Part shown: piece by piece, positions 1 to 64,000 of the stretch
How the letters are laid out: each line of letters begins with the position of its first letter
Numbering within the stretch: the first letter of the stretch is position 1
DNA from: a virus
Strand: one strand, 5' to 3'
Length of the DNA stretch: 64,000 nucleotides
Virus record (IMG/VR): IMGVR_UViG_3300048591_000147
Span: 1 to 64,000 of that record
Made by a program: the position numbers and the translations under genes
Notes under the pieces: generated by a model
The model's input: the letters and a program-made list of their open reading frames with translations, nothing else
What the model was told of the DNA's origin: nothing
Databases searched by the model: none

Positions 1-130
1 TTACTCCAACAGTTACTCCAACAGTTACTCCAACAGTTACTCCAACAGTTACTCCAACAGTTACTCCAACAGTTACTCCAACAGTTACTCCAACAGTTAC
101 TCCAACAGTTACTCCAACAGTTACTCCAAC
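1..130 (+). repeat. Perfect tandem repeat of a 12-bp unit ('ttactccaacag', ~10.8 copies), in frame as (TPTV)n inside the fibre gene
   Basis: Exact 12-nt periodicity over lines 1-130. Frame 3 reads TPTVTPTV. The repeat runs off the window start. Confidence 0.9.
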
Positions 131-773
131 TATATCGATTACGCCTACAATTACGCCTACAGAGACTGTGACACCTACAGTAACTCCAACCACTTCGTCT
201 ACGTCCAATGACATTATATTTGATATTGTCCAAACGGTTGGATTAGATTTAAGCAACGCAAACAGAACCGCAACAGTGTCAAATCCGGCATGGTGGGAAT
301 GTCTTTCATATTGTAATAAATTAGTGGATGCGACTGATAGTAATTATATTGAAATAGAATGCACAGTGGTGGATGCAGCGGCGGGTCATATCATGGTGGG
401 CATTGGCAGTGATTACACGTTGGCGTTTCCACACAACTCACCAAATTCATATATGTATTACGCGCATGGGTCTATATGGAATGGGGGTAGTTCATCGTCA
501 TATGGTAGTTCATGGTTATCCGTGGGAACTCACAACATAGGCATATTACTGAAAAATGGTAAATTGTATTTTAGGGTGGATGGGGTTTGGCAAAATAGTG
601 CTGATGTAGACTCTGAAACCGGGTTCGCATTCTCTGGTTTGACTGGTTCGTTTAACGTATTGTTTAGCGTATCTGGAGACACAGATCCAAATGCATATGG
701 TACATTGAATAATACGTCAGGTCTTCTGGTTTATTCATTACCTACTGGCGCTTCCGTCTGGGGGCAGCTATAA
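1..773 (+). CDS. Tail fibre / receptor-binding protein, 5'-truncated by the window edge: (TPTV)n linker plus a C-terminal lectin-like globular domain
   Basis: The open frame from position 3 is continuous with ORF 168..773. The PT-repeat linker resembles those in fibres 12884..13894 and 13973..14908. The C-terminal ~190 aa are non-repetitive and aromatic/Gly-rich. Confidence 0.6.
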   Translation, partial: TPTVTPTVTPTVTPTVTPTVTPTVTPTVTPTVTPTVTPTVTPTISITPTITPTETVTPTVTPTTSSTSNDIIFDIVQTVGLDLSNANRTATVSNPAWWECLSYCNKLVDATDSNYIEIECTVVDAAAGHIMVGIGSDYTLAFPHNSPNSYMYYAHGSIWNGGSSSSYGSSWLSVGTHNIGILLKNGKLYFRVDGVWQNSADVDSETGFAFSGLTGSFNVLFSVSGDTDPNAYGTLNNTSGLLVYSLPTGASVWGQL

Positions 774-833
774 ACTATCTTCTCATATGTTATGGCATAA
801 ATAGTATGAATAATATTTTTATAGGATTAAAAA

Positions 834-1370
834 ATGGCTGACAGTAAAATCTCTGATTTACCATTAAGGGATGCATTAACAGGCGCGGAACAGTTCCCGC
901 TCGATCAGGGCTTAGTGACTGTGAAAGCATCGTTGGATGATGTTAAACAGTATTGTAATACTATACTAACTTTAACTGATGGTACTTGGTCTGGGATATT
1001 CTCAGAATATGGAATTCTAGGCGAAGCAGTGGCATTCGGTGAATTAATTTATCTAAGTGCTGCTGATAGTAAATGGTATAAAGCTGATGCAACAACAGCC
1101 GCTACATCTGGTGATGTAAAAGTTGGTGTATGTGTTGTAGGTGGGGTTTTGGATGCGGTTACAACGATATTATATATTGGTAGTATACGCGCAGACGCAC
1201 TGTTCCCAACATTTACCATTTCTGGCCCAGTAATGATATCAGAAACTCCGGGTGAAATGACACAAACCGCGCCAGTCACGAGCAATTCTGTGACAAGACG
1301 AATAGGATTCGCTAGCACCGCTAATGAAGTCCTGATAAATATCAGTAACGATTATTACACGCACATATAA
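834..1370 (+). CDS. Hypothetical virion/fibre-associated protein (178 aa)
   Basis: ORF with SD 'aaaaatggct'. Lies in the fibre operon. No motif recognised. Confidence 0.45.
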   Translation: MADSKISDLPLRDALTGAEQFPLDQGLVTVKASLDDVKQYCNTILTLTDGTWSGIFSEYGILGEAVAFGELIYLSAADSKWYKADATTAATSGDVKVGVCVVGGVLDAVTTILYIGSIRADALFPTFTISGPVMISETPGEMTQTAPVTSNSVTRRIGFASTANEVLINISNDYYTHI

Positions 1371-1387
1371 CAGGATATAAATTAATA

Positions 1388-2299
1388 ATGACTACACAAA
1401 CGTGGACGACTGCGCTAAATCATGCCAACACCGCTGGTTGGAGAGCAACACATTCTGAATTATCAACACATTTAACAACAGTGGGCGCGCCTAAGTCTGC
1501 CGATACTGGTCAAGTTGATTGGACAACGAATAACATACCAACAACGGCTGGTACACCTAGATATGAAATACGATATCTAAATGATTCATTGCACGCCACT
1601 TCTCCGATTTACTTTAAATTAGAGTGGGATAATGAAACCGCAGGCGGAACAATTCCATATATGTTCCTAACTGTTGGCACTGGGAGTGACGGTGCTGGCA
1701 CTTTAACTGGTGATGTGACTGCTAGAGTTGCAATATCTATTGGTGAATTATTATCATCAAACGTAACTGCAAGGGCTTCATATCTATGTGGAATTTCAGG
1801 TTATTTGGGTTTATCTTATAAAAGATACGCACAACATAACGGTGGCAGCGCCCCAATGGGATTTTCATTTTTTGCTATAAGCAGATTTAGGGATGCTTCG
1901 GGTACGCCTATTGATGGTGGATTTTATGTTTATTATTCATCTGGCGCAAATCATAATGTGTATAGGTATACTGTGAACACAACACTTAACACGGTTTCAG
2001 ACGATGGAAATGCTATTTGTTTCTTCCCCGGCGCAGTTGGAGCGCCCACTTTGGTGGGTGGTGAGGCACAGGTAATGCGCCATTTCGGCATGCAGCCTAC
2101 TGTTACATGTGTACCAGACTTTTTGAGTTACCTAAGTACAGAAATCGGAACTACAAGCACTTTTACGGCTACTCCAGTCGGCGTAACACCAATAACATAT
2201 TTGGCACTTGGTCCTGATGGTAGTGGTAATATAGCAGCACCCGGAATAGCATCTGTGCATGCAAGCCCTTATCACATGCTAGCCATGCGGTGGGAGTAA
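1388..2299 (+). CDS. Fibre-module protein (303 aa), paralog of 11950..12843(-)
   Basis: The N-terminal ~80 aa align with 11950..12843 ('SADTGQ(V/I)(D/N)W', 'YEIRYLNDSLH(A/G)T(S/A)PIY'). Confidence 0.6.
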   Translation: MTTQTWTTALNHANTAGWRATHSELSTHLTTVGAPKSADTGQVDWTTNNIPTTAGTPRYEIRYLNDSLHATSPIYFKLEWDNETAGGTIPYMFLTVGTGSDGAGTLTGDVTARVAISIGELLSSNVTARASYLCGISGYLGLSYKRYAQHNGGSAPMGFSFFAISRFRDASGTPIDGGFYVYYSSGANHNVYRYTVNTTLNTVSDDGNAICFFPGAVGAPTLVGGEAQVMRHFGMQPTVTCVPDFLSYLSTEIGTTSTFTATPVGVTPITYLALGPDGSGNIAAPGIASVHASPYHMLAMRWE

Positions 2300-2300
2300 A

Positions 2301-2648
2301 ATGCCTCATTATAATGCCACACCTGATATATTAGTTGGAGAAGGCGTTCCACTAGTCACGATTAATATCGTGCCAATTTATCAGTTCCCCCTATTTAATA
2401 CTGTGCCTCCCGGTGACAAAAGGATTGCTGCTGATAATCCGGCACGAGTAATTCTGGGTAGTGCTCCAGTGTCTAGAATAATAGACATATTCGATAAAGA
2501 AACTAATGTACATGTAGCTCGCACCACATCATCCGCTATTGACGGTACTTATAGCTTTGGCCAATTACCTAACAGAGAATATTTTGTTATATGTAGAGGG
2601 ATTAATGGAGAAAATGATACAATACACACAAGAGTGGCCCCAGTATGA
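2301..2648 (+). CDS. Fibre-module protein (115 aa), paralog of 11587..11946(-)
   Basis: Shared motifs 'VPPG(D/E)(K/L)R(I/V)A(A/G)D(N/S)P', 'APxSR(I/V)(I/V)D(I/V)FD(K/R)E', 'TTS(S/A)..DGTY.F'. Confidence 0.6.
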   Translation: MPHYNATPDILVGEGVPLVTINIVPIYQFPLFNTVPPGDKRIAADNPARVILGSAPVSRIIDIFDKETNVHVARTTSSAIDGTYSFGQLPNREYFVICRGINGENDTIHTRVAPV

Positions 2649-2884
2649 GTTATACGCCACCATCCGGTGATAGTGTCGGTTTTTTAGTATATCCTGACAT
2701 AGTATTACCAGAAATAAAGAAACAGATAAATGCACAAACTATAGTGGACGGTGAACCGCCCCCACCATATGGTGCTTACGATGCACCATTAGGCGATTCT
2801 GTCGGATTTGTAATAGATCCAGCACCAGTGGTCATAACCATTAGAAAGATAAATGGAATTGATATAGACCAGTTAATAGCATAA
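2645..2884 (+). CDS. Small fibre-module protein with a duplicated 'YTPPSGDSVGF / PLGDSVGF' motif
   Basis: The same 'YTPP(S/N)GDDVGGN' motif occurs twice at the C-terminus of fibre 12884..13894. Confidence 0.5.
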   Translation: MSYTPPSGDSVGFLVYPDIVLPEIKKQINAQTIVDGEPPPPYGAYDAPLGDSVGFVIDPAPVVITIRKINGIDIDQLIA

Positions 2885-2909
2885 ATATATTACTAATGCA
2901 GGAATTGAT

Positions 2910-3179
2910 ATGAAACTAATTGATCTGATACAAGAACATAAAGACGAGAATAAAGACATAAGCAAGGCGCCACCACCAGATTCGGAGTGGATAACAACTG
3001 CGCAAGCCGCGAAGATGTTAGGTGTTACCATGTCTAGAATCAGACAAATGATAATGGATGGTCAGATTTCTTCAAAATCACCGATAAAGGGTAGACGAGA
3101 TAATCTAGTTTCTAGAAAAACCATAACAGCATTATCAAAGAAAGAAAGAAAACCAACCGGACGTCCAGAAGGCACCTAA
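2910..3179 (+). CDS. HTH DNA-binding protein (excisionase/MerR-like helix 'AQAAKMLGVTMSRIRQMIMDGQI')
   Basis: Helix-turn-helix pattern followed by a basic C-terminal tail. Confidence 0.45.
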   Translation: MKLIDLIQEHKDENKDISKAPPPDSEWITTAQAAKMLGVTMSRIRQMIMDGQISSKSPIKGRRDNLVSRKTITALSKKERKPTGRPEGT

Positions 3180-3401
3180 ATGATTAAAATACGTAGTGAT
3201 TTTGGAAATTTAAGTATTGACGAAGACACAATTGCATATTACAGTGTGTATGCTGATTTATCTGCCAAGAAATATACAATAACCTTTTATTTTAAGGAGA
3301 CTGGCAGTTCTATCAACACCACATTATCAACAGTAGATGAACTGGTAAAGATAATAAAAGCTATAGATTTTCAATCAACATTTAAAAGGAAAACATTATG
3401 A
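3180..3401 (+). CDS. Hypothetical protein (73 aa)
   Basis: ORF abutting the neighbouring genes. ATGA overlap with the downstream gene. Confidence 0.4.
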   Translation: MIKIRSDFGNLSIDEDTIAYYSVYADLSAKKYTITFYFKETGSSINTTLSTVDELVKIIKAIDFQSTFKRKTL

Positions 3402-3625
3402 TAGTTGAGGTATATTCAAAAGATGGTTGCTCATATTGTGTCAGAGCAAAGCAGTTGTTAACCAATAAGAAAATTTCGTACAAAGAATACAAGTTGGGTG
3501 AGGATGGTATTGACAGAGCCTTCATACAGGAGAAAGTTGGAAAGCCTATAAGTACGGTGCCACAGATTTTCATTGACGGTAACCACATTGGCGGTTACAC
3601 TGAATTAGAAAAATATCTAAGATAA
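3398..3625 (+). CDS. nrdC: Glutaredoxin-like redoxin (T4 NrdC-like)
   Basis: Active site 'CSYC'. C-terminal 'TVPQIFIDGNHIGGY..L..YL' is typical of Grx/NrdC/NrdH. Confidence 0.7.
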   Translation: MIVEVYSKDGCSYCVRAKQLLTNKKISYKEYKLGEDGIDRAFIQEKVGKPISTVPQIFIDGNHIGGYTELEKYLR

Positions 3626-3633
3626 ATACTGAT

Positions 3634-3679
3634 AAAACCCTCGTAATGGATAAATAATTATAAATTACGAGGGTTTTTG
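3634..3679. terminator. Rho-independent terminator (bidirectional hairpin)
   Basis: 'aaaaccctcgtaat...attacgagggtttttg': 14-bp stem with an A-run on one side and a T-run on the other. Confidence 0.7.
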
Positions 3680-3680
3680 T

Positions 3681-3992
3681 ATGTTCGATATGACAATTTT
3701 ATTACTAATCATCTTTGCGGTCCTATCTTTTGTGGTGTATCACACCATTAAGACTAAGCTCACGTACAAGCCTTCTGAAGTCATTATTGGTAAACAGGTA
3801 TACATCCATCCTGAAACACGCTTGTGCGTCGATGTAGTGGACTTTGATGGCACTTCAGTGTACTTCCGCCTTAGCATCGAATCAGAAATCGCACCAATTA
3901 GTGTCTTACCCAAAAAAGAATTCCTATTACACTATAGTAAAGTGTTAAGACCGTCTACGATAAAATCAGACTACTCTGAAATAGACGATTAA
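3681..3992 (+). CDS. Membrane protein (N-terminal TM), 103 aa
   Basis: Hydrophobic N-terminus 'ILLLIIFAVLSFVVY'. Confidence 0.4.
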   Translation: MFDMTILLLIIFAVLSFVVYHTIKTKLTYKPSEVIIGKQVYIHPETRLCVDVVDFDGTSVYFRLSIESEIAPISVLPKKEFLLHYSKVLRPSTIKSDYSEIDD

Positions 3993-5258
3993 TCACTCAA
4001 AATTTGTGAGCACAAATTTCTTTGATTTAACATCTATGTATCGGTAATAGGGCTCGGTAAGAAACCAATACCAACGTGCTGGCATTTTAGGGTTTACCGC
4101 GTTTCCATACCCGTCAGTAACAATAAATACTGCGCCGGGATATTTCTTGAACTCTTTTAATACGCTAGTCTCTATGATGGAGAAACTTGTACCATATCCA
4201 GAAGGAAGTCTTGCGTCTTTCAAATCAATTTCTTCAACGTATGTAGAGAATCCAAAGAATCGCACATTGAATCTGTCCAATGGCACTGATTTTGCCGCGT
4301 TAAAAAACCGCTGTGTATAGTTTCTACAAGATGGTGAAGTGTCTATGTAGAATGCCACATCTATCTTTTCTGGTTTGATCTTAATAAATTCGTCATCAGT
4401 GGGCAATATAAGCGACTTGTCCAAAGTGGTGAACCGCCTATTAAGCTTCACCCATTGTTGATTCTGATGTTCTGTTTCTTTTAGTTTATTATTGACCCAT
4501 CGGTGTATAATAGTTTCCCATTTCTTCTTCTTTCTGATTTTCTTGTTCTGTAAGTACTGTGATATTTTACCAGAACAATCACCAGCATTTAATCCAGTCT
4601 CTTCACTTACGTCTTTTTGAATCTTGTTAAGAAGCTCAAGCTCTTGCACGGACATATTGTCCAGAATATCGTCTACTAGTTTGTCTGATGCGTCTGTTTG
4701 CTCCCATTGTGCATGATCATCCGCTAGACTTGGAAGTGCCTGATCCGTACTTGTCGAACCATCGGATGACTGACCATCTAGTTTATTGTTGAGCATTTCA
4801 AAATAATATTCAAAATTGTGGTTTGGTTGTAAATCGGGATCGTTTGGAAATACATTTTTTAACCAACATAATTCAGTGTTGGGATCTATTTCTTGCCTCA
4901 CAAAGTTATAGTATTTTACTAGGGATTCATTAATAGTTAGATCCATAGCGATGTTGGCAACGTGCATGGTACTCTTACTCATGCCGTTATTCACCATATA
5001 AATATATCGTGTAATATGGTTAAGCATGACATGCAGACATTCATGTGCGATATAAAATGTTTTTTGGTTTAAATCCAGAGTGTTCCAAAACTTCTCGTTC
5101 AATAATAATTTGAAATTGTTGTTCAACGGGTCGAAGCTGATAGCACAACGCTCAATCTCTTCGGTAAAGTATGGTTGACCCAGATTGAAAAACGTATGGT
5201 ACATATTGCCATACAACTGTAAATTATTTAAGATGTCTTGCTTTTCGTTGTTATCCAT
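3993..5258 (-). CDS. vWA-domain protein with an N-terminal HExxH metallopeptidase-like domain (CobT/DUF2201-like)
   Basis: 'IAHECLHVMLNH' zinc-peptidase motif. C-terminal MIDAS 'IDTSPS' ... 'TDGYG'. Divergent from the MoxR ATPase gene. Confidence 0.7.
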   Translation of the reverse strand: MDNNEKQDILNNLQLYGNMYHTFFNLGQPYFTEEIERCAISFDPLNNNFKLLLNEKFWNTLDLNQKTFYIAHECLHVMLNHITRYIYMVNNGMSKSTMHVANIAMDLTINESLVKYYNFVRQEIDPNTELCWLKNVFPNDPDLQPNHNFEYYFEMLNNKLDGQSSDGSTSTDQALPSLADDHAQWEQTDASDKLVDDILDNMSVQELELLNKIQKDVSEETGLNAGDCSGKISQYLQNKKIRKKKKWETIIHRWVNNKLKETEHQNQQWVKLNRRFTTLDKSLILPTDDEFIKIKPEKIDVAFYIDTSPSCRNYTQRFFNAAKSVPLDRFNVRFFGFSTYVEEIDLKDARLPSGYGTSFSIIETSVLKEFKKYPGAVFIVTDGYGNAVNPKMPARWYWFLTEPYYRYIDVKSKKFVLTNFE

Positions 5259-5320
5259 TTATAACCTTGATTTTTAGAGATTTCTACACATACATATGAA
5301 GACGATGGAATATTTATTGA

Positions 5321-6328
5321 ATGAATAAAAACATAATGAACCAATTGGAGTTTGCGGTCAAGAACAATTATAACGTTCTGCTGATTGGTGATGCTGGAGT
5401 TGGTAAAACAGCAGTCATAAAACAAGTGTTCGAATCGATGAACTTCAGTTATATGTATTTCTCAGCAGCGACCATGGACCCTTGGGTGGATTTCGTTGGA
5501 GTTCCAAAGGAAGTAGAAGATGCTGATGGTAATAAGTATCTGGACCTAATCAGACCTAAACAGTTTGCATTTGATACGGTAGATGCCATCTTCATGGACG
5601 AGTATAATAGGGCAGCGCCAAAGGTAAGAAATTCTACCATGGAGTTGATACAGTTCAAGAGTATCAATGGAAAGAAATATAATAGGCTCAAAATGGTGTG
5701 GGCTGCTATAAATCCATACTCAGAAGATGATAACAAGTATAATGTTGAGGAACTAGACCCAGCACAATTGGATCGATTTGATTTTCATATTGAGATACCG
5801 TACAAAATCAATATGGAATATTTTACATTGAAGTATCCGACAATCGCTAGACCTAGCGCGGAGTGGTGGAACGCTCTACCAGCAGAACAAAAGAAAATAG
5901 TCTCACCAAGACGATTGGATAAAGCATTACAAACATTTACTGAAGGTGGGGACTTATCGTGGGTGATTCCTAAAGGCGTCAATGTATCGCAATTAGCTAT
6001 TAGCCTAAAGTACGGCTGTTACCAAGACAGACTGAAGGAAGTGTTTGAAAGTAAGAATGAGGCTGATATTAAAAAATTGGTCAATGATAAGAATACTCTA
6101 AGTGACTTTGTCAAACATATCGTAAAGAACAAAGATTATTGTAATTTCTTCCTACCGTTTGTGTCAGACGAGCGACTGTCGTCCTTATTGGAACATGAAC
6201 AGATAATAGATTATTTGATGCAGCCAGAAGTTGTCATCATGCGAAAAAATTTGATCCGTAGCATTGTAAACACTAAATCGGTTAAATCAAATATATTGGA
6301 TAAGTTTACTAGTCTGCTGGCACGCTAA
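5321..6328 (+). CDS. MoxR-family AAA+ ATPase (CobS-like)
   Basis: Walker A 'GDAGVGKT', Walker B 'IFMDEYNRA'. 335 aa. Sits beside the vWA partner. Confidence 0.75.
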   Translation: MNKNIMNQLEFAVKNNYNVLLIGDAGVGKTAVIKQVFESMNFSYMYFSAATMDPWVDFVGVPKEVEDADGNKYLDLIRPKQFAFDTVDAIFMDEYNRAAPKVRNSTMELIQFKSINGKKYNRLKMVWAAINPYSEDDNKYNVEELDPAQLDRFDFHIEIPYKINMEYFTLKYPTIARPSAEWWNALPAEQKKIVSPRRLDKALQTFTEGGDLSWVIPKGVNVSQLAISLKYGCYQDRLKEVFESKNEADIKKLVNDKNTLSDFVKHIVKNKDYCNFFLPFVSDERLSSLLEHEQIIDYLMQPEVVIMRKNLIRSIVNTKSVKSNILDKFTSLLAR

Positions 6329-6922
6329 TTATTTTGTTATCAATTTGGCTGGTGTGCCAACGTAAGTGCCAGATTCGGTGATGTGCTTTACGACACCAGA
6401 GTTCAAACCAATAGTAACATCATCACAAATGTTTATTTTCTCTTTAACGCAGGCGTTAGTTCCAAAATATACCCGATTACCAATGTTACAGTTTCCAGAT
6501 ATTTTTGCGCCGGGTGCAGTTGTGAAGAAGTCTCCGATTCGACAGTCATGTCCTATGGTGGTCTGTAGGTTTAGATGACAGTGGTCCCCAATTACTATAT
6601 TGGTGGTTAGAATCGATCCAGCACATATTACAGAACCTTTTCCAACCTTGATAAACTCATCCAACACAATAGCTGAAGAATGTACGAAAGAAAAGAACTT
6701 TGTGGCATCTGGTAACGAATTCAATATCTTTTGGCGGTGATGTGGACTACCCACAGCTATCAACACTTCGTATTCATTAATATCTAGTGTACTCAGAGCG
6801 GCGGACGTTTCATCGGCGTATTCATCATTGACGAAGAATTTTATTTCTGCATCTATGTCACTTAATATGTGGTGATAAACTTCTCTCCCAAATCCACCAG
6901 ACCCTATAATAGCTTTCTTCAT
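6329..6922 (-). CDS. Sugar N-/O-acetyltransferase, NeuD/PglD family (left-handed beta-helix)
   Basis: N-terminal 'IIGSGGFGREV'. Hexapeptide repeats '(I/V)G.....I....(I/V)G'. Confidence 0.7.
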   Translation of the reverse strand: MKKAIIGSGGFGREVYHHILSDIDAEIKFFVNDEYADETSAALSTLDINEYEVLIAVGSPHHRQKILNSLPDATKFFSFVHSSAIVLDEFIKVGKGSVICAGSILTTNIVIGDHCHLNLQTTIGHDCRIGDFFTTAPGAKISGNCNIGNRVYFGTNACVKEKINICDDVTIGLNSGVVKHITESGTYVGTPAKLITK

Positions 6923-6931
6923 ATCGTTTCC

Positions 6932-7816
6932 TTATAATGGTGCGTATTGGCTGTAACTTCTAACGAATGCGTCTGAGTAGGGACACACAGCCGATCCCAT
7001 ATCAATTTGTGTAATATTCTTATACTCGTGATAAAAATCATCTATTAGCTTCTTCGCCACATATGAACAAGCGTATATCAAGACCGTGTTTTCGTTTCTA
7101 TCAAATTTATCTAATAGGTTTTTTATTTCGTCTTGGACTCTATCGCTTTCTTTCCAAACGTCATTATTGTTCAGCGTTTGTACATGAGAAAATGAAAAAT
7201 ATTTACGCATATTTATACAGTAATCTGGCCCAATCACGATCACATTACGTTTCTTGAATTGGTCAAAATACTTCTGCATTTCACCAGTTATACTAAGCCG
7301 CACGAATAGGAATCCATCACAGAGCTTCATCCCATTTAAATGTGGGTATATCTGCTCACTCATATAAGGTTTTTTGTATACTTGTGAAGATATACCAATA
7401 AAATATGGGGGGACTTTCTTTATGATAGGCATAAGATAATCGTCAACATATTTCTGTCCAGATTCGCCCCAGACCCAGTTATTACAATTGTACTCAGTTG
7501 GGGGGCGTGTTATTACACTGTTACCAGTATACGCTATTCGTAGCATAGGAATCCACTCACCGTCATTATATCTGGCAACCGAGAATGGCTTATGGTCTTG
7601 TAATTGGTTTAAAAAATGTGTGTTGATATTTGCTTGTAACACATTTACATTATAATTCTCCGTTAGTGGGAACTGTAATTTTTTAAATGAGAAAATCATA
7701 TCTTGGCAATAAAACTTTGGAGCCAGCGTATAAAGTCTTTGTAGACCTTGTGCCATTTTATTTTTGAATTGTTTGGAGTCTTCTATTGTTATTGATTTAT
7801 ACTGTTCATCTATCAT
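6932..7816 (-). CDS. Putative glycosyltransferase (single-domain, 294 aa)
   Basis: ~55% identical over ~220 aa to the C-terminal half of 7813..9777 ('ARYNDGEW.PML', 'KYFDQFKKRN(V/I)I(V/I)(I/V)GP', 'CSYVAKK(L/M)ID'). The domain class (GT-D/DUF1792-like?) is unverified. Confidence 0.45.
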   Translation of the reverse strand: MIDEQYKSITIEDSKQFKNKMAQGLQRLYTLAPKFYCQDMIFSFKKLQFPLTENYNVNVLQANINTHFLNQLQDHKPFSVARYNDGEWIPMLRIAYTGNSVITRPPTEYNCNNWVWGESGQKYVDDYLMPIIKKVPPYFIGISSQVYKKPYMSEQIYPHLNGMKLCDGFLFVRLSITGEMQKYFDQFKKRNVIVIGPDYCINMRKYFSFSHVQTLNNNDVWKESDRVQDEIKNLLDKFDRNENTVLIYACSYVAKKLIDDFYHEYKNITQIDMGSAVCPYSDAFVRSYSQYAPL

Positions 7817-9777
7817 AGTGGGGTAAATTTATGCCAAGGTCTTATATTTATGCCACAATATGCGCATAGTGCGGCACCTATATCGATCTGGGTGATCATT
7901 TTATACTCATGGTATAAAGCGTCGATCATTGTTTTGGCAACATACGAGCAGCAGTATAATACCACAGGACTGTCTATTTTATTTACATTGTTCTTAAGTT
8001 CATTATAGATTCTATCATGCTCATCCCATACGTTGTTGTTGGTAACAATATGAGTGAATTTAAAATATTTTGTCATCTTGCTCAGGTATTGAGGTCCAAC
8101 TATTATTATATTTCTTTTCTTGAATTGATCGAAATACTTAATCAGTTCACCATTGATACTTAACTTAGCCCACAACCCACCATCAACCAATTGTAAGTCC
8201 TTCAGATATGGCGTTATGAAACTCATCATATAAGGTTTTTGTAATACTTGGGACGCTATACCAATATAATATTTTGGCTTGCTCTTTATCACTGGTAACA
8301 TCCGCTCTTCGGCATATTTTTGCCCGGATTCATTTAATGTCCAATCTTTAAAATTGTATGGTGGGTGATTGGGTGGAACGCTGCTTGAAATGCCGGAATA
8401 TGATATTTTTAACATTGGTGACCACTCACCGTCATTATATCTGGCAAATGAAAATGGTATATTATTCTCTAAGTTATTGAGAAATAATTGATTAACATCA
8501 TTCTCCAGTGTTGTTATATTTGATGGTGTTATTAAAGGAAATTTGACCGTGCAATCATTGATAGTATACACACTATCTTCCGTGAAGAACTCAGGACATA
8601 CCAAGCGATATGCTTGTAAACCATCCTTTATCTGTTTCTTAATTTGATATGCTTTAGGATCTGCTCTTGATTCTAGATAATCAAATATTTTTTGTTGCTG
8701 CACGCCATAATCGAAACGCATAAATGAATGCGATTGAATGTTGGTAGACATTTGATGTAGCAGTTTACGATCAGCTTCTAACTTTTTAATTATATTGCAT
8801 GCTCTATCGACCTCATTATTCTTTATGATGAACATCATATCAGTAGTGTATTTGAACTGATTGTTACTGTTATGGATATCAGTTGTGATTAGCACTACAC
8901 CCTGCAATGCTGCTTCTATACCAAGAGGCCAGCCGTTGAATGCATCACCAGTCTCGGCGTTTATTAGAATGTCAACATGCTTATTATAGAATTCATCGAG
9001 TTCTACTTGTGCCTTCGGACTATAATTTGTTATATTGGCATCTGGGATACAATTACCAATGGATATAAATCTCACATTTAATGATGGAAAGGTCTTTTTA
9101 AATGTCGAGGCTATTTGACGATAACTATCACTTCCCTTACTGGCATTGTGCCCCATGTTAGAGAAGCAAACCGTCAGAGTCGATCTATTTAACTTTTTTT
9201 GTTGTGGCTTTTCATCTTTGTTTAAACATGTACTACCATAGCATGAGATATAGTTAGTGAAGCCATAATTACTCAACCATTTATCAGTCTTTTCTTGTGT
9301 GGAGATTATGTTGGCTTTTTTGTTTATTTTCAATATGTCTTCTTTGCCACCTAGCCCACCACCGGGATACAGATGAATGAACTGTTTTTCGTGCGGTACT
9401 TTAGTATATTCTTTGTTAAATTTTATGTAGTTTGACAAGAAAATGTGATATATTGTCTTATATGAATCTACGTTGAATTCGGTGCCAGTGGTGAAGAGAT
9501 AACTGAATGAACTTAGCCCATTGAATTTAGTACCATCTACCATTGTATTATACTTGTTCAAATGATTATATTGTGGATCAAATATTAGAATGTTGAAACT
9601 AGACAAATTGAAATACTTGGACATCTGTTCATAATCAACGTCATATGATATGTTGGCATAGGACTGTATCTTATTGACTAATATATCACAGTTACCACGA
9701 TCTATGAATGCTTTAGTCTCAGCAATGCGCCACTTTGCGTATTTTGATGGAAACAAAATATCTACTAATAGGTTCAT
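7813..9777 (-). CDS. Two-domain glycosyltransferase: GT-B/GT1-like N-terminal half plus the duplicated C-terminal domain shared with 6932..7816
   Basis: GT1-like 'ETGDAFNGWPLGIEAALQGVVLITTD' (E-x7-E region). The C-terminal 'ARYNDGEWSPML...' domain is paralogous to the neighbouring gene. Confidence 0.55.
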   Translation of the reverse strand: MNLLVDILFPSKYAKWRIAETKAFIDRGNCDILVNKIQSYANISYDVDYEQMSKYFNLSSFNILIFDPQYNHLNKYNTMVDGTKFNGLSSFSYLFTTGTEFNVDSYKTIYHIFLSNYIKFNKEYTKVPHEKQFIHLYPGGGLGGKEDILKINKKANIISTQEKTDKWLSNYGFTNYISCYGSTCLNKDEKPQQKKLNRSTLTVCFSNMGHNASKGSDSYRQIASTFKKTFPSLNVRFISIGNCIPDANITNYSPKAQVELDEFYNKHVDILINAETGDAFNGWPLGIEAALQGVVLITTDIHNSNNQFKYTTDMMFIIKNNEVDRACNIIKKLEADRKLLHQMSTNIQSHSFMRFDYGVQQQKIFDYLESRADPKAYQIKKQIKDGLQAYRLVCPEFFTEDSVYTINDCTVKFPLITPSNITTLENDVNQLFLNNLENNIPFSFARYNDGEWSPMLKISYSGISSSVPPNHPPYNFKDWTLNESGQKYAEERMLPVIKSKPKYYIGIASQVLQKPYMMSFITPYLKDLQLVDGGLWAKLSINGELIKYFDQFKKRNIIIVGPQYLSKMTKYFKFTHIVTNNNVWDEHDRIYNELKNNVNKIDSPVVLYCCSYVAKTMIDALYHEYKMITQIDIGAALCAYCGINIRPWHKFTPL

Positions 9778-10790
9778 GATTTAAATTTTTTGATGGCCGC
9801 ACAGATATAATTAATCTCAAAATCAGTTACATTACAGTGTAATGGAAAATTGATTATTCTGTCATATAAGTATGTGGCGTTATCATGGCCGTCAGCTATA
9901 GGTTTGTAATACTTGTTCGCCTCTATACCTATATCCCTAAATGCGTTTGGTGAGATGGGATTCTCGAATACTACTGGTAGATTACCATAGAAATTTCTGT
10001 CATTGAAATTGAATATTTTGACGTCTTTGTTATCGGTCAAGACCTCACAGTATTTTTTCTGCGCATTAAGATGCTTGTCAATGTCATAATTATCTATATG
10101 TTGTAAGATGAATGCGGCAGATACTTCGGATATCTTGAAGTTTGACGATTTTGGTTTGTGTATTCGGTTATAGTGAAAACCAAATCCACATATAGCCTGT
10201 AGTACTTCATACTCATCGGTGTCAACAACTAAAAATCCACCTTCTCCAAATCCAAATGTTTTAGTGTGATGTAGCGAACCAAATGATGCGTCACCCAATA
10301 AGCAAATGTTGACACCATCTTTATTACATGTTAGAAATGAAGATGCATTGTCATAGATTATGATTTTATCTTTGAATGTATTAATGTCAAAGTCCACTAC
10401 AGTACCAAATAGATTGGTTATTATGATACCATCGGCATCACCAACATCTTCTGGTCTAAGCGTGTATGTATTCAAATCTATATCGACAAGCCTAGTATTA
10501 GTTTCGTTTACTACACAACTTGGAAATGTAAACGATGGACTAACCCATTTCAATTTTCGTTTGTGTTTTGTTTCATAGTGGAATATTAGAGCGTGTAGCG
10601 CAGTGGTCCCATTCGATACGCACAATACCCTCTTGTTAGAAGGGCAATTAATCATTCTTTCTATTTGCTTTTCTAATAGGTCTTTGACTGGACCGTTATT
10701 TGTGAATTGGTTGTGGTCAGTGGATATCTTTAAATATTTCTGTACCAACTCGGAATCGATTGTTTTATGTTGAATATAGCTAATTTTCAT
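9774..10790 (-). CDS. DegT/DnrJ/EryC1/StrS-family PLP-dependent sugar aminotransferase
   Basis: 'GD..SFGSLHHTK...GEGG' (Schiff-base Lys region). 338 aa. Stop/start overlap with the GT gene. Confidence 0.65.
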   Translation of the reverse strand: MKISYIQHKTIDSELVQKYLKISTDHNQFTNNGPVKDLLEKQIERMINCPSNKRVLCVSNGTTALHALIFHYETKHKRKLKWVSPSFTFPSCVVNETNTRLVDIDLNTYTLRPEDVGDADGIIITNLFGTVVDFDINTFKDKIIIYDNASSFLTCNKDGVNICLLGDASFGSLHHTKTFGFGEGGFLVVDTDEYEVLQAICGFGFHYNRIHKPKSSNFKISEVSAAFILQHIDNYDIDKHLNAQKKYCEVLTDNKDVKIFNFNDRNFYGNLPVVFENPISPNAFRDIGIEANKYYKPIADGHDNATYLYDRIINFPLHCNVTDFEINYICAAIKKFKS

Positions 10791-10801
10791 TTACGTTCTC
10801 G

Positions 10802-11587
10802 TCAATTTGGTGGAATATCCATTGTGTCTGCGTCAAACAATGTTTTATATGGTGGATCTTCTCTTGTAACGTCAGTCACTTTTTCCCAAATATCGTCTTG
10901 AGTTCGTATAGTATCCAATCGCAGTTTGATGGATTTTATGAAATTCTGTTTGATGTTGACTGGTGGGCTTAAATAAAACTGCACTCTGAAATTTAATGAT
11001 GTAACTATGACCCGCTTATCAGCGAGTTTTGGGTAATTTTTGTTAAAATCTACATTAACTAGCTCTACGCTAGTGATTTTCGTCAAGTCGTGAAAGTCGT
11101 CAGAAGTTTGAATTTGTAATACAGGATCAAAGATCATTAATATCTGTTCTAATATCTGTAAATGTTGGTCTTCATTACTACAATACATTGAAAGCTCAAA
11201 TAATCCGTCATATGGTATTGGTTGAGCTTGATAGACTACTTTTATGTCATCTGGTAACGATCCGCCCGCTGGTAGCACGCTATGGCGCATGAAAGTTCCG
11301 ACACCTTTTCTTCTAGATGGTACTTGTTCCATTCCGGCAAAATCAGCCGCGAACATGGGCAATCGTATAGGTTTATTTTGTGTATTCTCAGAAAGAATTG
11401 CATCCACTATTCGACTAGAATTACCATACCGGATAGGCACATACATTAGATTCTTAGTAGAATTGAAATTGTTTTTTCCAACAGATACTTGCAGCCCGGA
11501 AAATATGGCCATGAATTGTATTATATAGCTTCTGATTTGTTCGTCATAGAAATAGGTATCTAAGTCTTTCTTGAAATCATTATCCAT
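10802..11587 (-). CDS. Hypothetical protein (261 aa), minus-strand fibre operon
   Basis: ORF with start/stop abutting neighbours. No counterpart in the plus-strand module. Confidence 0.45.
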   Translation of the reverse strand: MDNDFKKDLDTYFYDEQIRSYIIQFMAIFSGLQVSVGKNNFNSTKNLMYVPIRYGNSSRIVDAILSENTQNKPIRLPMFAADFAGMEQVPSRRKGVGTFMRHSVLPAGGSLPDDIKVVYQAQPIPYDGLFELSMYCSNEDQHLQILEQILMIFDPVLQIQTSDDFHDLTKITSVELVNVDFNKNYPKLADKRVIVTSLNFRVQFYLSPPVNIKQNFIKSIKLRLDTIRTQDDIWEKVTDVTREDPPYKTLFDADTMDIPPN

Positions 11588-11946
11588 TAGACTGGGTGAA
11601 CTCCGGGTATAATAACATCCCTTTCATTACTAGCAATAACGCCTCTAATAATTACATCATATCCTTGTGTACGGGCAGACAAATTGGTAAATTCATATGT
11701 ACCATCACCCGCTGATGTAGTTGAAGCGACTAGAACCTTAAACTCTCTGTCAAAGACATCCACAACCCGAGATGCTGGCGCCATTCCAACTAGTACTAAA
11801 CCAGTGGGAGAGTCGCCAGCAACTCTTAACTCGCCGGGAGGTACATATTCATTCACAATAAATGAGGGTGTGAATGTTAATATATTAGATAGCGGGGCTA
11901 CAGGAAATAATACAGTATCTAAATACGCATCAATAATAAGAGCCAT
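11587..11946 (-). CDS. Fibre-module protein, paralog of 2301..2648
   Basis: See 2301..2648. Confidence 0.6.
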   Translation of the reverse strand: MALIIDAYLDTVLFPVAPLSNILTFTPSFIVNEYVPPGELRVAGDSPTGLVLVGMAPASRVVDVFDREFKVLVASTTSAGDGTYEFTNLSARTQGYDVIIRGVIASNERDVIIPGVHPV

Positions 11947-11949
11947 AGG

Positions 11950-12843
11950 TTACTCCCAGATTAACCCGAAATAATCGCGCCATGACATATTATTTTCAAG
12001 CACAATAAATGTTTTTGGTGTAACACCAAGAGTAGTGCAGGTAAATGTTGTTCCTAGTGTTAAACCATCAGTTGATGACAATGATACTACGTTAGATAAC
12101 GGCTGTATTAGTGGCATTGCACAATAATGTCGTGCCACCTGATAATCACCCGGAACACCAGCATGAATAGTCCCTGACGTACCGAGAAGACCGGGCATGA
12201 ATGCATATGCGTTACATCCAAAAATCCCAACATCAGTAGATGACCAAGTGTATCCAGTGGTAAATTCATATGTTGTGACTGAGGGACACACAGTGACAGT
12301 AGCTACATAAACGACAACGCCCTGTGCGGTAGGTGTTCCAGAACTGTCTACTGTACGATGTATTACAAGCCCAGAAACAGCTCCAGATGTAAAAACTACA
12401 TTACACTTTAATGCAAACCATACACACCCTTCTACCATACACGCATAAGTTTGTTTGGCCAGAACTGTAGAATCAAGAACGAATTGAGAAGAATAACATT
12501 GAACACGCGCCACGAATATACCTGTGATGGTGCCGCTTCCATTAGAACCAGTACCCACAGTTATCCATATTGATGGATATGTATGAACAACACCATTACC
12601 ATATTCTATTTTAACATAAATTGGTGCAGTGCCGTGTAATGAATCATTTAAATATCTTATTTCATATCCAGCAGCGGTATCAGTCGATCCTGATTTGTTT
12701 ACAGACGCCCAGTTTATTTGACCAGTGTCTGCGGATTTAATGAATCCTACCGCTGTTAAAGCATTTGAAAACGCCAACCCCCATGCTCTGAAGTTAGCAG
12801 TTGCTGCATGTGAAATTAATGTTGTATAATTATTTGTTGCCAT
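11950..12843 (-). CDS. Fibre-module protein, paralog of 1388..2299
   Basis: See 1388..2299. Confidence 0.6.
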   Translation of the reverse strand: MATNNYTTLISHAATANFRAWGLAFSNALTAVGFIKSADTGQINWASVNKSGSTDTAAGYEIRYLNDSLHGTAPIYVKIEYGNGVVHTYPSIWITVGTGSNGSGTITGIFVARVQCYSSQFVLDSTVLAKQTYACMVEGCVWFALKCNVVFTSGAVSGLVIHRTVDSSGTPTAQGVVVYVATVTVCPSVTTYEFTTGYTWSSTDVGIFGCNAYAFMPGLLGTSGTIHAGVPGDYQVARHYCAMPLIQPLSNVVSLSSTDGLTLGTTFTCTTLGVTPKTFIVLENNMSWRDYFGLIWE

Positions 12844-12873
12844 TTTTATAATACCTTTAGTAGTTCGTTACAT

Positions 12874-12881
12874 TATTTATA
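12874..12881 (-). promoter_or_regulatory. T4-type late promoter motif TATAAATA (reverse strand) upstream of 11950..12843
   Basis: The plus strand reads 'tatttata', ~30 nt upstream of the gene's start codon. Confidence 0.4.
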
Positions 12882-12883
12882 CG

Positions 12884-13894
12884 TTAGGCGCACAAATTAC
12901 CGCCTACGTCATCGCCGCTTGGTGGTGTATATCCAGTGACTATATTTCCACCCACATCATCACCATTCGGTGGCGTGTAAGTGCAACCTACTACATATGA
13001 CGGGCTAGGAGTCACGGTTGGCGTAACTGTTGGTGTTACCGACTCTGTAGGAGTAATAGTTGGAGTGATTGAAGGCGTCACCGTTGGCGTCACGGTTGGT
13101 GTAACAGTCGGCATTACTGACTCTGTAGGAGTAATAGTTGGTGTTACAGTCGGTGTAATTGTAGGCGTCACAGTCGGTGTTACAGACTCTGTCGGTGTAA
13201 TGGTTGGTGTAACAGTCGGTGTTACAGTTGGTGTAATCGTAGGCGTAATTGTAGGCGTTACCGTAGGCGTCACAGTTGGTGTAATTGTAGGCGTCACAGT
13301 TGGTGTAATTGTAGGCGTCACAGTTGGTGTTACCGTTGGAGTGACCGAAGCGGTTGGTGTAACAGTCGGTGTAACACTAATCGTTGGTGTAACAGTCGGT
13401 GTAACTGACATCGTTGGTGTCACTGTTGGTGTTGGTGTTGGAGTTCTAGTTGTTGTAGGTGTAATGGTCACCGTGGGTGTTATTGTAGGTGTTACTGTAG
13501 GCGTCACAGTCGGTGTAATGGTTGGAGTAATAGTAGGTGTGACTGTTGTTGTAGGCGTCACAGTCGGTGTTGGAGTTGGAGTTGGCGTGACGTTTATTAC
13601 ACCATCGTTTAACGGTTTTATGAACAATACATTACAAAAGCCAGAAACGCTTTCTGAAAAATATATGTTAATCGACGAATCAGTTGCTTCGACATAATCT
13701 GGATATATTAATTTGTTATCAGTGTCAAAAACTTGAATTAATAGATTATCGGTATTGAATGTGTGTGAAATGTTCCAAACGCTAGTAGCTACAACTTGTG
13801 TGTTGGTCGCAACAGCAGGATTACTAGAAACGTCGACTGTTTCTAGTTCATTTGTCTTTGTGTTTATATAAATTTTCTTAAAACTAGAATTCAT
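12884..13894 (-). CDS. Tail fibre protein with ~200-aa (TPTV/TPTI)n linker and C-terminal 'YTPP(N/S)GDDVGGN' x2
   Basis: Unique N-terminal ~100 aa, then PT repeats, then a C-terminal motif shared with 2645..2884. Confidence 0.65.
12990..13590 (-). repeat. Imperfect PT-linker coding repeat (codon-diversified)
   Basis: Translates to [11 protein letters not shown]... This produces the spurious antisense ORF 12981..13697. Confidence 0.8.
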
Positions 13895-13972
13895 GGGTCA
13901 TTCACCACTCACTAGTTCTAGTCCACAATATGATTTCATTTTATCACTCTTTAAGATATTTATTAATACCAA

Positions 13973-14908
13973 TTAAATTGGCGTTACAGATGGGGTAACT
14001 GTTGGAGTCACAGATAACGTAGGAGTAACTGTTTCCGTAGGTGTAATCGTTGGGGTCACAGATATTGTAGGGGTTATCGTAGGCGTCACAGATATTGTTG
14101 GTGTGACTGTTGGAGTGATAGTTGGAGTAGGGGTTATCGTCACTGGTACACAAGTAATTAATGGAGATCCAGCCTCCATTTCTATATCTGAATCATCTTC
14201 CATTGTTATCGGGCTGCAATTCTCCATCAACATCGCCTTAATCACATCTGTCGTAGTTGGTGTAATTGTAGGTGTAATAGTTGGCGTAACGGTGACAGTT
14301 GGGGTCACAGTTTCTGTAGGAGTAATGGTTGGTGTTAAACTAATAGTTGGTGTAATAGTTGGCGTGACGGTGACAGTTGGAGTAATAGTCGGAGTAACCG
14401 TAGGTGTCGGTGTAGGTGTTCTAGTTGTCGTAGGTGTCGGTGTAGGTGTTCTAGTTGTCGTTACAGTTGGTGTGACAGTCGCAGTTGTAGTTATTGTAGG
14501 AGTAATAGTCACAGTCGGCGTAATAGTTGGTGTTACGGTCGGCGTAATTGTAGGTGTAATGGTTGGAGTTATTGTAGGTGTAATGGTTGGTGTCACCGTT
14601 GGAGTAGGCGAATTTGTCACCTGTACCAAGGTTACATTAGGAATTGAAAAATGTATTGCTACCGTCCCAGTAACTATATCAGAAAAGTTGAATACTAAGT
14701 GGCTACCAGTGTCTATTACACTATTGGGTATGATGATTTCATTATTAGCGATAACTACGAATGAATAATCAGAAGAGTGTTTCTTGATGGTAACTTGGGC
14801 GGCATTGAATTCATAGATTACATCATTTATGTCGTCTGGTAGCGGACCGTTGAATAAAACGGTATTCCCTGTTTCTATGTCTAATGTGTATCGATACAAG
14901 ATATTCAT
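13973..14908 (-). CDS. Tail fibre protein with two PT-repeat linkers separated by an acidic Cys-containing insert
   Basis: Unique N-terminal domain, then PT repeats ~14263..14596 and 13976..14158. Confidence 0.65.
   Translation of the reverse strand: MNILYRYTLDIETGNTVLFNGPLPDDINDVIYEFNAAQVTIKKHSSDYSFVVIANNEIIIPNSVIDTGSHLVFNFSDIVTGTVAIHFSIPNVTLVQVTNSPTPTVTPTITPTITPTITPTITPTVTPTITPTVTITPTITTTATVTPTVTTTRTPTPTPTTTRTPTPTPTVTPTITPTVTVTPTITPTISLTPTITPTETVTPTVTVTPTITPTITPTTTDVIKAMLMENCSPITMEDDSDIEMEAGSPLITCVPVTITPTPTITPTVTPTISVTPTITPTISVTPTITPTETVTPTLSVTPTVTPSVTPI
14263..14596 (-). repeat. PT-linker coding repeat
   Basis: TPTxTPT periodicity. Produces antisense ORF 14103..14768. Confidence 0.8.
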
Positions 14909-15858
14909 CTGTTTATCAATACTTGGTCAGTGATGTCAACGAATATGCTATTACTGTCTACTATAAAACCTATTCTCTGCATCGAGTACTCATTTGGTAC
15001 GGTAGTGGTTATTTCACCATTTTTCCCAACGAAAACTGTGGTCATTGGCGGTTCACTCCAATTCCAAGAGTTCGGATTTGATATCTTACCAAATTTTATA
15101 AATCTTACTACTTCACCGTTTGAATATGGTGCCAGTGAAACGCCTACACATTGTCGTGTGATATCCGTGCTGGATGCTACACCTAATTTGTTATAGTCCT
15201 TATAACATACACAATAATTTGCTGGGATCGTTTCTATAGCCTTAGCAGTGATTGCATGGCCCTCGGCTTTAGTGGATTGATCTAAAGCGTTCTGGTAGCT
15301 AATAAATGATTCAGTAGTTAAGAACGCACCACTACCAAATTTGTCTAATCTTTTAACAGGTTTTCCAGCATCATCAAATAAGATCTGGCCAGAGTAATTA
15401 CTTTGATTCAGTCCAACTGTAGAGCCGACAGAATATGCATTAACAATCGAACCGCTTTGTAAGTATCCTACAAATAAACGAACCTTATCTACCCAGCGAT
15501 TTCCAACCCTAACCTGCATGACTTTAGTCTTTAAATTAAAGAAGTGCTGGTCAGCGACTGGCGAAGCTGGTATTGTTGACCCGTATGTTGGTGCTACTGT
15601 CGTGTAACCAAAAGTTCTAACTCCAGTAGGAATGTCAATATCTATATAAAGATAATAGTTGTTGCTGCTTGGGAATGACCCAGTCCATGCGGTTAGGTTG
15701 GTTTCTGATTCTACTAATAGGTAATTATGGTTACCGTGGGCAAAAGTTCCGATGAATGGGGTAGAATCACAAATCAAACGAACATTATTACCAACTTTTG
15801 ATAAAAAAGATGGACTTGTTTGGACTTGAACTAGACCTTGGCGAAAAGATAATAACAT
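14905..15858 (-). CDS. Tail fibre / receptor-binding protein (317 aa)
   Basis: First gene of the minus-strand fibre operon. Ser/Thr/Asn/Gly/Tyr-rich, fibre-like composition. Confidence 0.5.
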   Translation of the reverse strand: MLLSFRQGLVQVQTSPSFLSKVGNNVRLICDSTPFIGTFAHGNHNYLLVESETNLTAWTGSFPSSNNYYLYIDIDIPTGVRTFGYTTVAPTYGSTIPASPVADQHFFNLKTKVMQVRVGNRWVDKVRLFVGYLQSGSIVNAYSVGSTVGLNQSNYSGQILFDDAGKPVKRLDKFGSGAFLTTESFISYQNALDQSTKAEGHAITAKAIETIPANYCVCYKDYNKLGVASSTDITRQCVGVSLAPYSNGEVVRFIKFGKISNPNSWNWSEPPMTTVFVGKNGEITTTVPNEYSMQRIGFIVDSNSIFVDITDQVLINR

Positions 15859-15887
15859 TAAGATTCCCTGTTTTGTATATTTATTTT

Positions 15888-16187
15888 TTAATCATTTAAA
15901 ACCGAATTAACCTGTTCATTTGATGTAACTGGTACACAGATATAATTATCTAACTCAAATTCGTTAAGCATTCTCTTATGATTGAAAATGTCAACGAAGG
16001 TTATCTGCATCACTCCAGTGGATTGTGAAAGATATTCTGATTTTTTAGAGTCGTAAAAGACTATGTCATCTTTTACATCATACTTATTAGTGCATGCGGT
16101 AACTGTACCAATAGTGAAGTCTACGGATGGTGAGTCTTTACAACCATATAAGCTAATTGCTAGAATTAATAAAACTATAAACCTCAT
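15888..16187 (-). CDS. Small lipoprotein (lipobox 'LAISLYGC')
   Basis: Signal peptide plus Cys at +16. 99 aa. Confidence 0.55.
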   Translation of the reverse strand: MRFIVLLILAISLYGCKDSPSVDFTIGTVTACTNKYDVKDDIVFYDSKKSEYLSQSTGVMQITFVDIFNHKRMLNEFELDNYICVPVTSNEQVNSVLND

Positions 16188-16226
16188 GATTGCACCAACC
16201 TTTCAAATAATATGTCTATTTATCGT

Positions 16227-16234
16227 TATAAATA
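16227..16234 (+). promoter_or_regulatory. Late promoter motif TATAAATA
   Basis: Exact octamer ~25 nt upstream of the 16259 ATG. Confidence 0.4.
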
Positions 16235-16258
16235 GTTGAAAATAGATAGGTAAAATAC

Positions 16259-16753
16259 ATGATGACACAAGCCAAAAGAAATAATGCTATATTAGGGGCT
16301 TCATGGTTAGCTTTGGGAGTGTTATTGATATTGTATGTGGCTGCGATAACGCTTTCTGGTTTGGGACAATCAGATGAATCTGCCCCAATGGCATCATCTC
16401 CAGCGCCCATGGAGTACACCGAAAGTATTTCTAATGTGTTAGTGAGTAGAGAATCATCACCTAGAGTTATATTAGAACCCCAGTTGATGATAAGTCAATC
16501 CAATTTGGCTTTTAAACTGGATGAGAGTTACATGGTCGCTTATGAAATGTTTAAATCAAAGACCATCGTGAGTGAAAATTCCACCAACACGAAAAAACAG
16601 TTTGAAAATTTTCTAGAACTGTATGGTATAAAATTGGATGACAATGGAATGTTGGTGGATGTTAGGGGGAGTATCGTACCCAGCAAATTAATCGAATGTC
16701 ATATAATGGGCTATTTTCCAGACAAGCCTTATATAAAATCTAATTGCGTATGA
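16259..16753 (+). CDS. Membrane-anchored periplasmic protein (N-terminal TM), 164 aa
   Basis: 'ILGASWLALGVLLILYVAAITL' TM followed by a soluble domain. An i-spanin-like topology is possible. Confidence 0.5.
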   Translation: MMTQAKRNNAILGASWLALGVLLILYVAAITLSGLGQSDESAPMASSPAPMEYTESISNVLVSRESSPRVILEPQLMISQSNLAFKLDESYMVAYEMFKSKTIVSENSTNTKKQFENFLELYGIKLDDNGMLVDVRGSIVPSKLIECHIMGYFPDKPYIKSNCV

Positions 16754-16940
16754 GCTTGTATATTTCTCTTAATTGAGCCGCCATAATCCCTGCTAGCAAT
16801 AAACAAAACACGATAAAAACGCTGTCCACCAAAAAATTGGTGGCAACAAATCCCATTATGGAATAAATCAAAATATAACCAGTTCCGCAAAAAAATAGGG
16901 ATAGTACAAAAACTAGTAACACTTTCATATTATTCTGCAT
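16740..16940 (-). CDS. Small 2-TM membrane protein (~66 aa)
   Basis: Internal start 'MQNNMKVLLVF...'. The longer ORF 16740..17060 overlaps 16930..17181. Confidence 0.35.
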   Translation of the reverse strand: MQNNMKVLLVFVLSLFFCGTGYILIYSIMGFVATNFLVDSVFIVFCLLLAGIMAAQLREIYKLIRN

Positions 16941-17181
16941 CACATTGCCTTTCTCTATAAGCCAACAATTCTGCATCATCCATATATGTGTATGTATATG
17001 CGATATTGTTACTATCCAAATGGCCAAAACACTCATCAAGGAAACCATTGAAGTCTGCATATGCAGAACTGTCGATGACTATAGCACCCTCATGCTCAAC
17101 ATTAATTAATATATATTTTTTAATCATACCGCCTCCGGGATTATGGTATTTATTGACCATATTGTGCGGTGATGATATCAT
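16930..17181 (-). CDS. Hypothetical protein (83 aa)
   Basis: ORF. Acidic C-terminus. Confidence 0.35.
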   Translation of the reverse strand: MISSPHNMVNKYHNPGGGMIKKYILINVEHEGAIVIDSSAYADFNGFLDECFGHLDSNNIAYTYTYMDDAELLAYRERQCDAE

Positions 17182-17216
17182 AAGCCGGATAGTAAAAGAA
17201 TATAGGGTGTTACTTT

Positions 17217-17741
17217 ATGAAATTTAAATTATATGGTGGACAATCTGAAGATGGTAGAGGCGCAGCCAGATACCTAAGAACTACGACCGATGTCAATGTA
17301 GCTAAAAAGCATTATGACAAAGTTTATAACGACCCATATTCTACGGGTAAAGTAGTTGTGCAGTATGATGACAAAGAAGATGATGAAATTGGCCAGTGGA
17401 CTGATTGGGAATCTCTGGGTTTAGTTATCGAAAAGGAAAAGGAAATGCGATATTGGCTTTATAAGGAAGGTACTGATAGATTAGTTCGTGGAAGTCACGG
17501 GGATTCTGGTGGGATGTCGCGTTTCGTGTATTTTGATGCTCTTACAAAAACTTATAAAGTAGAAGAAAACGCTAAGCCGAGAGTCGGTGGTGCCATTCAA
17601 GTAGGTTCGCCATATCCTAGACAATTTTGTGAGCAAGATTTTTGGCAAACTACTTTGATTGTAGAAATTTTGGAAGATTCCGAAAATTATGTTAAATTCT
17701 TAACTGAAAATGGTTCGATCTATGAATGGAAAATTTTATGA
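17217..17741 (+). CDS. Hypothetical protein (174 aa)
   Basis: ORF with SD. No recognised motif. Confidence 0.5.
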   Translation: MKFKLYGGQSEDGRGAARYLRTTTDVNVAKKHYDKVYNDPYSTGKVVVQYDDKEDDEIGQWTDWESLGLVIEKEKEMRYWLYKEGTDRLVRGSHGDSGGMSRFVYFDALTKTYKVEENAKPRVGGAIQVGSPYPRQFCEQDFWQTTLIVEILEDSENYVKFLTENGSIYEWKIL

Positions 17742-17917
17742 AATTTGAAATGCACCAAGGTTTGGTTATATTCTCAGCAGTTATGTTGGTGTTATCAACG
17801 ATAATGTCAGCTTATTTTGTTTATAATCATGGATTTATTGCACCATACTCAACTTTAGCGGGTATGACGGTGTTAGGCCATGTATTCATGGCATATATAC
17901 TCTTAACCGAGAGTTGA
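17726..17917 (+). CDS. Small 2-TM membrane protein (63 aa)
   Basis: Two hydrophobic segments. Confidence 0.4.
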   Translation: MENFMKFEMHQGLVIFSAVMLVLSTIMSAYFVYNHGFIAPYSTLAGMTVLGHVFMAYILLTES

Positions 17918-17967
17918 CGCTCGGGATAAAAGCTGTATAGTAGATGACACAACCAGAAGGAAACAAA

Positions 17968-18069
17968 ATGCCACACGAAAAAATCGAAATGAATAAATCC
18001 AACGATCTGACCGAAATGGCTAAATTGTATACTCAATTGTCATCGGCATTGTCCTCCGCAACGGAGTGA
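17968..18069 (+). CDS. Small ORF (33 aa) preceding the terminator
   Basis: SD 'ggaaacaaaatg'. Ends 10 nt before the hairpin. Confidence 0.25.
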   Translation: MPHEKIEMNKSNDLTEMAKLYTQLSSALSSATE

Positions 18070-18076
18070 ACAAAGA

Positions 18077-18100
18077 GGGGGGGCGCAAGGCCCCCTTTTT
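18077..18100 (+). terminator. Rho-independent terminator (GC-rich hairpin plus T5)
   Basis: 'gggggc gcaag gccccc ttttt'. Confidence 0.8.
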
Positions 18101-18151
18101 CATTGGTAAAATAAAACTCTCCAACATTTATTGTAATTAAAATTACAAGCG

Positions 18152-18159
18152 TATAAATA
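18152..18159 (+). promoter_or_regulatory. Late promoter motif TATAAATA
   Basis: Exact octamer ~24 nt upstream of the 18183 start. Confidence 0.4.
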
Positions 18160-18182
18160 CTCTTAATACTGGAGAGTTTTAT

Positions 18183-19016
18183 ATGAACATATATTACACA
18201 TACATTTACTTAGATCCAAGAATAACTGGCATATGGGAAACAACGTTTGGAGTATTTAACTATGAACCATTCTACGTTGGTAAAGGAAAAGGGCAGCGAT
18301 ATTTAGTCCACCTTAAAGGTTGGGCATATAAGTATAAAAACCCACATTTATATAATAGAATAAGTAATATCAAGTCTGATGGGTTTGAGCCAATTGTAAT
18401 GATATTAAAAAACAACATATTACAAGAGGACGCATTAGCTATTGAGGCTAAATTAATAAATGAATTGGGCACTAGAAAGAATATATCACAAATAAAACTA
18501 GGACCGTTAGTAAATCTAAAATTGGACGGGAAGGTTCAGCGATTTTCAGATGAAACCAAACAAAAAATTAGTGAATCCGCACGAACAAGAAAGAGGAAAT
18601 CACATTCAGATGAAACCAAACAAAAAATGAGACTCGCGTCTGCGAATTTCACCGAAGAACAAAGAAAACAAAAATCAGAAAGAATAAGTAAGAAAATAAA
18701 AGGTAAAAAATTGTCAGAACAGCAATGTGAGCGCTTATCCCTATTACATAAAGGTAAAAAATTATCTGATGAACAAAAAGAGAAATTACGGATAACGTCT
18801 ACTGGCCGAAAACATTCTCCCGAATCGTTATTAAAGATGTCATTATGGCAAATTAAAAAATGGAAAATAGAAAATATAAATACTGGGATTTTTATAACGG
18901 ATAATCTAGCAGATTGGTGTAAATCTAACAATATAAATTATCATACACTCTATAATACATTAAAATCTCAAAAGTTTCACAAATTACATCGGTTGGTAGA
19001 AAAAGTGGCTGATTAG
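18183..19016 (+). CDS. GIY-YIG homing endonuclease with NUMOD3 repeats (I-TevI/SegA-like)
   Basis: 'IYYTYIYLDP...FYVGKGKGQRY' (GIY-YIG motif). Repeated 'SDETKQK(I/M)' and 'LHKGKKLSDEQKEKL' (NUMOD3). Basic C-terminal DNA-binding region. Confidence 0.7.
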   Translation: MNIYYTYIYLDPRITGIWETTFGVFNYEPFYVGKGKGQRYLVHLKGWAYKYKNPHLYNRISNIKSDGFEPIVMILKNNILQEDALAIEAKLINELGTRKNISQIKLGPLVNLKLDGKVQRFSDETKQKISESARTRKRKSHSDETKQKMRLASANFTEEQRKQKSERISKKIKGKKLSEQQCERLSLLHKGKKLSDEQKEKLRITSTGRKHSPESLLKMSLWQIKKWKIENINTGIFITDNLADWCKSNNINYHTLYNTLKSQKFHKLHRLVEKVAD

Positions 19017-19030
19017 GGTATACGAATTTA

Positions 19031-19062
19031 ACCACCCTTCAATCAGAAGGGTGGTAGTTTTT
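19031..19062. terminator. Rho-independent terminator, overlapping the 3' end of the convergent ATP-grasp gene
   Basis: 'accaccctt caatcag aagggtggt agtttttt'. Confidence 0.7.
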
Positions 19063-19954
19063 TCAATAATTCTATATAATTGTCTTTTTGAGGGTCATTA
19101 TTTTTAACCCCATCAATCCACATAGTTACCATTTCTGGAGTTGGTGGCTCAGGTTCTGGTAATTTTTCTACAGGTTCCGCAAATGGATTATATGGACAGT
19201 AGAATGCACCAGCATCTGTTTCTATTTGACATTTATACATAATTGGACCATCAATATTTTTTCTAGGTTCTTTTCTACTGAACTTCTGTTCTAGTGCCAT
19301 AATCAGATCTGTCATGTTGGCTGCGTATAGGCCCGCCGCGTTGAGCGTGTTAATTTCGACGATCTTAATACCGTCTGGCGTTTCGCAAACATCTATCACG
19401 TATGCCTCATGTGGTTGCCAGTCTCTACGATAAGAACAGCACAGGTTGTAAACGAAATTGTCAAATCGTTTATCAACGTCAGATGAGTAATGCACCGTGC
19501 CTCCACGTTTATACATGGATTTCGTTACAATTTTTCTATCTACTATCCAGTACCTATACTCCGCGTAGATTTCTTTAACAGGGCATACTTGGATTAATGT
19601 ATCACCGTTCATAGAAGAACCATAGTCATCACCCATCGTGAGAATACTATGTTGCCAATCTGTAAGCTCTTGATCCGTAAAGACTTTTCCAGCAAATACC
19701 TTGGAATCTTCAATTGGACGAAGGAATGCCGTTCCTGTTACAATCTTGGCATCAGCAAATCTCGACACAACAGCATCAGCATTGAGCATATATGAGCCCC
19801 AATGCTTCATCTGCTCATTGAAATTGACTGGCTCTAGATCGAACACACCGGGATACCAACCTTTCTTTCTTGCAATATGACGCATGGAATAAGATCCCAT
19901 GCATATTACATTAAGTAATAAATAAGAAAAAAGATTCAGTCGAATGACAATCAT
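19043..19954 (-). CDS. ATP-grasp domain protein (DUF4343-like)
   Basis: 'EYRYWIVDRKIVTKSMY' and 'YVIDVCETPDGIKIVEINTLNAAGLY' resemble the ATP-grasp C-terminal lobe. Confidence 0.45.
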   Translation of the reverse strand: MIVIRLNLFSYLLLNVICMGSYSMRHIARKKGWYPGVFDLEPVNFNEQMKHWGSYMLNADAVVSRFADAKIVTGTAFLRPIEDSKVFAGKVFTDQELTDWQHSILTMGDDYGSSMNGDTLIQVCPVKEIYAEYRYWIVDRKIVTKSMYKRGGTVHYSSDVDKRFDNFVYNLCCSYRRDWQPHEAYVIDVCETPDGIKIVEINTLNAAGLYAANMTDLIMALEQKFSRKEPRKNIDGPIMYKCQIETDAGAFYCPYNPFAEPVEKLPEPEPPTPEMVTMWIDGVKNNDPQKDNYIELLKKLPPF

Positions 19955-20007
19955 GGGTTATCTCCTTATACGATAAAACCCCCATAACCGTCGATAAACT
20001 TACTGAA

Positions 20008-20736
20008 TTATATGTGTCTAGGTGCCAGAATGGTATTGGGTTGCGCTGCAAACGCAAATTGCGGGGGTTCGATTCCCTCCCTAGACTCCAAATCTTTAAC
20101 CTTGGCAATCCAGTTTTTAACTTTTTGCCTTTTCATACCCAAAAGGTTGGCGACTTTGGTCACCCAACCATATTTTGTAAAATCTATACCAGATTCGTTT
20201 AGTAATGTTATACGTTCTTGCTGTGATTTAAACCACTCGTTTAAGTGAGTCGCCAACCATTCTTTTCTTTCTTTCTTCTGCGGTTTGATTAATGCCGTTT
20301 TTTTATTTTTAGAACAGTAGTTGGTAGTCTGAGTATGACAATTTGGACACAGCAATCTAAGATTTTCAAATCTGTTATCATCATTTAGACCGTTGATATG
20401 ATCTAATTGTAAAGTTAATGGTAAATTATTATGCGTTCCGGTATTTGCGCATAATGCACACGAGTAATTTGTTAATTCAATAAACCTAGCTTTGACCCTT
20501 TTTCTAGGGACTTCGCAACCTGTAGTAAATAATTCATCATCTGTGTAGTATCTCTTTAAGGCGGTCATATCTCTGCATTTAAAATGTGAAATATCTAAAT
20601 TATATTGTTTTATATATTTGGATAAGGTTCTATAACCTCCACCAGACGTTGAGTTGCAACCCATTTTTGCAATTGCTTCTCTTTTACTTAAACTATTTTG
20701 AATTATTGATTTAATTTCTTCTGCTTTTGTTTCCAT
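20008..20736 (-). CDS. HNH homing endonuclease (Mob-like) with a C-terminal HTH. The 3' end overlaps tRNA-Cys on the opposite strand.
   Basis: 'LQLDHINGLNDDNRFENLRLLCPNCH' HNH motif. Paralog of 48862..49767. Confidence 0.65.
   Translation of the reverse strand: METKAEEIKSIIQNSLSKREAIAKMGCNSTSGGGYRTLSKYIKQYNLDISHFKCRDMTALKRYYTDDELFTTGCEVPRKRVKARFIELTNYSCALCANTGTHNNLPLTLQLDHINGLNDDNRFENLRLLCPNCHTQTTNYCSKNKKTALIKPQKKERKEWLATHLNEWFKSQQERITLLNESGIDFTKYGWVTKVANLLGMKRQKVKNWIAKVKDLESREGIEPPQFAFAAQPNTILAPRHI
20016..20090 (+). tRNA. tRNA-Cys (anticodon GCA)
   Basis: Cloverleaf by eye: acceptor gtctagg/cctagac perfect, D stem ccag/ttgg, anticodon stem ttgcg/cgcaa with loop ctGCAaa, T arm ggggg-ttcgatt-ccctc, encoded CCA. 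Confidence 0.7.
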
Positions 20737-20799
20737 GATTAGATGAACCCCTGTTGTTAATTGTATTTATAATAACTGTAGTTCATCCTCAAATTTGAC

Positions 20800-20960
20800 A
20801 GATACGAATTGGTGTGTTAACATGCTTCACATGAGATCAGGGGAGTTCGACTCTCTCACGAGACTCCAAATAGAATTACTAGTCGAATTGTAAAGGGTTA
20901 TCGCATTCGGAGCGGCTGATATTGGTTCGATTCCAGTGTGTTCCATACAGAGGGACACTA
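20800..20960 (+). other. tRNA-like 3' fragments (T-arm plus acceptor 3' strand plus CCA) lacking 5' partners
   Basis: 'gggagttcgactctctcacgagactcca' and 'attggttcgattccagtgtgttcca'. No complementary 5' acceptor strand lies within 150 nt. Confidence 0.4.
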
Positions 20961-21040
20961 GCTTAATGGATAAAAGCAGCTAAAACATCCTTTCTTAATA
21001 CTTACTAGTATATTAATTTATGTCATAATGAGGAAGCAGC

Positions 21041-21210
21041 ATGGAATGTTACATGGTAGCAAGAAATCCATCAGGTGGAGATTATCTAGTCATGGATTAT
21101 TCATCCTTCGTTAGACAAGGTGGTAACGACCAATCATGGGGTAAGTGTTGGGTAACAATTTACGCTCGCTCCGCGAGTGAAGCTAGAGCTAAGGCATATC
21201 AATACTTATG
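21041..21210 (+). CDS. Small hypothetical protein (56 aa)
   Basis: Strong SD 'gaggaagcagcatg'. ATGA overlap with the next gene. Confidence 0.4.
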
Positions 21211-21468
21211 AAAGTTAATATCAAATTAGAAATTGTCCCATTTACGGTGCCGGATGACGTTGCTTTAAAAGGACCACCAGCACTTAGACAAGATGGATTT
21301 AAACCATTGCAAAGATATCCGCTATCAGCCTTAGACTATGATAGTTTGTCAGAATTATGTTCTAACTTTAGAAAAGAAATTTTCAAAAAGGCTGGAATCA
21401 TTGATCAACAAAATCATAATCCGTATCGCAGTTATGATTCGAATGGTGATCTTGAGGGTGGAAAATGA
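21208..21468 (+). CDS. Hypothetical protein (86 aa)
   Basis: ORF, translationally coupled to neighbours. Confidence 0.45.
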   Translation: MKVNIKLEIVPFTVPDDVALKGPPALRQDGFKPLQRYPLSALDYDSLSELCSNFRKEIFKKAGIIDQQNHNPYRSYDSNGDLEGGK

Positions 21469-21665
21469 CAGACAGATTTCATAGTTTTACAGTGGTTTTA
21501 AAAGAACCGATTCGCGAAGATGACGCAGAAGCATTGATGAATGCCATTAAATGCTTGAAAGGTGTAATTGATGTAGCTGGTAATGTTGCGGATGCTAACG
21601 CATATGTGGCATACTCCAGAGCACGCAGCGAGCTTCGTGATAAATTATGGGATGCACTGAAATGA
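21465..21665 (+). CDS. Hypothetical protein (66 aa)
   Basis: ORF. Confidence 0.4.
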   Translation: MTDRFHSFTVVLKEPIREDDAEALMNAIKCLKGVIDVAGNVADANAYVAYSRARSELRDKLWDALK

Positions 21666-21988
21666 CATCCACAATGGAAAGATTAAAAAAACATCTGGTA
21701 GCGGACAGGCAGAAGAGATTAGATGATCTAAGTGAACAAGATAATACGTTCTTTGATTTGACGAAAACTTCGGCTGAAAGATTTTTAAACAGAGTTAATG
21801 CGCAATTAGATCAAAGATGTCAAGTGATGGAAGCTATATTGCTTAGTCCAACATTTTCCAATGATGACAACAATCAGGAATATATTAACTGTAGCTTGTT
21901 GTTGGATAAGTATGAGAGTTTAATAAAACTTCTTCAACGAGATGATCTACTTGACATACTGGAAAAATGCGGTACAATAGAAGAATAA
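21647..21988 (+). CDS. Hypothetical protein (113 aa; true start possibly at 21662)
   Basis: ORF. Confidence 0.4.
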   Translation: MGCTEMTSTMERLKKHLVADRQKRLDDLSEQDNTFFDLTKTSAERFLNRVNAQLDQRCQVMEAILLSPTFSNDDNNQEYINCSLLLDKYESLIKLLQRDDLLDILEKCGTIEE

Positions 21989-22168
21989 AGAATATTGGTC
22001 GAACGATAAAAGGTTATCTCATTATCAGGGGCTGTAGGAAAGGTTCGAGTCCTTTCTCTTTTCACCAGAATGTAATTTGTGAAGATTATATCCATGTGAA
22101 AAGATGCGCTAGCGGCTGGCGGGCAAAAACATCTTTTTCATTAACTTACCAATTAATTAACAAAGTAG

Positions 22169-22197
22169 TTGACAGCAAGAATAATACGCAGTAGAAT
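22169..22197 (+). promoter_or_regulatory. Sigma70-type promoter TTGACA-N17-TAGAAT
   Basis: Exact -35 hexamer, 17-nt spacer, -10 TAGAAT. Lies inside repeat unit 1. Confidence 0.5.
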
Positions 22198-22380
22198 GTA
22201 CTAAATAAAGAGAACATTGGTCGAACTATAAAAGGTTACCACGTAAAGGGGATGTAGGAATGGTTTAAGTCCATTCGCTTTCCACCAAAATGTAATTTGA
22301 GAAGATTGCATTTCTATGGAAAGCTAGGCGAGGGTCCAGCCGTCCAAAAAAGTCTTTTGTAATAAACTTACCAATTAATG

Positions 22381-22388
22381 TATAAATA
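22381..22388 (+). promoter_or_regulatory. Late promoter motif TATAAATA
   Basis: Exact octamer at the unit 2/3 junction. Confidence 0.35.
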
Positions 22389-22788
22389 GAATAAAAATGT
22401 TGGTCGTTGATAGAAGTTTATCCGATAATCGTCCTAAGTAGAATGAAATAGTTCTGGATCTGGTAGATCTGATGATAAGAAAAATTACTTTTATTGTTAC
22501 ACCTTACCAACGAAAATTAAAATTGTTTAAGTCGAAAATGTAAAGGTTATCACAAACAGTCGTATGTGGGTTCGAGTCCCACCATTGCTGGAAGCAGTAA
22601 TAGTAGGCAAATTGGTTTAGCCAACCGTCAAAAACATCTTTCATTATTACTTACTTGAACATATAATTAGAATAAAATTGTCAGTCGATTTGTAGAAGAT
22701 TATCTTTCGTGAAAAAGGAAATATGGGTTCGACTCCCATCTCGGGCTTGGTGCTATCAAACTCTTTTACTATAACTTATTGACAAACA

Positions 22789-22796
22789 TATAAATA
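22789..22796 (+). promoter_or_regulatory. Late promoter motif TATAAATA
   Basis: Exact octamer before unit 6. Confidence 0.35.
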
Positions 22797-23010
22797 GAAT
22801 TTGTAGTCGATCTGCTAAGAATTATCTTTCAAATGGTGAAGTGGGCTAGGCCCATAATTTCTTGCTAATAACTTACTACAATAATTTTGAATTTATCAGT
22901 CGATAAATGATCATTATCACTCCGCCAAAACTTGGAGATTAGATGGTTCGAATCCATCACTAGCGTCGGTTCGCACTTGGTCGTTGACAACTTACTGGTA
23001 ATATATATTT

Positions 23011-23102
23011 GGATAGGTGTTCGAGCGGTTTAAGAAACTTGCCTTGAAAGCAAGAGATCCACCTAAAAACTGGGTCCGTGGGTTCGAATCCCACTCTATC
23101 CT
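23011..23102 (+). tRNA. tRNA-Ser (anticodon TGA), type II with a long variable arm
   Basis: Acceptor ggatagg/tctatcc (one G.U), D stem ttc/gaa, anticodon stem cttgc/gcaag with loop ctTGAaa, variable stem gatcca/tgggtc, T arm gtggg-ttcgaat-cccac. Confidence 0.6.
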
Positions 23103-23157
23103 CAGTTTTGTGTCCCCACATAAATAGATAAAGACTATTTAATGTGGGAACATAAGC

Positions 23158-23778
23158 ATGTATTATACGATATATCTAGTAACTAATACTATTAATGGTA
23201 ATGTTTACATAGGTAAACATCAAACGAATGATTTAAACGATGGCTATATGGGATCTGGTAAGATCCTTAAAAATGCCATTAAAAAATATGGACTTTGTAG
23301 TTTTCAAAAAACAATTTTACACATATTTGAAAACGAACAAGAGATGAATAAAAAAGAAGCAGAATTAGTAAATGAAGAGTTTATAGTACGAAAGGATACT
23401 TATAATATCTGTGTCGGTGGTTGTGGTGGATTTGGTTATATAAATAAAAATTTACCGAATGGTATGCTTGGTAAAAAGCAAACCGATTTCCAGAAACAAA
23501 GAGTGTCAGAGTGGCATGAGAAAAACAAACATCTTGTTGATAAAAACAAACACTCTGAAATGATTAAAAATGGATTGAAAAAAATGCTCAAACCTTCCGA
23601 TGGCTTTACAGGAAGGACACATACAGAAGATACCAAAAATAAAATGTGCAAGCCTAAAAATATTGGTGAAAGTAATTCACAGTTTGGTAGTATGTGGATA
23701 ACAGATGGTATAAATAGTATTAAAATAAAGAAGACAGATCTTATTCCAGAAGGATGGTATAAAGGTCGTAAAACGTGA
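23158..23778 (+). CDS. GIY-YIG homing endonuclease (Seg-like)
   Basis: 'MYYTIYLVTNTINGNVYIGKH' ... 'YNICVGGCGG'. Paralogous to 33438 and 47537. Confidence 0.7.
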   Translation: MYYTIYLVTNTINGNVYIGKHQTNDLNDGYMGSGKILKNAIKKYGLCSFQKTILHIFENEQEMNKKEAELVNEEFIVRKDTYNICVGGCGGFGYINKNLPNGMLGKKQTDFQKQRVSEWHEKNKHLVDKNKHSEMIKNGLKKMLKPSDGFTGRTHTEDTKNKMCKPKNIGESNSQFGSMWITDGINSIKIKKTDLIPEGWYKGRKT

Positions 23779-24103
23779 AAATGTTTTCTTTTTGGCGTGT
23801 CGTGTTACTGTTTAGTTGGGCTAAAGATGGACTTTGGTTCACTAGACGAAAAGATGGTGACAATGAGAAGCACTTAATAAGTTTTTGTTTTGTAGATAGA
23901 AAAGAAGGTCGCGTGTATACATTCATATGTTGGCGCTTCATGATTAAATTAGGTATTGTATAATTTTCACAGTCGATTAATCTGGTTTACCTTGGAGAAA
24001 CGTCCGACCTAAAAATCGGGTGCGAGTCTGGTTCAAACCCGGACAAAATAGCGAAAGCTATGCTGTATAAAACCATTTTAGCAACTTATTGTGATTTATA
24101 AGA

Positions 24104-24131
24104 AAAGGCCAGCGAAAGCTGGCCTTTTTGT
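24104..24131 (+). terminator. Rho-independent terminator
   Basis: 'aaaggccagc gaaa gctggccttt ttgtttg'. Confidence 0.75.
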
Positions 24132-24194
24132 TTGCGCTTGACAGTGGATCACTGTGACGCTATCATTGCTTCATAGATCAAGAGCCATCATATT

Positions 24195-24344
24195 ATGGAT
24201 GTTAAAAAACAGATAGAAGATGCTAAAGCTGAGATAGCATCTTGGCCGCAATGGATGCAGGATGCGGCGGTGACAGCGTCAGCGACATTCCCAAAAGTTC
24301 CAGAAAGTCTTTCCAAGCCTGATGAAGACGAGTGGATTATATGA
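24195..24344 (+). CDS. Small hypothetical protein (49 aa)
   Basis: ORF with SD. Overlaps the start of the next gene. Confidence 0.3.
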   Translation: MDVKKQIEDAKAEIASWPQWMQDAAVTASATFPKVPESLSKPDEDEWII

Positions 24345-24529
24345 AAATTATCAAACGTGGTACGGTCCCAACCCCAGAAGGTGAAAAGGTACACAAAGCC
24401 ACATGCCGTAATTGTAAAACAAAAATAGAATTCCAACAGAAAGAAGCAAATGTTGATGGGCGTGATGGTGATCGTTCCTTGTCCATTGCTTGTCCAGTCT
24501 GTAATACCTCAATTTATAAGAATCTTTAA
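24341..24529 (+). CDS. Zinc-ribbon protein (CxxC...CxxC)
   Basis: 'CRNCKTK...CPVCNTS'. Confidence 0.45.
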   Translation: MKIIKRGTVPTPEGEKVHKATCRNCKTKIEFQQKEANVDGRDGDRSLSIACPVCNTSIYKNL

Positions 24530-24531
24530 CC

Positions 24532-24876
24532 ATGCTTGATGCATTAAAACAGAAAGCGCTGGAGGCGTTCAAACACAATTGCCATAGCGGCATTCAAGCA
24601 TATGCAATGGTTGAAGAGTTCAAAGGCGACTATAGCGTTGAACGTGCAATGGTGGTCATTGCCCATACTTATTTTAATGTAGCGCAGGCATTCGCAAATA
24701 ATTATGTACTGAGTGATAGCTGTGATGATTTCTTTCCATATGTGGTATTGCGGACATTGGATCAAAGAGGGCAGAAACCAATTCCTGATTGGATTCTAAA
24801 AGTCATTGAAGATAATGATGGAATCATTCCAGACGCAATAGACTGGGTTGATGGTGTGGCAGTAGTTCGCGAGTGA
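24532..24876 (+). CDS. Hypothetical protein (114 aa)
   Basis: ORF. Confidence 0.45.
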   Translation: MLDALKQKALEAFKHNCHSGIQAYAMVEEFKGDYSVERAMVVIAHTYFNVAQAFANNYVLSDSCDDFFPYVVLRTLDQRGQKPIPDWILKVIEDNDGIIPDAIDWVDGVAVVRE

Positions 24877-25202
24877 AACTAATATGGCACCGAGGTAGAC
24901 AAGATTCAGGTTACTTTAAACTGAAATTGTTTGAGATACGCTGGCCGATTGGCATCGATTGCTATCTGTTAAAATTTGAAGACGGAGTGTCAGTACCATC
25001 CCACACCGATCTGGTTGATGATAAAAAACATTATAGAATGAATGTGACAATACGTAAGCCAGTGGATGGTGGCGAATTCATTTGTGAGAAATATGTGTTC
25101 AAATTTTGGCGTGTGTGTCTGTTCAGACCGGATATCAATAAACATAGCTTGACAACCGTTCGCGGAAAACTTATCATGTTTTCACTAGGAGTGGCAGTAT
25201 GA
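24873..25202 (+). CDS. Hypothetical protein (109 aa)
   Basis: ORF, overlapping start/stop. Confidence 0.45.
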   Translation: MKLIWHRGRQDSGYFKLKLFEIRWPIGIDCYLLKFEDGVSVPSHTDLVDDKKHYRMNVTIRKPVDGGEFICEKYVFKFWRVCLFRPDINKHSLTTVRGKLIMFSLGVAV

Positions 25203-25375
25203 TCAAAATTATATTAACAATCGTTGCATTCTTCTGTATCTTCTTCTTCGGTATTGACTATGTCGTCAAGCATGCGTATCATGTAAAACTCAAGAAGAGT
25301 CAGAGACTGACATATGCGGTAATCTGTACCACATTGACAAGCGTTGCACTATATCTCTTCGTTACTCTATTCTAA
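25199..25375 (+). CDS. Small 2-TM membrane protein (58 aa, below the ORF-track cutoff)
   Basis: ATGA overlap with the upstream stop. 'MIKIILTIVAFFCIFFFGIDYVV...LTYAVICTTLTSVALYLFVTLF'. Confidence 0.4.
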   Translation: MIKIILTIVAFFCIFFFGIDYVVKHAYHVKLKKSQRLTYAVICTTLTSVALYLFVTLF

Positions 25376-25393
25376 CCATTTAAGGAAAACAAA

Positions 25394-26200
25394 ATGACCA
25401 AATTTACCAAGTTGTCCCTAGCTATTGCCATTTCAGCTTTTGCTGTCGGTTGTACCCGTATTGAAACGGGTGAAGTGGGAGTGCGCGTTGACTATTTTAA
25501 GCAAGTTCAAAATGAAGAACTGATGGCAGGATCAGTAAACCAGACGCTAATTGGTGACGTACTTACCTTTCCGGTGAAAGACGTTCAGATCGATGTTGTG
25601 GACATGAATCCAGTTGCATCTGATAATAGCACCATGAAAGATTTTGACATGGTTGTCATTTACAGCATCAATGTTGACCAGATTGCTGACATCTATATCG
25701 ATAAGAATAAAAAGTTTCATTTTGTAGATGCAGATGGTGACATTCTACTGATGTATAACTACATCTATCAGGTAGCGCGTAATGCTGCCTATAAGTCTGC
25801 GCGCAAATACGAAGCATTGAAGATGGGTGACAATCGCGAAAGTATTGAGCAAGAAGTTAAAGAAATTATGGTAGCTTCGCTTGAAGCGGAAGGATTATCT
25901 GAGTCCATTTTAATTCAGCAGGTATTGGTCAGAAATATTCTACCAGCAGATGAGATTGTTGATTCTGCAAATGCTCTCGTAGAATCTAAGAACCGTTACC
26001 TCCAGAAGGAAGTGGAAGTACAGACAGCACGCAAGGAAGCGGAGCGTATTGCAGTTTTGAATGCGAATGCTGGGGCAGTAGGCTATATGGAAGCGTCTGC
26101 CACTGTGATGATTGCAGAGGCTGTACGTGATGGTAAGGTCAACACCATTATTATTCCATATGACTTCAAAGGCATCGTTGATACGAGAAAGCCTCAATAA
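25394..26200 (+). CDS. SPFH/band-7 (flotillin/YqiK-like) domain lipoprotein
   Basis: Lipobox 'ISAFAVGC'. SPFH start 'IETGEVGVRV'. C-terminal coiled-coil 'QKEVEVQTARKEAERIAVLNANA'. Confidence 0.55.
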   Translation: MTKFTKLSLAIAISAFAVGCTRIETGEVGVRVDYFKQVQNEELMAGSVNQTLIGDVLTFPVKDVQIDVVDMNPVASDNSTMKDFDMVVIYSINVDQIADIYIDKNKKFHFVDADGDILLMYNYIYQVARNAAYKSARKYEALKMGDNRESIEQEVKEIMVASLEAEGLSESILIQQVLVRNILPADEIVDSANALVESKNRYLQKEVEVQTARKEAERIAVLNANAGAVGYMEASATVMIAEAVRDGKVNTIIIPYDFKGIVDTRKPQ

Positions 26201-26293
26201 GTTATAAAACATACATCATGGATGTTGAGTAAGCTTGACATCCATGATGTAACGTTGTATTGTTACTACATCAACCACCACTGAGATAAAACC

Positions 26294-27382
26294 ATGTCCA
26301 ATACCAAATTAAACATCGCAAAGACCTTAAAGGTCGGCTTCAACACGCGAACTGACACCTATACTGGGATGCTCGCATATATCATCTATTATGATGAAAA
26401 GAATGTGCTGCGAAAAGAAAAAAGTTGGGAATCGTGGCGCGATAAGAAGATTGAAGCACAGGAATATCCGAATGAGCCAACTTCTGGGTTCGTTCTGAAC
26501 AAGAAAGTTGGCGATTATAGAAGTGATTGGAATCACCGATCTGCTGCTGTTCGCGTATACGATCCTCGCGGGTTTGAATTTGAGATTTCCGTAGAAAATC
26601 TCTTGTATATTCTCCAAGAATGTACTTCTACCAAGGGCAAGGGTCTGGAAGGTGACTTTGTATACGCATGGGATGGTTCCAACTTGGTTTTACTCCCTAC
26701 ATCCTCAGTAGAATATCAAGCATCCAAAGTTTTCACTGATCATAAACTGTCAAAGGTTTCGAAGAGTGAAATGGTTCCCGGATGTGTCTACATGAATAAG
26801 GACATGGAAAATGTTCTATATCTGGGCAGAGAGGACTATTACGAGTTCGAAACTAATTATAACGATGGTGGTTTTTACTCTCGTTATTATGCGAACAAGG
26901 GTAAGAAACACATATTCGTCTATATTGATAATGGTAAGACAGGATATTGGGTTCAATCCGGTTTCACCAAGATCGCATCTAAGATTTCTGATGTAATCTC
27001 TACAGATTTCCCAGAACAATACGAGAAGTTTAAACAATCGTTTAACGGGTCACCAGTAACCAAAATCACATTTGAAGAATGTGAACCAGTAATTTGTAAC
27101 CAATATGGATATGCACGTCTAGCAAATAACTATGAGACGGTTATAATGAAGGGTGGTAAATACTACAACTATAACGCTGATAGAATTACAAGCGATTCTG
27201 TAACTATACACGCTAGCGAAGAATGTACTATTGTCGGTGATAAGTTGATGGTCGCTGCTCGAAATTATAATAATTCCTATTATTATGGGCGTAACTTGGG
27301 CGATACTGTACGAATTCAAGATTTAAAGCTGTATGTTCCAACCATTCATAATGAATATGGCAACACCCACAAAATTCGATAA
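26294..27382 (+). CDS. Hypothetical protein (362 aa)
   Basis: ORF. Tyr/Asn-rich. No motif recognised. Confidence 0.5.
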   Translation: MSNTKLNIAKTLKVGFNTRTDTYTGMLAYIIYYDEKNVLRKEKSWESWRDKKIEAQEYPNEPTSGFVLNKKVGDYRSDWNHRSAAVRVYDPRGFEFEISVENLLYILQECTSTKGKGLEGDFVYAWDGSNLVLLPTSSVEYQASKVFTDHKLSKVSKSEMVPGCVYMNKDMENVLYLGREDYYEFETNYNDGGFYSRYYANKGKKHIFVYIDNGKTGYWVQSGFTKIASKISDVISTDFPEQYEKFKQSFNGSPVTKITFEECEPVICNQYGYARLANNYETVIMKGGKYYNYNADRITSDSVTIHASEECTIVGDKLMVAARNYNNSYYYGRNLGDTVRIQDLKLYVPTIHNEYGNTHKIR

Positions 27383-27393
27383 GGAATAAGAAA

Positions 27394-27822
27394 ATGTCAA
27401 ACAATGATACTAAGATTAAAGCCCTGTTAGAAACTATCGCTGTCAAGAAAGAGGCACTAGGCCAAAAGCCTCGAATTAGCTACAAGACCAATGGCGTGTT
27501 TAAGTATGAGAATAATGAGTTTTTCAATATTAACACCATTGTAGATCCACAGAAACTAGTTGACGCGCTATCGTATCTTCTGATCAAACAGAACTTTAAT
27601 GATGTTGCGGCAAATCTTCTATCAGTACCACATAAAGTATTACAGTGGAATGGATATACTCTAGACGAATGGTGTGATGATTTCAAAACCCGTCTAAGCG
27701 TAGTATCTTGGGAATCCAAGAAGAAGGAATTGGAAGCCGCTGAACTGAAACTTAAGAAGTTGGTCAGTGAAGACACCAGAACTGCGATGGAAATTGATGA
27801 AATCGCCAGCCTGTTTAAATAA
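27394..27822 (+). CDS. Hypothetical protein (142 aa)
   Basis: ORF with SD 'aggaataagaaaatg'. Confidence 0.5.
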   Translation: MSNNDTKIKALLETIAVKKEALGQKPRISYKTNGVFKYENNEFFNINTIVDPQKLVDALSYLLIKQNFNDVAANLLSVPHKVLQWNGYTLDEWCDDFKTRLSVVSWESKKKELEAAELKLKKLVSEDTRTAMEIDEIASLFK

Positions 27823-27840
27823 GATCAAGGAAAATCCATA

Positions 27841-28254
27841 ATGAACTTTAGTAGATTTGATTTTTTAGATAATGGCAGTATTTTAGTAATAGATGAAAAC
27901 GGCTCTGCCATTGTACACGGGCCTGATAGCTTGTTTAAAAATTGGAATTGTCCCGAAAAGAGCTTTTCTGTAAGAGTAAAGCAACTATATGATGCGTATA
28001 TCACTCTGCGTGATCAAGCACAAAATACTAAATCAGAAACCATTCAAAAACCAAAACAGTTTCTGATATTCGATTACGAAGATGAAAATGTGGTCGAAGT
28101 AAACGTCGGGGAGAATGAAATCCAGAATGTTATTCGGCGTTATGCTGAAGAAGATTGTGAAGGTTTCGAAGAGGACTTCAGACTTGGAGTTTATGAGTTG
28201 AAGGATAATTACCTTATCTCTCAGGTACAAAAAATCAATATAACCAAGCTATAA
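27841..28254 (+). CDS. Hypothetical protein (137 aa)
   Basis: ORF. Confidence 0.5.
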   Translation: MNFSRFDFLDNGSILVIDENGSAIVHGPDSLFKNWNCPEKSFSVRVKQLYDAYITLRDQAQNTKSETIQKPKQFLIFDYEDENVVEVNVGENEIQNVIRRYAEEDCEGFEEDFRLGVYELKDNYLISQVQKINITKL

Positions 28255-28257
28255 ATC

Positions 28258-28461
28258 ATGAACTTAACCGATCTCAAAGAGAAGAAGCAGAGAGAAGTCC
28301 TCAAGCTAATAGGCGAGAAATTTATAGAAGTTTCTAGAGATGGGTCGGAGGTTGACATTGATATCATTTTAGGATATCTTCAGGATAACTTCCTTGATCC
28401 ATTAGGGAATGATGATTTCTTCGGTACTGAAGGATGGGAACACTGGTTAGGTTTAGACTAA
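28258..28461 (+). CDS. Hypothetical protein (67 aa)
   Basis: ORF. Confidence 0.4.
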   Translation: MNLTDLKEKKQREVLKLIGEKFIEVSRDGSEVDIDIILGYLQDNFLDPLGNDDFFGTEGWEHWLGLD

Positions 28462-28476
28462 AATAAAGGAAAAGCA

Positions 28477-28827
28477 ATGCAGCTATTTATCCCGCCATTA
28501 GGCACTGTACTAAGATTGACAGCTAAATGGGAGTTCAGTTATTATGACGAATATCGAAACACCCAGTTGCGAGAATATCTTGGTCTTCCAAGACCTAGCT
28601 ATTATGAGCCAGATAAAGTTACACAATGTCAGCTACCTAGAGATGCGCTATTAAAAATTGATAGGATCTATATTAAGAAGGGATCACCAGCATATGATAG
28701 CGTTACATTCCTGTGGTTAAAGGAATCAGTTCCGGTGATCAATAACAAAAAGATTACAAAAAGCATCAGGTTTTGGGTAAAATTGCGTGACGCCAACCAA
28801 ATAGAGTGTGAAATTCATGAAAAATAA
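28477..28827 (+). CDS. Hypothetical protein (116 aa)
   Basis: ORF with SD 'aggaaaagcaatg'. Confidence 0.5.
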   Translation: MQLFIPPLGTVLRLTAKWEFSYYDEYRNTQLREYLGLPRPSYYEPDKVTQCQLPRDALLKIDRIYIKKGSPAYDSVTFLWLKESVPVINNKKITKSIRFWVKLRDANQIECEIHEK

Positions 28828-29050
28828 AGTTGAGTTGGTGATTAACGAGGACAATTTTAAGCCATTCTATAAAGTAGAACTGTATGTATCCGTAGAAGGG
28901 TTACAGGACTTGAGGCATTCTAAAATTGCACGTTATACCACGGAAGCATTAGGTACAACAGTTCTCGAAGAAATTGAAAAATTCACTATTCAATTCGAAG
29001 AACATATGAAGGCCCAGATAGCGCGGGAATTAAAGCCGGTTACACCATAA
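28808..29050 (+). CDS. Hypothetical protein (80 aa)
   Basis: ORF. Confidence 0.4.
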   Translation: MKFMKNKVELVINEDNFKPFYKVELYVSVEGLQDLRHSKIARYTTEALGTTVLEEIEKFTIQFEEHMKAQIARELKPVTP

Positions 29051-29080
29051 ATAGTTTTAAGTTCATATAGGAGAAGCACC

Positions 29081-29440
29081 ATGAACAAATTTTTAATGGT
29101 TTTGGTATTGATCACATCACTGTTTACAACTAGTGTTAATGCTGGTAGTGATGTAAGATTGATCTACGATAATGGTAATTTCGCTGTAGCCGTAGATCGA
29201 TATGATGATAGCGGATACTATAATAGAGGAAATTACTATTATGGTGATAGATATGTACCGCCCCAGTACCGCCCATATGATCCTTACGGAAGATATGTAC
29301 CGCCTCAGTATCGCCCATATGGTTATTATGGTATTACTAGATATAATCACCGCTACTATCGTCATGATCGTCGATTTGACAATCGTAGAGAATATAGGCG
29401 TGATAGATATAATAGACGTTATGATAGGTGGGATCGTTAA
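29081..29440 (+). CDS. Secreted Tyr/Arg-rich low-complexity protein with a duplicated 'RYVPPQYRPY' motif
   Basis: Signal peptide 'MNKFLMVLVLITSLFTTSVNA'. The mature part is ~30% Tyr+Arg. Confidence 0.5.
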   Translation: MNKFLMVLVLITSLFTTSVNAGSDVRLIYDNGNFAVAVDRYDDSGYYNRGNYYYGDRYVPPQYRPYDPYGRYVPPQYRPYGYYGITRYNHRYYRHDRRFDNRREYRRDRYNRRYDRWDR

Positions 29441-29616
29441 TTGAGAGAGTTGTATATCGCGCTAAGATATGGCGAGTGGCAATTCGGTTATAGTAACGAA
29501 CAGGAATGGTCGAACAAGAAGTTGTTCGGCTATTTTTCGATGTATTATAATGGGCATCACAAAGTTCTCCATGTGTGGAGATTCTATATCGCTGTTTATT
29601 ACTAAGGATTTGGTCA

Positions 29617-29784
29617 ATGAAGACTATCAATGAAATACTCTCAGGAGGTTGTAAACCCGGTGAGTTAGTGGTACTATTTGCGAATCCTAGCACTGGTAAG
29701 TCAATTTGGAAAGAATTACAAATGGCGAAGTGCTTGGCTGAAGCTGACTCACAACAACCCTCAAATGAGAATGACGATGGATAA
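29617..29784 (+). CDS. Small hypothetical protein (55 aa)
   Basis: Internal start of ORF 29575..29784, with SD. Confidence 0.3.
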   Translation: MKTINEILSGGCKPGELVVLFANPSTGKSIWKELQMAKCLAEADSQQPSNENDDG

Positions 29785-29974
29785 TAATGTGCTAGCTGGT
29801 GGTTTACTTGGCGCATTCATGTTGAAGCATTTGTATGATGAAAACGTCAAACGTGACGAGTTAAACAATCAGCGAATTGTTAACGCAGTCCTCAGTATCA
29901 AGCCGATTGAAGACGTAGTGACTCCAGCAGAGGAAATTTACGAAGCTCCTAAATCTGTCTGGCCATTCGTATAA
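29777..29974 (+). CDS. Small hypothetical protein (~65 aa, one TM)
   Basis: Internal start of ORF 29678..29974. Confidence 0.3.
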   Translation: MDNNVLAGGLLGAFMLKHLYDENVKRDELNNQRIVNAVLSIKPIEDVVTPAEEIYEAPKSVWPFV

Positions 29975-29994
29975 ACCATAAAAGGATAAATGCT

Positions 29995-30267
29995 ATGAGA
30001 GTTTATGAGAAAGACCCGGAATTTCACTATACGGTGTTTGGTAACTCCGTACAGATTAAAGAACAGTGCGAGCATTGGAAAATGGTAGAGCATAAAGAAA
30101 GGCTAGAAGCGGCATGCGAACAAGCATACCAAGTCGTTGGGTTAATTGCGTTGGAAGATAGTGAGCGTTTTAAGAGTTTAAAAACACTACTTGACAATCT
30201 TCTTGCAGCGATGAATAATAGACCACTACCACATTCGGATGTACTACCATGGTCCAAGAAGTCATAA
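29995..30267 (+). CDS. Hypothetical protein (90 aa)
   Basis: ORF. Confidence 0.45.
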   Translation: MRVYEKDPEFHYTVFGNSVQIKEQCEHWKMVEHKERLEAACEQAYQVVGLIALEDSERFKSLKTLLDNLLAAMNNRPLPHSDVLPWSKKS

Positions 30268-30647
30268 CGATACAAAATTTTGAGAAATTCACGGGGCAGG
30301 AAGTCTTTGATTACGTGGTTTCGAAAATCTTTGGACAGGGTGAGCCAGCTTTCGATAACGAACGTGGAATATGTTGTTATCGATTAGGTGATCTGAAATG
30401 CGCCGCTGGACATCTAATACCAGACTCAATGTATAGTCTACATCTAGAAAGTTTTGATTGGCTTAAATTGGTAGCTCTTAAGAGAGTACCTGATGCTCAT
30501 TGCCAACTGATTAAACAGTTACAATCAACGCATGATACGGTTGCCATAAATTTCTCAGGCGAATTATTTTTGAAAAAATTTGATTACTGGTGTGGTGATC
30601 TCGCAAGAGACAATAATTTAACGTATGTGAGAAAATATGAAGACTAA
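30249..30647 (+). CDS. 'KCAAGHLIPD'-family protein, copy 1 (132 aa)
   Basis: Paralog family: 'E(V/I)FDYVV', 'L(K/R)CAAGHLI', 'H....LI.QLQ..HD', C-terminal 'LTY(V/E)RKYED'. Confidence 0.55.
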   Translation: MVQEVITIQNFEKFTGQEVFDYVVSKIFGQGEPAFDNERGICCYRLGDLKCAAGHLIPDSMYSLHLESFDWLKLVALKRVPDAHCQLIKQLQSTHDTVAINFSGELFLKKFDYWCGDLARDNNLTYVRKYED

Positions 30648-31029
30648 AACTATAACAATAAATAATTTACACGAATTCACAGAACAAGAAGTTTTTGATT
30701 ATGTGGTTGAAAAGACCTTTCAACAAGGTGTACCGTCTTATAACGCGAAAGAACATCGTTGTTATTATAGACTTAATGGACTTAAATGTGCTGCTGGCCA
30801 TTTAATACCAGACGATTTTGATGTCGGATTGCTTTCCAATAGCACTTGGACTACACTAGTCCAAGACGGTTATGTTCCAGTCGTTCATAGTTGTTTGATA
30901 CAGCAATTACAAATCGCACACGATAGTGCCGCGATCAGGTCCGTACCATTTTTGCGTGGAATTGATGCCCGTTTGGCACAAGTAGCCGAAGATTTTAACC
31001 TCACCTATGAGCGAAAATATGAAGACTAA
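30637..31029 (+). CDS. 'KCAAGHLIPD'-family protein, copy 2 (130 aa)
   Basis: As copy 1. Confidence 0.55.
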   Translation: MKTKTITINNLHEFTEQEVFDYVVEKTFQQGVPSYNAKEHRCYYRLNGLKCAAGHLIPDDFDVGLLSNSTWTTLVQDGYVPVVHSCLIQQLQIAHDSAAIRSVPFLRGIDARLAQVAEDFNLTYERKYED

Positions 31030-31288
31030 AATTATAACAACAGAAAATCTTGATGAAGTTACGGCTCAGGAAGTTTTTGATTATGTCACAGGTAAGGTTA
31101 TAGAACAGGGTAAGCCTTCTATAGATTTAGAACGTGATACATGCGTGTATAATGACGGCAAATTACGGTGTGCTGCCGGTCATCTTATCCCAAGTTCAGT
31201 GAATACCAAGAAATGGGACTCTCATATGTATACATGGCTTCAACTTATTGAACAGGATCTAGTACCTGACAATCATTGTGATCTGTAA
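31007..31288 (+). pseudogene. 'KCAAGHLIPD'-family copy 3, truncated at 93 aa (frameshift or premature stop)
   Basis: The conserved N-terminal 2/3 is present. The ORF stops at 'DNHCDL*' where the paralogs continue ~40 aa. A +1 frame stays open to ~31444. Confidence 0.4.
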
Positions 31289-31335
31289 AATGTTGAAGGA
31301 AAAGTTCAATATTGATGCTCAAATCATCAGCTTAG

Positions 31336-31599
31336 ATGATGGGGAAGATTCGACTAGATTTGAAGATTACACAAAATTTAAACTGCGTGGTAATTGGCAG
31401 ATCAAAGAGGCACAACTCGCACGAGCATCTATTGATGACTGAACCATGCCCATATTGTTCTCGGGCAATTCTAATCGGGGACGGTTGGAGTATACATGCT
31501 CGCATCATAAAGTGCCCGCATTGTAGGAAAAAGATTTCATTACTGTGGGATGAAGATGGCTCTGGAGAAGGTTGGTTCTATTTTGAAAAGGAAGAGTAA
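31336..31599 (+). CDS. Zinc-ribbon protein (CPYC...CPHC)
   Basis: Two CxxC pairs. 87 aa. Confidence 0.45.
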   Translation: MMGKIRLDLKITQNLNCVVIGRSKRHNSHEHLLMTEPCPYCSRAILIGDGWSIHARIIKCPHCRKKISLLWDEDGSGEGWFYFEKEE

Positions 31600-32093
31600 T
31601 GAGATTAAATGAAGTGCATGATGAAGATGCCAAGGTCATATGCGGGTTTCCCGGAGTAGGAAAGACAACACTATATAAAGAATTGAAAGATACTAAAGCT
31701 AAAGTATTGGATTCTGATAGCAGTCAGTTCGACAAAAAAGAATTCCCCGACAATTATATAAAGCATATAAAAGAGTCTACCAAAAAGGGATACACTGTGT
31801 TAGCATCATCTCACGATGTTGTGAGAGATGCGTTAATACAGAACAAAATACCGTTTATTCTGGTTTACCCTTCGGCAGAATTGAAAGAAGAATACCTGAA
31901 ACGTTACGCTGATCGTGGAAGTCCTACCCCATTCATTACCTTATTAGAAAAGAATTGGGATAAATGGATTGGAGAGTGTGATTCAATTAAAAACGATTTA
32001 GTTAAAAAGATAAAGTTAAAAGCTGGCGAGTATATTTCACTGGACAAGATCAACGAAAAAGGTGATAATGATGGACGATCAAGCAAAAATTAA
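31599..32093 (+). CDS. P-loop NTPase / nucleotide kinase-like protein
   Basis: Walker A 'GFPGVGKTT'. 164 aa. Confidence 0.5.
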   Translation: MRLNEVHDEDAKVICGFPGVGKTTLYKELKDTKAKVLDSDSSQFDKKEFPDNYIKHIKESTKKGYTVLASSHDVVRDALIQNKIPFILVYPSAELKEEYLKRYADRGSPTPFITLLEKNWDKWIGECDSIKNDLVKKIKLKAGEYISLDKINEKGDNDGRSSKN

Positions 32094-32355
32094 ACAATTT
32101 CTTGACTTGTTTGAGAAGCGCACTAAGACCTCTGATAGCTATGCTTCTAGGGCTTTGTATAAATTGCTTAGAGAATATGAATCAAAGCTACCAAATATTG
32201 ATGACTACTTCCATAAAGCATTCCGCCAGATAGATGTTACCGACAGTGGCAATATCGACATGGCTATTTGGCTACTGATCAATGAATCGGATGATTTCTG
32301 GTATTGTTATGGTGTTGTTAATAAAGATAAACCAGAAGAGGATGCAATAGTATGA
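32071..32355 (+). CDS. Hypothetical protein (~94 aa)
   Basis: ORF 32062..32355. ATG at 32071. Confidence 0.4.
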   Translation: MDDQAKIKQFLDLFEKRTKTSDSYASRALYKLLREYESKLPNIDDYFHKAFRQIDVTDSGNIDMAIWLLINESDDFWYCYGVVNKDKPEEDAIV

Positions 32356-32627
32356 GTATGTCAATGCGTGTTGTGGGATTAATCCCAGTAGATGGTAGAT
32401 GGCGAGCAATGAAGGCTGTTTGGGATTCTTGTCTACAATTAAAAATCGAACCACCAGTTGAAGTTGTAAATTTTTTTGAGGGGGAATACCCCGAAGAAGA
32501 AGAGTCCACAGTCACATCATTGGATTATGTCAGAAAATATAATTCTGAGATGCGCGAGGGTCTAGAAGTAGACTTAAAGCATGTGCCAAAAGATGTACAG
32601 ACGATCAGATTCTATTGCTCATGGTAA
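32352..32627 (+). CDS. Hypothetical protein (91 aa)
   Basis: ORF. Confidence 0.4.
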   Translation: MSMSMRVVGLIPVDGRWRAMKAVWDSCLQLKIEPPVEVVNFFEGEYPEEEESTVTSLDYVRKYNSEMREGLEVDLKHVPKDVQTIRFYCSW

Positions 32628-32634
32628 AACAATT

Positions 32635-33021
32635 ATGAATATAACAACAAAAAACTTACACGAATACACAGAGCAGCAAATTTTTGATTATGTGGTAGAT
32701 AAACTATTTACTCAAAATAGAGCTAGTATTAATGAAGATGATCATTGCCAATATCGTGGTGAGAACGGTATTAAATGTGCTGCCGGTCATTTAATAGCAG
32801 ATGAGGATTATGATCGCTCGTTTGAAGGTGCTATCTGGAGTGAATTGGTTGATAATGGTGATGTACCAAAGGAACATTTCAATTTGATTGGAAAATTACA
32901 ACAGATGCATGATTCTGTTGCATTTAACAATAGTGGGTGGTTCGCTAGCATGTTGGATTACGCTGCTGACGAATTGGCTTCAGAACTACATCTGAAATAT
33001 ACCAGAAAAAATTTCAGTTGA
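32635..33021 (+). CDS. 'KCAAGHLIPD'-family protein, copy 4 (128 aa)
   Basis: 'MNITTKNLHEYTEQQIFDYVVDK' aligns with the copy 1-3 N-termini. 'IKCAAGHLIADED'. Confidence 0.55.
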   Translation: MNITTKNLHEYTEQQIFDYVVDKLFTQNRASINEDDHCQYRGENGIKCAAGHLIADEDYDRSFEGAIWSELVDNGDVPKEHFNLIGKLQQMHDSVAFNNSGWFASMLDYAADELASELHLKYTRKNFS

Positions 33022-33046
33022 CAGCAGCACTAAATAGATGTAAGAT
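33018..33046 (+). promoter_or_regulatory. Sigma70-type promoter TTGACA-N17-TAAGAT in front of the tRNA cluster
   Basis: Exact -35 hexamer. 17-nt spacer. Confidence 0.5.
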
Positions 33047-33055
33047 ACACAAACT

Positions 33056-33146
33056 AACTCGTTGTAACATTCAACTGGAAAGAATAAATCGCTACGAACG
33101 ATTTACGTGCAGGTTCGACTCCTGTCAACGGGGCCAGAATTAAGAA
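33056..33146 (+). tRNA. tRNA-Arg(ACG)-like with an atypical 5' region
   Basis: Acceptor ctcgttg/caacggg. Perfect anticodon stem aatcg/cgatt with loop ctACGaa. T arm gcagg-ttcgact-cctgt. Has 4 nt instead of 2 between acceptor and D stem. ~91 nt. Confidence 0.35.
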
Positions 33147-33151
33147 TATGT

Positions 33152-33226
33152 AGCGGTGAAGCTAAATGGTCAAGCACGGTCCTTTGAAGTCCGTATTAGA
33201 AAGTTCGATTCTTTCCACCGTTGCCA
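33152..33226 (+). tRNA. tRNA-Gln (anticodon TTG)
   Basis: Acceptor agcggtg/caccgtt. Anticodon stem cggtc/gtccg (one U.U) with loop ctTTGaa. T arm gaaag-ttcgatt-ctttc. CCA encoded. Confidence 0.55.
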
Positions 33227-33240
33227 AAATTAGAAGTAAT

Positions 33241-33316
33241 GCCACTGTAGCTCAATTGCTAGAGCTTCTGAGTGAAGATCAGAGAGTTGGAGGTTGGAGT
33301 CCTCTCGGTGGCACCA
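33241..33316 (+). tRNA. tRNA-Phe (anticodon GAA)
   Basis: Acceptor gccactg/cggtggc. D stem gctc/gagc. Anticodon stem tctga/tcaga with loop gtGAAga. T arm ggagg-ttggagt-cctct (unusual T loop). CCA encoded. 76 nt. Confidence 0.55.
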
Positions 33317-33325
33317 AAATTCAAT

Positions 33326-33396
33326 GCGGGTATGGTATAGTGGTTGTGCCGTAGCCTTCCAAGCTTCAGACGCGGTTTCGATTACCGCTACCCGCT
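33326..33396 (+). tRNA. tRNA-like gene (perfect acceptor gcgggta/tacccgc and T arm; anticodon arm not resolvable)
   Basis: 71 nt. T arm gcggt-ttcgatt-accgc. Confidence 0.3.
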
Positions 33397-33409
33397 AGTT
33401 TTCAAAACG

Positions 33410-33417
33410 TATAAATA
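33410..33417 (+). promoter_or_regulatory. Late promoter motif TATAAATA upstream of the GIY-YIG gene
   Basis: Exact octamer ~20 nt upstream of the 33438 ATG. Confidence 0.4.
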
Positions 33418-33437
33418 CATAGAAATGAGAATTTTCT

Positions 33438-34313
33438 ATGAAAGTTTATACCGTATATAAAACCACAAACATCGTAAATAACAAATATTATATCGGCGTA
33501 CATAAGACTGCCAATCCAAATGATGATTATCTTGGTTCTGGCACCGTCTTCAAGTTAGCAATCAAAAAATACGGAAAACAAAACTTCAAAAAAGAAGTTT
33601 TGTTTGTATTTGATGATTTAAAAGACGCATATGAAAAAGAATATGAATTAGTTAATGAAGCATTTGTAAAATGTGAAGATAATTATAACTTGCACATTGG
33701 TGGGTCTGGTGGATTAGCTTTTGAATACATCAACAATGATGTTGAATTTAGAAAAGCAAAGAATAGAAAAGCCCAAGCCGCCATGATAGCTACTGGATAT
33801 TATAAAACACCAGAACATAAAGCTAAAATGTCTGAGTTAAGGAAACAAGAATATAAAGAAGGTAAAAGAGTAGTTAATCCAGAATTTCCAAATGCTTTTA
33901 AAGGAAAGAAACATTCTGAAGAAACTTTAAGAAAAATGAGTGAGTCATCGAAAGGTGTAACTGCGGGGGAGAAAAATTCGCAGTTTGGCACTAGATGGTG
34001 TAATGATGGCGTGAATAATATCAAAATATCCAAGGGTGGGGAAATTCCAGAAGGCTACCACTTGGGTAAAGTTAAACTGGCTAAAGAGCAGCGCAAGCCG
34101 CGTATAGTAAAGTCACAAAAGAAACATGATAATTATGATTTTGGTGCACCAAGAAGAAAAGCTACAATAGAAGATATTAAAATTGCATTATTAAAACATG
34201 ATAAAAACATAAACGATGCGATGGTTAGTTTAGGATATAAAGCGAATAGTTCAGGCAACTCTAGATATAGATTTGAAAAGGTGTTAAAAGCACTTGACAT
34301 CAGCACTAAATAG
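33438..34313 (+). CDS. GIY-YIG homing endonuclease (Seg-like) with a C-terminal DNA-binding extension
   Basis: 'KVYTVYKTTNIVNNKYYIGVHKT' ... 'YNLHIGGSGG'. Confidence 0.7.
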   Translation: MKVYTVYKTTNIVNNKYYIGVHKTANPNDDYLGSGTVFKLAIKKYGKQNFKKEVLFVFDDLKDAYEKEYELVNEAFVKCEDNYNLHIGGSGGLAFEYINNDVEFRKAKNRKAQAAMIATGYYKTPEHKAKMSELRKQEYKEGKRVVNPEFPNAFKGKKHSEETLRKMSESSKGVTAGEKNSQFGTRWCNDGVNNIKISKGGEIPEGYHLGKVKLAKEQRKPRIVKSQKKHDNYDFGAPRRKATIEDIKIALLKHDKNINDAMVSLGYKANSSGNSRYRFEKVLKALDISTK

Positions 34314-34336
34314 AAGTATCATAGCAACATATCAAT

Positions 34337-34423
34337 TGGATCGTCACCCAGTGGACGAAGGTAGCGGGCTTTTAACCCGATTGCGAAAGCACAACGTGGG
34401 TTCGAATCCCACCGATCCAACCA
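34337..34423 (+). tRNA. Type-II-like tRNA gene (anticodon loop cuuuuaa; identity uncertain), copy 1
   Basis: Perfect acceptor tggatcg/cgatcca, T arm gtggg-ttcgaat-cccac, CCA encoded. Anticodon stem cggg/cccg. 15-nt variable arm. Confidence 0.5.
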
Positions 34424-34450
34424 TTTTATCCCTCCAAAAATAAAGCCGCC

Positions 34451-34843
34451 ATGCGCATAGTCATCGAAATTCCTGACGACCAAGTTCCACCATCCTTTAT
34501 TACGCCACTATACCCTTCCGGTTATGCCGAGGATAATTTACACGATCTATTAATAAATAATTCCGCATTACACATATTTGATAATAAGATGTTGATGACG
34601 ATATCACAGGATGTCGCAGACGATCATAAATTAGCATATAAAGATGCATGTGATGCTCATTTAGCATTCCTAAAACTCTTACAACAAAACATGAGAATAG
34701 AGTCAGGCGACTCTAAAGAGAAAGTTCTGATTGACGGCTTGACTGAGGTAGCGAAGGATTGGTATGATGGTTGTCCTAAGTCGATGAACTTTGTTTCAAG
34801 AACCCTTAAACTCCTTAAAACATATATGGGAAACCCAAAATGA
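34451..34843 (+). CDS. Hypothetical protein (130 aa)
   Basis: ORF with SD. Confidence 0.45.
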   Translation: MRIVIEIPDDQVPPSFITPLYPSGYAEDNLHDLLINNSALHIFDNKMLMTISQDVADDHKLAYKDACDAHLAFLKLLQQNMRIESGDSKEKVLIDGLTEVAKDWYDGCPKSMNFVSRTLKLLKTYMGNPK

Positions 34844-35034
34844 GTGCTGCATTACAAGTTGGAAAAGCCATTGATATTCTTTCAAAATATGAAGAAATCT
34901 CTATTGCTGCTGATCATGATGAAATTTATTTAGGTGTTGGGTATGAGAATACCGTTTCATTGGAAGATGAAACCGCTTTGAAAGAACTCGGTTTTCGAGA
35001 GAATAGTCACAATTATTGGCGCAAGTACATTTGA
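34840..35034 (+). CDS. Hypothetical protein (64 aa)
   Basis: ORF, overlapping start. Confidence 0.4.
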   Translation: MSAALQVGKAIDILSKYEEISIAADHDEIYLGVGYENTVSLEDETALKELGFRENSHNYWRKYI

Positions 35035-35085
35035 CAGTGGCCGAATGGTCAGGTAAGATACATCCACACTAAATAGGATACACCA

Positions 35086-35361
35086 ATGTTTTTCTTATCA
35101 GCGTTTTTGATATTCTTGACTGTAGTGTTTTTTATAGCGACTCTGAACTCGTACAAATACGATCTTGTCTATATGATATTAACAGTCGTCTTGCTAATAT
35201 CAAGTCTGATGGCTCTAGACATCGCTATGACAGAGCGGTCGTGCACAGTAACGTGGAATATGTCAAATACACCATCACAGTATACAATTCTAACGGGTTG
35301 TATGATTAAAGTAGATGGTAAATGGATTCCTGCTAGAAATTACAGGGCATTCACAGATTAA
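35086..35361 (+). CDS. 2-TM membrane protein with C-terminal 'KVDGKWIPARNY' domain, paralog of 35687..35977
   Basis: Two TM helices. The C-terminus aligns with 'KVNGVWMPDKHY'. Confidence 0.5.
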   Translation: MFFLSAFLIFLTVVFFIATLNSYKYDLVYMILTVVLLISSLMALDIAMTERSCTVTWNMSNTPSQYTILTGCMIKVDGKWIPARNYRAFTD

Positions 35362-35366
35362 TTTAA

Positions 35367-35479
35367 TGGATCGTCACCCAGTGGACGAAGGTAGCGGGCT
35401 CTTAAAATACTTTTACGAGAGTATTTTGAAACCCGATTGCGAAAGCACAACGTGGGTTCGAATCCCACCGATCCAACCA
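35367..35479 (+). tRNA. Copy 2 of the 34337 tRNA-like gene, carrying a 31-nt hairpin insertion in the anticodon loop
   Basis: Identical to copy 1 except that 'ctcttaaaatacttttacgagagtattttgaaa' replaces 'cttttaa'. The insert forms a 7-bp hairpin aaaatac/gtatttt. Confidence 0.45.
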
Positions 35480-35494
35480 ACTTACGAGTGATTT

Positions 35495-35683
35495 ATGAAG
35501 ATCGCACTAGTTCTCATGTTATACTTAGGCACTCAAAATCCTAAAATAGAAGTCATCCACGGGTTTAAACGCATGGATGTGTGTAATACGGCAGGCGAAA
35601 GAATCTTGGCCAAAAGAAATCCAGCACTAAATGATTTCGCCTGTATTATCATCGACAATAACAACCTTGTAGAACAGGAATAA
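35495..35683 (+). CDS. Small secreted or membrane protein (62 aa)
   Basis: Hydrophobic N-terminus 'MKIALVLMLYLG'. Confidence 0.35.
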   Translation: MKIALVLMLYLGTQNPKIEVIHGFKRMDVCNTAGERILAKRNPALNDFACIIIDNNNLVEQE

Positions 35684-35686
35684 GAC

Positions 35687-35977
35687 ATGTTAATCTTGGG
35701 TTTAATTTGTATCATCGTTGGTGGTTATTTATTTCTATATAACGTTAATAACGAGTATAATAGCAGCATTCTCCCAGAGGTAATGGGCATAATTATGGTA
35801 TTTCTTGGAATGCTTTTTACCACTATTGGTGCTGATAAACAGCGCTGTTATGATAAATGGGAAGAGAGTAATATCGAATTTAAATACCAAGGTATGTGTA
35901 AAGTGAAAGTTAATGGTGTCTGGATGCCTGACAAACACTATCACGTATATGATAACAACCAGATTGAGGCAAAGTAA
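35687..35977 (+). CDS. 2-TM membrane protein, paralog of 35086..35361
   Basis: See 35086. Confidence 0.5.
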   Translation: MLILGLICIIVGGYLFLYNVNNEYNSSILPEVMGIIMVFLGMLFTTIGADKQRCYDKWEESNIEFKYQGMCKVKVNGVWMPDKHYHVYDNNQIEAK

Positions 35978-36363
35978 TGAAAGTCATCATGGCATGGATT
36001 TTTTTATTTATTGTAGGTTTTGGACTCTATTACAAAGATCTAGGGTATTTCCAAGAAACTAACAGGGCTTGTATCGTCCTAGACAAGTTAGAATCGACTC
36101 ACATTGGAAAGTACACCGCAACCAATGAGTTCATTTTAGTATTAAGACTACCAGACAATACCGTGACAGACCTTGAGGTTCGCCCTCACGTCTGGTCCCA
36201 GACTAAGGAAGGTGACACATTATACTTCTTATTGTCAGATTTCGAACTACACCGCGATGGGTGGAAGTTCTTCCCCCATTTTTTCGGAATATGTTTGATG
36301 CTGATAAGTGGTATTATGACCTTGTCTCACATCGCTGTAAATAGTTATAGGAAGTTCTCCTGA
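35977..36363 (+). CDS. Membrane protein (N- and C-terminal TM), 128 aa
   Basis: Hydrophobic termini. Confidence 0.45.
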   Translation: MKVIMAWIFLFIVGFGLYYKDLGYFQETNRACIVLDKLESTHIGKYTATNEFILVLRLPDNTVTDLEVRPHVWSQTKEGDTLYFLLSDFELHRDGWKFFPHFFGICLMLISGIMTLSHIAVNSYRKFS

Positions 36364-36364
36364 A

Positions 36365-36682
36365 ATGGCGACAGCACAAAACATGGTCGGATATAAACTT
36401 TTTAGAAAGCGTGTTGACGGCACCTACGGTCCTCTTTTTATCAATAAAAAATTGCAGATGGTGAAAGATGTTGTATATCATGCAGAAGAGCACAGAACAA
36501 AGGGATACGCTTATCGTCCCGGCTGGCATATATGTAGAACTCCTGACGCGCCACACCTATCGACAAAAGGTAGAGTGTGGTGTATGGTAGAGTTTGAGCA
36601 TAAGCAGACACTGAATAGACCAGCACATCAAGGTGGAATTTGGTATCTCGGCAACACGATTAAAATTATAAAGGAAGTATGA
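36365..36682 (+). CDS. Hypothetical protein (105 aa)
   Basis: ORF. Confidence 0.45.
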   Translation: MATAQNMVGYKLFRKRVDGTYGPLFINKKLQMVKDVVYHAEEHRTKGYAYRPGWHICRTPDAPHLSTKGRVWCMVEFEHKQTLNRPAHQGGIWYLGNTIKIIKEV

Positions 36683-36685
36683 TTC

Positions 36686-37036
36686 GTGAAATACAATATT
36701 AAAGAAATGGTAAAGGATAACAAGAGAGTTAAATTCTGTTATTACAGAAGCGGTGAACTCTTTTATAAAACTGAATGCGGCTTCATGTTTCCAGTCCCAG
36801 TAAGTGATACCGGCAACGGAGTCTTTCTGGATGAAGACAAAGCAATGTTCTTTATGCGATATATCCGCAAACAGGTCCAAGCTATTAAAGATGACAACAA
36901 CGAGTTTGAATCGATCAAAGATGCTACACCATTGACACAAGATGAAAGCTTAAAGGTTTTGAGGTCTGCTGGCGTCATCAATGATAAAAACGAATTGACC
37001 GAAACATTCGGTGGTGTTGGAATGGTCACGGAATAA
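36686..37036 (+). CDS. Hypothetical protein (116 aa; GTG start, or ATG at 36707)
   Basis: ORF. SD 'aaggaag' is 8 nt upstream of the GTG. Confidence 0.4.
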   Translation: MKYNIKEMVKDNKRVKFCYYRSGELFYKTECGFMFPVPVSDTGNGVFLDEDKAMFFMRYIRKQVQAIKDDNNEFESIKDATPLTQDESLKVLRSAGVINDKNELTETFGGVGMVTE

Positions 37037-37050
37037 ACTGGAGAAATAAG

Positions 37051-37242
37051 ATGAGTAGAAATATTTGGATTGTTATGTCTGTCGTGATGTTAGTGTGTGG
37101 TATAATTCAAGCTCTTAGTTATTTCACCGGAAACTCCCTTGCGCTTGTCCAAGCATTTGCATCCTTTACATTTTCTTATGCGATGAATATTCAAGTTCAA
37201 GTATATGATCTGCGTGAAAAACTCGCAAAATTAAGTTTGTAA
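37051..37242 (+). CDS. Small membrane protein (63 aa)
   Basis: TM 'IWIVMSVVMLVCGIIQAL'. Confidence 0.4.
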   Translation: MSRNIWIVMSVVMLVCGIIQALSYFTGNSLALVQAFASFTFSYAMNIQVQVYDLREKLAKLSL

Positions 37243-37263
37243 ATATTTGGAGATATAATAATC

Positions 37264-37476
37264 ATGTTTAGAGGCGTAGACGGTATAGGTTATAGCAACG
37301 AAAAGAAGAAATGGTTTATTTACAACACTTCTGTTGACTATGACGCAATTGAAAGAAATGAAAATTACTTTCCGAAACTCCGCAGAGAGATGGAATATAC
37401 CGTATATTTCGATAAGTTTGAAGACGCATCCATTGAGCTTGGTATTATTCAAGAAAAATATAAGGGTAGCCTATAA
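37264..37476 (+). CDS. Hypothetical protein (70 aa)
   Basis: ORF. Confidence 0.4.
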   Translation: MFRGVDGIGYSNEKKKWFIYNTSVDYDAIERNENYFPKLRREMEYTVYFDKFEDASIELGIIQEKYKGSL

Positions 37477-37478
37477 AG

Positions 37479-37745
37479 ATGCGTAATTTGGTTATCTCTC
37501 CAAAGGAACTATCCATCTTAGGTGTGATTGCAATGAAGCCTAAAGTTGATCCCGATATTATAGAAAAAGAGATAGGACAAATCGAGTTAGGCACTGATGC
37601 CACTATAGTTGCTAATATAATGATTCAACAAATGCGTAAAGTTCCAGTAGCCGCTGATAGAAAATATATAAACCTTGCAAATGCTATTAGGGCTTGGGCC
37701 GAAGCAATGCGTAACATGAAAAATAGGAGAGAATATTATGGGTGA
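37479..37745 (+). CDS. Hypothetical protein (88 aa)
   Basis: ORF. Confidence 0.4.
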   Translation: MRNLVISPKELSILGVIAMKPKVDPDIIEKEIGQIELGTDATIVANIMIQQMRKVPVAADRKYINLANAIRAWAEAMRNMKNRREYYG

Positions 37746-37950
37746 TATGTTAGTAATACATGCGTACAATCCAGAAAAACGGGCTGGAGAGGTTCTAATC
37801 GACGATTTTGAAGTAGCGTCTACCGATTACGATGCAACAGGGTGGGCGGGATTAGCTTTGCTCGAAGAATTGGCCAATAATCTTGCAACCTATTTCGGTG
37901 TGACAGTCACTGATCGCGACACGGGTGGATGTGAAGAAGAAAGTGAATAG
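37738..37950 (+). CDS. Hypothetical acidic protein (70 aa)
   Basis: ORF. Confidence 0.4.
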   Translation: MGDMLVIHAYNPEKRAGEVLIDDFEVASTDYDATGWAGLALLEELANNLATYFGVTVTDRDTGGCEEESE

Positions 37951-38009
37951 TTGAAGTAGTCAATCATAGCTGGTATGATTCCCACCACACAATCAAAAAG
38001 GATATAACC

Positions 38010-38525
38010 ATGTCACTCATTTATACTCTATTCATCATATTCGTCATCGGTTGTCTGATCTATTATTTCTTTTCTCTCAGAAATCAAAAGAGTGATTTGG
38101 ACAAGTATAAAATTGCATTGGATGAATATGACAGGCATCTAGAAGAATGCTCAAGAGCTATGGCGCAGCAATACAAGCATACGGTGACAACAATCACCAC
38201 GACTGCGGAACAACCTGCTAATACGCCTGCGAAGAAGGCTAAAAAAGCACCTACGAAGGTGTATGCGGCTAAAAGTGCTCCATACTCGTATGATCGTTCA
38301 AAATCTAATGCAAATAGCAACAACAACGCTGACAATAATATTATTCAATTCCCATATGTGCATCATGCGGTAGTTGATGACGATTCGTGCAAGACTTCAA
38401 ATTCCTCTAGACAATCCTGTGAGTCTCCTGTAGAATCATATTCTGGTTCCAGTTACTCAAGCGATAGTTCAAGTTCATCGTCTTGCGATTCTGGTGGTTC
38501 CTCATGTGGTGGCGGTGGAGATTGA
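38010..38525 (+). CDS. N-terminal TM protein with a Ser/Cys/Gly-rich low-complexity C-terminus
   Basis: TM 'LIYTLFIIFVIGCLIYYFF'. C-terminal 'SSYSSDSSSSSSCDSGGSSCGGGGD'. Confidence 0.45.
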   Translation: MSLIYTLFIIFVIGCLIYYFFSLRNQKSDLDKYKIALDEYDRHLEECSRAMAQQYKHTVTTITTTAEQPANTPAKKAKKAPTKVYAAKSAPYSYDRSKSNANSNNNADNNIIQFPYVHHAVVDDDSCKTSNSSRQSCESPVESYSGSSYSSDSSSSSSCDSGGSSCGGGGD

Positions 38526-38526
38526 A

Positions 38527-39180
38527 ATGTTTGACTTCGACCCCAGTGTTCGTCATTTCTTAAGCATAAGAAAGCGTCTTGGAGATGGTGGACCAGAATT
38601 TATCGCTTACCGTTATGGTAGCAGAGTTTATGGGACTGAATCATATGACTCAGACTATGATTATATCGTAGTCTCTGAAAAAGCAGAGGATGGTAAAGAA
38701 GAATATTTCTACGCTCAGCAGGATCAACTGAACGTTCATTATCATACGCCAGCACATTGGCAACAGATGGTGGACGATCATAAAATTTTCGCTTTGGAGA
38801 GTATCTTTCAATGTGAGCAATCACACCAATATAGAAAGAATTTTAAACTTGATCTAACCAAACTGCGCAAAGAGATTTCTGAAAAGTCAAATCATAGTTG
38901 GGTGAAGGCTAAGAAAAAATTACTGGTCGAACATGACTATAAGATCGGCTTGAAAAGCTTCTTCCATTCCTTTAGAATCATCATGTTCGGCTGTCAAATT
39001 GCAAGGGACGGTCACATTTATGATTATAAGATCGGGCATACCATATGGGAGCCTATCAAAGCCCTTATGCTTGAAATTAACGCGGATAACGTAGAAGAAA
39101 TCTACGCGAAATTGGTTATAGATTATAAGTGGTATCACAATAACCTCATGACAGAATTTAGGAAGTTGGCACCAAAATGA
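38527..39180 (+). CDS. Pol-beta-superfamily nucleotidyltransferase (NTase) with a helical C-terminal domain
   Basis: 'AYRYGSRVYGTESYDSDYDYIVV' matches G[SG]x9-13Dx[DE]. Start taken at the internal ATG after the upstream gene's stop. Confidence 0.55.
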   Translation: MFDFDPSVRHFLSIRKRLGDGGPEFIAYRYGSRVYGTESYDSDYDYIVVSEKAEDGKEEYFYAQQDQLNVHYHTPAHWQQMVDDHKIFALESIFQCEQSHQYRKNFKLDLTKLRKEISEKSNHSWVKAKKKLLVEHDYKIGLKSFFHSFRIIMFGCQIARDGHIYDYKIGHTIWEPIKALMLEINADNVEEIYAKLVIDYKWYHNNLMTEFRKLAPK

Positions 39181-39401
39181 ACAAAGATGATATCAGATTA
39201 GGTATTTACTTAGTTCTCGGATTGCTATGTGGCAATCTACTTGCAGAATTCTTCATATACAAATTGAAAAAATCTCATGAGTATTGTAACGAGGACGGTT
39301 ATTGGGTTAAAACAGGTATGACAGGCAATCCAATTGGTATCGCCATAGACAAGAATGGTAAACAAATTACTTGCGAGTATAAAGTAGAGCGGTCCAATTG
39401 A
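39177..39401 (+). CDS. Small membrane protein (74 aa)
   Basis: TM 'IYLVLGLLCGNLLAEFFIY'. Confidence 0.4.
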   Translation: MNKDDIRLGIYLVLGLLCGNLLAEFFIYKLKKSHEYCNEDGYWVKTGMTGNPIGIAIDKNGKQITCEYKVERSN

Positions 39402-39583
39402 AAACGTATTATACATTAAGCGATGATGGTAGTTGCATCAGAATACGTATAGATGATAATATAGTGGCAATTGTTGAAGACTACCACTATGGCGGTCATG
39501 TCCATGCGGCCATACTTCAGCTATTAGAAGAGCTAGAAGAAATGCACGAAACAGTTAAAATATACGAAGACAAGGAAATGTAA
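39398..39583 (+). CDS. Hypothetical protein (61 aa)
   Basis: ORF. Confidence 0.35.
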   Translation: MKTYYTLSDDGSCIRIRIDDNIVAIVEDYHYGGHVHAAILQLLEELEEMHETVKIYEDKEM

Positions 39584-39584
39584 G

Positions 39585-39929
39585 ATGGAACTTTTCAACA
39601 CAGTATTTACGGATGTATCATCCATTGCATTCTGGATGTATTGGACATCCGTAGTCCTATGCTTATACCATGCAGCAACACACTGGGCGTATTATTACAA
39701 AACGGATTTGGAACGATGTTACAGTTCTAACTATAGACCACGCTTGACCGTTGGATCAATCGTCGGAAAGACATTCGTGGCATTGATTCCTTTCGTTAAT
39801 AGTATATTAGCGGTGTTTGTAACCCTTGACCTCATATCTCTTGTGACGGCTAGATTAGATAGAGTATGGTCTTATGGTCTTATAAAAAAGAAACAACCAA
39901 TTACGAAGGACGCAGCACCGAATGCTTAA
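39585..39929 (+). CDS. Membrane protein (114 aa)
   Basis: Two hydrophobic segments. Confidence 0.4.
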   Translation: MELFNTVFTDVSSIAFWMYWTSVVLCLYHAATHWAYYYKTDLERCYSSNYRPRLTVGSIVGKTFVALIPFVNSILAVFVTLDLISLVTARLDRVWSYGLIKKKQPITKDAAPNA

Positions 39930-40263
39930 TATAAAGAATTTGATTGCAATATATGATAAGATGCTTGATGGTTACGGCACAAAGACCAAAGCAGACCTTA
40001 ATAGTAAATATTTAACAGATCACGAGCGGTTGTCACATCTTATTTTCATGCTCGATAGTATGAAAACTGAGACTGACGAGGGAAAACTGAATCGATGGAT
40101 TGGCTTTATTCAGGGTGTGCTCTGGGCCAATAGCTGGTGTACCATTGATGATTTGCGCAAGCATGTCATTTCATGTACAATCCAACCAGAAACTAAATCA
40201 GCATTAGAGCAATGCTGGTTGGTAGAGCCACAGACTCCGGTTATTGACCTAGAAATGGATTAA
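39922..40263 (+). CDS. Hypothetical protein (113 aa)
   Basis: ORF. Confidence 0.45.
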   Translation: MLNIKNLIAIYDKMLDGYGTKTKADLNSKYLTDHERLSHLIFMLDSMKTETDEGKLNRWIGFIQGVLWANSWCTIDDLRKHVISCTIQPETKSALEQCWLVEPQTPVIDLEMD

Positions 40264-40268
40264 ATTTT

Positions 40269-40562
40269 ATGAGCACAGAAGATAGAATTATGGTAATTCG
40301 CAACATCGAATTGGACGAAGGTGACAACTTGTTAGATATTTTAACAAAGTTGCCCAAGAATGTGTCGTATACGGACTTAAAATTAAAGACGTATGCTGAT
40401 AAGTATGGCGATTCAGATCGTGCGCAGGTTTGGTTTGAATATAAGAGTCTAGAAACAGACGAAGAATATGATACTAGAATCAGATTACAAAAGTTGCGTG
40501 CTACGCAGGAAGAAGAACGTGAAAAGCGTCAGCTAGAATATCTTAAATCTAAGTACGGGTAA
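40269..40562 (+). CDS. Hypothetical protein (97 aa), paralog of 40567..40845
   Basis: Shared 'LETD.E...RI.....E.R..R..Q.(E/K)YL.S.(Y/H)G'. Confidence 0.45.
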   Translation: MSTEDRIMVIRNIELDEGDNLLDILTKLPKNVSYTDLKLKTYADKYGDSDRAQVWFEYKSLETDEEYDTRIRLQKLRATQEEEREKRQLEYLKSKYG

Positions 40563-40566
40563 TGTC

Positions 40567-40845
40567 ATGAGCGAAAAAGTAATGTTTAAGGATAGTATCA
40601 CATTAAATTATGGTGATACTATTGCTGATATTATGGAACGGATTCCGTCTGGCGTTGCTCCGCATGAAATTTATATAGAGTATGATCATGAAGAACGATT
40701 CGTAGCGCTTTCTTACACAAGACTAGAAACAGACGCAGAGATGCAGAAACGAATCGAACAGGAGACACGATTTAAGGAAACACGAAAAAATCGTGAAATC
40801 CAGCAATTAAAATACTTGATTTCTATACATGGAATACCAGAATGA
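40567..40845 (+). CDS. Hypothetical protein (92 aa), paralog of 40269..40562
   Basis: See above. Confidence 0.45.
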   Translation: MSEKVMFKDSITLNYGDTIADIMERIPSGVAPHEIYIEYDHEERFVALSYTRLETDAEMQKRIEQETRFKETRKNREIQQLKYLISIHGIPE

Positions 40846-41078
40846 GCACTGAGGGTAAAATCTACAAAGATATGTTCAATGATCCACCGGAACATGGTGA
40901 AGTAATTGCATACTACTTTGAGCCTTTTGAAAGTTGGCATATTGGAACATACCATGCACCAGAAGTCGGTGATAAGTATAGCGCCTGTGTCTCTGGTAAA
41001 AGTGGGTTTACAACAGTATATCATGAAGTGCCGTATTGGATTAGATTACCTAAATTTGATTTGACTGAGGAAGAATAA
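40842..41078 (+). CDS. Hypothetical protein (78 aa)
   Basis: ORF. Confidence 0.4.
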   Translation: MSTEGKIYKDMFNDPPEHGEVIAYYFEPFESWHIGTYHAPEVGDKYSACVSGKSGFTTVYHEVPYWIRLPKFDLTEEE

Positions 41079-41079
41079 T

Positions 41080-41547
41080 ATGAACACAGTAAAAACGTCC
41101 ACAGTAAGGACCACTAAGGAATTATCAGTTATACAGCAGTATTTTGGAGATAAGATAGTTTCTGAAACATATCGTTATGATAACAAAACTCATAATGATG
41201 TTGGTCCAGCATTTCGTGGTTGGCATCCTAATGGTACTATTTCTCGTGAAGAATATTATCAATACGGAGTTAAAAATCGTGAGGGCGGTCCAGCTATTAC
41301 ACACTATAATGAGGATGGGTCAGTAATTCTCCAATCTTACTATAAAGATAATATGCTACATCGTCTGGACGGTCCCGCATTTGTTCGCTGGTATTCTGAT
41401 TCAGGTGAACTCGCACTCAAGGAATTCTATATTAATGGTAGGGAAATTTCTGAAGAAGATCTTCATAAAAGAAATGCCGTAAAACCATTAGAAGGAAAGA
41501 CGATGGTGATTGATGGTGTTGAATATAAGTTGGTGAGGGTTGATTAG
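41080..41547 (+). CDS. MORN-variant repeat protein (YwqK-like repeats)
   Basis: Repeated 'GPA.R.W..NG....E.YY..G..H(R)..GPA' units. Paralogous repeats occur in 63293..63910(-). Confidence 0.5.
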   Translation: MNTVKTSTVRTTKELSVIQQYFGDKIVSETYRYDNKTHNDVGPAFRGWHPNGTISREEYYQYGVKNREGGPAITHYNEDGSVILQSYYKDNMLHRLDGPAFVRWYSDSGELALKEFYINGREISEEDLHKRNAVKPLEGKTMVIDGVEYKLVRVD

Positions 41548-41778
41548 CAATCATAAATAATAGTGATGTTGGGTAGCACCCAACTGATTTTAGGGAATCG
41601 CAAGTTAGCCTAAAAAAGAATGACAAAAATCTTGCCCAGAATTACCCACTCGGGGTAAACAGTCCTTATACCACGACTATAAACTGGATGCCAGCTATGG
41701 CGGAAATAGTATGGTAACCAGATCAATCCATTGACATTAAGGATGTCAAAAGAGTTTGAGCGATTCTGATCTATAATT

Positions 41779-41806
41779 AAGCCACTGTAACAGGTGGCTT
41801 TTTTAT
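41779..41806 (+). terminator. Rho-independent terminator
   Basis: 'aagccac tgtaacag gtggctt ttttatt'. Confidence 0.75.
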
Positions 41807-41835
41807 TGACCAATATTTTGTGCATGTGGTATGAT
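41806..41835 (+). promoter_or_regulatory. Sigma70-type (early) promoter TTGACC-N18-TATGAT
   Basis: Immediately follows the terminator. Drives 41857 onward. Confidence 0.5.
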
Positions 41836-41856
41836 ACACGTAACGAGGATAATAAA

Positions 41857-42030
41857 ATGACAACACAAGAACTGCTAGAAAATCCGAACCTTACATTAGA
41901 AATGTTAGAACAAAATCTAAAAATTGTAACCCGCGAAGATGCTATTTTAGTTGCTAAATTTATAAAAATGCATTTCGAAAAAATTGGTGCAATTTTTGGC
42001 AAGGCATTTGCAGAACTCGAAAAAGAATGA
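41857..42030 (+). CDS. Small hypothetical protein (57 aa)
   Basis: ATG with SD 'gagga', downstream of the promoter. The longer ORF-track start would read through the terminator and promoter. Confidence 0.4.
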   Translation: MTTQELLENPNLTLEMLEQNLKIVTREDAILVAKFIKMHFEKIGAIFGKAFAELEKE

Positions 42031-42212
42031 GCGTATATAAAGTCGGTGATTTAAGACTTGAAGACAAGTTTCTATGGTGGCCAATGCGTTACAATGGTCG
42101 CTGGCATTGGTGGAAGAAAGTCTGTATCATGAAGCAACTAACCTTGATAACCGTTAACGGTGGTCCCGGTACTATTTGGGTCACTATTAAAGTAATGGAA
42201 TTTCCGAAATAA
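42027..42212 (+). CDS. 'F..P...YW(L)E'-family mini-protein, member 1 (61 aa)
   Basis: 'FLWWPMRYNGRWHWWKKV'. Confidence 0.45.
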   Translation: MSVYKVGDLRLEDKFLWWPMRYNGRWHWWKKVCIMKQLTLITVNGGPGTIWVTIKVMEFPK

Positions 42213-42229
42213 CACATAGGTCAAAGCAG

Positions 42230-42463
42230 ATGGTCTTTAACATAAAACGAAAGCCTGAAGTAACACCAGATATCAATACAAAGCGATTTTATATCAAATT
42301 CGCTTGGTTCCCATTGCTATGGGATGACAAGATATATTGGCTGGAAACGTTATGCATCTCTGAAATATATAAATGTCGCAAAAAGATCAACGTGTATGGC
42401 GGCTATGACTATTATGTTAATGAATGGGAACGAATTAGCGTTTCCATATTGGAACCGAAATGA
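42230..42463 (+). CDS. 'F..P...YWLE'-family mini-protein, member 2 (77 aa)
   Basis: 'FAWFPLLWDDKIYWLETL'. Confidence 0.45.
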   Translation: MVFNIKRKPEVTPDINTKRFYIKFAWFPLLWDDKIYWLETLCISEIYKCRKKINVYGGYDYYVNEWERISVSILEPK

Positions 42464-42939
42464 AAATTGAAAAACGTAATTTATATGAAATGTTGAAAAG
42501 AGCAATGTCCTATGAAATTCTAGGAACAATTGAAATTTTTGACGCTGGTCCATGTGCTGGCATCGCCATTCCCTATGATGATGAGTCTTATAAAGAATTT
42601 CTTAGCGATAATAGCGCTGAAGAGACTTGCTTGGGCCTTAAATTCATGATGGTTGTTAGACAATTTATTGAAAATCCAGCTAATGATATTTGTATAGTTC
42701 CCACACAGTGGCCTTGCACTTCATTGATTCCGCCAGAAGATTACAATACCTACATAAAGATTAATTGTATTGAATATGCACTGGACGAGGATCAAGCTGA
42801 TGAGTATCATAGGCTGATTCGTGAAACGAACGCCATTAAGGCTGGACAGTATCTTGTACAGGTGCTTTCAATTCCATTAGTAACAGCGGTCGCCTTTGCA
42901 AAGAACAATAGATATTTACCGTATAGAGGACTAAAATGA
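42460..42939 (+). CDS. Hypothetical protein (159 aa), paralog of 43153..43587
   Basis: Shared 'EY(H/R)RL(I/M).E(T/S)NAI.A..YL....S(I/L)PL......FAKNN'. Confidence 0.5.
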   Translation: MKIEKRNLYEMLKRAMSYEILGTIEIFDAGPCAGIAIPYDDESYKEFLSDNSAEETCLGLKFMMVVRQFIENPANDICIVPTQWPCTSLIPPEDYNTYIKINCIEYALDEDQADEYHRLIRETNAIKAGQYLVQVLSIPLVTAVAFAKNNRYLPYRGLK

Positions 42940-43152
42940 CCGAAATTCTTACAAGAGTTGACAGATACTGTGTAGAAAAATTATGCGCCAATTGTTATGT
43001 TGGTACTATGATTTTTACTGGGCATATTGTTGGAGAGGTTTTTCGGAGAACCGCGTGACATATATCAACACGCCTGTGTCGAGTGTAGTTATTGCGAGAT
43101 GTATCCGACAAAGTATCCAACCTTCAAAGACATTAAGATACAGTGACCCATA

Positions 43153-43587
43153 ATGAAACTCCGTAAAGAATATTTACATCGCATATTAAGTGACGCATTA
43201 TCTTATGAAATTATAAGATATGTTGACATGACATGTGGGGGCGCGCATTCTGGTGGCATACACGGCTATGATGTTCGGATCAAATTTGATGATTTAGAGG
43301 CTAGACTAGCCCGCAAATTTATAGGGAATATTCGCGAATTTTTGAAAGATAATGAACTGAGTCTGATCGAACCAGAAAGAACTGATTATAACTATAACGA
43401 ACGTGTTGAAATAGATGACGTCCCATATGTTATAACAGAAGACCAGTTATACGAGTATCGCAGACTTATGCAGGAATCAAATGCTATTAATGCGGCGAAA
43501 TACCTATCTAAAATATTTTCATTACCGTTATCAGTAACATATCCGTTTGCAAAAAATAATACACAACTGAAAACGTTATACGAATAA
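43153..43587 (+). CDS. Hypothetical protein (144 aa), paralog of 42460..42939
   Basis: See above. Confidence 0.5.
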   Translation: MKLRKEYLHRILSDALSYEIIRYVDMTCGGAHSGGIHGYDVRIKFDDLEARLARKFIGNIREFLKDNELSLIEPERTDYNYNERVEIDDVPYVITEDQLYEYRRLMQESNAINAAKYLSKIFSLPLSVTYPFAKNNTQLKTLYE

Positions 43588-43595
43588 GAGCAGTC

Positions 43596-43820
43596 ATGAA
43601 ATTCAATATACCAAAACGTGGTGACAAACGAGTTATAAAACATTTTTGTTTATTGCCCAGAACGGTGAACAACGTGAGATATTGGCTAAAATATATTAAT
43701 ATCTCGCAGACCTATGAAATTTGTTATGATTTGATATATGATTATGTCATATTTGATTCTGTGCCAGTGTGTTATGATGGTTGGGTTGATAAAGAAGTCA
43801 TAGAAAATGAAACAGTGTAA
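43596..43820 (+). CDS. 'F..P...YWLE'-family mini-protein, member 3 (74 aa)
   Basis: 'FCLLPRTVNNVRYWLKYI'. Confidence 0.45.
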   Translation: MKFNIPKRGDKRVIKHFCLLPRTVNNVRYWLKYINISQTYEICYDLIYDYVIFDSVPVCYDGWVDKEVIENETV

Positions 43821-44142
43821 ATGTAAACATTGCCAAGCGAAGCTGACAATGGAAGAAGTGAACACATTAAGTGTGATATTTCTGCATCGGGAAAGTATTC
43901 CAGCGGACTACGCTTTACACTATATCAAAAAATATAATCTGAGTGACTATGTTAGAGAACTGTGTACCTTAGCTGCAAAGAAAGAATACCCTAAAGGCAA
44001 ATGCGGCTTAGATTTCTTCAAATTTTATGAAGCATGGGTCGCTAACTGTCGTAGGATTGCGGATGAAAATGCGTTGACTGCAAAGATCAATGACAAGATT
44101 GACAAGATGAAAGAAGCTCACTATAATAGTCGAAAGAATTAA
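43807..44142 (+). CDS. Hypothetical protein (111 aa), Cys-rich N-terminus
   Basis: 'MKQCKCKHCQAKL'. Confidence 0.45.
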   Translation: MKQCKCKHCQAKLTMEEVNTLSVIFLHRESIPADYALHYIKKYNLSDYVRELCTLAAKKEYPKGKCGLDFFKFYEAWVANCRRIADENALTAKINDKIDKMKEAHYNSRKN

Positions 44143-44308
44143 AGAGCGCCGTTGTGGAAAGTACGATGTTATGACGTACACGACCAAGAGGGGTTACAGT
44201 AGGTGTGTCTTGGCCTCAATCATTCGTGGGAATGGTGAAGGGGACTGTAACAGATGGAGAAAGCTAGAACTATCCACCACAACGTTAAATTATAACTAAG
44301 AGAAAAAT

Positions 44309-44854
44309 ATGAATAATTACTTCAAGATCCATAAGCTTACAGATGACAGAAAAGAAATGTTAAAGTCGTTCGGAACGTTGTCGCATATTAATGCGGAGTT
44401 TGTTAAAAACGTGAATAAGTATGATGAATATGTCGATCCGAAATCAGTTGTAGATTTTATCGCACAGATGAAACTTGAAGGTAAGTATTGTGTCTTCGTA
44501 GCGTCAAAGAAAACTGGCACAGAGCGTTTTCTTTCGTGGGAAGAGATCGAAGAGAAAGTAATTAGTAAGCGTGATTCTATCTTAGAAGAAGGTAGAATCA
44601 AATTGGACAAGATTGTGCTTGATCTCAATCAACAGATAATGAACCTTGATGAAAATTATGTACATGCCAATAAGACGTCCCTGTCTTGGAAGCTAGTTTA
44701 TGAGGCTCAGGCGGAAGCGGAGTTCTTACAGGTACATAAGAAGCTTGTACAGCATCAAAAAGAATATGCGAATGGTGATTTCCACCTACATGTGGATGGA
44801 TTTCATAATAATAGGGTCTACCATTACGTTTCGGCGGATGATTTTGTGCTATGA
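44309..44854 (+). CDS. Hypothetical protein (181 aa)
   Basis: ORF with SD 'aagagaaaaatatg'. Confidence 0.5.
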   Translation: MNNYFKIHKLTDDRKEMLKSFGTLSHINAEFVKNVNKYDEYVDPKSVVDFIAQMKLEGKYCVFVASKKTGTERFLSWEEIEEKVISKRDSILEEGRIKLDKIVLDLNQQIMNLDENYVHANKTSLSWKLVYEAQAEAEFLQVHKKLVQHQKEYANGDFHLHVDGFHNNRVYHYVSADDFVL

Positions 44855-45810
44855 AATTAATTCTAAACGATAAACTAACCAAAGCTGAAAAGATATACGA
44901 ATATTCGTTGGGAGATATCATTCGGTCAAATATGACCAAGGTATTGAAACCTGATGAAAAATATCAATTCTTCTATCAGTTTCCTAAAACAAAATTACAT
45001 AATGCGGGGTTTTTGGGCTTTTTGAGCCATGCCTATTCGAATCATGTGAATGTATCTATCTCACCATACGATATCTGGATTGTGATTATTAGTGAAGTGT
45101 CCAAATTTATTGTAGATAAGCCGGAACCATTTAGAGGTTTGTTCACTGATTCTGCCGAAAAGAAAGAAATTTTAGTTCCAACGGATAGTGAATATGAGAT
45201 GCCGATGGATTTATTATCAGAGGCTTTATCGAAGAGCATTAATTTTGATGCGTCTATCCTCTTTCCAGAATTATCAATTGAGAGCGACGAAGCTGTTGGA
45301 ATGATTCAGGCTTTATTTTGTGAAATGGCGTCACCGTATTATTCGTACTCAATGTTTATGTGTGGTCTGCCAGAGATAAAAGTTCTAGGCACCGTAGACG
45401 ATTGGAAAAATATTAGCACGAACTTTGATAAGCTTTTCGAATTACTTGGCAAGTGCTATAATTTTAAGAATTATCCGGTAAGAGTTAAAATAATTCTAGA
45501 CAATATAGTTAACTCATTTGAATCTAGTATGGCGGATAGAATTTCTTTTTGGAAGGACATTTTCACACAAAAGAACGTTGGATCTGGTGGTCAATTAGAG
45601 GTAAACGGTTGGATTACTCATTTCCTAATTGTACAGGAAAAGCCACTAAAGCTTGAAAACTTTACCAACACCATTGGTTATGTCAGATATAAAAATGTGT
45701 CATCTGGTAATAGCTATATAAGTGTTCACGGCGGGTTCGATTACGATCTTGACGAGGAAGACTTTGCGGTGCTAAGATACTCTAAGTACATAGCGATGAA
45801 GCAGCCATGA
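44851..45810 (+). CDS. Hypothetical protein (319 aa)
   Basis: ORF, coupled to the upstream gene. Confidence 0.5.
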   Translation: MKLILNDKLTKAEKIYEYSLGDIIRSNMTKVLKPDEKYQFFYQFPKTKLHNAGFLGFLSHAYSNHVNVSISPYDIWIVIISEVSKFIVDKPEPFRGLFTDSAEKKEILVPTDSEYEMPMDLLSEALSKSINFDASILFPELSIESDEAVGMIQALFCEMASPYYSYSMFMCGLPEIKVLGTVDDWKNISTNFDKLFELLGKCYNFKNYPVRVKIILDNIVNSFESSMADRISFWKDIFTQKNVGSGGQLEVNGWITHFLIVQEKPLKLENFTNTIGYVRYKNVSSGNSYISVHGGFDYDLDEEDFAVLRYSKYIAMKQP

Positions 45811-45983
45811 AAGAAGTATTTGTTGTAACAACTGAAATTGCGACCGATGACGGATACAAATATAAAGTTGAAGGCGTAAGATCAACAATGCAATTGGCCA
45901 GAGAACTTAAAAAGTTAGCTGGTCGCAAACGCCAAGTTACAGATGTAATGATAGAATGTTTCCAAGTTGATGAAGAGTCTTGA
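45807..45983 (+). CDS. Small hypothetical protein (58 aa)
   Basis: ATGA overlap with the upstream stop. Confidence 0.35.
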   Translation: MKEVFVVTTEIATDDGYKYKVEGVRSTMQLARELKKLAGRKRQVTDVMIECFQVDEES

Positions 45984-46008
45984 CAAGAAGTTGGGTGCCA
46001 GTTACCAT
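45980..46008 (+). promoter_or_regulatory. Promoter-like element TTGACA-N17-TACCAT, copy A of a ~45-bp direct repeat
   Basis: 'ttgacaagaagttgggtgccagttaccatagtacaactta'. A near-identical copy lies at 46232. Confidence 0.45.
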
Positions 46009-46044
46009 AGTACAACTTAAAACAGACAGTATCGGAGCATTCAG

Positions 46045-46227
46045 ATGCAATGGAAGCGACCAAAACCACCAGCAGTAGGCGAAGAAAGAAACATATACAA
46101 ATTCTGCTTTTTTCCTACAACGATTGATGATACAACTTATTGGTTGGAGTGGATTAGAGTAGTACAAAAATTTACTAGTTGTAAATTCAGCGAACCAAGA
46201 TGGGTAATTGTGCGAGTCCTGCGATAA
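46045..46227 (+). CDS. 'F..P...YWLE'-family mini-protein, member 4 (60 aa)
   Basis: 'FCFFPTTIDDTTYWLEWI'. Confidence 0.45.
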   Translation: MQWKRPKPPAVGEERNIYKFCFFPTTIDDTTYWLEWIRVVQKFTSCKFSEPRWVIVRVLR

Positions 46228-46231
46228 AGTG

Positions 46232-46260
46232 TTGACAAGAGTTAGTGCATCAGTTACCAT
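46232..46260 (+). promoter_or_regulatory. Promoter-like element, copy B of the direct repeat
   Basis: 'ttgacaagagttagtgcatcagttaccatagcacaactta'. Confidence 0.45.
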
Positions 46261-46398
46261 AGCACAACTTAGAAATTCGGTGATCTCACACCGAACCCCG
46301 GTCAAGGGGTGAATTGACCAGTCTATTTTGGGTGACTTAAAACGACCCGATCACGTCAGGCACATTATGACTTAATAGATGCCATAGCTTGAGCAACT

Positions 46399-46650
46399 AT
46401 GTGGACCTCGAAATCCACGAAGGAATTGAGAAATCCTGCTCAAAAATTATTAGGATCTGGCATGACTAAAGATGCGACCGAAGTTAGATGGATTGTTAAA
46501 TATGGTCCAGAATTAGAATGTGACAGAGAACAGAAGGTGGTGTATGATGAAAAATCCGCCATGGCACTATTTAAGAAGTACCAAGACAAGAATTTTCACG
46601 TAGATGTTTACAAACAATCTACAAAGATTGTAACAGAAAAGTTAACATAA
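46399..46650 (+). CDS. Hypothetical protein (83 aa)
   Basis: ORF. Confidence 0.45.
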   Translation: MWTSKSTKELRNPAQKLLGSGMTKDATEVRWIVKYGPELECDREQKVVYDEKSAMALFKKYQDKNFHVDVYKQSTKIVTEKLT

Positions 46651-46668
46651 TACAGAGATAATATAAAA

Positions 46669-46944
46669 ATGTACCCAGATAAGTTCGTTAGTAAGCCGGA
46701 AGAAATTCCATTAGAAGAACACTTTGCAATTTTTGAAGCTGCGTCTTACTACACTGAAGGGTATGATAAGGGCGATTCGGGAACAAATACGCCGTTTGTG
46801 CAGTATAGAGCGTATTTGACCAAAGAAACTCTTCTTGAGGGTATCAGACAAAGTGAATCTAGTGGATACGGTAAGAAATCTTATAAGGTGTGTAAAATCA
46901 TTCCAATGAGAATTGAAATCAGTATTGATGTTGCTGTACGATAA
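46669..46944 (+). CDS. Hypothetical protein (91 aa)
   Basis: ORF. Confidence 0.45.
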   Translation: MYPDKFVSKPEEIPLEEHFAIFEAASYYTEGYDKGDSGTNTPFVQYRAYLTKETLLEGIRQSESSGYGKKSYKVCKIIPMRIEISIDVAVR

Positions 46945-46959
46945 ACGGAGTTACATGCA

Positions 46960-47364
46960 ATGCAAAAGAAGAAACCGCATGAATTAAAAGAGACTGACAT
47001 CATTATTTACATTCAGGCTGCTATGGGTGTAAAGATATATAAAATCCTATCAATTGATAGGGTGTGGATGCAGATAAAGAATCAGTTTAATGCGTATCCG
47101 AAGGTGAGTAAGGCTATAGACTGGAATGGTTTACCACCATCCGCGAGAGCCAGATCAAAGACATTGTATAGGGATGAATACATCACTATTAATGATGAAT
47201 ACGCAGCGTTATGTGAGTTGAACAAGTTGAATGTCGATAACAATGAAAATGTGGCTCGACAAAACTTGCAGAACATGATACAATCGGTTAAAAGAGAATT
47301 ATACCCTGACGGATGGATTGAAGATTACGCAGAGTATAAAGCTAAAAGAGATGGTGCGCGATAA
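46960..47364 (+). CDS. Hypothetical protein (134 aa)
   Basis: ORF. Confidence 0.45.
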   Translation: MQKKKPHELKETDIIIYIQAAMGVKIYKILSIDRVWMQIKNQFNAYPKVSKAIDWNGLPPSARARSKTLYRDEYITINDEYAALCELNKLNVDNNENVARQNLQNMIQSVKRELYPDGWIEDYAEYKAKRDGAR

Positions 47365-47439
47365 AAACATGTTGCAGATTCTTTGAGTGTGTGATACCAT
47401 ATATACAAGATGTAGGAAATAAAAATTACGGGACTGTCT

Positions 47440-47513
47440 TCTAACTGGCGAAGAATCCTCACTGTCGATGAGTATAATGTGGGTTCGAATCCCATCAGTC
47501 CCGCATAAATAGA
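47440..47513 (+). tRNA. tRNA-Asp (anticodon GTC)
   Basis: Perfect acceptor gggactg/cagtccc. D stem ttct/agaa. Anticodon stem ctca/tgag with loop ctGTCga. T arm gtggg-ttcgaat-cccat. Confidence 0.6.
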
Positions 47514-47536
47514 GAATATCAATATGAGAATTCTCT

Positions 47537-48187
47537 ATGTTTTATACGGTTTATAAAATAACAAACATAAAAAATAATATGGTTTATGTAGGTGTCCATA
47601 AAACACTTGATTTAAATGATAATTATTTTGGGTCTGGACAGTATCTACGTGCCGCTATCAAAAAGTATGGAATATCAATCTTCACAAAGAAGATATTAGC
47701 AGTATTTGATACTCCCGAAGAAATGTTTAACATGGAGCGAAAAATAGTAACTGAGGAATTTGTAAAATCTAAAAATACGTATAACCTTGGAATAGGTGGG
47801 TCTGGTGGTAATAGAGTAGGTAAAGATCATCATACCCATTCGCTCTCCAATATGACAAGCATGTCAGAAAAAGCAAAGGCATCTTGGAATGATGTGACTT
47901 CAAGGGGGGAGAGGGTGAAAAAGTTAGCTACCAGAAATAGTAAGCTACATAAAATTGGCATACTTAAAAGACCTGATTGGACAGGCAGAAAACATAAAGA
48001 AAGTACAAAGCAGAAAATTTCTGAGAAAAATTCTAAAAATAGAACTGGTGAAGCAAACCATAGATTTGGTAAATGCTGGATAACAGATGGTACGATAAAT
48101 CGATCCGTATGTAAGGAAGCGGAATTACCAGATGGTTGGAGATATGGTAGAGTAATGAAAACGAACATAGTTGACAACACTAAATAA
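47537..48187 (+). CDS. GIY-YIG homing endonuclease (Seg-like)
   Basis: 'MFYTVYKITNIKNNMVYVGVHKT' ... 'YNLGIGGSGG'. Confidence 0.7.
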   Translation: MFYTVYKITNIKNNMVYVGVHKTLDLNDNYFGSGQYLRAAIKKYGISIFTKKILAVFDTPEEMFNMERKIVTEEFVKSKNTYNLGIGGSGGNRVGKDHHTHSLSNMTSMSEKAKASWNDVTSRGERVKKLATRNSKLHKIGILKRPDWTGRKHKESTKQKISEKNSKNRTGEANHRFGKCWITDGTINRSVCKEAELPDGWRYGRVMKTNIVDNTK

Positions 48188-48212
48188 GTTGTGTATGATA
48201 CAAAATAAAAAT

Positions 48213-48315
48213 GGGAACCTCGTATAAAGTGTGAGCAAGTGCATTAACCTCACATTTGGAATTATGGACAGCGTAATAACTGTCAGATTATGGTTCGAAT
48301 CCATGGGTCCCGCCA
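48213..48315 (+). tRNA. Over-length tRNA-like gene (100 nt)
   Basis: Acceptor gggaacc/gggtccc (1 mismatch) plus G plus CCA. T arm tatgg-ttcgaat-ccatg. Internal hairpins gtgag/ctcac and gacag/ctgtc (8-nt loop). Confidence 0.3.
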
Positions 48316-48318
48316 AAG

Positions 48319-48326
48319 TATAAATA
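48319..48326 (+). promoter_or_regulatory. Late promoter motif TATAAATA upstream of tRNA-Trp
   Basis: Exact octamer. Confidence 0.35.
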
Positions 48327-48335
48327 AAGTAATAT

Positions 48336-48411
48336 GGGTTATTAGTGTAATCAGGCCGCACGCGAGTCTCCAAAACTCTTAGTCTGGGTTCAAATCCTAG
48401 ATAGCCCGCCA
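48336..48411 (+). tRNA. tRNA-Trp (anticodon CCA)
   Basis: Acceptor gggttat/atagccc. D stem gtgt/gcac. Anticodon stem gagt/actc with loop ctCCAaa. T arm ctggg-ttcaaat-cctag. CCA encoded. 76 nt. Confidence 0.7.
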
Positions 48412-48433
48412 TATAATGTAATAAAAGATAAGT

Positions 48434-48512
48434 GAGCGGTTGGCGGAACGGTAGACGCAGATGGCCTAAAAAACTGTCTCCTTAGTGGTTCGAATCCACT
48501 ACAGGCTCACCA
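48434..48512 (+). tRNA. tRNA-Leu-like gene (Leu-type D arm 'GGCGGAACGGTAGACGC'); acceptor and anticodon arms imperfect
   Basis: T arm agtgg-ttcgaat-ccact. The 5' acceptor gagcggt pairs only 4/7 with the 3' strand. Possibly chimeric or a pseudogene. Confidence 0.3.
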
Positions 48513-48534
48513 GAATAATGTAATAGTATAATGG

Positions 48535-48653
48535 CATGTAGCTTAGAGGCAGAGCGAGTGACTGTGGAAGGAAACGTCAAGGCGTTGATCAGTTCGAATC
48601 TGATAACTTCAAAAGTAATCACTAGGTCGTAGGTTCGATCCCTACCTTGCCAG
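48535..48653 (+). tRNA. Over-length tRNA-like gene (119 nt) containing an internal extra T-arm-like hairpin
   Basis: Outer acceptor tggcatg/cttgcca (1 U.U). Terminal T arm gtagg-ttcgatc-cctac. Internal 'atcag-ttcgaat-ctgat'. Confidence 0.3.
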
Positions 48654-48667
48654 CATAAAATTTAAAT

Positions 48668-48806
48668 GTCTCTTTGGCCGAGTGGACTATGGCAACAGGC
48701 TGTGGGTGTAAGAGTAAAGGCTCTGATCAGTTCGAATCTGAAATCACCGAAAGTAACCTGTCAGATGAAAATCTAATCACTGGTTCGAATCCAGTAGGGG
48801 ACTCCA
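48668..48806 (+). tRNA. Over-length tRNA-like gene (139 nt), Ser-type D loop 'GGCCGAGTGG', containing an internal extra T-arm-like hairpin
   Basis: Outer acceptor gtctctt/aggggac (two G.U) plus T plus CCA. Terminal T arm actgg-ttcgaat-ccagt. 'acagg' and 'cctgt' sit ~70 nt apart. The internal 'tgatcagttcgaatctga' duplicates the one in 48535..48653. Confidence 0.3.
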
Positions 48807-48861
48807 ATATTTTTTAGGACACGACATACATAAATAACATGTATATACAGAGTGTCCTAAA

Positions 48862-49767
48862 ATGAAAAATAACATAACAAACGATATTGAGCTTTTCAAG
48901 CAGATAGTTCTTAAAAGTAAGAGCATAAGACAGGTTTTAAAATTTTTTAACATCTCATCAAATTCTGCTAGATATTTTACAGCCTTCCATGATCTCGTTA
49001 AATTATATGACATTGATATAAATCATTTCATTGCTTATAAAAGACTAATTGTACCAACAGACTTCGATTGGGGGCGGGTTAACTCTATAAAAGATGCCGC
49101 AGAACAATTAAAATTGATCGAACCGGAAGCCAAGCTATGTTCAACGTGGTATGGAAAAATTAAACAATACATTAACAATAATAATGTTGATGTGTCACAC
49201 TTCAACTACAATGGCAGATATAGAAATTTAAATAGAAGATATAATCATGATGATATCTTCATAGAAGACTCCATGGTATCTAAACAAACATTAAAGGCAA
49301 GATATTCAGCGCTGCGTTCAGACAATATCAGATGTGATATGAGCGATTGCATCATATCCGATAATTGGTTAGGTCGTCAGATCACATTACATCTGGACCA
49401 TATTGATGGTAATAATAGAAATAATTGTTTAACAAATTTACGCTTCTTGTGCCCGAACTGTCACAGCCAAACGTCCACATATGCTGGAAGAAACTTAAAG
49501 TTACACTCTAAAAAGCCAGAATATAAAAGAAAATACGTACCAAAACCAAAAAAGCAAAAAACTGAAAATATTATACCGCGTGAGAAGTACAAAAGGCCAG
49601 AACAGTTCACCGTAGATAAAGATGCGTTACAATCATTGATCATGACTAATTCCATGGTGGAGGTTGCAAAACTCTTCAAAGTGTCGGATAATGCGATTAG
49701 AAAGAGATGCAAGAAATTGGGCATTGATTTGTCGCTTTCTAAAAATAAAAGGACTTCAAAAATATGA
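48862..49767 (+). CDS. HNH homing endonuclease (Mob-like) with a C-terminal HTH
   Basis: 'HLDHIDGNNRNNCLTNLRFLCPNCH'. Paralog of 20008..20736. Confidence 0.65.
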   Translation: MKNNITNDIELFKQIVLKSKSIRQVLKFFNISSNSARYFTAFHDLVKLYDIDINHFIAYKRLIVPTDFDWGRVNSIKDAAEQLKLIEPEAKLCSTWYGKIKQYINNNNVDVSHFNYNGRYRNLNRRYNHDDIFIEDSMVSKQTLKARYSALRSDNIRCDMSDCIISDNWLGRQITLHLDHIDGNNRNNCLTNLRFLCPNCHSQTSTYAGRNLKLHSKKPEYKRKYVPKPKKQKTENIIPREKYKRPEQFTVDKDALQSLIMTNSMVEVAKLFKVSDNAIRKRCKKLGIDLSLSKNKRTSKI

Positions 49768-50027
49768 AATTCCCACCGTGGCAATCTATGGAAAACGCTC
49801 CCAAGGATAGAGATATTCTTATGGTGTGGCAATTTACTCACTCTACCGATCCGCGCCACAATTGTAAGCAAATTGGCATAAGTTGGTTCAACGGTGTCTT
49901 TGAAGAGCATCATCCGGGTAGTGGATTCTGGAATGGTTATGTTGTCGGTGGACATATTACAACCAGATCAAATAACTATAAACCAATCGCATGGATGGAA
50001 CTTCCACCAATTGATATAGAACAATGA
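49764..50027 (+). CDS. DUF551-like protein
   Basis: 'NAPKDRDILMVWQ...' and the C-terminal 'PIAWMELPPI' resemble the DUF551 'THWMPLPEPP' motif. Confidence 0.45.
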   Translation: MKFPPWQSMENAPKDRDILMVWQFTHSTDPRHNCKQIGISWFNGVFEEHHPGSGFWNGYVVGGHITTRSNNYKPIAWMELPPIDIEQ

Positions 50028-50236
50028 AAACCCGTAGAGATATTGGCGTTGGTCAAAAATATAACAAACATCAATGCACTTGTTATGTATGTGTGGGTGA
50101 TATCATAGCCTATAGAGACAAAAAATCCCTTGCAGAATACGAAGACTCCGTGTTAGAATATGATCTAACAAAGGATGAAGAACATGAAAGTATTTTGGGT
50201 GTTGGGCTGGGATCAGTATTATCCACGCAGAGATAA
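50024..50236 (+). CDS. Hypothetical protein (70 aa), Cys pairs 'CTCYVC'
   Basis: ORF. Confidence 0.4.
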   Translation: MKTRRDIGVGQKYNKHQCTCYVCVGDIIAYRDKKSLAEYEDSVLEYDLTKDEEHESILGVGLGSVLSTQR

Positions 50237-50354
50237 TTTCTTAGCATCATTTGATAATGAAAAGGATGCGCGACAGTTTATCTACGAGCAAGGCGACTAT
50301 TGGGATAATTATGAAGTCATAAACATCTCCCATAGACTATAGAGTATAATAATC

Positions 50355-50663
50355 ATGATGGTAAATCCTAAAGATACCGTAGTACTAATTGTGCAACATC
50401 TAATAACCAACAAATATAGATTAATCGAATTGGAATCACCAATTGCTAACAAATTGGATGAAGATGAATGCATAGTCGATTCAATTGAAATTGGAAAAAG
50501 TGAACCGTCGCATTTCGTCGCATTCATTACCACTATTCGCTTACAGTATGGTGTTGACTGTAGAATTAGCATTTGTTCTGGAGAACTTGGTTCATATGGT
50601 GAGATACTCTATTTTGAGATTAGAGATGGTAAAAGAAATAAAAATTTCAATCATATCCAATAA
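50355..50663 (+). CDS. Hypothetical protein (102 aa)
   Basis: ORF. Confidence 0.4.
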   Translation: MMVNPKDTVVLIVQHLITNKYRLIELESPIANKLDEDECIVDSIEIGKSEPSHFVAFITTIRLQYGVDCRISICSGELGSYGEILYFEIRDGKRNKNFNHIQ

Positions 50664-50677
50664 ATTGAGAACTGTTA

Positions 50678-50878
50678 ATGAATATTAAGATCGGTATGAT
50701 CGTAGAGTTTGTGGACAAGGTCTATGAGCCGCCATTCTACCCTTATTATGAAGCCTACAAGGGCCATAAATTTAAAGTTGATCACATCTATCACGGTGAC
50801 CATCTTGCGTTAACCTGCACCACTGGGGACGTTCTGGTGAACGGTTACGTGCATGACTTTGATGTGAGGGTTGTATGA
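50678..50878 (+). CDS. Hypothetical protein (66 aa)
   Basis: ORF. Confidence 0.4.
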   Translation: MNIKIGMIVEFVDKVYEPPFYPYYEAYKGHKFKVDHIYHGDHLALTCTTGDVLVNGYVHDFDVRVV

Positions 50879-51261
50879 GCTACGAATTAGACTATTTTCC
50901 ACCAAAACCCTTTAATAGTAACGGGTGGAGTTCAAAGACATTAAATTATAGTCCTTGGCGGAAATCACTATACTTAGGCTCCCCAGCGCAAATTTCATTA
51001 GAAGTCGATCTATTTGATGGCGTATATAAATGGGTCGTGAATGTTACCGATTGGAATTATAAGCATACCCGATATGTTGGAAGAGCTAAGACGGCAAAAG
51101 AAGCATGTCAAAAAGCAGAAGATATGGGCGAAACACAATTATATGTCTTAACTCCCGATTGGATTAAAACAGCGCTACAACATAAATGGCGCCCACCTTT
51201 TATAGAAGGTAATCGTTCTGGGTATTTGGGTGTAGCTGTAGAAATTATTGAGATGGATTAA
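50875..51261 (+). CDS. Hypothetical protein (128 aa)
   Basis: ORF. Confidence 0.45.
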   Translation: MSYELDYFPPKPFNSNGWSSKTLNYSPWRKSLYLGSPAQISLEVDLFDGVYKWVVNVTDWNYKHTRYVGRAKTAKEACQKAEDMGETQLYVLTPDWIKTALQHKWRPPFIEGNRSGYLGVAVEIIEMD

Positions 51262-51266
51262 TACAA

Positions 51267-51551
51267 ATGAATGATGTAACGCTACTACCATGCCCATTTT
51301 GTGGGATGGAACCAGAAGATGATTTAATAGACACGTTATATCGATCTGGAATAATGTGGAGAGATCATCCACATCCAGATGGGTCTACCATGCGTTCTTA
51401 TCACGGTAGAGATAAAGCTCAACCGGGAGATGGTTGGTGTTGGACCATGCATTGCACCGAAAATATTGGTGGATGCGGTGCAGAAATAAGTGCTGATAGC
51501 AGAGAAGAAGCTATCGCACGTTGGAATAGACGACCAAGTCAGGAAACTTGA
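51267..51551 (+). CDS. Lar-family restriction-alleviation protein
   Basis: N-terminal 'LLPCPFCG' and C-terminal 'EEAIARWNRRP', flanking a Cys-rich core ('CWTMHCTENIGGCGAE'). This matches the Lar/RalR family signature. Confidence 0.6.
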   Translation: MNDVTLLPCPFCGMEPEDDLIDTLYRSGIMWRDHPHPDGSTMRSYHGRDKAQPGDGWCWTMHCTENIGGCGAEISADSREEAIARWNRRPSQET

Positions 51552-52012
51552 TTATGAAAATTATAAGATTTGATACACCTAACCATACCGCTGAGCAAGT
51601 CAAAACAGTGCTATCAACCATCGGATGCGGGTTTGAGTCACATGATGAATCGGCTTGGTTGGTTGGTATAGAAGAAGATAATAAAAATAGCTGTCTTACA
51701 GACTTCTTTGAGGCTATTGGCTTCAAGTATGTCATGGTAGTTTCGATTGACGATGTTAAATCTCTCTTCGTTAATTCTCAAGATGATAATACTATTACAT
51801 TAACAAAATATGTATTAGTTTATCGCATGTACGATAATAAGACTTTTTGCTTTTCTGCAATTAACCCCACCTTCAAGGCTAAGGTGAATGCTGATTATAT
51901 CTTTGCTCCGGGAGTTTATCCAATTCCTATGAAAGATAGATATGGCATATTCTCTAATTCTCATCCTCAGATTCCAAGTGATAGTGAACTTATGCGTTTG
52001 ATGGGGCGATGA
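51548..52012 (+). CDS. Hypothetical protein (154 aa)
   Basis: ORF. Confidence 0.45.
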   Translation: MIMKIIRFDTPNHTAEQVKTVLSTIGCGFESHDESAWLVGIEEDNKNSCLTDFFEAIGFKYVMVVSIDDVKSLFVNSQDDNTITLTKYVLVYRMYDNKTFCFSAINPTFKAKVNADYIFAPGVYPIPMKDRYGIFSNSHPQIPSDSELMRLMGR

Positions 52013-52015
52013 GAC

Positions 52016-52270
52016 ATGGAAGAAATAACCAAAGAAACATACGGGGACTTTGTCCGCAAGTATTGGTCACAAGACTTGACTGACGAAGAGTGTGATTTCG
52101 TATTATGGAATTTAACAGGATTTCCTATGGTGCCTATTGAAACCATGAAAGAACAACTCCAAACACAGTATAAAGAAAGTGGTGGAAATATCGATCTTGC
52201 TATGAAGACTTATGATGACTATGTCCGTAGAGAGCTTAAACGATTACGGGAAGAAGAAAATGGATTATGA
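52016..52270 (+). CDS. Hypothetical protein (84 aa)
   Basis: ORF. Confidence 0.4.
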   Translation: MEEITKETYGDFVRKYWSQDLTDEECDFVLWNLTGFPMVPIETMKEQLQTQYKESGGNIDLAMKTYDDYVRRELKRLREEENGL

Positions 52271-52463
52271 TGATATCAGAGTTAAGACACGAGTTGCTTC
52301 AGATCAAGAAAGTGATGCTCTGGATGCTGCTTTAGGATTAAAGAAAGTTGAATTTAGAGTGTCAGAAGACACCTATGATTTGCTAAAACAATTAGCAATA
52401 CACAACGGAGTTAGCCTACCACATCTACTGCGCACGATTATCGAACAAAGGTTAAAGATATGA
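52260..52463 (+). CDS. Ribbon-helix-helix (CopG/Arc-like) DNA-binding protein
   Basis: C-terminal 'VEFRVSEDTYDLLKQLAIHNGVSLPHLLRTIIEQ' has a beta-strand plus two helices RHH pattern. ATG at 52260 inside ORF 52212..52463. Confidence 0.45.
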   Translation: MDYDDIRVKTRVASDQESDALDAALGLKKVEFRVSEDTYDLLKQLAIHNGVSLPHLLRTIIEQRLKI

Positions 52464-52747
52464 ATGATATAAAAGATTGTGCGGAGTTTTATGTATGGAA
52501 GCCATTTGACACTGCACCGAAAGATGGTAGACTAATAGTAATTCGCATGAAGAAATCAGCATTTCCGTTCGTTGCATATTGGTCGCCAGTATTCAAGGCA
52601 TGGGCCGCACCGTCCTTTGAGAAAGAAGAAATTATACAGGACGGAGAATTTACTAGGTTGCGATTTGTGGCTATTATGCCAGAAACTGGTATGGGCGGGT
52701 GGGCACCGATCCCACAAATTACGAGCAGGATGCCATTAGATGATTGA
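52460..52747 (+). CDS. DUF551-like protein (second copy)
   Basis: 'DTAPKDGRLIVIRM...AYW'. Confidence 0.35.
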   Translation: MNDIKDCAEFYVWKPFDTAPKDGRLIVIRMKKSAFPFVAYWSPVFKAWAAPSFEKEEIIQDGEFTRLRFVAIMPETGMGGWAPIPQITSRMPLDD

Positions 52748-53087
52748 ATTAGATAGAGAAGAATATTTTTCTGAAGAAGAATATCAAATCGACGTCCGTA
52801 GGGAACAGATCAAACAACTACAAGCCGAAATTAGAGGGTTGCAGAGTGACGTGCCATGGATTTGTCCGAACTGCGACTATCATAATTTGACGAAACACAG
52901 TACCCTTCATTTATATGAATATTATGTGCCACCATATTCATGCGCCGGTGGCGATTATTATACCCCAGAAAAATATGCAAGAATACAATGTGATAGTTGT
53001 GAACACTATATGCAATTCCTTAGAGCGGAATTAGATATTCCAACTGATTTATTTTTAAGAATTCTGACGCACAAGACAGGTGGATGA
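52740..53087 (+). CDS. Zinc-finger protein (CPNC...CDSCEH)
   Basis: Two Cys pairs. 115 aa. Confidence 0.45.
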   Translation: MIELDREEYFSEEEYQIDVRREQIKQLQAEIRGLQSDVPWICPNCDYHNLTKHSTLHLYEYYVPPYSCAGGDYYTPEKYARIQCDSCEHYMQFLRAELDIPTDLFLRILTHKTGG

Positions 53088-53794
53088 TGGGCTATATTCC
53101 ACCACCACGACCATTGTATTATCCTATGACCAGAAACTCTGTTCCGCCTCCACCGCCTCCAAAAAGAATTATCAGGGAGGATGCTCCGCTATTATTCAAA
53201 CCGAAAAAGAAAGCCAAAGAAATGAAATTAGAAGTCCTTTCCCATGCCCTTGAAGGTGATACTTTAATTATTAGATATGGCAATGCGGATGGATATCGCA
53301 CGATGAAAGTTGGTCGTCATGGGTCATTAACTGACGTTGACATAAATGAAGCGTTAGAGCAGATAGTTGAGCAAAAAGATTTGGCAGAGGTTAAAAAATT
53401 ATATAGCCCATATCTCAGTCCATCATATTCTTCTAAAGAAGAATGGTTTGGGAAAATAGTTGTTGACGAGAGTAAGAAATATTGTAATAGAGTTACTAAA
53501 TACGCGGATGCGGCAGACTACTATAAAAAATTGAGCACAAACCAAAAAGAGCAAATTGAAAAGCCTAAATTTCCGCCAAATATGTTGATTAATGAATCCA
53601 CTGGTAAAGTTACATATGATGTGGATGATCGCGTAATAGTGGAACAGGCACAAGCAGACCATCATGCTGAATGGGGTAATCATGCCCCATCAAAAAGCGA
53701 ATGGTATGATATTTTCCCAGAAAAAAGAAAAAAGAAATCATTGTGGGAAAGGATCATTGACAGAATTATCAAAAATATAGTATGGGGTAAGTGA
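53084..53794 (+). CDS. Hypothetical protein with a Pro-rich N-terminus (236 aa)
   Basis: 'PPPRPLYYPMTRNSVPPPPPPKR'. Confidence 0.45.
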   Translation: MMGYIPPPRPLYYPMTRNSVPPPPPPKRIIREDAPLLFKPKKKAKEMKLEVLSHALEGDTLIIRYGNADGYRTMKVGRHGSLTDVDINEALEQIVEQKDLAEVKKLYSPYLSPSYSSKEEWFGKIVVDESKKYCNRVTKYADAADYYKKLSTNQKEQIEKPKFPPNMLINESTGKVTYDVDDRVIVEQAQADHHAEWGNHAPSKSEWYDIFPEKRKKKSLWERIIDRIIKNIVWGK

Positions 53795-54004
53795 ATGCGT
53801 AAGCTAGAAGGTGAGTGGACAATAGAATATGAAAAGCCGGTTAGGCAATATCATAGTCGGGCATTACGAATGATGGTTAAACAGTTAAAACAAGAGATAG
53901 CCGATGATGCTAAAGTAATTGTTGACAAATATGCGACTGAAGCCGTCTTAAAACATCTGATTAAAGAGCTTCGTAAACAGACGAAAGAGAGATTTAAGAA
54001 ATGA
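53795..54004 (+). CDS. Hypothetical protein (69 aa)
   Basis: ORF. Confidence 0.4.
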   Translation: MRKLEGEWTIEYEKPVRQYHSRALRMMVKQLKQEIADDAKVIVDKYATEAVLKHLIKELRKQTKERFKK

Positions 54005-54333
54005 ATTATACAGTGAATGGCCCATTTATTATATTGGATGGAGTTAATAGGGGAGGTCCGAGCTATAAGCTTGATGCCAATTTTGATTTAGATATATCTT
54101 GGGAGAAAACTTCGAAGCGTAGATTGAATACCAATAGAATCCTACCAAAGAGTAAAAGAAATCATAATATTATTCAACCTTGGCAGTCATCATATAAGCG
54201 GTGGAATAGAAATCCCCATATTATCGAAAGACTTCTCGTTAAGAAATGCGCTAAAGAGATATGTGATGAAATTGATAAGGAGCTTATGGCAGATTTAGTA
54301 AAATTATTTAGAGGGCCATTATTTAATGTATAA
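54001..54333 (+). CDS. Hypothetical basic protein (110 aa)
   Basis: ORF. Confidence 0.4.
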   Translation: MNYTVNGPFIILDGVNRGGPSYKLDANFDLDISWEKTSKRRLNTNRILPKSKRNHNIIQPWQSSYKRWNRNPHIIERLLVKKCAKEICDEIDKELMADLVKLFRGPLFNV

Positions 54334-54730
54334 CATAGCAAACTTGACATATAACTGCAATTTCAAGATTGATTACACGAACTATAAGGGCGAACGTTCA
54401 GTAAGAACTATTCGCCCAATTTGCATATGGTTTGGATCAACAGAATATCACAAAGAGTCGCAATTTCTTTTAAACGCTTTGGATGTCGATAAAAATGAAG
54501 AGAGGGATTTCGCGATGAAGGATATCCACGATCTAGAGCTTGATAACCAAGACGGTTATTACAATCCACTATTGTTACAAGAAGATTACATTTTTCCATA
54601 TCCTTCCAATAGTGGGGCGACAGTTGAAGGTGATAATGTAATTATACTAGACAGAGAAGAATTGCTCAAACAGTTGACAAGGACTCTGCTACCAGATACT
54701 ATAGAGCCATCAAATGAGAAACAAGAATAA
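54326..54730 (+). CDS. Possible WYL-domain protein
   Basis: 'Y.NYKGERSVRTIRPICIWFGSTEYH..SQFLLNALDVD...ERDFAMKDI' resembles the WYL core. Weak. Confidence 0.3.
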   Translation: MYNIANLTYNCNFKIDYTNYKGERSVRTIRPICIWFGSTEYHKESQFLLNALDVDKNEERDFAMKDIHDLELDNQDGYYNPLLLQEDYIFPYPSNSGATVEGDNVIILDREELLKQLTRTLLPDTIEPSNEKQE

Positions 54731-54891
54731 CATATGTAACCGGAAACGGTGTCATTAAAGGCGGTTGAATACTACCCGGCTGAGATTAGACAGAGAGGTT
54801 CGAAACTCTCAAACTATCGAGAACTAAGGAATGGACCGGGTTCGTTATCACAATGTCAACCTGCATATGTTTTACTTATATGTAATAGTAC

Positions 54892-54963
54892 ACCCTGTTA
54901 GTAATAGCGGCTAGAATATCTATATTGATCTGGAAGAGGACGGTTCGATACCGTCACAGGGTG
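54892..54963 (+). tRNA. tRNA-like gene (perfect acceptor accctgt/acagggt and T arm gacgg-ttcgata-ccgtc; degenerate anticodon arm)
   Basis: 72 nt. Only a 3-bp / 6-nt-loop candidate anticodon hairpin. Confidence 0.3.
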
Positions 54964-54979
54964 TATGAAAAAGAATTAA

Positions 54980-55054
54980 GCCCATTTAGCTCAGAGAAAG
55001 AGCAGCGATAGCGTATAGCGGCGAGCGCGGGTTCAAGTCCCGTAGTGGGCTCCA
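54980..55054 (+). tRNA. tRNA-like gene (acceptor gcccatt/agtgggc, D arm gctc/gagc, T arm gcggg-ttcaagt-cccgt, CCA); anticodon arm not foldable by eye
   Basis: 75 nt. The region 'gcgatagcgtatagcgg' lacks complementarity. Confidence 0.35.
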
Positions 55055-55077
55055 AATTATACAGGAATATTGGCTTT

Positions 55078-55488
55078 ATGATGTCTGCAAATGGTTTAAC
55101 AAAATTGATGGAAGAATGTGGTGAACTAGTTCAGATATGCGCGAAGAAAATTGCCTATTATGATAGTGATGATCACCCGGATGGTAAAGGTTCCATGAGA
55201 ACCAGAATGACTGAAGAGATGGGTGATGTGCTTGCAGCAATAGCATTCGTTGTAAGAAAATTTGAGATCAATCAAGACACTCTTGACGCCAGAAAAAAGA
55301 AAAAGCTAGAACTATTTCTAGAATGGGATAACCGTGATTCCAACATTGCTGACGGTTGTGACTTTAATAATGTCAATTTGAAGAAAGTCCTTAAGACGTT
55401 GGAGTTCGAACGAGACAACATAAAACATATGAGTGTGATCAACGCAGAGCTTCGTAAGCGTATCAAAGAGCTTGAGACTGCTAGTTGA
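55078..55488 (+). CDS. mazG: MazG-like nucleoside triphosphate pyrophosphohydrolase
   Basis: 'EECGELVQI' and 'EEMGDVLAAIAF' EExxE/D motifs. ATG chosen downstream of the tRNA-like gene (the ORF-track GTG start lies inside the tRNA). Confidence 0.6.
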   Translation: MMSANGLTKLMEECGELVQICAKKIAYYDSDDHPDGKGSMRTRMTEEMGDVLAAIAFVVRKFEINQDTLDARKKKKLELFLEWDNRDSNIADGCDFNNVNLKKVLKTLEFERDNIKHMSVINAELRKRIKELETAS

Positions 55489-55539
55489 CAACCGCCCTGT
55501 ACGTCTCTATCATGTGTCAACACTTACGGAATCTTAGAA

Positions 55540-55794
55540 ATGTTTACATATTTTTTAATTTGGTACGTCGCACCAGCAATCTTACTATCGATTATCCATA
55601 ATTATGATGTTTTCATAAAAAAGGCAACGAATTATTCAATCAGAGAATACATTATAGGCGTAATTTGGTGTCTAGTACCAGTAGCAAATATTGTCTTTTT
55701 TCTTGGATGTATAATTTCGGATATTCATGCATTCCTCACGAATGGTAGATTTTCAGATTGGTTAGATAAATCTATTAATAACTATAGGAAGTAA
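55540..55794 (+). CDS. 2-TM small membrane protein, tandem family member 1 (84 aa)
   Basis: TM1, 'NY' loop, TM2 with 'PV.N(I/V)', C-terminal 'WLDK'. Five contiguous paralogs. Confidence 0.55.
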   Translation: MFTYFLIWYVAPAILLSIIHNYDVFIKKATNYSIREYIIGVIWCLVPVANIVFFLGCIISDIHAFLTNGRFSDWLDKSINNYRK

Positions 55795-55795
55795 G

Positions 55796-56065
55796 ATGAT
55801 GCTATTTTTTACTTTAATATACGTTATACCAACTGTGTTTATGCTCTGTTTCAACCACTATGAGATCGTATATAGCAGTTGTAGGGCTTACACGAATGCA
55901 GAATACTTGTTCGGTGTACTAATCTCTTTCGTACCAATCATCAATGCTGTAATGATGTTGTCATTACTGTCTATGTATGTAGAAAATTGGAATTTACTAA
56001 GTCGATTTACCAATAAAATAACCAAGTGGTTGGATACTCCAGTTAAAAAAGGAAAGTTGTCATGA
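55796..56065 (+). CDS. 2-TM small membrane protein, member 2 (89 aa)
   Basis: As above. 'WLDTPVKK'. Confidence 0.55.
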   Translation: MMLFFTLIYVIPTVFMLCFNHYEIVYSSCRAYTNAEYLFGVLISFVPIINAVMMLSLLSMYVENWNLLSRFTNKITKWLDTPVKKGKLS

Positions 56066-56325
56066 GTTCAATTGCAATATTTGTAGTAGTTTACCTAATA
56101 CCTTGCGTGATTATTTTATCAATCATGAATTATAGCGTTTTCATTAACAAAGAAGAAGTAACAATCGGCGGGTATATCGGTTTCACAGTATTAGCGCTGT
56201 TCCCAGTAATGAACGTTATTGTGTGTATGGCATTCATAATAATGTATATCGATGAATTTGCCATGAACTGTAAAGCAATAGACAGATTTAAAGCATGGCT
56301 GGATAAGCCGCTACTAAAACGATAG
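56062..56325 (+). CDS. 2-TM small membrane protein, member 3 (87 aa)
   Basis: As above. 'WLDKPLLKR'. Confidence 0.55.
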   Translation: MSSIAIFVVVYLIPCVIILSIMNYSVFINKEEVTIGGYIGFTVLALFPVMNVIVCMAFIIMYIDEFAMNCKAIDRFKAWLDKPLLKR

Positions 56326-56337
56326 GAATAATGTGTT

Positions 56338-56586
56338 ATGATGATGATTGTAGTATTTGGATATATTTTACCACTAATAGTTACACTGGCTTGTCTAAAC
56401 TATTACACATTCGTGTATAAGAAAGAGATCATTACGATAACCCAATACGCTTGTGTGACAGTTGCCGCACTGGCGCCCGTGCTGAATTTGATGGCCGCGA
56501 TTATAGGTACGGGGTTCATAGTTGAAGAGACAACATTGTTTGACGGTATTAAAAAAGTTTTAAGCAAACCAATCAACAGGGATTAA
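56338..56586 (+). CDS. 2-TM small membrane protein, member 4 (82 aa)
   Basis: As above. 'LSKPINRD'. Confidence 0.55.
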   Translation: MMMIVVFGYILPLIVTLACLNYYTFVYKKEIITITQYACVTVAALAPVLNLMAAIIGTGFIVEETTLFDGIKKVLSKPINRD

Positions 56587-56587
56587 T

Positions 56588-56851
56588 ATGATTTTACTTT
56601 CGATATGGCTAGTTCCAGCGATCATTAGCTTGATCTGCCTCTTCATTGCGATAGTCATTCAAAAGATGACAGGATTTAATAGGTTTAATGTAATCGTATT
56701 AGCTTTACTGTCATTTGCGCCTGTAATGAATATGTTTTTAGCTGCAATTGGAATGATTCAAGTTTTGATATCTAGTAGATTCTATCCAAAAATTGAAGAA
56801 TGGAGTGATTCGGCATCTAGTTGGTTGACTAAACCAATAAACAAGGATTGA
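56588..56851 (+). CDS. 2-TM small membrane protein, member 5 (87 aa)
   Basis: As above. 'WLTKPINKD'. Confidence 0.55.
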   Translation: MILLSIWLVPAIISLICLFIAIVIQKMTGFNRFNVIVLALLSFAPVMNMFLAAIGMIQVLISSRFYPKIEEWSDSASSWLTKPINKD

Positions 56852-56852
56852 C

Positions 56853-57023
56853 ATGGACGCAGAAGAGATTAAAGAATTGATAAGAGATTATATTAAAGAT
56901 AGTCTCAGCATAGAAATTAGAAGATCTTACGATTATGGGTTCGGTGGTGATACTGATGTGCGTCTGGAAGTCAAGCTATTTTTAGGTAGCGATCAGATAT
57001 CATCTGATTATATTACATTGTAG
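56853..57023 (+). CDS. Small acidic protein (56 aa), paralog of 57034..57189
   Basis: 'MDAEEIKELIRDYIKDSL' vs 'MDKEELKEYLRDNLKVRV'. Below the ORF-track cutoff. Confidence 0.35.
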   Translation: MDAEEIKELIRDYIKDSLSIEIRRSYDYGFGGDTDVRLEVKLFLGSDQISSDYITL

Positions 57024-57033
57024 TGAGAATACT

Positions 57034-57189
57034 ATGGACAAAGAAGAACTTAAAGAGTATCTTAGGGATAACCTTAAGGTGCGCGTAAAGGCCGAATACG
57101 GTGACTATGATGGCACACCGTCATCATTCTCTGTTAGACTCTTCTTAGAAGATGAAGAGATTTCCTACGATAATGATTCTCTACGCTAA
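57034..57189 (+). CDS. Small acidic protein (51 aa), paralog of 56853..57023
   Basis: See above. Confidence 0.35.
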   Translation: MDKEELKEYLRDNLKVRVKAEYGDYDGTPSSFSVRLFLEDEEISYDNDSLR

Positions 57190-57213
57190 TAATTCAATTA
57201 AGGATTAAGGTAA

Positions 57214-58206
57214 ATGGGCTGCTATAACAACACATGCGGAATCTCACAATTTCCCATCATTGCCGGTGATAAGACTGTAAACTTTATCATTGTATCTACA
57301 TCTTGGAAGACTGATCCTCGTCCTTCCTATATGAATACCGCTTGGAACGTAATTCCAATTCCATTTTATGGAGAGTATGACGATTATGGTTGGCAAAAAG
57401 ATGATAAGAAACAACAACTTAAATACAAGTTTTTGTCAAACTTTTATAAAGGTCAGTTAGTCTGCATGGACGCTGATAGGGCTAGCCGTGATAAGATCGA
57501 AGACCCGTTCAAAGATAATAAATCACTGGGTAGTTCCATCCATGGTAATGTTTGGCATATTAATAATCCATGGCATGAGCAAGACATCGCGAATGAGTCA
57601 CCCACCAGAACAATTTCCAATTTTATGGTGAGCCGTACAGTCCTTGATACCTTAACTGAATCGGTCGTGGAAACGTACCCAACAGAGAAAGTATATACAA
57701 AGGCTGATTTCATCGAAACGTTGGATGAATTTTTTAAGCTGTCTGCAAATAATCCAAACGAACGTAGGTTTCAAGAGCTTTCCGAAAAGAAGAAAGTGCG
57801 TGAACTAGATGAAACAGAAAACAAAGAGTTTTATGAATTGATAGTCGAAAAGCTTCACGGTTTAAAGAAACACAATTTAGTACAAGAATTTCTTACTAAA
57901 AAATATGGTGAGAGAAGTTATTTCAATACGATGGGTGGGCTGTTGCGTTGGGTGACTGAACGTTCCGGTTCAGAGTGGCGCGATGAAATCAGTATGACTG
58001 AATTGTTAGAGGCCAATGTATTATCTTCGGAAGATATTGTTAATATGTTCTTGATGAAGAGTTCCATGGATACTCTTCGTAAGAGTTTTCATCCGATGTC
58101 TGGCTATGGTTCGCAGGAAGGATTTGGTGCTGCACATAGCAAGTTGATTGTAGCCATGCAAAAGATGATAGACTATGATAACGTCAGGTATGCGGAGTAC
58201 GAGTGA
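57214..58206 (+). CDS. Hypothetical protein (330 aa)
   Basis: ORF with SD 'aaggattaaggtaaatg'. Confidence 0.5.
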   Translation: MGCYNNTCGISQFPIIAGDKTVNFIIVSTSWKTDPRPSYMNTAWNVIPIPFYGEYDDYGWQKDDKKQQLKYKFLSNFYKGQLVCMDADRASRDKIEDPFKDNKSLGSSIHGNVWHINNPWHEQDIANESPTRTISNFMVSRTVLDTLTESVVETYPTEKVYTKADFIETLDEFFKLSANNPNERRFQELSEKKKVRELDETENKEFYELIVEKLHGLKKHNLVQEFLTKKYGERSYFNTMGGLLRWVTERSGSEWRDEISMTELLEANVLSSEDIVNMFLMKSSMDTLRKSFHPMSGYGSQEGFGAAHSKLIVAMQKMIDYDNVRYAEYE

Positions 58207-58300
58207 ACATATTTGTAGTAGATTACAATCTAAATTTTTGCATGAACTCACCACATAAAGCATAAATACTCTTGAAGTTGTTCAAAATCAGGAGCATAAT

Positions 58301-58885
58301 ATGAACACATGTAAAGAATGCGGAAAAGAAAGAAGAGAAGGTCGTCAATTTTGTTCTGTTGTATGTTCGAATACACATAAAGGTAGAATAATATTTAAAA
58401 TTAATGATGAAAAAGGTATACACAAAACATGTGTGACTTGCAACAAGTCTAAATGTCTCAACGCTTTTTCTTTCAACATACGAAATAATTTTGAATCTGG
58501 GAAAAAAGACCAGTGTAAACGTTGTGGTGCTAATATCCGAGAAACTAAGAGAAGAGATAGAACTTGGAAAGATGATGCGACACTAATAATGTTGTCCAAT
58601 TCTAGACAACGCGCAAAAAATGCGGGTATGGAGAACACATTAAAAAGATCTGACATCCAAATCCCAGATCTTTGTCCAGTATTTAATGTCCCCCTAATGC
58701 GTGAAGATAAAAGTACATGGCTGTATTCCCCATCGATAGACAGAATAGATAATACAAAAGGGTATACACCCGATAACATAGTAATTGTTAGTAGAAGAGC
58801 GAATATTTTAAAGAAAGACGCTACAATTGACGAATTAAGAATGATGCACGAATTTTACCAAAAATTATGGAGGGATAAGAATTAA
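58301..58885 (+). CDS. HNH endonuclease (HNH_3 type) with an N-terminal zinc finger
   Basis: 'CKECGK...CSVVC'. 'SIDRIDNTKGYTPDNIVIVSRRAN' HNH_3 signature. Confidence 0.6.
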   Translation: MNTCKECGKERREGRQFCSVVCSNTHKGRIIFKINDEKGIHKTCVTCNKSKCLNAFSFNIRNNFESGKKDQCKRCGANIRETKRRDRTWKDDATLIMLSNSRQRAKNAGMENTLKRSDIQIPDLCPVFNVPLMREDKSTWLYSPSIDRIDNTKGYTPDNIVIVSRRANILKKDATIDELRMMHEFYQKLWRDKN

Positions 58886-58946
58886 CATATTCATTGTAAA
58901 CTATAATCCAATTTTAGCTGCGCAACAACTAAATGATAAACATGTC

Positions 58947-59345
58947 GTGCGCATGCCGTTAGAAGGTTCCCAAATGCTATCTACTGTAATGCATCGCTAT
59001 GGTGTTGTGTGTACTTACAAGCCAACGCATCGTAATCATCCCTGTACGCTCTGGGCTGGCAACAGTAAGCAGAATTTCATCTGGCTATGGATTCATACCA
59101 TGGAACTGTTTAAAGAGTATACGCGACGTTACGGAAAGATTCATAAGAGCGAACAGTATATGAAGGAATACACATGCCCTGTGGAGATTCCTAATATTGG
59201 TCTAACTCCGTTTGCGCAGGCTATGCCTGACCAGTATAGACATGAAGATGCGGTCACCGCATATCGTAGTTATTATATTGGTGATAAATCTGGTTTTTCA
59301 ACGTGGAAGCTTGGTAACACTCCAGAGTGGTTCTTGACACAGTAA
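58947..59345 (+). CDS. Hypothetical protein (132 aa)
   Basis: ORF. Confidence 0.4.
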   Translation: MRMPLEGSQMLSTVMHRYGVVCTYKPTHRNHPCTLWAGNSKQNFIWLWIHTMELFKEYTRRYGKIHKSEQYMKEYTCPVEIPNIGLTPFAQAMPDQYRHEDAVTAYRSYYIGDKSGFSTWKLGNTPEWFLTQ

Positions 59346-59389
59346 CCAAATTATCCTATGATTGAGACAAACTCCAAAAGGAATTCACT

Positions 59390-59635
59390 ATGTTTTTCGT
59401 TATATATTTAATACTCGTTATCTGTAGCTTGTTTGGCATTTACAGATTAGTATATTTTAGTGACACCACCTACTTTAATTGGATAGGTTTAATTGCATCT
59501 ATATTTCTCAGTTTCGTTCCGTTTGTTAACTTGGCCATAGCAATTGCTTTTTGCGGAATTGCCATTGGAGAGACAGACCGCTGGAAGCGAATAGCGGAAT
59601 TTCTTGAGTCGTCTGTTAAACTTAAAAAGGATTGA
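59390..59635 (+). CDS. 2-TM small membrane protein, dispersed family member (81 aa)
   Basis: '...FVPFVNLAIAIAF...' and C-terminal '...LKKD', as in 55540..56851. Confidence 0.5.
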   Translation: MFFVIYLILVICSLFGIYRLVYFSDTTYFNWIGLIASIFLSFVPFVNLAIAIAFCGIAIGETDRWKRIAEFLESSVKLKKD

Positions 59636-59847
59636 TCATGAAATTGTCAGTTTCAGAACAGAAAACTAGAGAATTAATACAACCTATGTTGGATTTATTT
59701 GGTGGTGCGGATGGTGGTGTTGGTTTCGTAAGGATGCGTGCATTTATAAATGACATTATCGAGAAGACCGATAAGTCAGCTCTAGAATCACACTTCTTAT
59801 CTGACTTGGAAAGAATGTCAAGATTATGTGAAGGTATGATGAAATGA
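59632..59847 (+). CDS. Hypothetical protein (71 aa)
   Basis: ORF. Confidence 0.4.
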   Translation: MIMKLSVSEQKTRELIQPMLDLFGGADGGVGFVRMRAFINDIIEKTDKSALESHFLSDLERMSRLCEGMMK

Positions 59848-60191
59848 AGGATGATGTCTGGACTTTAAATAATGCTGCGCTGTTTTGCACGCTGCTAGAG
59901 GCTATTGCACCTTCATATGGTTTTCATGTAGCATTGACTGGTGGTTGTCTATACAAAGACGGTCCCCGAAAGGACTGTGATGTTATTTTGTATAGAATTA
60001 GAACAGATGGGCAGCCATCAACTACTCCCGTAGAAGAGCTATTAAAAGCCTTCAAAACTAAGATCGGAATTTCCAGACTGACGGATCATGGATTCGTTGT
60101 CAAGGCCGAATACGAAGGTAGACAGGTAGATTTTTTGATTCCTGAAAGCGAGCCTACGGAAGTTGATTATGCTGGTAACCACGGTGGATGA
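59844..60191 (+). CDS. Possible minimal nucleotidyltransferase (MNT-like)
   Basis: 'FHVALTGGCLYKDGPRKDCDVILY' fits GGx9-13DxD. Weak. Confidence 0.3.
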   Translation: MKDDVWTLNNAALFCTLLEAIAPSYGFHVALTGGCLYKDGPRKDCDVILYRIRTDGQPSTTPVEELLKAFKTKIGISRLTDHGFVVKAEYEGRQVDFLIPESEPTEVDYAGNHGG

Positions 60192-60351
60192 TTTATGTTA
60201 GATTACTATCCAGAATTTTCATGGCGTAAGGCGTCAACTAGACAAAGATTAAGACATTGTGTAAGTCAAGCGTCTTGGTTGTGCCTGCTACCAGTATTAT
60301 ACGTAATTGGAATGACGCAAAAGAAACGTAAACAACGAAGGACACAGAACA

Positions 60352-60702
60352 ATGACTGACGAAATTACTAAAGAATTGGGCAAGATCAAAAACGTGAAGT
60401 TTGGGCATGTTGGCTATAATGACGCAGGGCTGGGAATCCAATTTGAGCTAGGTGGTGAATCATGGGGTGTCTGCGACACCAAATGGACTTGGGATTACAA
60501 TCTAATTAAGCGTGATTCGCATACGCGATGGACAGAAGAAGAACGAGAAAAGCTTCATATTGAAATGCTTAAATTTATCTCTAACCTTCTGAGAGATGCC
60601 AAGGTGGACAGTATCGAAAAATTAAAAGGCAAACCAATTGAAGTGACATTCAGGGGCTTCAATACGCTAGATAGCTGGCGAATTCTTTCGGAAGTGCTAT
60701 GA
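60352..60702 (+). CDS. Hypothetical protein (116 aa)
   Basis: ORF. Confidence 0.45.
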   Translation: MTDEITKELGKIKNVKFGHVGYNDAGLGIQFELGGESWGVCDTKWTWDYNLIKRDSHTRWTEEEREKLHIEMLKFISNLLRDAKVDSIEKLKGKPIEVTFRGFNTLDSWRILSEVL

Positions 60703-60860
60703 AAGCCAGTGAACTAATTGATCGTCTAAAGCTCATGATAGAAGAGCAGGGTGATTACGAGGTTTTCTATTCAGATTACTGGCGTGGTGCTGAAGTTGTA
60801 CATTTTATCAAGATTGAATCTAATATCAGAAATAACGACAAAGTTATTCTATTATCTTAA
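60699..60860 (+). CDS. Small hypothetical protein (53 aa)
   Basis: ATGA overlap with the upstream stop. Confidence 0.3.
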   Translation: MKASELIDRLKLMIEEQGDYEVFYSDYWRGAEVVHFIKIESNIRNNDKVILLS

Positions 60861-60871
60861 AGGAAAGGTAT

Positions 60872-61090
60872 ATGTTTCTATTTTATGTTCTACCAATGAT
60901 TATCGTTCTACTGTCATTGTATTATTTCACATTCGTAGTTGATCCTGTTAAGATTCACAATGGGATGGTGGTGCTTCTATTTGCATGTGCTTTTATGCCG
61001 TTAATGAATATCTTGGTTGTGGGTGGACTGATTATCTTTTGGCTTATAGAAAGTGATTGGTCTAATAGCACGTTCCGAAAGCCATGGTAA
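60872..61090 (+). CDS. 2-TM small membrane protein, dispersed family member (72 aa)
   Basis: 'FMPLMNILVVGGL'. Confidence 0.45.
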   Translation: MFLFYVLPMIIVLLSLYYFTFVVDPVKIHNGMVVLLFACAFMPLMNILVVGGLIIFWLIESDWSNSTFRKPW

Positions 61091-61269
61091 GCGTCTGGGC
61101 GACATCATACAAATGCGCTGCATGCAACGATCAACTGATCAATATAACACAACTACAATATTCAGACCGCCCCGTAGTCAAATCGTTGAACCCGTGTAGC
61201 AACTGTGATAGAATACAGCAGATAGATAAGGACGTTCAAAATGATCTGGGACTCACCGCGCAAGAGTAA
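61084..61269 (+). CDS. Small Cys-containing protein (61 aa)
   Basis: 'CAACND...CSNCD'. Confidence 0.35.
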   Translation: MVSVWATSYKCAACNDQLINITQLQYSDRPVVKSLNPCSNCDRIQQIDKDVQNDLGLTAQE

Positions 61270-61459
61270 TGGCGATATATTTTATAAAACACATTTCTGC
61301 ATCATGCCATTTCCATATAAAGATAAAACATATTGGTTCGAAAAGTTGTACCTGAAAATGGAATACAATAGAACCTGTGGACCGGATGGCGAATGTGGTG
61401 ACAATCACAAAATTCTGGAATTGCGATTATCCCCCGAAGAAGGTGTAATTTACGAATGA
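61241..61459 (+). CDS. 'F..P...YW(F)E'-family mini-protein, member 5 (72 aa)
   Basis: 'FCIMPFPYKDKTYWFEKL'. Confidence 0.45.
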   Translation: MIWDSPRKSNGDIFYKTHFCIMPFPYKDKTYWFEKLYLKMEYNRTCGPDGECGDNHKILELRLSPEEGVIYE

Positions 61460-61656
61460 GTATGACATTTGCGCTCTTACTTGCTCTACATTTCTTATAC
61501 CACCTAATTGCTACTATTACAGTGGTGTACTCACTGTATCACTCTAATACCGTACACAAACGCGCGTGGTGGAAGTTAGCCGCAGCCTTTGCGTGGACTG
61601 CACTATCTGTGTATCTTGCAGTAGAAGTGTTTCTAGGCGCACACAATCATGTCTAG
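61456..61656 (+). CDS. Small 2-TM membrane protein (66 aa)
   Basis: Two hydrophobic helices. Confidence 0.4.
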   Translation: MSMTFALLLALHFLYHLIATITVVYSLYHSNTVHKRAWWKLAAAFAWTALSVYLAVEVFLGAHNHV

Positions 61657-61846
61657 AAAGAACAAAGTCTATAAAGAAAAAGCTAAGAAATCACTAGCAG
61701 ATCATGCGGATATCAATTGTGAAAAATGCGGTGCCGTGGGGTCGGAACATTCTTGCCCATATTCGGAAGAAATGAGTGGTACTGACGAATATTTTGCGTG
61801 TACCTGTTGCAGGGCATGTACCAGACAATGTGCAGAGGATATTTAA
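61649..61846 (+). CDS. Small Cys-rich (putative zinc-binding) protein (65 aa)
   Basis: 'CEKCG...CPY...CTCCRACTRQC'. Confidence 0.4.
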   Translation: MSRKNKVYKEKAKKSLADHADINCEKCGAVGSEHSCPYSEEMSGTDEYFACTCCRACTRQCAEDI

Positions 61847-61847
61847 A

Positions 61848-62072
61848 ATGAAAGTCAAAAACGAAAAGACGATTACGCTATCTGCGAAACAGTTAGAAAT
61901 GATATTGAATAATATGTTTGTGGCTGAATTTGCTCCTAGCACGAAGTTACAAATCTCATTTTTGCTAGAGCCCTATGGCGATGATGAAGACCGATTCAGC
62001 AGATACAGGCTTGACCGTGTCACTGTATCTGGCGTCGAAGAACTCGAATGGAATAAAAATCATGAGCACTAA
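61848..62072 (+). CDS. Hypothetical protein (74 aa)
   Basis: ATG after the upstream stop (internal start of ORF 61776..62072). Confidence 0.4.
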   Translation: MKVKNEKTITLSAKQLEMILNNMFVAEFAPSTKLQISFLLEPYGDDEDRFSRYRLDRVTVSGVEELEWNKNHEH

Positions 62073-62253
62073 ATTCAAATATCTAATCAGAGATTATTCA
62101 AGAGTTAACTATAATAGTATGCTTATTGAACGCAACATCAATATCCTCGGAGATGATGGATGGGAATTAGTAAGTGTTAGATGGGAAGGCGATCTCACGC
62201 AGTGTTTCTTTAAGAAAACTATAAATATTATAGCAAACACTGGACCGAGATGA
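62062..62253 (+). CDS. Hypothetical protein (63 aa)
   Basis: Internal start of ORF 61975..62253. Confidence 0.35.
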   Translation: MSTKFKYLIRDYSRVNYNSMLIERNINILGDDGWELVSVRWEGDLTQCFFKKTINIIANTGPR

Positions 62254-62561
62254 AACGACCATTAAAATTGTCAATTAAATTAGATCTACCTTGCGGATGT
62301 GTGGAAGAACACACCTTTGATGAGGGAGAGATAGTATATTTTATTGAGCGCGAAGATAAATTATTAGATCAAGAACTATTTGGTTTCTGGATCAACCAGA
62401 AGATCAACAAACACCTGTGCGTTGCATCTACCGAAGATGTGGAAAGATATTTATTATTGGTTGTGAACGAAGCTTATAGAGACAGAACTGACTATGAAGA
62501 AGATGTAGTCAGATTTTTAGCCAACATGTACGCGAAGAAAGAGCGTAAGAAAATTGTATGA
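62250..62561 (+). CDS. Hypothetical protein (103 aa)
   Basis: ORF. Confidence 0.45.
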   Translation: MKRPLKLSIKLDLPCGCVEEHTFDEGEIVYFIEREDKLLDQELFGFWINQKINKHLCVASTEDVERYLLLVVNEAYRDRTDYEEDVVRFLANMYAKKERKKIV

Positions 62562-62734
62562 CTTTATTTTACATTCTCCCACTAATAGTATTAATCACAA
62601 TCGCCTGCTCAATTGACCATAGTTCTTTTGATGGTATAATTTTATTTGTTATAGCATTTGTCCCGATCATAAACATCCTTGTTCTGGTCTTCCTACTTTA
62701 TTTGTTTATAACTTCCTACAGAAATCCTAATTAA
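62558..62734 (+). CDS. 2-TM small membrane protein, short family member (58 aa, below the ORF-track cutoff)
   Basis: ATGA overlap. 'MTLFYILPLIVLITIACSIDHSSFDGIILFVIAFVPIINILVLVFLLYLFI'. Confidence 0.4.
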   Translation: MTLFYILPLIVLITIACSIDHSSFDGIILFVIAFVPIINILVLVFLLYLFITSYRNPN

Positions 62735-63258
62735 AAGAATTTCTTGAACCTATCCTTCCATGATGGAGGGGTTGTGCTAGGATCGGATGCTGTCTGAGCT
62801 TTAAGAGAGGCAGCAGCTTCTGGTGATGTATTACGAGGTCCAACATTCAATGGAGCCAATGAACCGACATTTCGCCCGTTGCTGTTCTGTTCCATTTCAT
62901 AATTATATCGGATATTATCTACGATATCATCGACAAGTTTGCCAGCGGTCTGTAGGTTGCTCATGATACGAGAGGTATTCTTTTTGACAGATTCCTTTCC
63001 AGCTTTGTATTTCTCTAGAGCTTCAGGGTCTTTGGCAAACTTTTCTTTATCCATTAAATAGAATTTGCTTAATTTCTTGACCAGTGCCATTCCACGTCTA
63101 GCGGCTTCCAATCGTGCGACAGCTAAATCAAACTGCTGATCTATGTCCATGCCTTCAGGAAGATCGCCTGTACCCTCGTTGATCTTCTCTAATTCATTCT
63201 GAAGGATTTCAACTTGAGTAGAACTCAAGTTGTCCTGTATCTCTTTAATTAAACTCAT
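62731..63258 (-). CDS. Hypothetical protein (175 aa), coiled-coil N-terminus
   Basis: ORF. Confidence 0.45.
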   Translation of the reverse strand: MSLIKEIQDNLSSTQVEILQNELEKINEGTGDLPEGMDIDQQFDLAVARLEAARRGMALVKKLSKFYLMDKEKFAKDPEALEKYKAGKESVKKNTSRIMSNLQTAGKLVDDIVDNIRYNYEMEQNSNGRNVGSLAPLNVGPRNTSPEAAASLKAQTASDPSTTPPSWKDRFKKFF

Positions 63259-63292
63259 TTATCGATTCCTTAGATTTAATATATTTATCACA

Positions 63293-63910
63293 TTATGGAC
63301 TTATTTCGTCTAGAATAACCTGAGTGCCACGAATCGAAGCGATTCTGTATTTCTTAAAATCGATGGTATAAATCTTGTCGTGGAGAAAGGTGTCGTATTC
63401 GTGAGGAAGGTATTTTTTCAAAAATTTGGCTTTTGACATCCTAACACCTTCAACATAATACAAATATTGTGGTTTCTTCTGATCTGGATACTGAGTTATG
63501 GAAGCTGGGCCAGATATATTATGCTGTTTATGTCTAATCCACCACTCCCGATGAACGATTGAACCATCTTCAGCATAATAAATCACAGCAGGACCGTTTT
63601 CTCTATGTAATTTTCCTGCACGGTGCCAACGCTCAACGTCTGGCTGACCATTTCGATGATATGTTATCATTGCGGGTAAATCATTGCCCCTATGAAGAGC
63701 ACCATCAATGTAATATTCTTCTATTATCTTAAAGTTGGGTGTTGTGTGTACACCAAATCGTTGGACGGCTGGACCTGTTTCACAATGAAATATTTCACGC
63801 TCCGCATCTTTATATTTGTTTGCTTCAGCTAATCGCATTGGGTTATCGTAATAAATGTGCCCAACGAAACAACCATCAATAAATCCAAGGTCTTTGTAAA
63901 TTCTAGCCAT
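63293..63910 (-). CDS. MORN-variant repeat protein (second copy)
   Basis: 'GPA...' repeats as in 41080..41547. Confidence 0.5.
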   Translation of the reverse strand: MARIYKDLGFIDGCFVGHIYYDNPMRLAEANKYKDAEREIFHCETGPAVQRFGVHTTPNFKIIEEYYIDGALHRGNDLPAMITYHRNGQPDVERWHRAGKLHRENGPAVIYYAEDGSIVHREWWIRHKQHNISGPASITQYPDQKKPQYLYYVEGVRMSKAKFLKKYLPHEYDTFLHDKIYTIDFKKYRIASIRGTQVILDEISP

Positions 63911-64000
63911 AATGTAATTCCAGTAGTCATTAGTGACGACGAGTCTAGCACAAGATCAAAAATTGCGCTACAATGTGCGTCACAAATCATACAAGGTAAT

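Follow-up and report, generated by a model that had tools for sequence, protein, structure and literature searches.

The window, i.e., the 64,000-nucleotide stretch of viral DNA analysed here (IMG/VR record IMGVR_UViG_3300048591_000147), carries two oppositely oriented copies of a small gene cassette within its first 15,858 positions. On the plus strand, A303 (1388..2299) is followed by B115 (2301..2648), and on the minus strand, inverted and with its A gene 9 kb away, A297 (11950..12843) is followed by B119 (11587..11946). In pairwise alignments, A303 and A297 are 38% identical across 288 amino acids (E = 3e-40), and B115 and B119 are 49% identical across 86 amino acids (E = 7e-21). The original prediction that these genes have minus-strand paralogs is thus borne out, and because the homology lies in non-repeat domains, it does not reduce to similarity between low-complexity Pro-Thr (PT) repeats. 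Profile scans of every ORF in the window return no A or B genes other than these two of each.

The B proteins are probable small β-sandwich partners of A. In B119, residues 50–119 are ordered and residues 1–47 are predicted to be disordered; tested against Transthyretin-like, CarboxypepD_reg and SdrD_B β-sandwiches, B gives weak CarboxypepD_reg and SdrD_B matches, and its fold is generic. The comparisons show that A and B travel together: at other loci a B ORF lies directly downstream of the A gene in 12 of 12 cases, and the identities of the two proteins co-vary across relatives in an identity matrix. Within the A family, the N-terminus is conserved and the C-terminus is variable, and the N-terminal half contains invariant or nearly invariant polar residues (D39, Q42, D66, K77, E79 and R166).

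A short double motif is associated with each cassette. The 79-residue ORF C79 (2645..2884, plus strand) contains two copies (2651..2680 and 2777..2806), and the C-terminus of the PT-linker protein PT336 (12884..13894, minus strand) contains a Cys-bracketed pair (12950..12979 and 12902..12931). These two proteins had been proposed as a third paralogous pair; the double motif is real, but no similarity extends beyond it (pairwise E = 0.001), and all that they have in common is 10–12 residues of the form Y-[TD]-[PA]-P-x-G-D-x-V-G, twice per protein. The motif, also written Y-x-P-P-x-G-D-x-V-G, occurs four times in the window versus none in 100 shuffles, and it is also kept in relatives, one of which, L004, has a C79 homologue (53% identical) in the same position. 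On the plus strand the motif forms a separate ORF after B, and on the minus strand it is fused to the end of the PT protein before A. The proposed mirrored gene order holds only in part, and A precedes B in both cassettes.

Proteins with long PT linkers flank both cassettes. At the plus-strand edge lies the 3′ part of one such gene (1..773, frame from base 3), the start of which is off the window; because of synteny with L010, L004 and ORF174 of Xanthomonas phage XacN1, its missing N-terminus is probably the conserved ~375-residue domain of this clade. The ORF174-type anchor adjoins ligase, ClpP and primase genes and not structural genes. Its linker contains the 12-bp unit TTACTCCAACAG in a perfect tandem array (1..130, plus strand), which codes for (TPTV)n and counts 10.8 copies at 100% matches in TRF, as had been predicted. 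TRF and a periodicity check place the array into window base 1, and since it is cut by the window edge, 10.8 copies is a lower bound. Base 148 is where an independent contig (L003) has its start, and perfect TPTV arrays are located at contig ends, i.e., at assembly breaks; recent expansion of the array, as proposed, is reasonable, but for an array at such a break the length is only a minimum. The minus-strand linkers, also as predicted, are codon-diversified, using four Thr, four Pro and four Val codons versus two, one and one in the perfect array, and they include a perfect 30-bp × 2.1 duplication (14399..14461, TRF). Between the strands, the inverted PT repeats are only 70–85% complementary, which is weak for present-day homologous recombination.

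The plus-strand linker leads into a C-terminal tip domain of 194 residues (189..773), possibly of SPRY/concanavalin-A-like fold. The tip itself has no Pfam match and no PDB sequence match; its sole relative found is a PT-tethered domain (35% identity, E = 8e-19) in a 3075-residue protein encoded upstream of gp15 in L128, where SPRY is matched at E = 0.001 (19.6 bits, against a Pfam threshold of 26.3) and a Laminin_G_3 match comes next (E = 3.7e-13). On the minus strand, PT336 consists of a ~97-residue N-domain that matches phrog_21918, a codon-diversified PT linker of ~200 residues and the C-terminal double motif. PT311 (13973..14908, minus strand) consists of an N-domain, a PT linker, the acidic segment 'MLMENCSPITMEDDSDIEME' (14174..14233) and a second PT linker, and its homologue occupies the same position in L010. 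The same tip is thus found on another anchor in L128, and the C-terminal end carried by the ORF174-type anchor is a different one in each of XacN1, L010, L004 and, judged from synteny, the window; on these comparisons, the PT linkers join interchangeable anchor and tip modules. Of the prediction that PT-linker receptor-binding proteins head the modules, the PT proteins are real, and the plus-strand one has a tip domain; their receptor binding is putative. Two further genes lie in the flanks: p178 (834..1370, plus strand), which encodes a small protein, precedes A303, matches phrog_12121 weakly and is kept in position in L004 (63%), with its N-terminal 61 residues conserved in L070 (57%); and p317 (14905..15858, minus strand), the first gene of the minus-strand run, which matches phrog_4368 and shares 42% identity over its C-terminal ~125 residues with the N-terminal part of an L070 PT-linker protein. 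Neither has a Pfam match at E ≤ 10.

The cassettes bracket a backbone block (2901..11589) that encodes an HTH protein, a glutaredoxin, a VWA/AAA pair, glycan-synthesis genes and gp15, and that forms a single colinear block with L010 (blastn, 74.7% DNA identity across 8740 bp). The borders of this conserved 8.7-kb block coincide with the C79 stop on one side and the gp15 start on the other; it lies outside the cassettes, yet it sets their inner boundaries. Conservation of its glycan-synthesis set (DegT, PglD-like and GT-D-like) extends to L010 and, for part of the set, to L004. The tail sheath stabiliser/tail completion protein gp15 (10802..11587, minus strand), directly downstream of B119, is identified by PF16724 (T4-gp15_tss; E = 8e-40, 137 bits versus a cut-off of 25) and phrog_227 (E = 1.9e-36), and is 50% identical to gp15 of XacN1. 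A T4-type late-promoter-like sequence, TATAAATA (12874..12881, minus strand), precedes the start codon of A297 by about 30 nt; it is only a hint, since the 14 such sequences in the window do not exceed the 9.2 ± 3.3 expected by chance.

This layout calls to mind an invertible host-range switch of the Mu G or P1 C type, in which recombination between PT repeats would flip the ~13-kb segment and swap the tip and cassette carried by each anchor. PT-coding inverted repeats do flank the segment (arms 1–160 and 13149–13308), the anchor-linker-tip architecture is present on both sides, and the anchor to which the motif-A junction is attached differs between the window and L010. However, the repeats, at ~70–85% complementarity, are of low complexity, there are no short, nearly perfect border repeats, and the segment holds essential-looking genes such as gp15. 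Furthermore, Pfam and PHROG scans, confined to selected ORFs in 1..16.2 kb that do not include those at 3180..3401 and 3681..3992, show no invertase or recombinase, and inverting the L010 arrangement does not yield that of the window because gp15 adjoins the same anchor in both. We regard such a switch as highly improbable.

Comparison with relatives bears on the age of the cassettes. A297/B119 is 55–57%/66–75% identical (global identities) to cassettes of other phages versus 42% to A303/B115, and the A tree places the two A genes in separate clades; judged by these measures, the cassettes are anciently diverged, each being closer to cassettes of other phages than to its counterpart in the window. 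Both are already present in L070/L012, a more distant 307-kb relative with a gp15 only 67% identical to that of the window, where they stand in direct tandem before gp15: on one strand, a giant virion structural protein, p317-like, p178-like, A and B are followed by a PT-motif protein, A′, B′, gp15 and a sheath-like ORF. The closer relative L010 is without the gp15-side cassette, which must therefore be dispensable or replaceable, and has tandem A genes on the other arm that are 61% identical, i.e., recent duplicates. Between the window and L010, backbone proteins are 71–90% identical and A and B only ~39–49%, which shows cassette exchange against a conserved backbone.

The original prediction saw in these genes a within-genome duplication that yielded two alternative receptor-binding modules and two host ranges. 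The cassettes are indeed paralogous, different tethered proteins stand in front of each, and a conserved N-terminus with a variable C-terminus, as in A, is typical of receptor-binding proteins. The identities, the tree and the presence of both cassettes in the distant relative, however, all speak against a duplication that took place in this genome, and the ORFs scanned show no switch; there is little likelihood that this account is correct. A putative host-range role of the cassettes is consistent with cassette replacement and with the N-to-C gradient of conservation in A.

The predicted structure of A is that of a compact α/β protein that matches both gp47 and gp48 of Pseudomonas phage JBD30, the tail-fibre-forming subunits (PDB code 8RK3). 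Identities to these are 11–14%, hhalign of the A profile with gp47 and gp48 gives probabilities of only 0.3% and 1.2%, and a profile search of PDB sequences returned no match. Likewise, gp47 and gp48 match phrog_687 (E = 1e-101 and 5e-97), outside which A303 and A297 fall, with no PHROG match at E ≤ 0.01. With no link at the sequence level, the functional analogy rests on the predicted fold. The A and PT proteins match no Pfam family at E ≤ 0.1, with β-helix, collar, fibre-repeat and intramolecular chaperone domains absent. A classical trimeric tail fibre or tailspike was considered and rejected, as no fibre or spike domain was found and A is compact α/β. The genomic setting agrees with the fold: A297/B119 stands directly upstream of gp15, the L070/L012 members lie before gp15 and a sheath-like ORF, and in L007/L008 a T4-type baseplate cluster holds two A-B pairs, flanked by gp6 and a gp7-like gene and with gp8 nearby. 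The plus-strand cassette itself is outside any structural cluster. The designation as a tail-fibre module is upheld by the predicted gp47/gp48 fold, the abutment of the minus-strand cassette on gp15 and the family member in a baseplate cluster.

In JBD30, the gp47/gp48 tail arms bind the pilus, and the authors suggest a hydrolase role for gp47. This suggestion, together with the invariant polar residues of A, favours a reading of A as an enzyme on surface glycan or cell wall and of the cassettes as depolymerase-like accessory modules, which we nevertheless consider improbable.

Each JBD30 fibre is built by a heterodimer of gp47 and gp48, two paralogues of similar fold, and as A matches both, A303 and A297 could be two subunits of a single heteromeric arm, for which both cassettes would be needed at once. 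Exactly two A genes are present in each of four better-sampled large phage genomes (the window, L010, L070/L012 and L007) whatever their arrangement, and multi-copy A loci are common (25 of 80 IMG/VR loci, within ±8 kb around A). The other 55 of these 80 loci, however, have a single A within the same ±8 kb, which indicates that two types are no general requirement of the family; moreover, the A genes of L010 are recent duplicates and not two conserved subunit classes, and the B and motif copy that belong to each A of the window suggest two self-contained units. The single arm is a possible, but rather unlikely, reading.

The position of A297/B119 directly before gp15, a protein that acts where the tail faces the head, also raises the possibility that the PT-tethered proteins and A/B belong to the virion without being baseplate arms, and instead make up neck, collar or whisker fibres or head fibrils for loose, reversible adhesion. 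In T4, gp15 is immediately preceded by the genes wac, 13 and 14. Long flexible tethers would suit whisker- or fibril-like appendages, and XacN1 reportedly shows no classical tail fibres. Against this, the sole solved structures of the gp47/gp48 fold are baseplate-attached fibres, and the L007 family members lie inside the baseplate wedge cluster; we consider such a location unlikely.

The reading that we favour, at slightly better than even chances, is that the window carries a small structural cassette in two copies, both old and each inherited separately, and that this cassette forms host-contacting arms at the tail periphery. Each cassette would comprise a ~300-residue globular A, a ~115-residue β-sandwich B and the short double motif, accompanied by proteins made of an anchor domain, a long PT tether and a variable tip. 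We infer that both are probably late-expressed and become part of the tail periphery. There, A together with B would make lateral arms that touch a structure on the host surface; the conserved N-terminal ~120 residues would hold A in the assembly, and its variable C-terminal part would face the ligand. Linked to the A gene next to it, the double motif would probably serve in docking or assembly. A297/B119 would have been inherited with the backbone, and A303/B115, together with p178, C79 and the tethered tip, would be the exchangeable cassette. The repetitive PT-linker DNA may have served as a site for rejoining anchors, tips and cassettes in different relatives, and perfect 12-bp arrays would make tether length unstable. 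The two cassettes could be used together, or as one heteromer like gp47 and gp48.

JBD30 is a Mu-like siphovirus, whereas the window derives from an uncultured jumbo T4-like myovirus. The JBD30 paralogues are adjacent, as are the A genes of L010 but not the distant, inverted A genes of the window. The latter also come with a B partner and a linked motif apiece, features not described for JBD30. With Mu G and P1 C the window has in common opposed fibre-related gene sets behind constant N-terminal parts and flanking inverted repeats, but it differs in its degenerate coding repeats and in a ~13-kb segment that includes gp15 and metabolic genes. Pro/Thr-rich interdomain linkers are known in secreted glycoside hydrolases, and glycosylated surface proteins of phages and giant viruses are comparable; the long (TPTV)n-type linkers of the window likewise sit between folded modules, and the glycan-synthesis genes lie between the cassettes. 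Glycosylation of these linkers is pure conjecture, and a literature search returned nothing specific.

Among 50,697 phage records, the sole tblastn match of A is in Tunturiibacter phage Tunturi_5 (PP885688.1; 33% identity), in which four tandem A-family genes, gp30–gp33, follow a 1470-residue protein annotated as a tail fibre. Like the window, Tunturi_5 shows the tendency of the A family to multiply, but its copies are in tandem, 40–56% identical to each other and expanded within their own lineage, with no B homologue or motif detected. The closest cultured clade by gp15 (42–50% identity) is that of XacN1 and its relatives Xoo-sp13, CM1, RAS14 and RsoM2USA. ORF174 of XacN1 has the conserved N-domain and long PT linker in common with this clade's anchors and the ligase-ClpP-primase synteny of L010, but a different C-terminal module after the linker. 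In XacN1, a sheath gene follows gp15, whereas in the window glycan genes do, and tblastn, with A as the query against cultured phages, finds no A homologue in XacN1. XacN1, the cultured type phage, has been reported to be without visible tail fibres (PMC5852040), and the tail-arm-like cassettes of the window point to how phages of this group may attach to cells.

The first 16 kb of the window are from a T4-like jumbo myovirus. The minus-strand gene at 10802..11587 encodes gp15, the tail sheath stabiliser (Pfam PF16724, E 8e-40), whose best cultured relatives are those of Xanthomonas phage XacN1 (50% identity), Xoo-sp13, the Stenotrophomonas phages CM1 and RAS14, and Ralstonia phage RsoM2USA. 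The window's proteins are placed by the protein database on a 314,956-bp JGI metagenome contig, and megablast of positions 1..16000 against 50,697 phage records returned no close DNA relative. Jumbo phages of the XacN1 group are reported to be without recognisable tail fibres (XacN1: PMC5852040).

Two copies of a protein A are encoded in this region, A303 (1388..2299, plus strand) and A297 (11950..12843, minus strand), each followed by its partner B, B115 (2301..2648, plus) and B119 (11587..11946, minus). The A proteins share 38% identity across 288 aa (E 3e-40) and the B proteins 49% across 86 aa (E 7e-21); the similarity lies in non-repeat domains, and both pairs are paralogous as originally predicted. 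Profiles of the two families detect no further A or B copy in the 64-kb window. Homologues of B were sought with B115 alone in a word-based search (3 matches) and with a four-sequence alignment (23 matches). The suggested third paralogous domain, shared by C79 (2645..2884, plus) and the C-terminus of the Pro-Thr (PT) linker protein PT336 (12884..13894, minus), reduces to the motif Y-[TD]-[PA]-P-x-G-D-x-V-G, present twice in each. A fourth pair, p178 (834..1370, plus) and p317 (14905..15858, minus), was considered and is not counted, the similarity being limited to 34 C-terminal residues (E 0.004).

The motif is specific, with 4 copies in the window and none in 100 shuffles, and in the loci compared it always adjoins an A gene. 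It forms the C-terminus of a PT protein just upstream of A on the window's minus strand and in two related loci, L010 (NCBI JACCDG010882236.1, 173 kb, gp15 90% identical to the window's) and L012, and is bracketed in these proteins by cysteines (C-x-Y...L-C). On the window's plus strand and in locus L004 it is a separate ORF of 79 or 80 aa after B, and in L007 the 167-aa ORF that separates two A-B pairs has four to five degenerate copies. We infer that the double motif is a docking or assembly element. The proposed mirrored gene order is correct in that A precedes B in both cassettes, but it does not extend to the motif, which follows B on the plus strand and is fused to the end of PT336, before A, on the minus strand.

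Our data do not support the view that the cassettes arose by duplication within this genome. The two A copies are placed apart in a 67-member family tree, in clades that each include sequences from other contigs, and A297/B119 are closer to pairs in other phages than to A303/B115: global identities are 57%/75% to the pair adjoining gp15 in L012 and 55%/66% to a pair from a different phage type with an SU10-adaptor context, versus 42%/42% to the window's own A303/B115. The latter are 62%/73% identical to the L004 pair.

Comparison with L010 delimits the cassettes. Window positions 2901..11589 and L010 11256..19931 form one colinear block with 74.7% identity over 8740 bp, with its borders 17 bp past the stop codon of C79 and at the start codon of gp15; the two cassettes are thus exactly the variable arms flanking a conserved core. 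Between window and L010, identity is 71-90% for backbone proteins but about 39-49% for A and B. On its plus strand L010 carries a 489-aa protein (conserved N-domain, PT linker and double motif) followed by A288, A289, B116 and the window-type backbone; on its minus strand, a 186-aa protein with a PT336-type N-domain and a PT linker, lacking the motif, directly precedes gp15, and there is neither A nor B. The sole other notable DNA similarity to the window is between 12594..13223, spanning PT linker, motif and the A297 N-terminus, and the corresponding plus-strand junction of L010 (PT linker and motif of the 489-aa protein, A288 N-terminus), 67% over 641 bp, and the PT-motif-A junction is therefore found on different anchors and on opposite arms in the two genomes. 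A simple inversion between PT arrays leading from an L010-like to a window-like order was rejected, as gp15 has an unchanged neighbour and strand relation in the two genomes. An invertible switch of the Mu-G type is unlikely, given that the inverted repeats are degenerate, that no recombinase was found among the ORFs scanned in 1..16.2 kb, and that neither observed arrangement is obtained from the other by simple inversion.

In the 307-kb relative IMGVR_UViG_3300013288_000004 (loci L012 and L070; gp15 67% identical to the window's), each end is a 106-nt perfect repeat of the 12-bp unit TGACACCAACTG (L012 1..106, L070 9703..9808), and the identical arrays indicate that the genome closes through a TPTV array. 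Its apparent ends or circular closure hence fall in TPTV-coding DNA within a gene, and the 106 nt may not represent the full array. Across the junction, the order on a single strand runs from the gene for a 2253-aa virion structural protein (phrog_10938) through those for a PT protein resembling p317 and a protein resembling p178 to A and B. Next is a protein made up of an N-domain, a PT linker in which the junction falls, and the double motif; A' and B' come after it, then gp15 and an ORF whose N-terminus is sheath-like. Both cassettes are thus in direct tandem in this more distant relative. Two A-B pairs also lie near gp8, flanked by gp6 and a gp7-like gene, in a 153-kb T4-like genome (L007/L008), and Tunturi_5 has four tandem A genes after a 1470-aa gene annotated as tail fibre. 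Among 35 gp15 relatives in IMG/VR, A and B lie beside gp15 only in L011 and L012. That exactly two A genes are kept in four large genomes despite rearrangement would agree with A303 and A297 pairing as gp47 and gp48, the tail-fibre-forming subunits of Pseudomonas phage JBD30, do; with a single A copy in 55 of 80 loci, and with the two A genes of L010 being recent duplicates, such pairing is possible but doubtful.

The PT-linker proteins beside the cassettes are themselves modular. By synteny, the off-window part of the plus-strand PT gene (1..773) probably corresponds to a domain of about 375 aa conserved in L010, L004 and XacN1 ORF174, which is 41% identical between L010 and XacN1 and lies in a ligase-ClpP-primase neighbourhood in both. 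This anchor with its PT linker carries four unrelated ends, i.e., a Cys-containing module of about 65 aa in XacN1, the double motif in L010, a "LLMHNGGYILRVDGGKILLN" tail in L004 and, by synteny, a 194-aa domain in the window (189..773). The only relative of the 194-aa tip in the collections searched is a PT-tethered domain in L128 (35% identity, E 8e-19), part of a 3075-aa protein directly upstream of gp15 and the sheath gene; it matches SPRY weakly (E 0.001, below cut-off) and is followed by Laminin_G_3 domains. Hence, one tip occurs on different anchors and one anchor bears different tips, always via PT linkers. A protein-based metagenome scan gave no relative of the tip domain, and neither the tip, p178 nor p317 had a usable sequence match in PDB, Pfam or cultured phages. 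A second conserved element, roughly [LIM][LIM]-x-[EQH]-N-[GC]-x2-3-[LIM]...D/N...[LIM]-x-[LIM] (e.g., MLMENCSPITMEDDSDIEME and LLMHNGGYILRVDGGKILLN), stands right after the PT linkers of several different proteins (window 14174..14233, minus; L004 9303..9362; L070 7392..7451; L010 20801..20860), and may be another interchangeable tip.

The plus-strand linker DNA at 1..130 is a 12 bp x 10.8 array with 100% matches (TRF), built from a single Pro codon, a single Val codon and two fixed Thr codons. It abuts the window edge, and a 1.2-kb contig assembled independently from a different sample, which matches window 148..1386 at 100% identity, starts just past it. L011 also ends in PT-coding sequence, and the similarly perfect end arrays of the 307-kb relative have a different unit and lie in a different PT gene. 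Perfect TPTV arrays appear to be longer than short reads resolve, base 1 of the window is probably a contig end, and 10.8 copies would be a minimum for this array. Such arrays break short-read assemblies, and linker lengths and local gene order in these contigs are to be read with caution. Recent expansion of the perfect array, as first proposed, is strengthened to recurrent recent expansion by perfect arrays with different units in different genes; the codon diversification ascribed to the minus-strand linker is seen in PT336, and PT311 (13973..14908, minus) carries a perfect 30-bp x 2.1 duplication. The plus-strand ORFs 12981..13697 and 14103..14768 ('GVTVGV...') are unlikely to be genes, being antisense mirror-image products of PT arrays, and antisense ORFs of this kind may be reported by gene callers.

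Directly downstream of gp15 is a glycan-synthesis gene set (6329..10790, minus). Its genes encode a DegT-type aminotransferase (9774..10790), then a 654-aa protein (7813..9777), the product of 6932..7816 and a PglD-like acetyltransferase (6329..6922). The C-terminal half of the 654-aa protein matches the 6932..7816 product at 47% identity (E 4e-92), and the L004 counterpart of that product has a Pfam GT-D-like match. L010 shares the set and L004 part of it. Since the set lies between two cassettes with many Thr-Pro linkers, it is conceivable, though conjectural, that the tethers are glycosylated; a literature search on PT-linker phage fibres and glycosylation returned nothing specific. Linker DNA might serve as a built-in shuffling and length-variation system for tethered, glycosylated, modular adhesins in these apparently fibreless phages, a reading that we consider improbable. 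In this reading, tether length would be governed by the hypermutable perfect 12-bp arrays; genes, strands and phages would exchange anchors, tips and whole motif-A-B cassettes by way of joints in the repetitive linker-coding DNA; and the Thr-rich tethers might be O-glycosylated by the DegT, PglD-like and GT-D-like set.

A divergent pair conserved in L010 and L004 consists of a DUF2201_N metallopeptidase-like/VWA-type protein (3993..5258, minus) and a MoxR/CobS-like AAA ATPase (5321..6328, plus). Just upstream of the minus-strand run, a 99-aa ORF (15888..16187, minus) has a lipoprotein-type N-terminus, MRFIVLLILAISLYGC, and a weak phrog_1919 match; a spanin-like or an exclusion lipoprotein is a possible product. 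Sequences of the ATAAATA type, similar to T4 late promoters, are found shortly upstream of p178 (790..805), A303 (1372..1382), an HTH gene (2880..2890), A297 (12874..12881), p317 (15865..15880) and the lipoprotein gene (16215..16234). Exact TATAAATA is not enriched in the window (14 versus 9.2 ± 3.3 by chance), and a sigma-70 promoter and terminator scan performed no better than shuffles. Over positions 17000..62000 the plus strand carries a long series of ORFs, most of them small, and GC skew is steadily positive; A/B profiles and PT/motif patterns detect no cassette-related sequence there.

The best-supported model is that two co-resident, old A-B-motif cassettes encode tail-periphery arms with the predicted gp47/gp48 fold. 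One cassette would be inherited with gp15 and the other exchangeable, both beside anchor-tether-tip proteins whose modules would be re-assorted at PT linkers. Placement of A and B at the neck or whiskers is an unlikely alternative to peripheral arms. In most comparisons the N-terminal ~120 residues of A are conserved and the remainder is variable (successive identities of 62/45/27/27/21% for A297 versus A288 and 80/73/52/48/46% for the L010 tandem pair), the evenly conserved A303 and its L004 orthologue being the exception; this gradient resembles that usually seen in proteins which attach through a conserved end and face their ligand with a variable one. The arguments for A being an enzyme are its conserved polar residues and the description of gp47 in the JBD30 paper as a nitrilase-superfamily hydrolase, a remark that Pfam does not reproduce, with no family at E <= 1 for gp47 and gp48 (JBD30 locus L126, 6083..7964), and an enzymatic role is very unlikely.

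For host recognition by XacN1-group jumbo phages, the region supplies concrete candidates, namely A with its partner protein and linked peptide motif, and anchor-tether-tip proteins whose parts can be seen in different combinations from one relative to the next. Should A proteins prove to be adhesins, a role open to testing could be assigned to thousands of phage genes now called "hypothetical", and their conserved-N/variable-C layout and cassette behaviour would help in predicting and engineering host range. An exhaustive profile search yields 3,599 cluster representatives (50% identity), 3,301 of them at E <= 1e-10, and nearly all of the 150 best matches are 280-305 aa long. In a viral structure library, A matches proteins from Atu_ph07, Mendera and FoX4 that are either uncharacterised or labelled "virion structural". 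The match to gp47 and gp48, obtained with a predicted model of A, is structural only: both JBD30 proteins belong to phrog_687, to which A has no match, profile-profile comparison of A with gp47 and gp48 is not significant, and the A-family profile has no match among PDB sequences. A therefore stands for a large family without annotation, linked by its predicted fold to the pilus-binding arms of JBD30, the sole structurally described example.

Follow-up and report, generated by a model that had tools for sequence, protein, structure and literature searches.

A four-gene, virus-specific glycosylation cassette next to gp15 and fibre-type genes in a jumbo phage of the XacN1 group, and its possible role in virion protein O-glycosylation

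The stretch of DNA analyzed here, 64 kb long and hereafter called the window, comes from an uncultured jumbo phage of about 315 kb, kin of Xanthomonas phage XacN1, the host of which is probably Gram-negative. It belongs to the group of jumbo phages formed by XacN1, Xoo-sp13, and RsoM2USA and is more than the plain T4-like phage of the initial annotation. Ten minus-strand ORFs run head-to-tail at 6329-15858; eleven genes had been announced for this interval, although the accompanying list summed to ten, and the eleventh minus-strand gene of the block lies just outside, at 15888-16187. This topmost gene, which heads the block, encodes a 99-aa lipoprotein-like protein with a signal peptide ending in LYGC, and is adjoined by a divergent intergenic region of 71 bp (16188-16258). 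Its homolog can be found paired with that of the following gene, encoding a 317-aa protein, in the related loci L003, L013, L014, and L015. From the 317-aa gene downwards, the spacings are -4, 78, 40, 3, -1, 11, -4, -4, and 9 bp, in agreement, for most junctions, with the earlier description of overlapping or abutting genes. The block genes are real, because comparison with the orthologous locus L003 gives pN values of 0.06-0.16 versus pS values of 0.75-0.83, synonymous sites being saturated. Strong purifying selection acts on every gene of the cassette.

The upper part of the block consists of five fibre-type genes, for which a role as fibre or receptor-binding proteins had been proposed without evidence; indirect support now comes from family architecture and from neighboring genes in other phages. 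The 317-aa protein (14905-15858), 80% identical to its L003 counterpart, corresponds to an N-terminal module conserved across a very large family of fibre/adhesin type, with 1282 representative relatives of 309-2871 aa in which the module always occupies residues 1-315. A S/T/P linker starts at about residue 327 in 39 of 100 long members, and beta-propeller and ConA-like lectin domains are found at the distal ends of the family. The 311-aa protein (13973-14908) combines an N-terminal domain of 95 aa with (TPT)n arrays and a middle segment that is acidic and contains Cys, threonine and proline making up 46% of its residues. In the 336-aa protein (12884-13894), an N-terminal domain of 100 aa is followed by an extended (TPT)n array, and TPP(N/S)GDDVGGN is duplicated at the C-terminus; the N-terminal domain matches PaBG_00258, the gene of which adjoins that of a "structural tail protein". 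Both the 311-aa and the 336-aa proteins are candidate glycan acceptors. The 297-aa protein (11950-12843) belongs to a multi-copy fibre-module family, its N-terminal domain matching tandem paralogs of about 285 aa in Tunturiibacter phage Tunturi_5, which come after "tail fiber protein" genes in three places (four by tblastn). Its partner of 119 aa (11587-11946), with faint CarboxypepD_reg and SdrD_B matches only, is possibly a small beta-sandwich. The upstream genes have a fibre-like architecture, which combines a conserved N-terminal module, a Thr-Pro linker, and lectin-type ends. As had been noticed earlier, a second, inverted fibre module flanks the block on the plus strand (3-2648). It comprises four ORFs, namely the C-terminal part of a TPT-repeat protein running off the window start, followed by 178-aa, 303-aa (1388-2299), and 115-aa (2301-2648) proteins, the last two being paralogs of the 297-aa and 119-aa proteins with 38 and 49% identity, respectively.

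The next gene, encoding a 261-aa protein (10802-11587, minus strand) previously listed as unknown, is a T4 gp15-type tail-sheath stabilizer or tail completion protein, as indicated by matches to PF16724 (E 8e-40, 137 bits versus a cut-off of 25) and phrog_227 (E 1.9e-36) and by 50% identity to XacN1 ORF368. In XacN1 and Xoo-sp13, gp15 is followed by the sheath gene; in the window, where no tail-sheath family was reported over the 64 kb, it is followed by the cassette. The gap between gp15 and the first cassette gene is 11 bp, none of the gaps from gp15 onward is larger, and gp15 and the cassette share their strand with the five fibre-type genes. The placement of the cassette after tail and fibre genes therefore stands, but the tie to a tail operon is lineage-specific, since gp15 adjoins the cassette only in the window, L003, and L004, the latter two being the nearest relatives. 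Promoter and terminator scans of the block gave chance-level matches only; a T4-late-like TATAAATA can be found in the gap separating the 336-aa and 297-aa genes. Lying right behind gp15, the cassette may be expressed late; its co-expression with the fibre genes, like the transcriptional fusion put forward initially, is putative.

The cassette itself starts with a DegT-family aminotransferase (9774-10790, minus strand; PF01041 at residues 16-333, E 6.5e-22, 78.7 bits versus a cut-off of 19.8). Its best solved relative is L136, the viosamine synthase of Mimivirus (E 8.8e-40), followed by QdtB (1e-9), a gap of about 30 orders of magnitude separating L136 from any other solved aminotransferase. 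In the alignment, its SLHHTK lies opposite SFHHTK, the lysine motif in L136, and the presence of this S-x-H-x-x-K signature with the PLP-binding lysine indicates an aminotransferase and not a dehydratase variant. An L136-like, PLP-dependent sugar 4-aminotransferase acting as viosamine synthase is thus predicted, with NDP-4-amino-4,6-dideoxy-D-glucose (viosamine) as its putative product, judged only from closeness to L136; the galacto form (Fuc4N) may be an alternative product. At the other end of the cassette, a VioB/PglD-type sugar N-acetyltransferase (6329-6922, minus strand) matches TIGR03570 (NeuD/PglB/VioB) with 170.8 bits versus a cut-off of 160.8, and has PF17836 (PglD_N, 32.8 bits, cut-off 23.4) and PF00132 (Hexapep) domains, consistent with the left-handed beta-helix anticipated earlier. 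VioB (7txp) is its best solved relative (E 8.8e-30), with one aligned histidine in both proteins that we take to be catalytic. Since the aminotransferase is closest to L136 and the acetyltransferase to VioB, the predicted product of the pair is NDP-N-acetyl-viosamine, and the cassette sugar, a rare amino sugar, is probably N-acetyl-viosamine. No dehydratase, epimerase, or nucleotidyltransferase family was found among the 73 further ORFs of the 64-kb window, which covers part of the genome of about 315 kb.

Between these two genes lie a 654-aa glycosyltransferase with two domains, GT-B at the N-terminus (8668-9777) and GT-D-like at the C-terminus (7813-8655), and a stand-alone GT-D-fold glycosyltransferase of 294 aa (6932-7816), all on the minus strand. 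The duplicated domain, common to both proteins with 47% identity (E 4e-92), has a GT-D fold, as the initial annotation had guessed under the name GT-D/DUF1792-like. Full-length homologs all keep RYNDGEW, DGG, K, and RPWH, while R, D-G-E, D, K, D, and R are invariant throughout the GT-D domain family, D85-G86-E87 (within RYNDGEW), a candidate for the metal-binding D-x-E motif, being invariant in 19-22 sequences. The window GT-D proteins have no Pfam match even at E-values up to 10, PF22882 is reached by 4 of 19 family members, and a PDB sequence search with the domain gave no match; they form a divergent branch of the GT-D-like family. Likewise, the N-terminal domain would be a divergent member of a GT-B/GT4-like family, in line with the earlier guess: its own match is weak (12.4 bits, E 0.11), its single-sequence model has a pLDDT of 31, and no PDB sequence matches it, but PF00534 and PF13692 are matched by 10 and 9, respectively, of the 66 members of its family. 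The one cellular relative recovered for it by a scan of 185,579 species genomes (45% identity over 370 aa) is found in the enterobacterial locus L024, between flgBCAMN and fliIHGF and accompanied by DegT, GT2s, a methyltransferase, and an ATP-grasp protein, a layout which is that of a flagellar glycosylation island. None of the four enzymes has a membrane segment (maximum 19-residue hydropathy below 1.5). All four enzyme calls behind the name "amino-sugar glycosylation cassette" are thus confirmed, with a probable GT-B fold for the N-terminal domain of the 654-aa protein, and the cassette is a virus-specific module of four intact genes.

The neighbors of the cassette vary by lineage. In L005, L006, L011, and L012, it is found among PARP/WGR, ClpP, and anti-defence-type genes, with neither a fibre-module homolog nor a TP-rich ORF within 10 kb. 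In L003, L013, L014, and L015, where the glycosyltransferases share 43-47% identity, fibre-module homologs are present within 10 kb despite rearrangements and inversions. It can be hypothesized that the cassette is a mobile accessory island without functional tie to its surroundings, in which case its adjacency to gp15 would be an accident of rearrangement, and it might make a free glycoconjugate or a glycan for the capsid or another part of the virion, or divert host nucleotide sugars. Besides the changing neighbors, the sheath gene that normally follows gp15 speaks for such an island, as does the fact that, in other contigs, the GT-B domain recombines with GT2, acyl-chain, and methyltransferase enzymes. 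However, the same fibre-module genes stay within 10 kb in four diverged lineages, and the tight gp15 junction is kept in L003 and L004, which makes this explanation unlikely. The linkers themselves do not need the cassette: TPT linkers are common in the tail proteins of XacN1 and Xoo-sp13, both of which lack glycosyltransferases of the window type, and many of the 1282 relatives of the 317-aa protein have such linkers as well.

The best reading, which we hold with no more than even confidence, is that the four genes form a protein-glycosylation module which O-glycosylates the phage's own virion or fibre proteins. NDP-4-keto-6-deoxy-D-glucose would be supplied by the host, as the RmlA/RmlB intermediate in a Gram-negative bacterium, or by a phage gene outside the window. 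The L136-like enzyme would aminate it at C-4 to NDP-viosamine, and the VioB/PglD-like enzyme would N-acetylate the latter to NDP-Vio4NAc (Qui4NAc). Three soluble glycosyltransferase domains, i.e., the GT4-like GT-B domain fused to GT-D and the second, free GT-D protein, would then build a short O-glycan on structural proteins in the cytoplasm, before assembly. The likeliest acceptors would be the (TPT)n linkers, rich in Thr, in the fibre-type proteins of the neighboring upstream genes; the glycan may stiffen these linkers, shield them from proteases, or mask them. A protein rather than a lipid acceptor is suggested by analogy with GT-D enzymes, by the flagellar-island relative of the GT-B domain, by the viosamine pathway for flagellin of Pseudomonas syringae, and by the lack of membrane segments in the enzymes and of flippase, polymerase, initiating phosphoglycosyl transferase, and Gtr-type families in the 64-kb window. 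A link to the virion is suggested by the location after gp15 on the strand of the fibre-type genes and by the fibre-module homologs that stay near the cassette in L003, L013, L014, and L015. In addition, Schiff staining revealed at least two virion glycoproteins in XacN1, of all cultured phages the closest relative, which also has glycosyltransferases of its own (PMC5852040).

A very improbable alternative is DNA hypermodification, whereby the glycosyltransferases would put an amino-sugar glycan on hydroxymethylated bases to evade restriction. Phage DNA glycosyltransferases are well known and diverse according to work cited in PMC12619734, and a MazG gene is present elsewhere in the window, but no hydroxymethylase or thymidylate-synthase-like family was reported there, and the cassette lies in a block of tail genes, away from replication genes. 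Moreover, each enzyme has its closest relatives in the glycosylation of proteins or fibrils, and the pyruvyl and methyl transferases found in related cassettes point to a glycan of polysaccharide type.

Remodelling of the host surface is the main rival and deserves more weight, although it is also rather improbable. Here, Vio4NAc and further sugars would be fed during infection into a host glycoconjugate, either an undecaprenyl-phosphate-linked repeat unit of O-antigen or capsule, or the flagellin or pilin of the host, so as to block superinfection or to prevent new virions from sticking to debris. Vio4NAc is also common among the sugars of O-antigens, and O-antigen clusters typically hold enzymes of the VioA/VioB and GT4 types. 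The addition of a polysaccharide pyruvyl transferase in more distant relatives of the cassette, and its location among counter-defence-type rather than structural genes in L005, L011, and L012, argue in the same direction, and the flagellar-island GT-B relative fits host flagellin equally well. Sugar and glycosyltransferase clusters of jumbo phages have also been interpreted in this way (Iyer et al.; PMC7824862). On the other hand, neither a flippase, a polymerase, an initiating phosphoglycosyl transferase, nor a Gtr-type protein was reported in the 64-kb window, in which no lysogeny genes were seen either, and the four enzymes are devoid of membrane segments. The late expression suggested by the place after gp15 would be poor timing for a surface change, and the GT-D enzymes described in PMC6291802 come only from protein O-glycosylation. 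Of the two targets put forward initially, glycosylation of fibre proteins is thus the best supported among the readings considered, whereas seroconversion of host surface glycans is a possibility with less support.

With regard to known systems, GtrABC/Oac seroconversion modules differ from the phage cassette by their Gtr and acyltransferase-3 families, not found in the window, and by membrane-embedded enzymes. Closer are the "LPS / capsular polysaccharide modification" clusters of Iyer et al. (2021), sporadic and polymorphic sets of sugar enzymes and glycosyltransferases in large jumbo phages and cyanophages with a T4 core. Those clusters include epimerases/dehydratases, kinases, and nucleotidyltransferases, with host polysaccharide as the proposed target, while the present module is minimal, uses GT-D, and lies within a block of tail genes. 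In flagellin glycosylation islands, a viosamine-type aminotransferase and acetyltransferase likewise serve O-glycosylation of a filament protein, as with the Pseudomonas syringae viosamine pathway (vioA/vioB/vioT, fgt1/2) for flagellin (PMC3927599). The L024 island shares the GT-B relative, but its DegT is only 24% identical and no GT-D gene was found there; in the present case, a phage protein would be the acceptor, with host flagellin as a second possibility.

The characterized GT-D enzymes described in PMC6291802 extend O-glycans on serine-rich repeat adhesins of streptococci and lactobacilli, in systems that include GtfA/B, dGT1 (DUF1792), and, in L. reuteri, GtfD and GtfE, the latter two combining a GT4 N-terminal with a DUF1792 C-terminal domain. 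The phage cassette has the same GT4-GT-D arrangement, the GT-D fold with an invariant D-x-E, soluble cytoplasmic enzymes, and repeat proteins rich in hydroxy amino acids encoded alongside. Unlike these systems, it has no GtfA/GtfB pair or accessory Sec (SecA2/Y2) export in the window, its repeats are Thr-Pro and not Ser-rich, the host is probably Gram-negative, and the window proteins fall below every Pfam GT-D threshold. By analogy, it may work like an adhesin glycosylation system without being a member. Mycobacteriophages also use their own glycosyltransferases to modify structural proteins, namely capsid and tail-tube proteins, which accept the glycans at their C-termini (Freeman et al., 2023, as cited in PMC12619734). 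According to that citation, this was demonstrated experimentally, with other enzyme families and hosts, while the present case is a prediction.

The fibril cluster of Mimivirus (APMV) comprises the R141 dehydratase, the L136 aminotransferase, the N-L142 acetyltransferase, the L143 pyruvyl transferase, glycosyltransferases, and the R135 fibril protein. An L136-type aminotransferase, a PglB/PglD/VioB-type acetyltransferase, multiple virus-encoded glycosyltransferases, and proximity to genes for a fibrous virion component are common to both, as are pyruvyl and methyl transferases, found here in relatives of the cassette; a GT-D-like fold also occurs in Mimiviridae proteins. Unlike Mimivirus, a eukaryotic giant virus, the bacteriophage has no R141-like 4,6-dehydratase in the window, its acetyltransferase is encoded on its own and is free of any glycosyltransferase fusion, and its glycan and acceptor are predicted. 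Sugar-coating of virions, known for giant viruses and mycobacteriophages, would be new for such phages. A broader and more tentative proposal, which we consider doubtful at this stage, is that jumbo phages infecting Gram-negative bacteria attach an O-glycan containing N-acetyl-viosamine to the Thr-Pro linkers of their fibres, by means of a virus-restricted GT4-GT-D set and an aminotransferase sharing ancestry with Mimivirus L136. If true, bacteriophages and eukaryotic giant viruses would have a common virion-glycosylation toolkit, either taken over from the bacterial glycosylation of flagellin and adhesins or shared with it.

The initial interpretation stands in part: the glycosylation cassette and its chemistry are confirmed, and the latter can be sharpened to a Vio4NAc (N-acetyl-viosamine, or Qui4NAc) pathway with GT4 and GT-D transferases. 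The 338-aa aminotransferase (9774-10790) belongs to the DegT family (PF01041, 78.7 bits) and has the PLP lysine motif SLHHTK. Its best solved relative, matched over nearly the full length, is Mimivirus L136 (E 8.8e-40), followed by QdtB (1e-9). L136 converts UDP- or dTDP-4-keto-6-deoxy-glucose to viosamine (PMC9614988). The 197-aa acetyltransferase (6329-6922), composed of PglD_N and hexapeptide domains, falls in the NeuD/PglB/VioB family (170.8 vs an NCBI cut-off of 160.8), so that both the DegT aminotransferase and the NeuD/PglD acetyltransferase named at the outset are upheld. Its best solved relative is VioB (7txp, E 8.8e-30), and the His aligned between the two is presumably catalytic. 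Since the aminotransferase is close to L136 and the acetyltransferase to VioB, the activated sugar predicted for the two enzymes together is NDP-4-acetamido-4,6-dideoxy-glucose. The 64-kb window holds no gene for a 4,6-dehydratase, nucleotidyltransferase, epimerase, flippase or polymerase, and the keto-sugar must therefore be supplied by the host or from elsewhere in the genome.

The two other cassette enzymes are glycosyltransferases (GTs). The 294-aa protein (6932-7816) has no Pfam or PDB sequence match, and profiles of the GT-D and GT-B domains gave no significant match to PDB sequences. However, its AlphaFold model (22-sequence alignment; pLDDT 90.2, pTM 0.90) retrieves the DUF1792 structures 4pfx and 4phr as top Foldseek matches (probability 1.00); GT-D was thus identified by fold search only, not by profile search against PDB sequences. 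Invariant GT-D residues are R82, D85-G86-E87, D167, K255, D272 and R286, and 4 of 19 family members reach the Pfam family PF22882 ('GT-D-like'). In the 654-aa protein (7813-9777), the stretch ~375-654 shares 47% identity with the 294-aa protein (E 4e-92), as expected from the earlier claim that the two-domain GT shares a duplicated domain with the single-domain one. Residues 1-370 probably form a divergent GT-B/GT4-like domain, because members of their family match Glycos_transf_1 (10/66) or Glyco_trans_1_4 (9/66); a single-sequence AlphaFold model of the whole protein reached a pLDDT of 31. The folds foreseen for the four enzymes are therefore upheld by profile matches and by Foldseek for GT-D, and that of GT-B is probable from family matches. 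Membrane-spanning segments were found in none of the four.

The observations of the initial annotation on the block itself are largely right, corrections being needed for the gene count, the identity of the 261-aa protein and the phage type. Positions 6329-15858 hold ten minus-strand ORFs (317, 311, 336, 297, 119, 261, 338, 654, 294 and 197 aa) and not eleven, the earlier list itself summing to ten. One further gene, the eleventh of this block, lies just outside, at 15888-16187 on the minus strand; it encodes a 99-aa protein with a lipoprotein-type signal (…LYGC) and starts beside a 71-bp divergent intergenic region. From the 317-aa gene downward the intergenic gaps are -4, 78, 40, 3, -1, 11, -4, -4 and 9 bp. 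The stop of the last gene (6329) abuts that of a convergent AAA-ATPase gene (6328) with zero bases between them, which leaves no space for an intergenic terminator. The packing from the 261-aa gene to the acetyltransferase gene (same strand, 4-bp overlaps, 9-11-bp gaps) would fit co-transcription and translational coupling. Scans for sigma-70-like promoters (49 vs 43.7 expected), terminator-like hairpins (8 vs 6.5) and the T4 late motif TATAAATA (14 copies vs 9.2) all remained at chance level, so that operon boundaries cannot be called from sequence; one TATAAATA copy lies at 12881-12874, inside the 40-bp gap before the 297-aa gene. Transcriptional fusion of the cassette with the fibre genes may be proposed from gene spacing. 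The genes of the block are functional: between the window and the orthologous viral locus L003, pS is 0.75-0.83 (synonymous sites saturated) and pN 0.06-0.16.

Beside the cassette lies a convergent pair, a MoxR-like AAA ATPase (5321-6328, plus strand) and a DUF2201_N putative metallopeptidase (3993-5258, minus strand), which keeps its place in several relatives (L003, L007, L013, L014); the AAA gene of L007 and L013 bears an intein (PF14890). Just to the right of the block are two genes of the homing-endonuclease type (GIY-YIG/NUMOD3 and HNH; 18183-19016 and 20008-20736). The window from 16.3 to 64 kb consists mostly of small plus-strand ORFs, including R2K ATP-grasp, DUF4419, Band_7, Lar, MazG and primase-like domains.

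The 261-aa protein (10802-11587), previously listed as unknown, is the T4 gp15 tail-sheath stabiliser (PF16724, E 8e-40; phrog_227). Its best relatives all come from jumbo phages, namely Xanthomonas XacN1 (50%), Xoo-sp13, Stenotrophomonas CM1/RAS14 and Ralstonia RsoM2USA. The source, taken earlier for a T4-like phage, is an uncultured jumbo phage with T4-type core genes, its gp15 being nearest to the XacN1 group; the exact 654-aa protein is encoded on a JGI contig of 314,956 bp. Among 50,697 phage records, Megablast found no nucleotide match to the region as a whole, and tblastn of the 654-aa and 317-aa proteins against deposited phages returned nothing either; the lineage is known from metagenomes only. 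In XacN1 and Xoo-sp13 the tail-sheath gene directly follows gp15, whereas in the window the cassette does; no sheath family was found among the 73 other window ORFs. Upstream of gp15, large hypothetical proteins with long Thr-Pro-rich linkers can be found in both phages (XacN1 ORF369, 370 and 372; Xoo-sp13 331 and 332).

The fibre labels given to the upstream genes were guesses, for which the evidence is indirect but consistent, coming from the architecture of the 317-aa family and from the phage neighbours of homologs of the other proteins. The 317-aa protein (14905-15858) belongs to a very large unannotated family (1282 representative relatives at 50% identity) whose members, 309-2871 aa long, have the ~315-aa unit at the N-terminus in every case. 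An S/T/P-rich linker begins at about residue 327 in 39 of 100 long members, and those long members that were sampled have DUF5122 beta-propellers and ConA-like lectin domains at their ends. A conserved anchor followed by a linker and a variable binding end is typical of a fibre or adhesin. These parts seem to be divided among separate ORFs in the window.

The 311-aa (13973-14908) and 336-aa (12884-13894) proteins each have a ~100-aa N-terminal domain followed by long Thr-Pro repeat arrays, (TPT)n. Close relatives of these domains are lacking from the viral contig collection, and that of the 336-aa protein matches a gene of phage PaBG that adjoins its 'structural tail protein'. In the 311-aa protein, two TPT arrays flank a segment that is conserved, acidic and Cys-containing (…MENCSPITMEDDSDIEMEAGSPLITC…), and the C-terminal end of the 336-aa protein is a duplicated TPP(N/S)GDDVGGN motif that also ends a 489-aa TPT protein in L003. 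Two long plus-strand ORFs that would encode (GVT)n, at 12981-13697 and 14103-14768, merely mirror the TPT repeats in antisense and are no genes; the strong GC skew seen locally at 12.5-15 kb (+0.17 to +0.30) is likewise produced by the repeat DNA. Tandem ~285-aa paralogs located after 'tail fiber protein' genes of Tunturiibacter phage Tunturi_5 are matched by the N-terminus of the 297-aa protein. In that phage, a 'beta-1,4-glycosyltransferase' and a 'nucleotidyltransferase' (12706-14827) are convergent to the array of 297-aa-like paralogs, another case of glycosyltransferases adjoining fibre modules. An inverted duplicate of the 297- and 119-aa pair lies at 1388-2648 (38% and 49% identity), preceded by another TPT protein running off the window start; the cassette therefore lies, as first described, between two inverted fibre-type modules.

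In one sub-lineage the cassette is truly tied to the tail block, and outside it the tie becomes loose. Many contigs of 60-320 kb carry full-length relatives of the 654-aa protein. In L003 and L004 (GT identity 72%) the order is the same: lipoprotein, 317, TPT, TPT, gp15, DegT, 654, 294, acetyltransferase, then convergent AAA and DUF2201. In L013, L014 and L015 (43-47%), gp15 is gone, and homologs of the lipoprotein and 317-aa genes and/or of the window's 178/303/115-aa module lie within 10 kb, in orders and orientations other than in the window; the 317 homologs of this set measure 557-569 aa with built-in TPT repeats. In L005, L006, L011 and L012 (45-47%), a pyruvyl transferase and a PF22882 GT-D-like gene are added to the cassette, whose neighbours are PARP/WGR, ClpP and Tad/Acb-type genes, and neither a fibre homolog nor a TP-rich ORF is found nearby; an L005 ORF upstream of the cassette, also 317 aa long, is unrelated to the 317-aa protein. 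An unlinked accessory role of the cassette is considered improbable.

In the more distant relatives L005/L006 (7462-8978) and L007 (5510-7013), the polysaccharide pyruvyl transferase and PF22882-type genes lie upstream of DegT and replace the free 294-aa GT-D; L007 is without the acetyltransferase and has ATP-grasp and methyltransferase genes instead. On other contigs, the GT-B domain occurs in fusions with GT2 or methyltransferases, or is joined by acyl-carrier and LuxC/E genes. On the 318-kb contig L008 (7-10007), a GT-B-GT2 fusion is followed by GT2, a PglD-like acyl/acetyltransferase, an acyl-carrier-like protein, a short-chain dehydrogenase, an AMP-ligase, LuxE and LuxC, which suggests an N-acylated (fatty-acyl) amino sugar. 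With neighbours and fusions so varied, the core is a mobile module; it consists of DegT and the GT-B-GT-D protein, joined in most lineages, though not in all, by the acetyltransferase. Proteins of Homavirus, Moumouvirus and Hyperionvirus share the GT-D-like fold, which is also seen in multi-glycosyltransferase clusters of other viral contigs.

With regards to the acceptor, a single cellular relative of the 654-aa protein was found among 185,579 species genomes, in a scan with only two peptide patterns that would miss more distant ones. This 372-aa gene is 45% identical to the whole GT-B domain (E 1e-109) and lies in Enterobacteriaceae MGYG-HGUT-00110 (contig CABIZV010000003.1), between flgB/C/A/M/N and fliI/H/G/F. 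Around it, a ~9.5-kb island between flgN and fliI (3082-12650) encodes DegT, three GT2-type proteins, a methyltransferase, an ATP-grasp protein and a glycerophosphotransferase. Pfam or PDB matches identify FliH, FliG and the FliI-type ATPase, and FlgB/C/A/M/N and FliF are taken to be such from their sequences. The layout is that of a flagellin glycosylation island, and in Pseudomonas syringae viosamine pathways (vioA, vioB) serve flagellin O-glycosylation (PMC3927599). Characterised GT-D enzymes extend O-glycans on serine-rich repeat adhesins, and L. reuteri GtfD and GtfE have the same GT4-N-terminal, DUF1792-C-terminal architecture as the 654-aa protein (PMC6291802). DNA modification is considered very improbable. 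In Mimivirus, L136 and N-L142 supply the virion fibril glycans (PMC9614988). XacN1, the closest cultured relative, is reported to have no visible tail fibres, yet at least two of its virion proteins are glycoproteins by Schiff staining, and it encodes glycosyltransferases of its own that differ from those in the window (PMC5852040). The recently described 'moraphage' lineage, to which the phage might conceivably belong, has four core glycosyltransferase groups (PMC12619734).

Given the evidence for protein acceptors, the XacN1 virion glycoproteins and the place of the cassette right after gp15, the best-supported reading is that its enzymes would O-glycosylate phage structural proteins in the cytoplasm, and virion protein glycosylation is given an even chance. 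The neighbouring TPT linkers would be the most obvious candidate acceptors. Many tail proteins of relatives without this cassette also have TPT linkers, and some cassette-bearing relatives have no TPT-type protein nearby; glycosylation of these linkers specifically is held to be less likely than not. The flagellar-island relative is equally compatible with host flagellin as target, and host-surface remodelling is favoured for such clusters in the jumbo-phage literature (PMC7824862); remodelling of the host surface or flagellin is here considered rather unlikely.

If virion glycosylation holds, the cassette would be a defined virion-glycosylation enzyme set in a phage of a presumably Gram-negative host, with a testable sugar (Vio4NAc) and testable candidate acceptors (TPT linkers). 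A fibre glycan coat would affect host range, protease resistance and antibody recognition, which bear on phage therapy and on the interpretation of metagenomic 'auxiliary' genes. The closeness to L136 and the GT-D-like fold in giant viruses bear on the origin of giant-virus glycosylation genes. No published assignment of GT-D enzymes to a bacteriophage was found. The cassette is not ordinary, but neither is it categorically new, virus-encoded glycosylation being of a known kind: that of virion proteins has been demonstrated in chloroviruses, Mimiviridae and some mycobacteriophages, and is only hinted at for XacN1.
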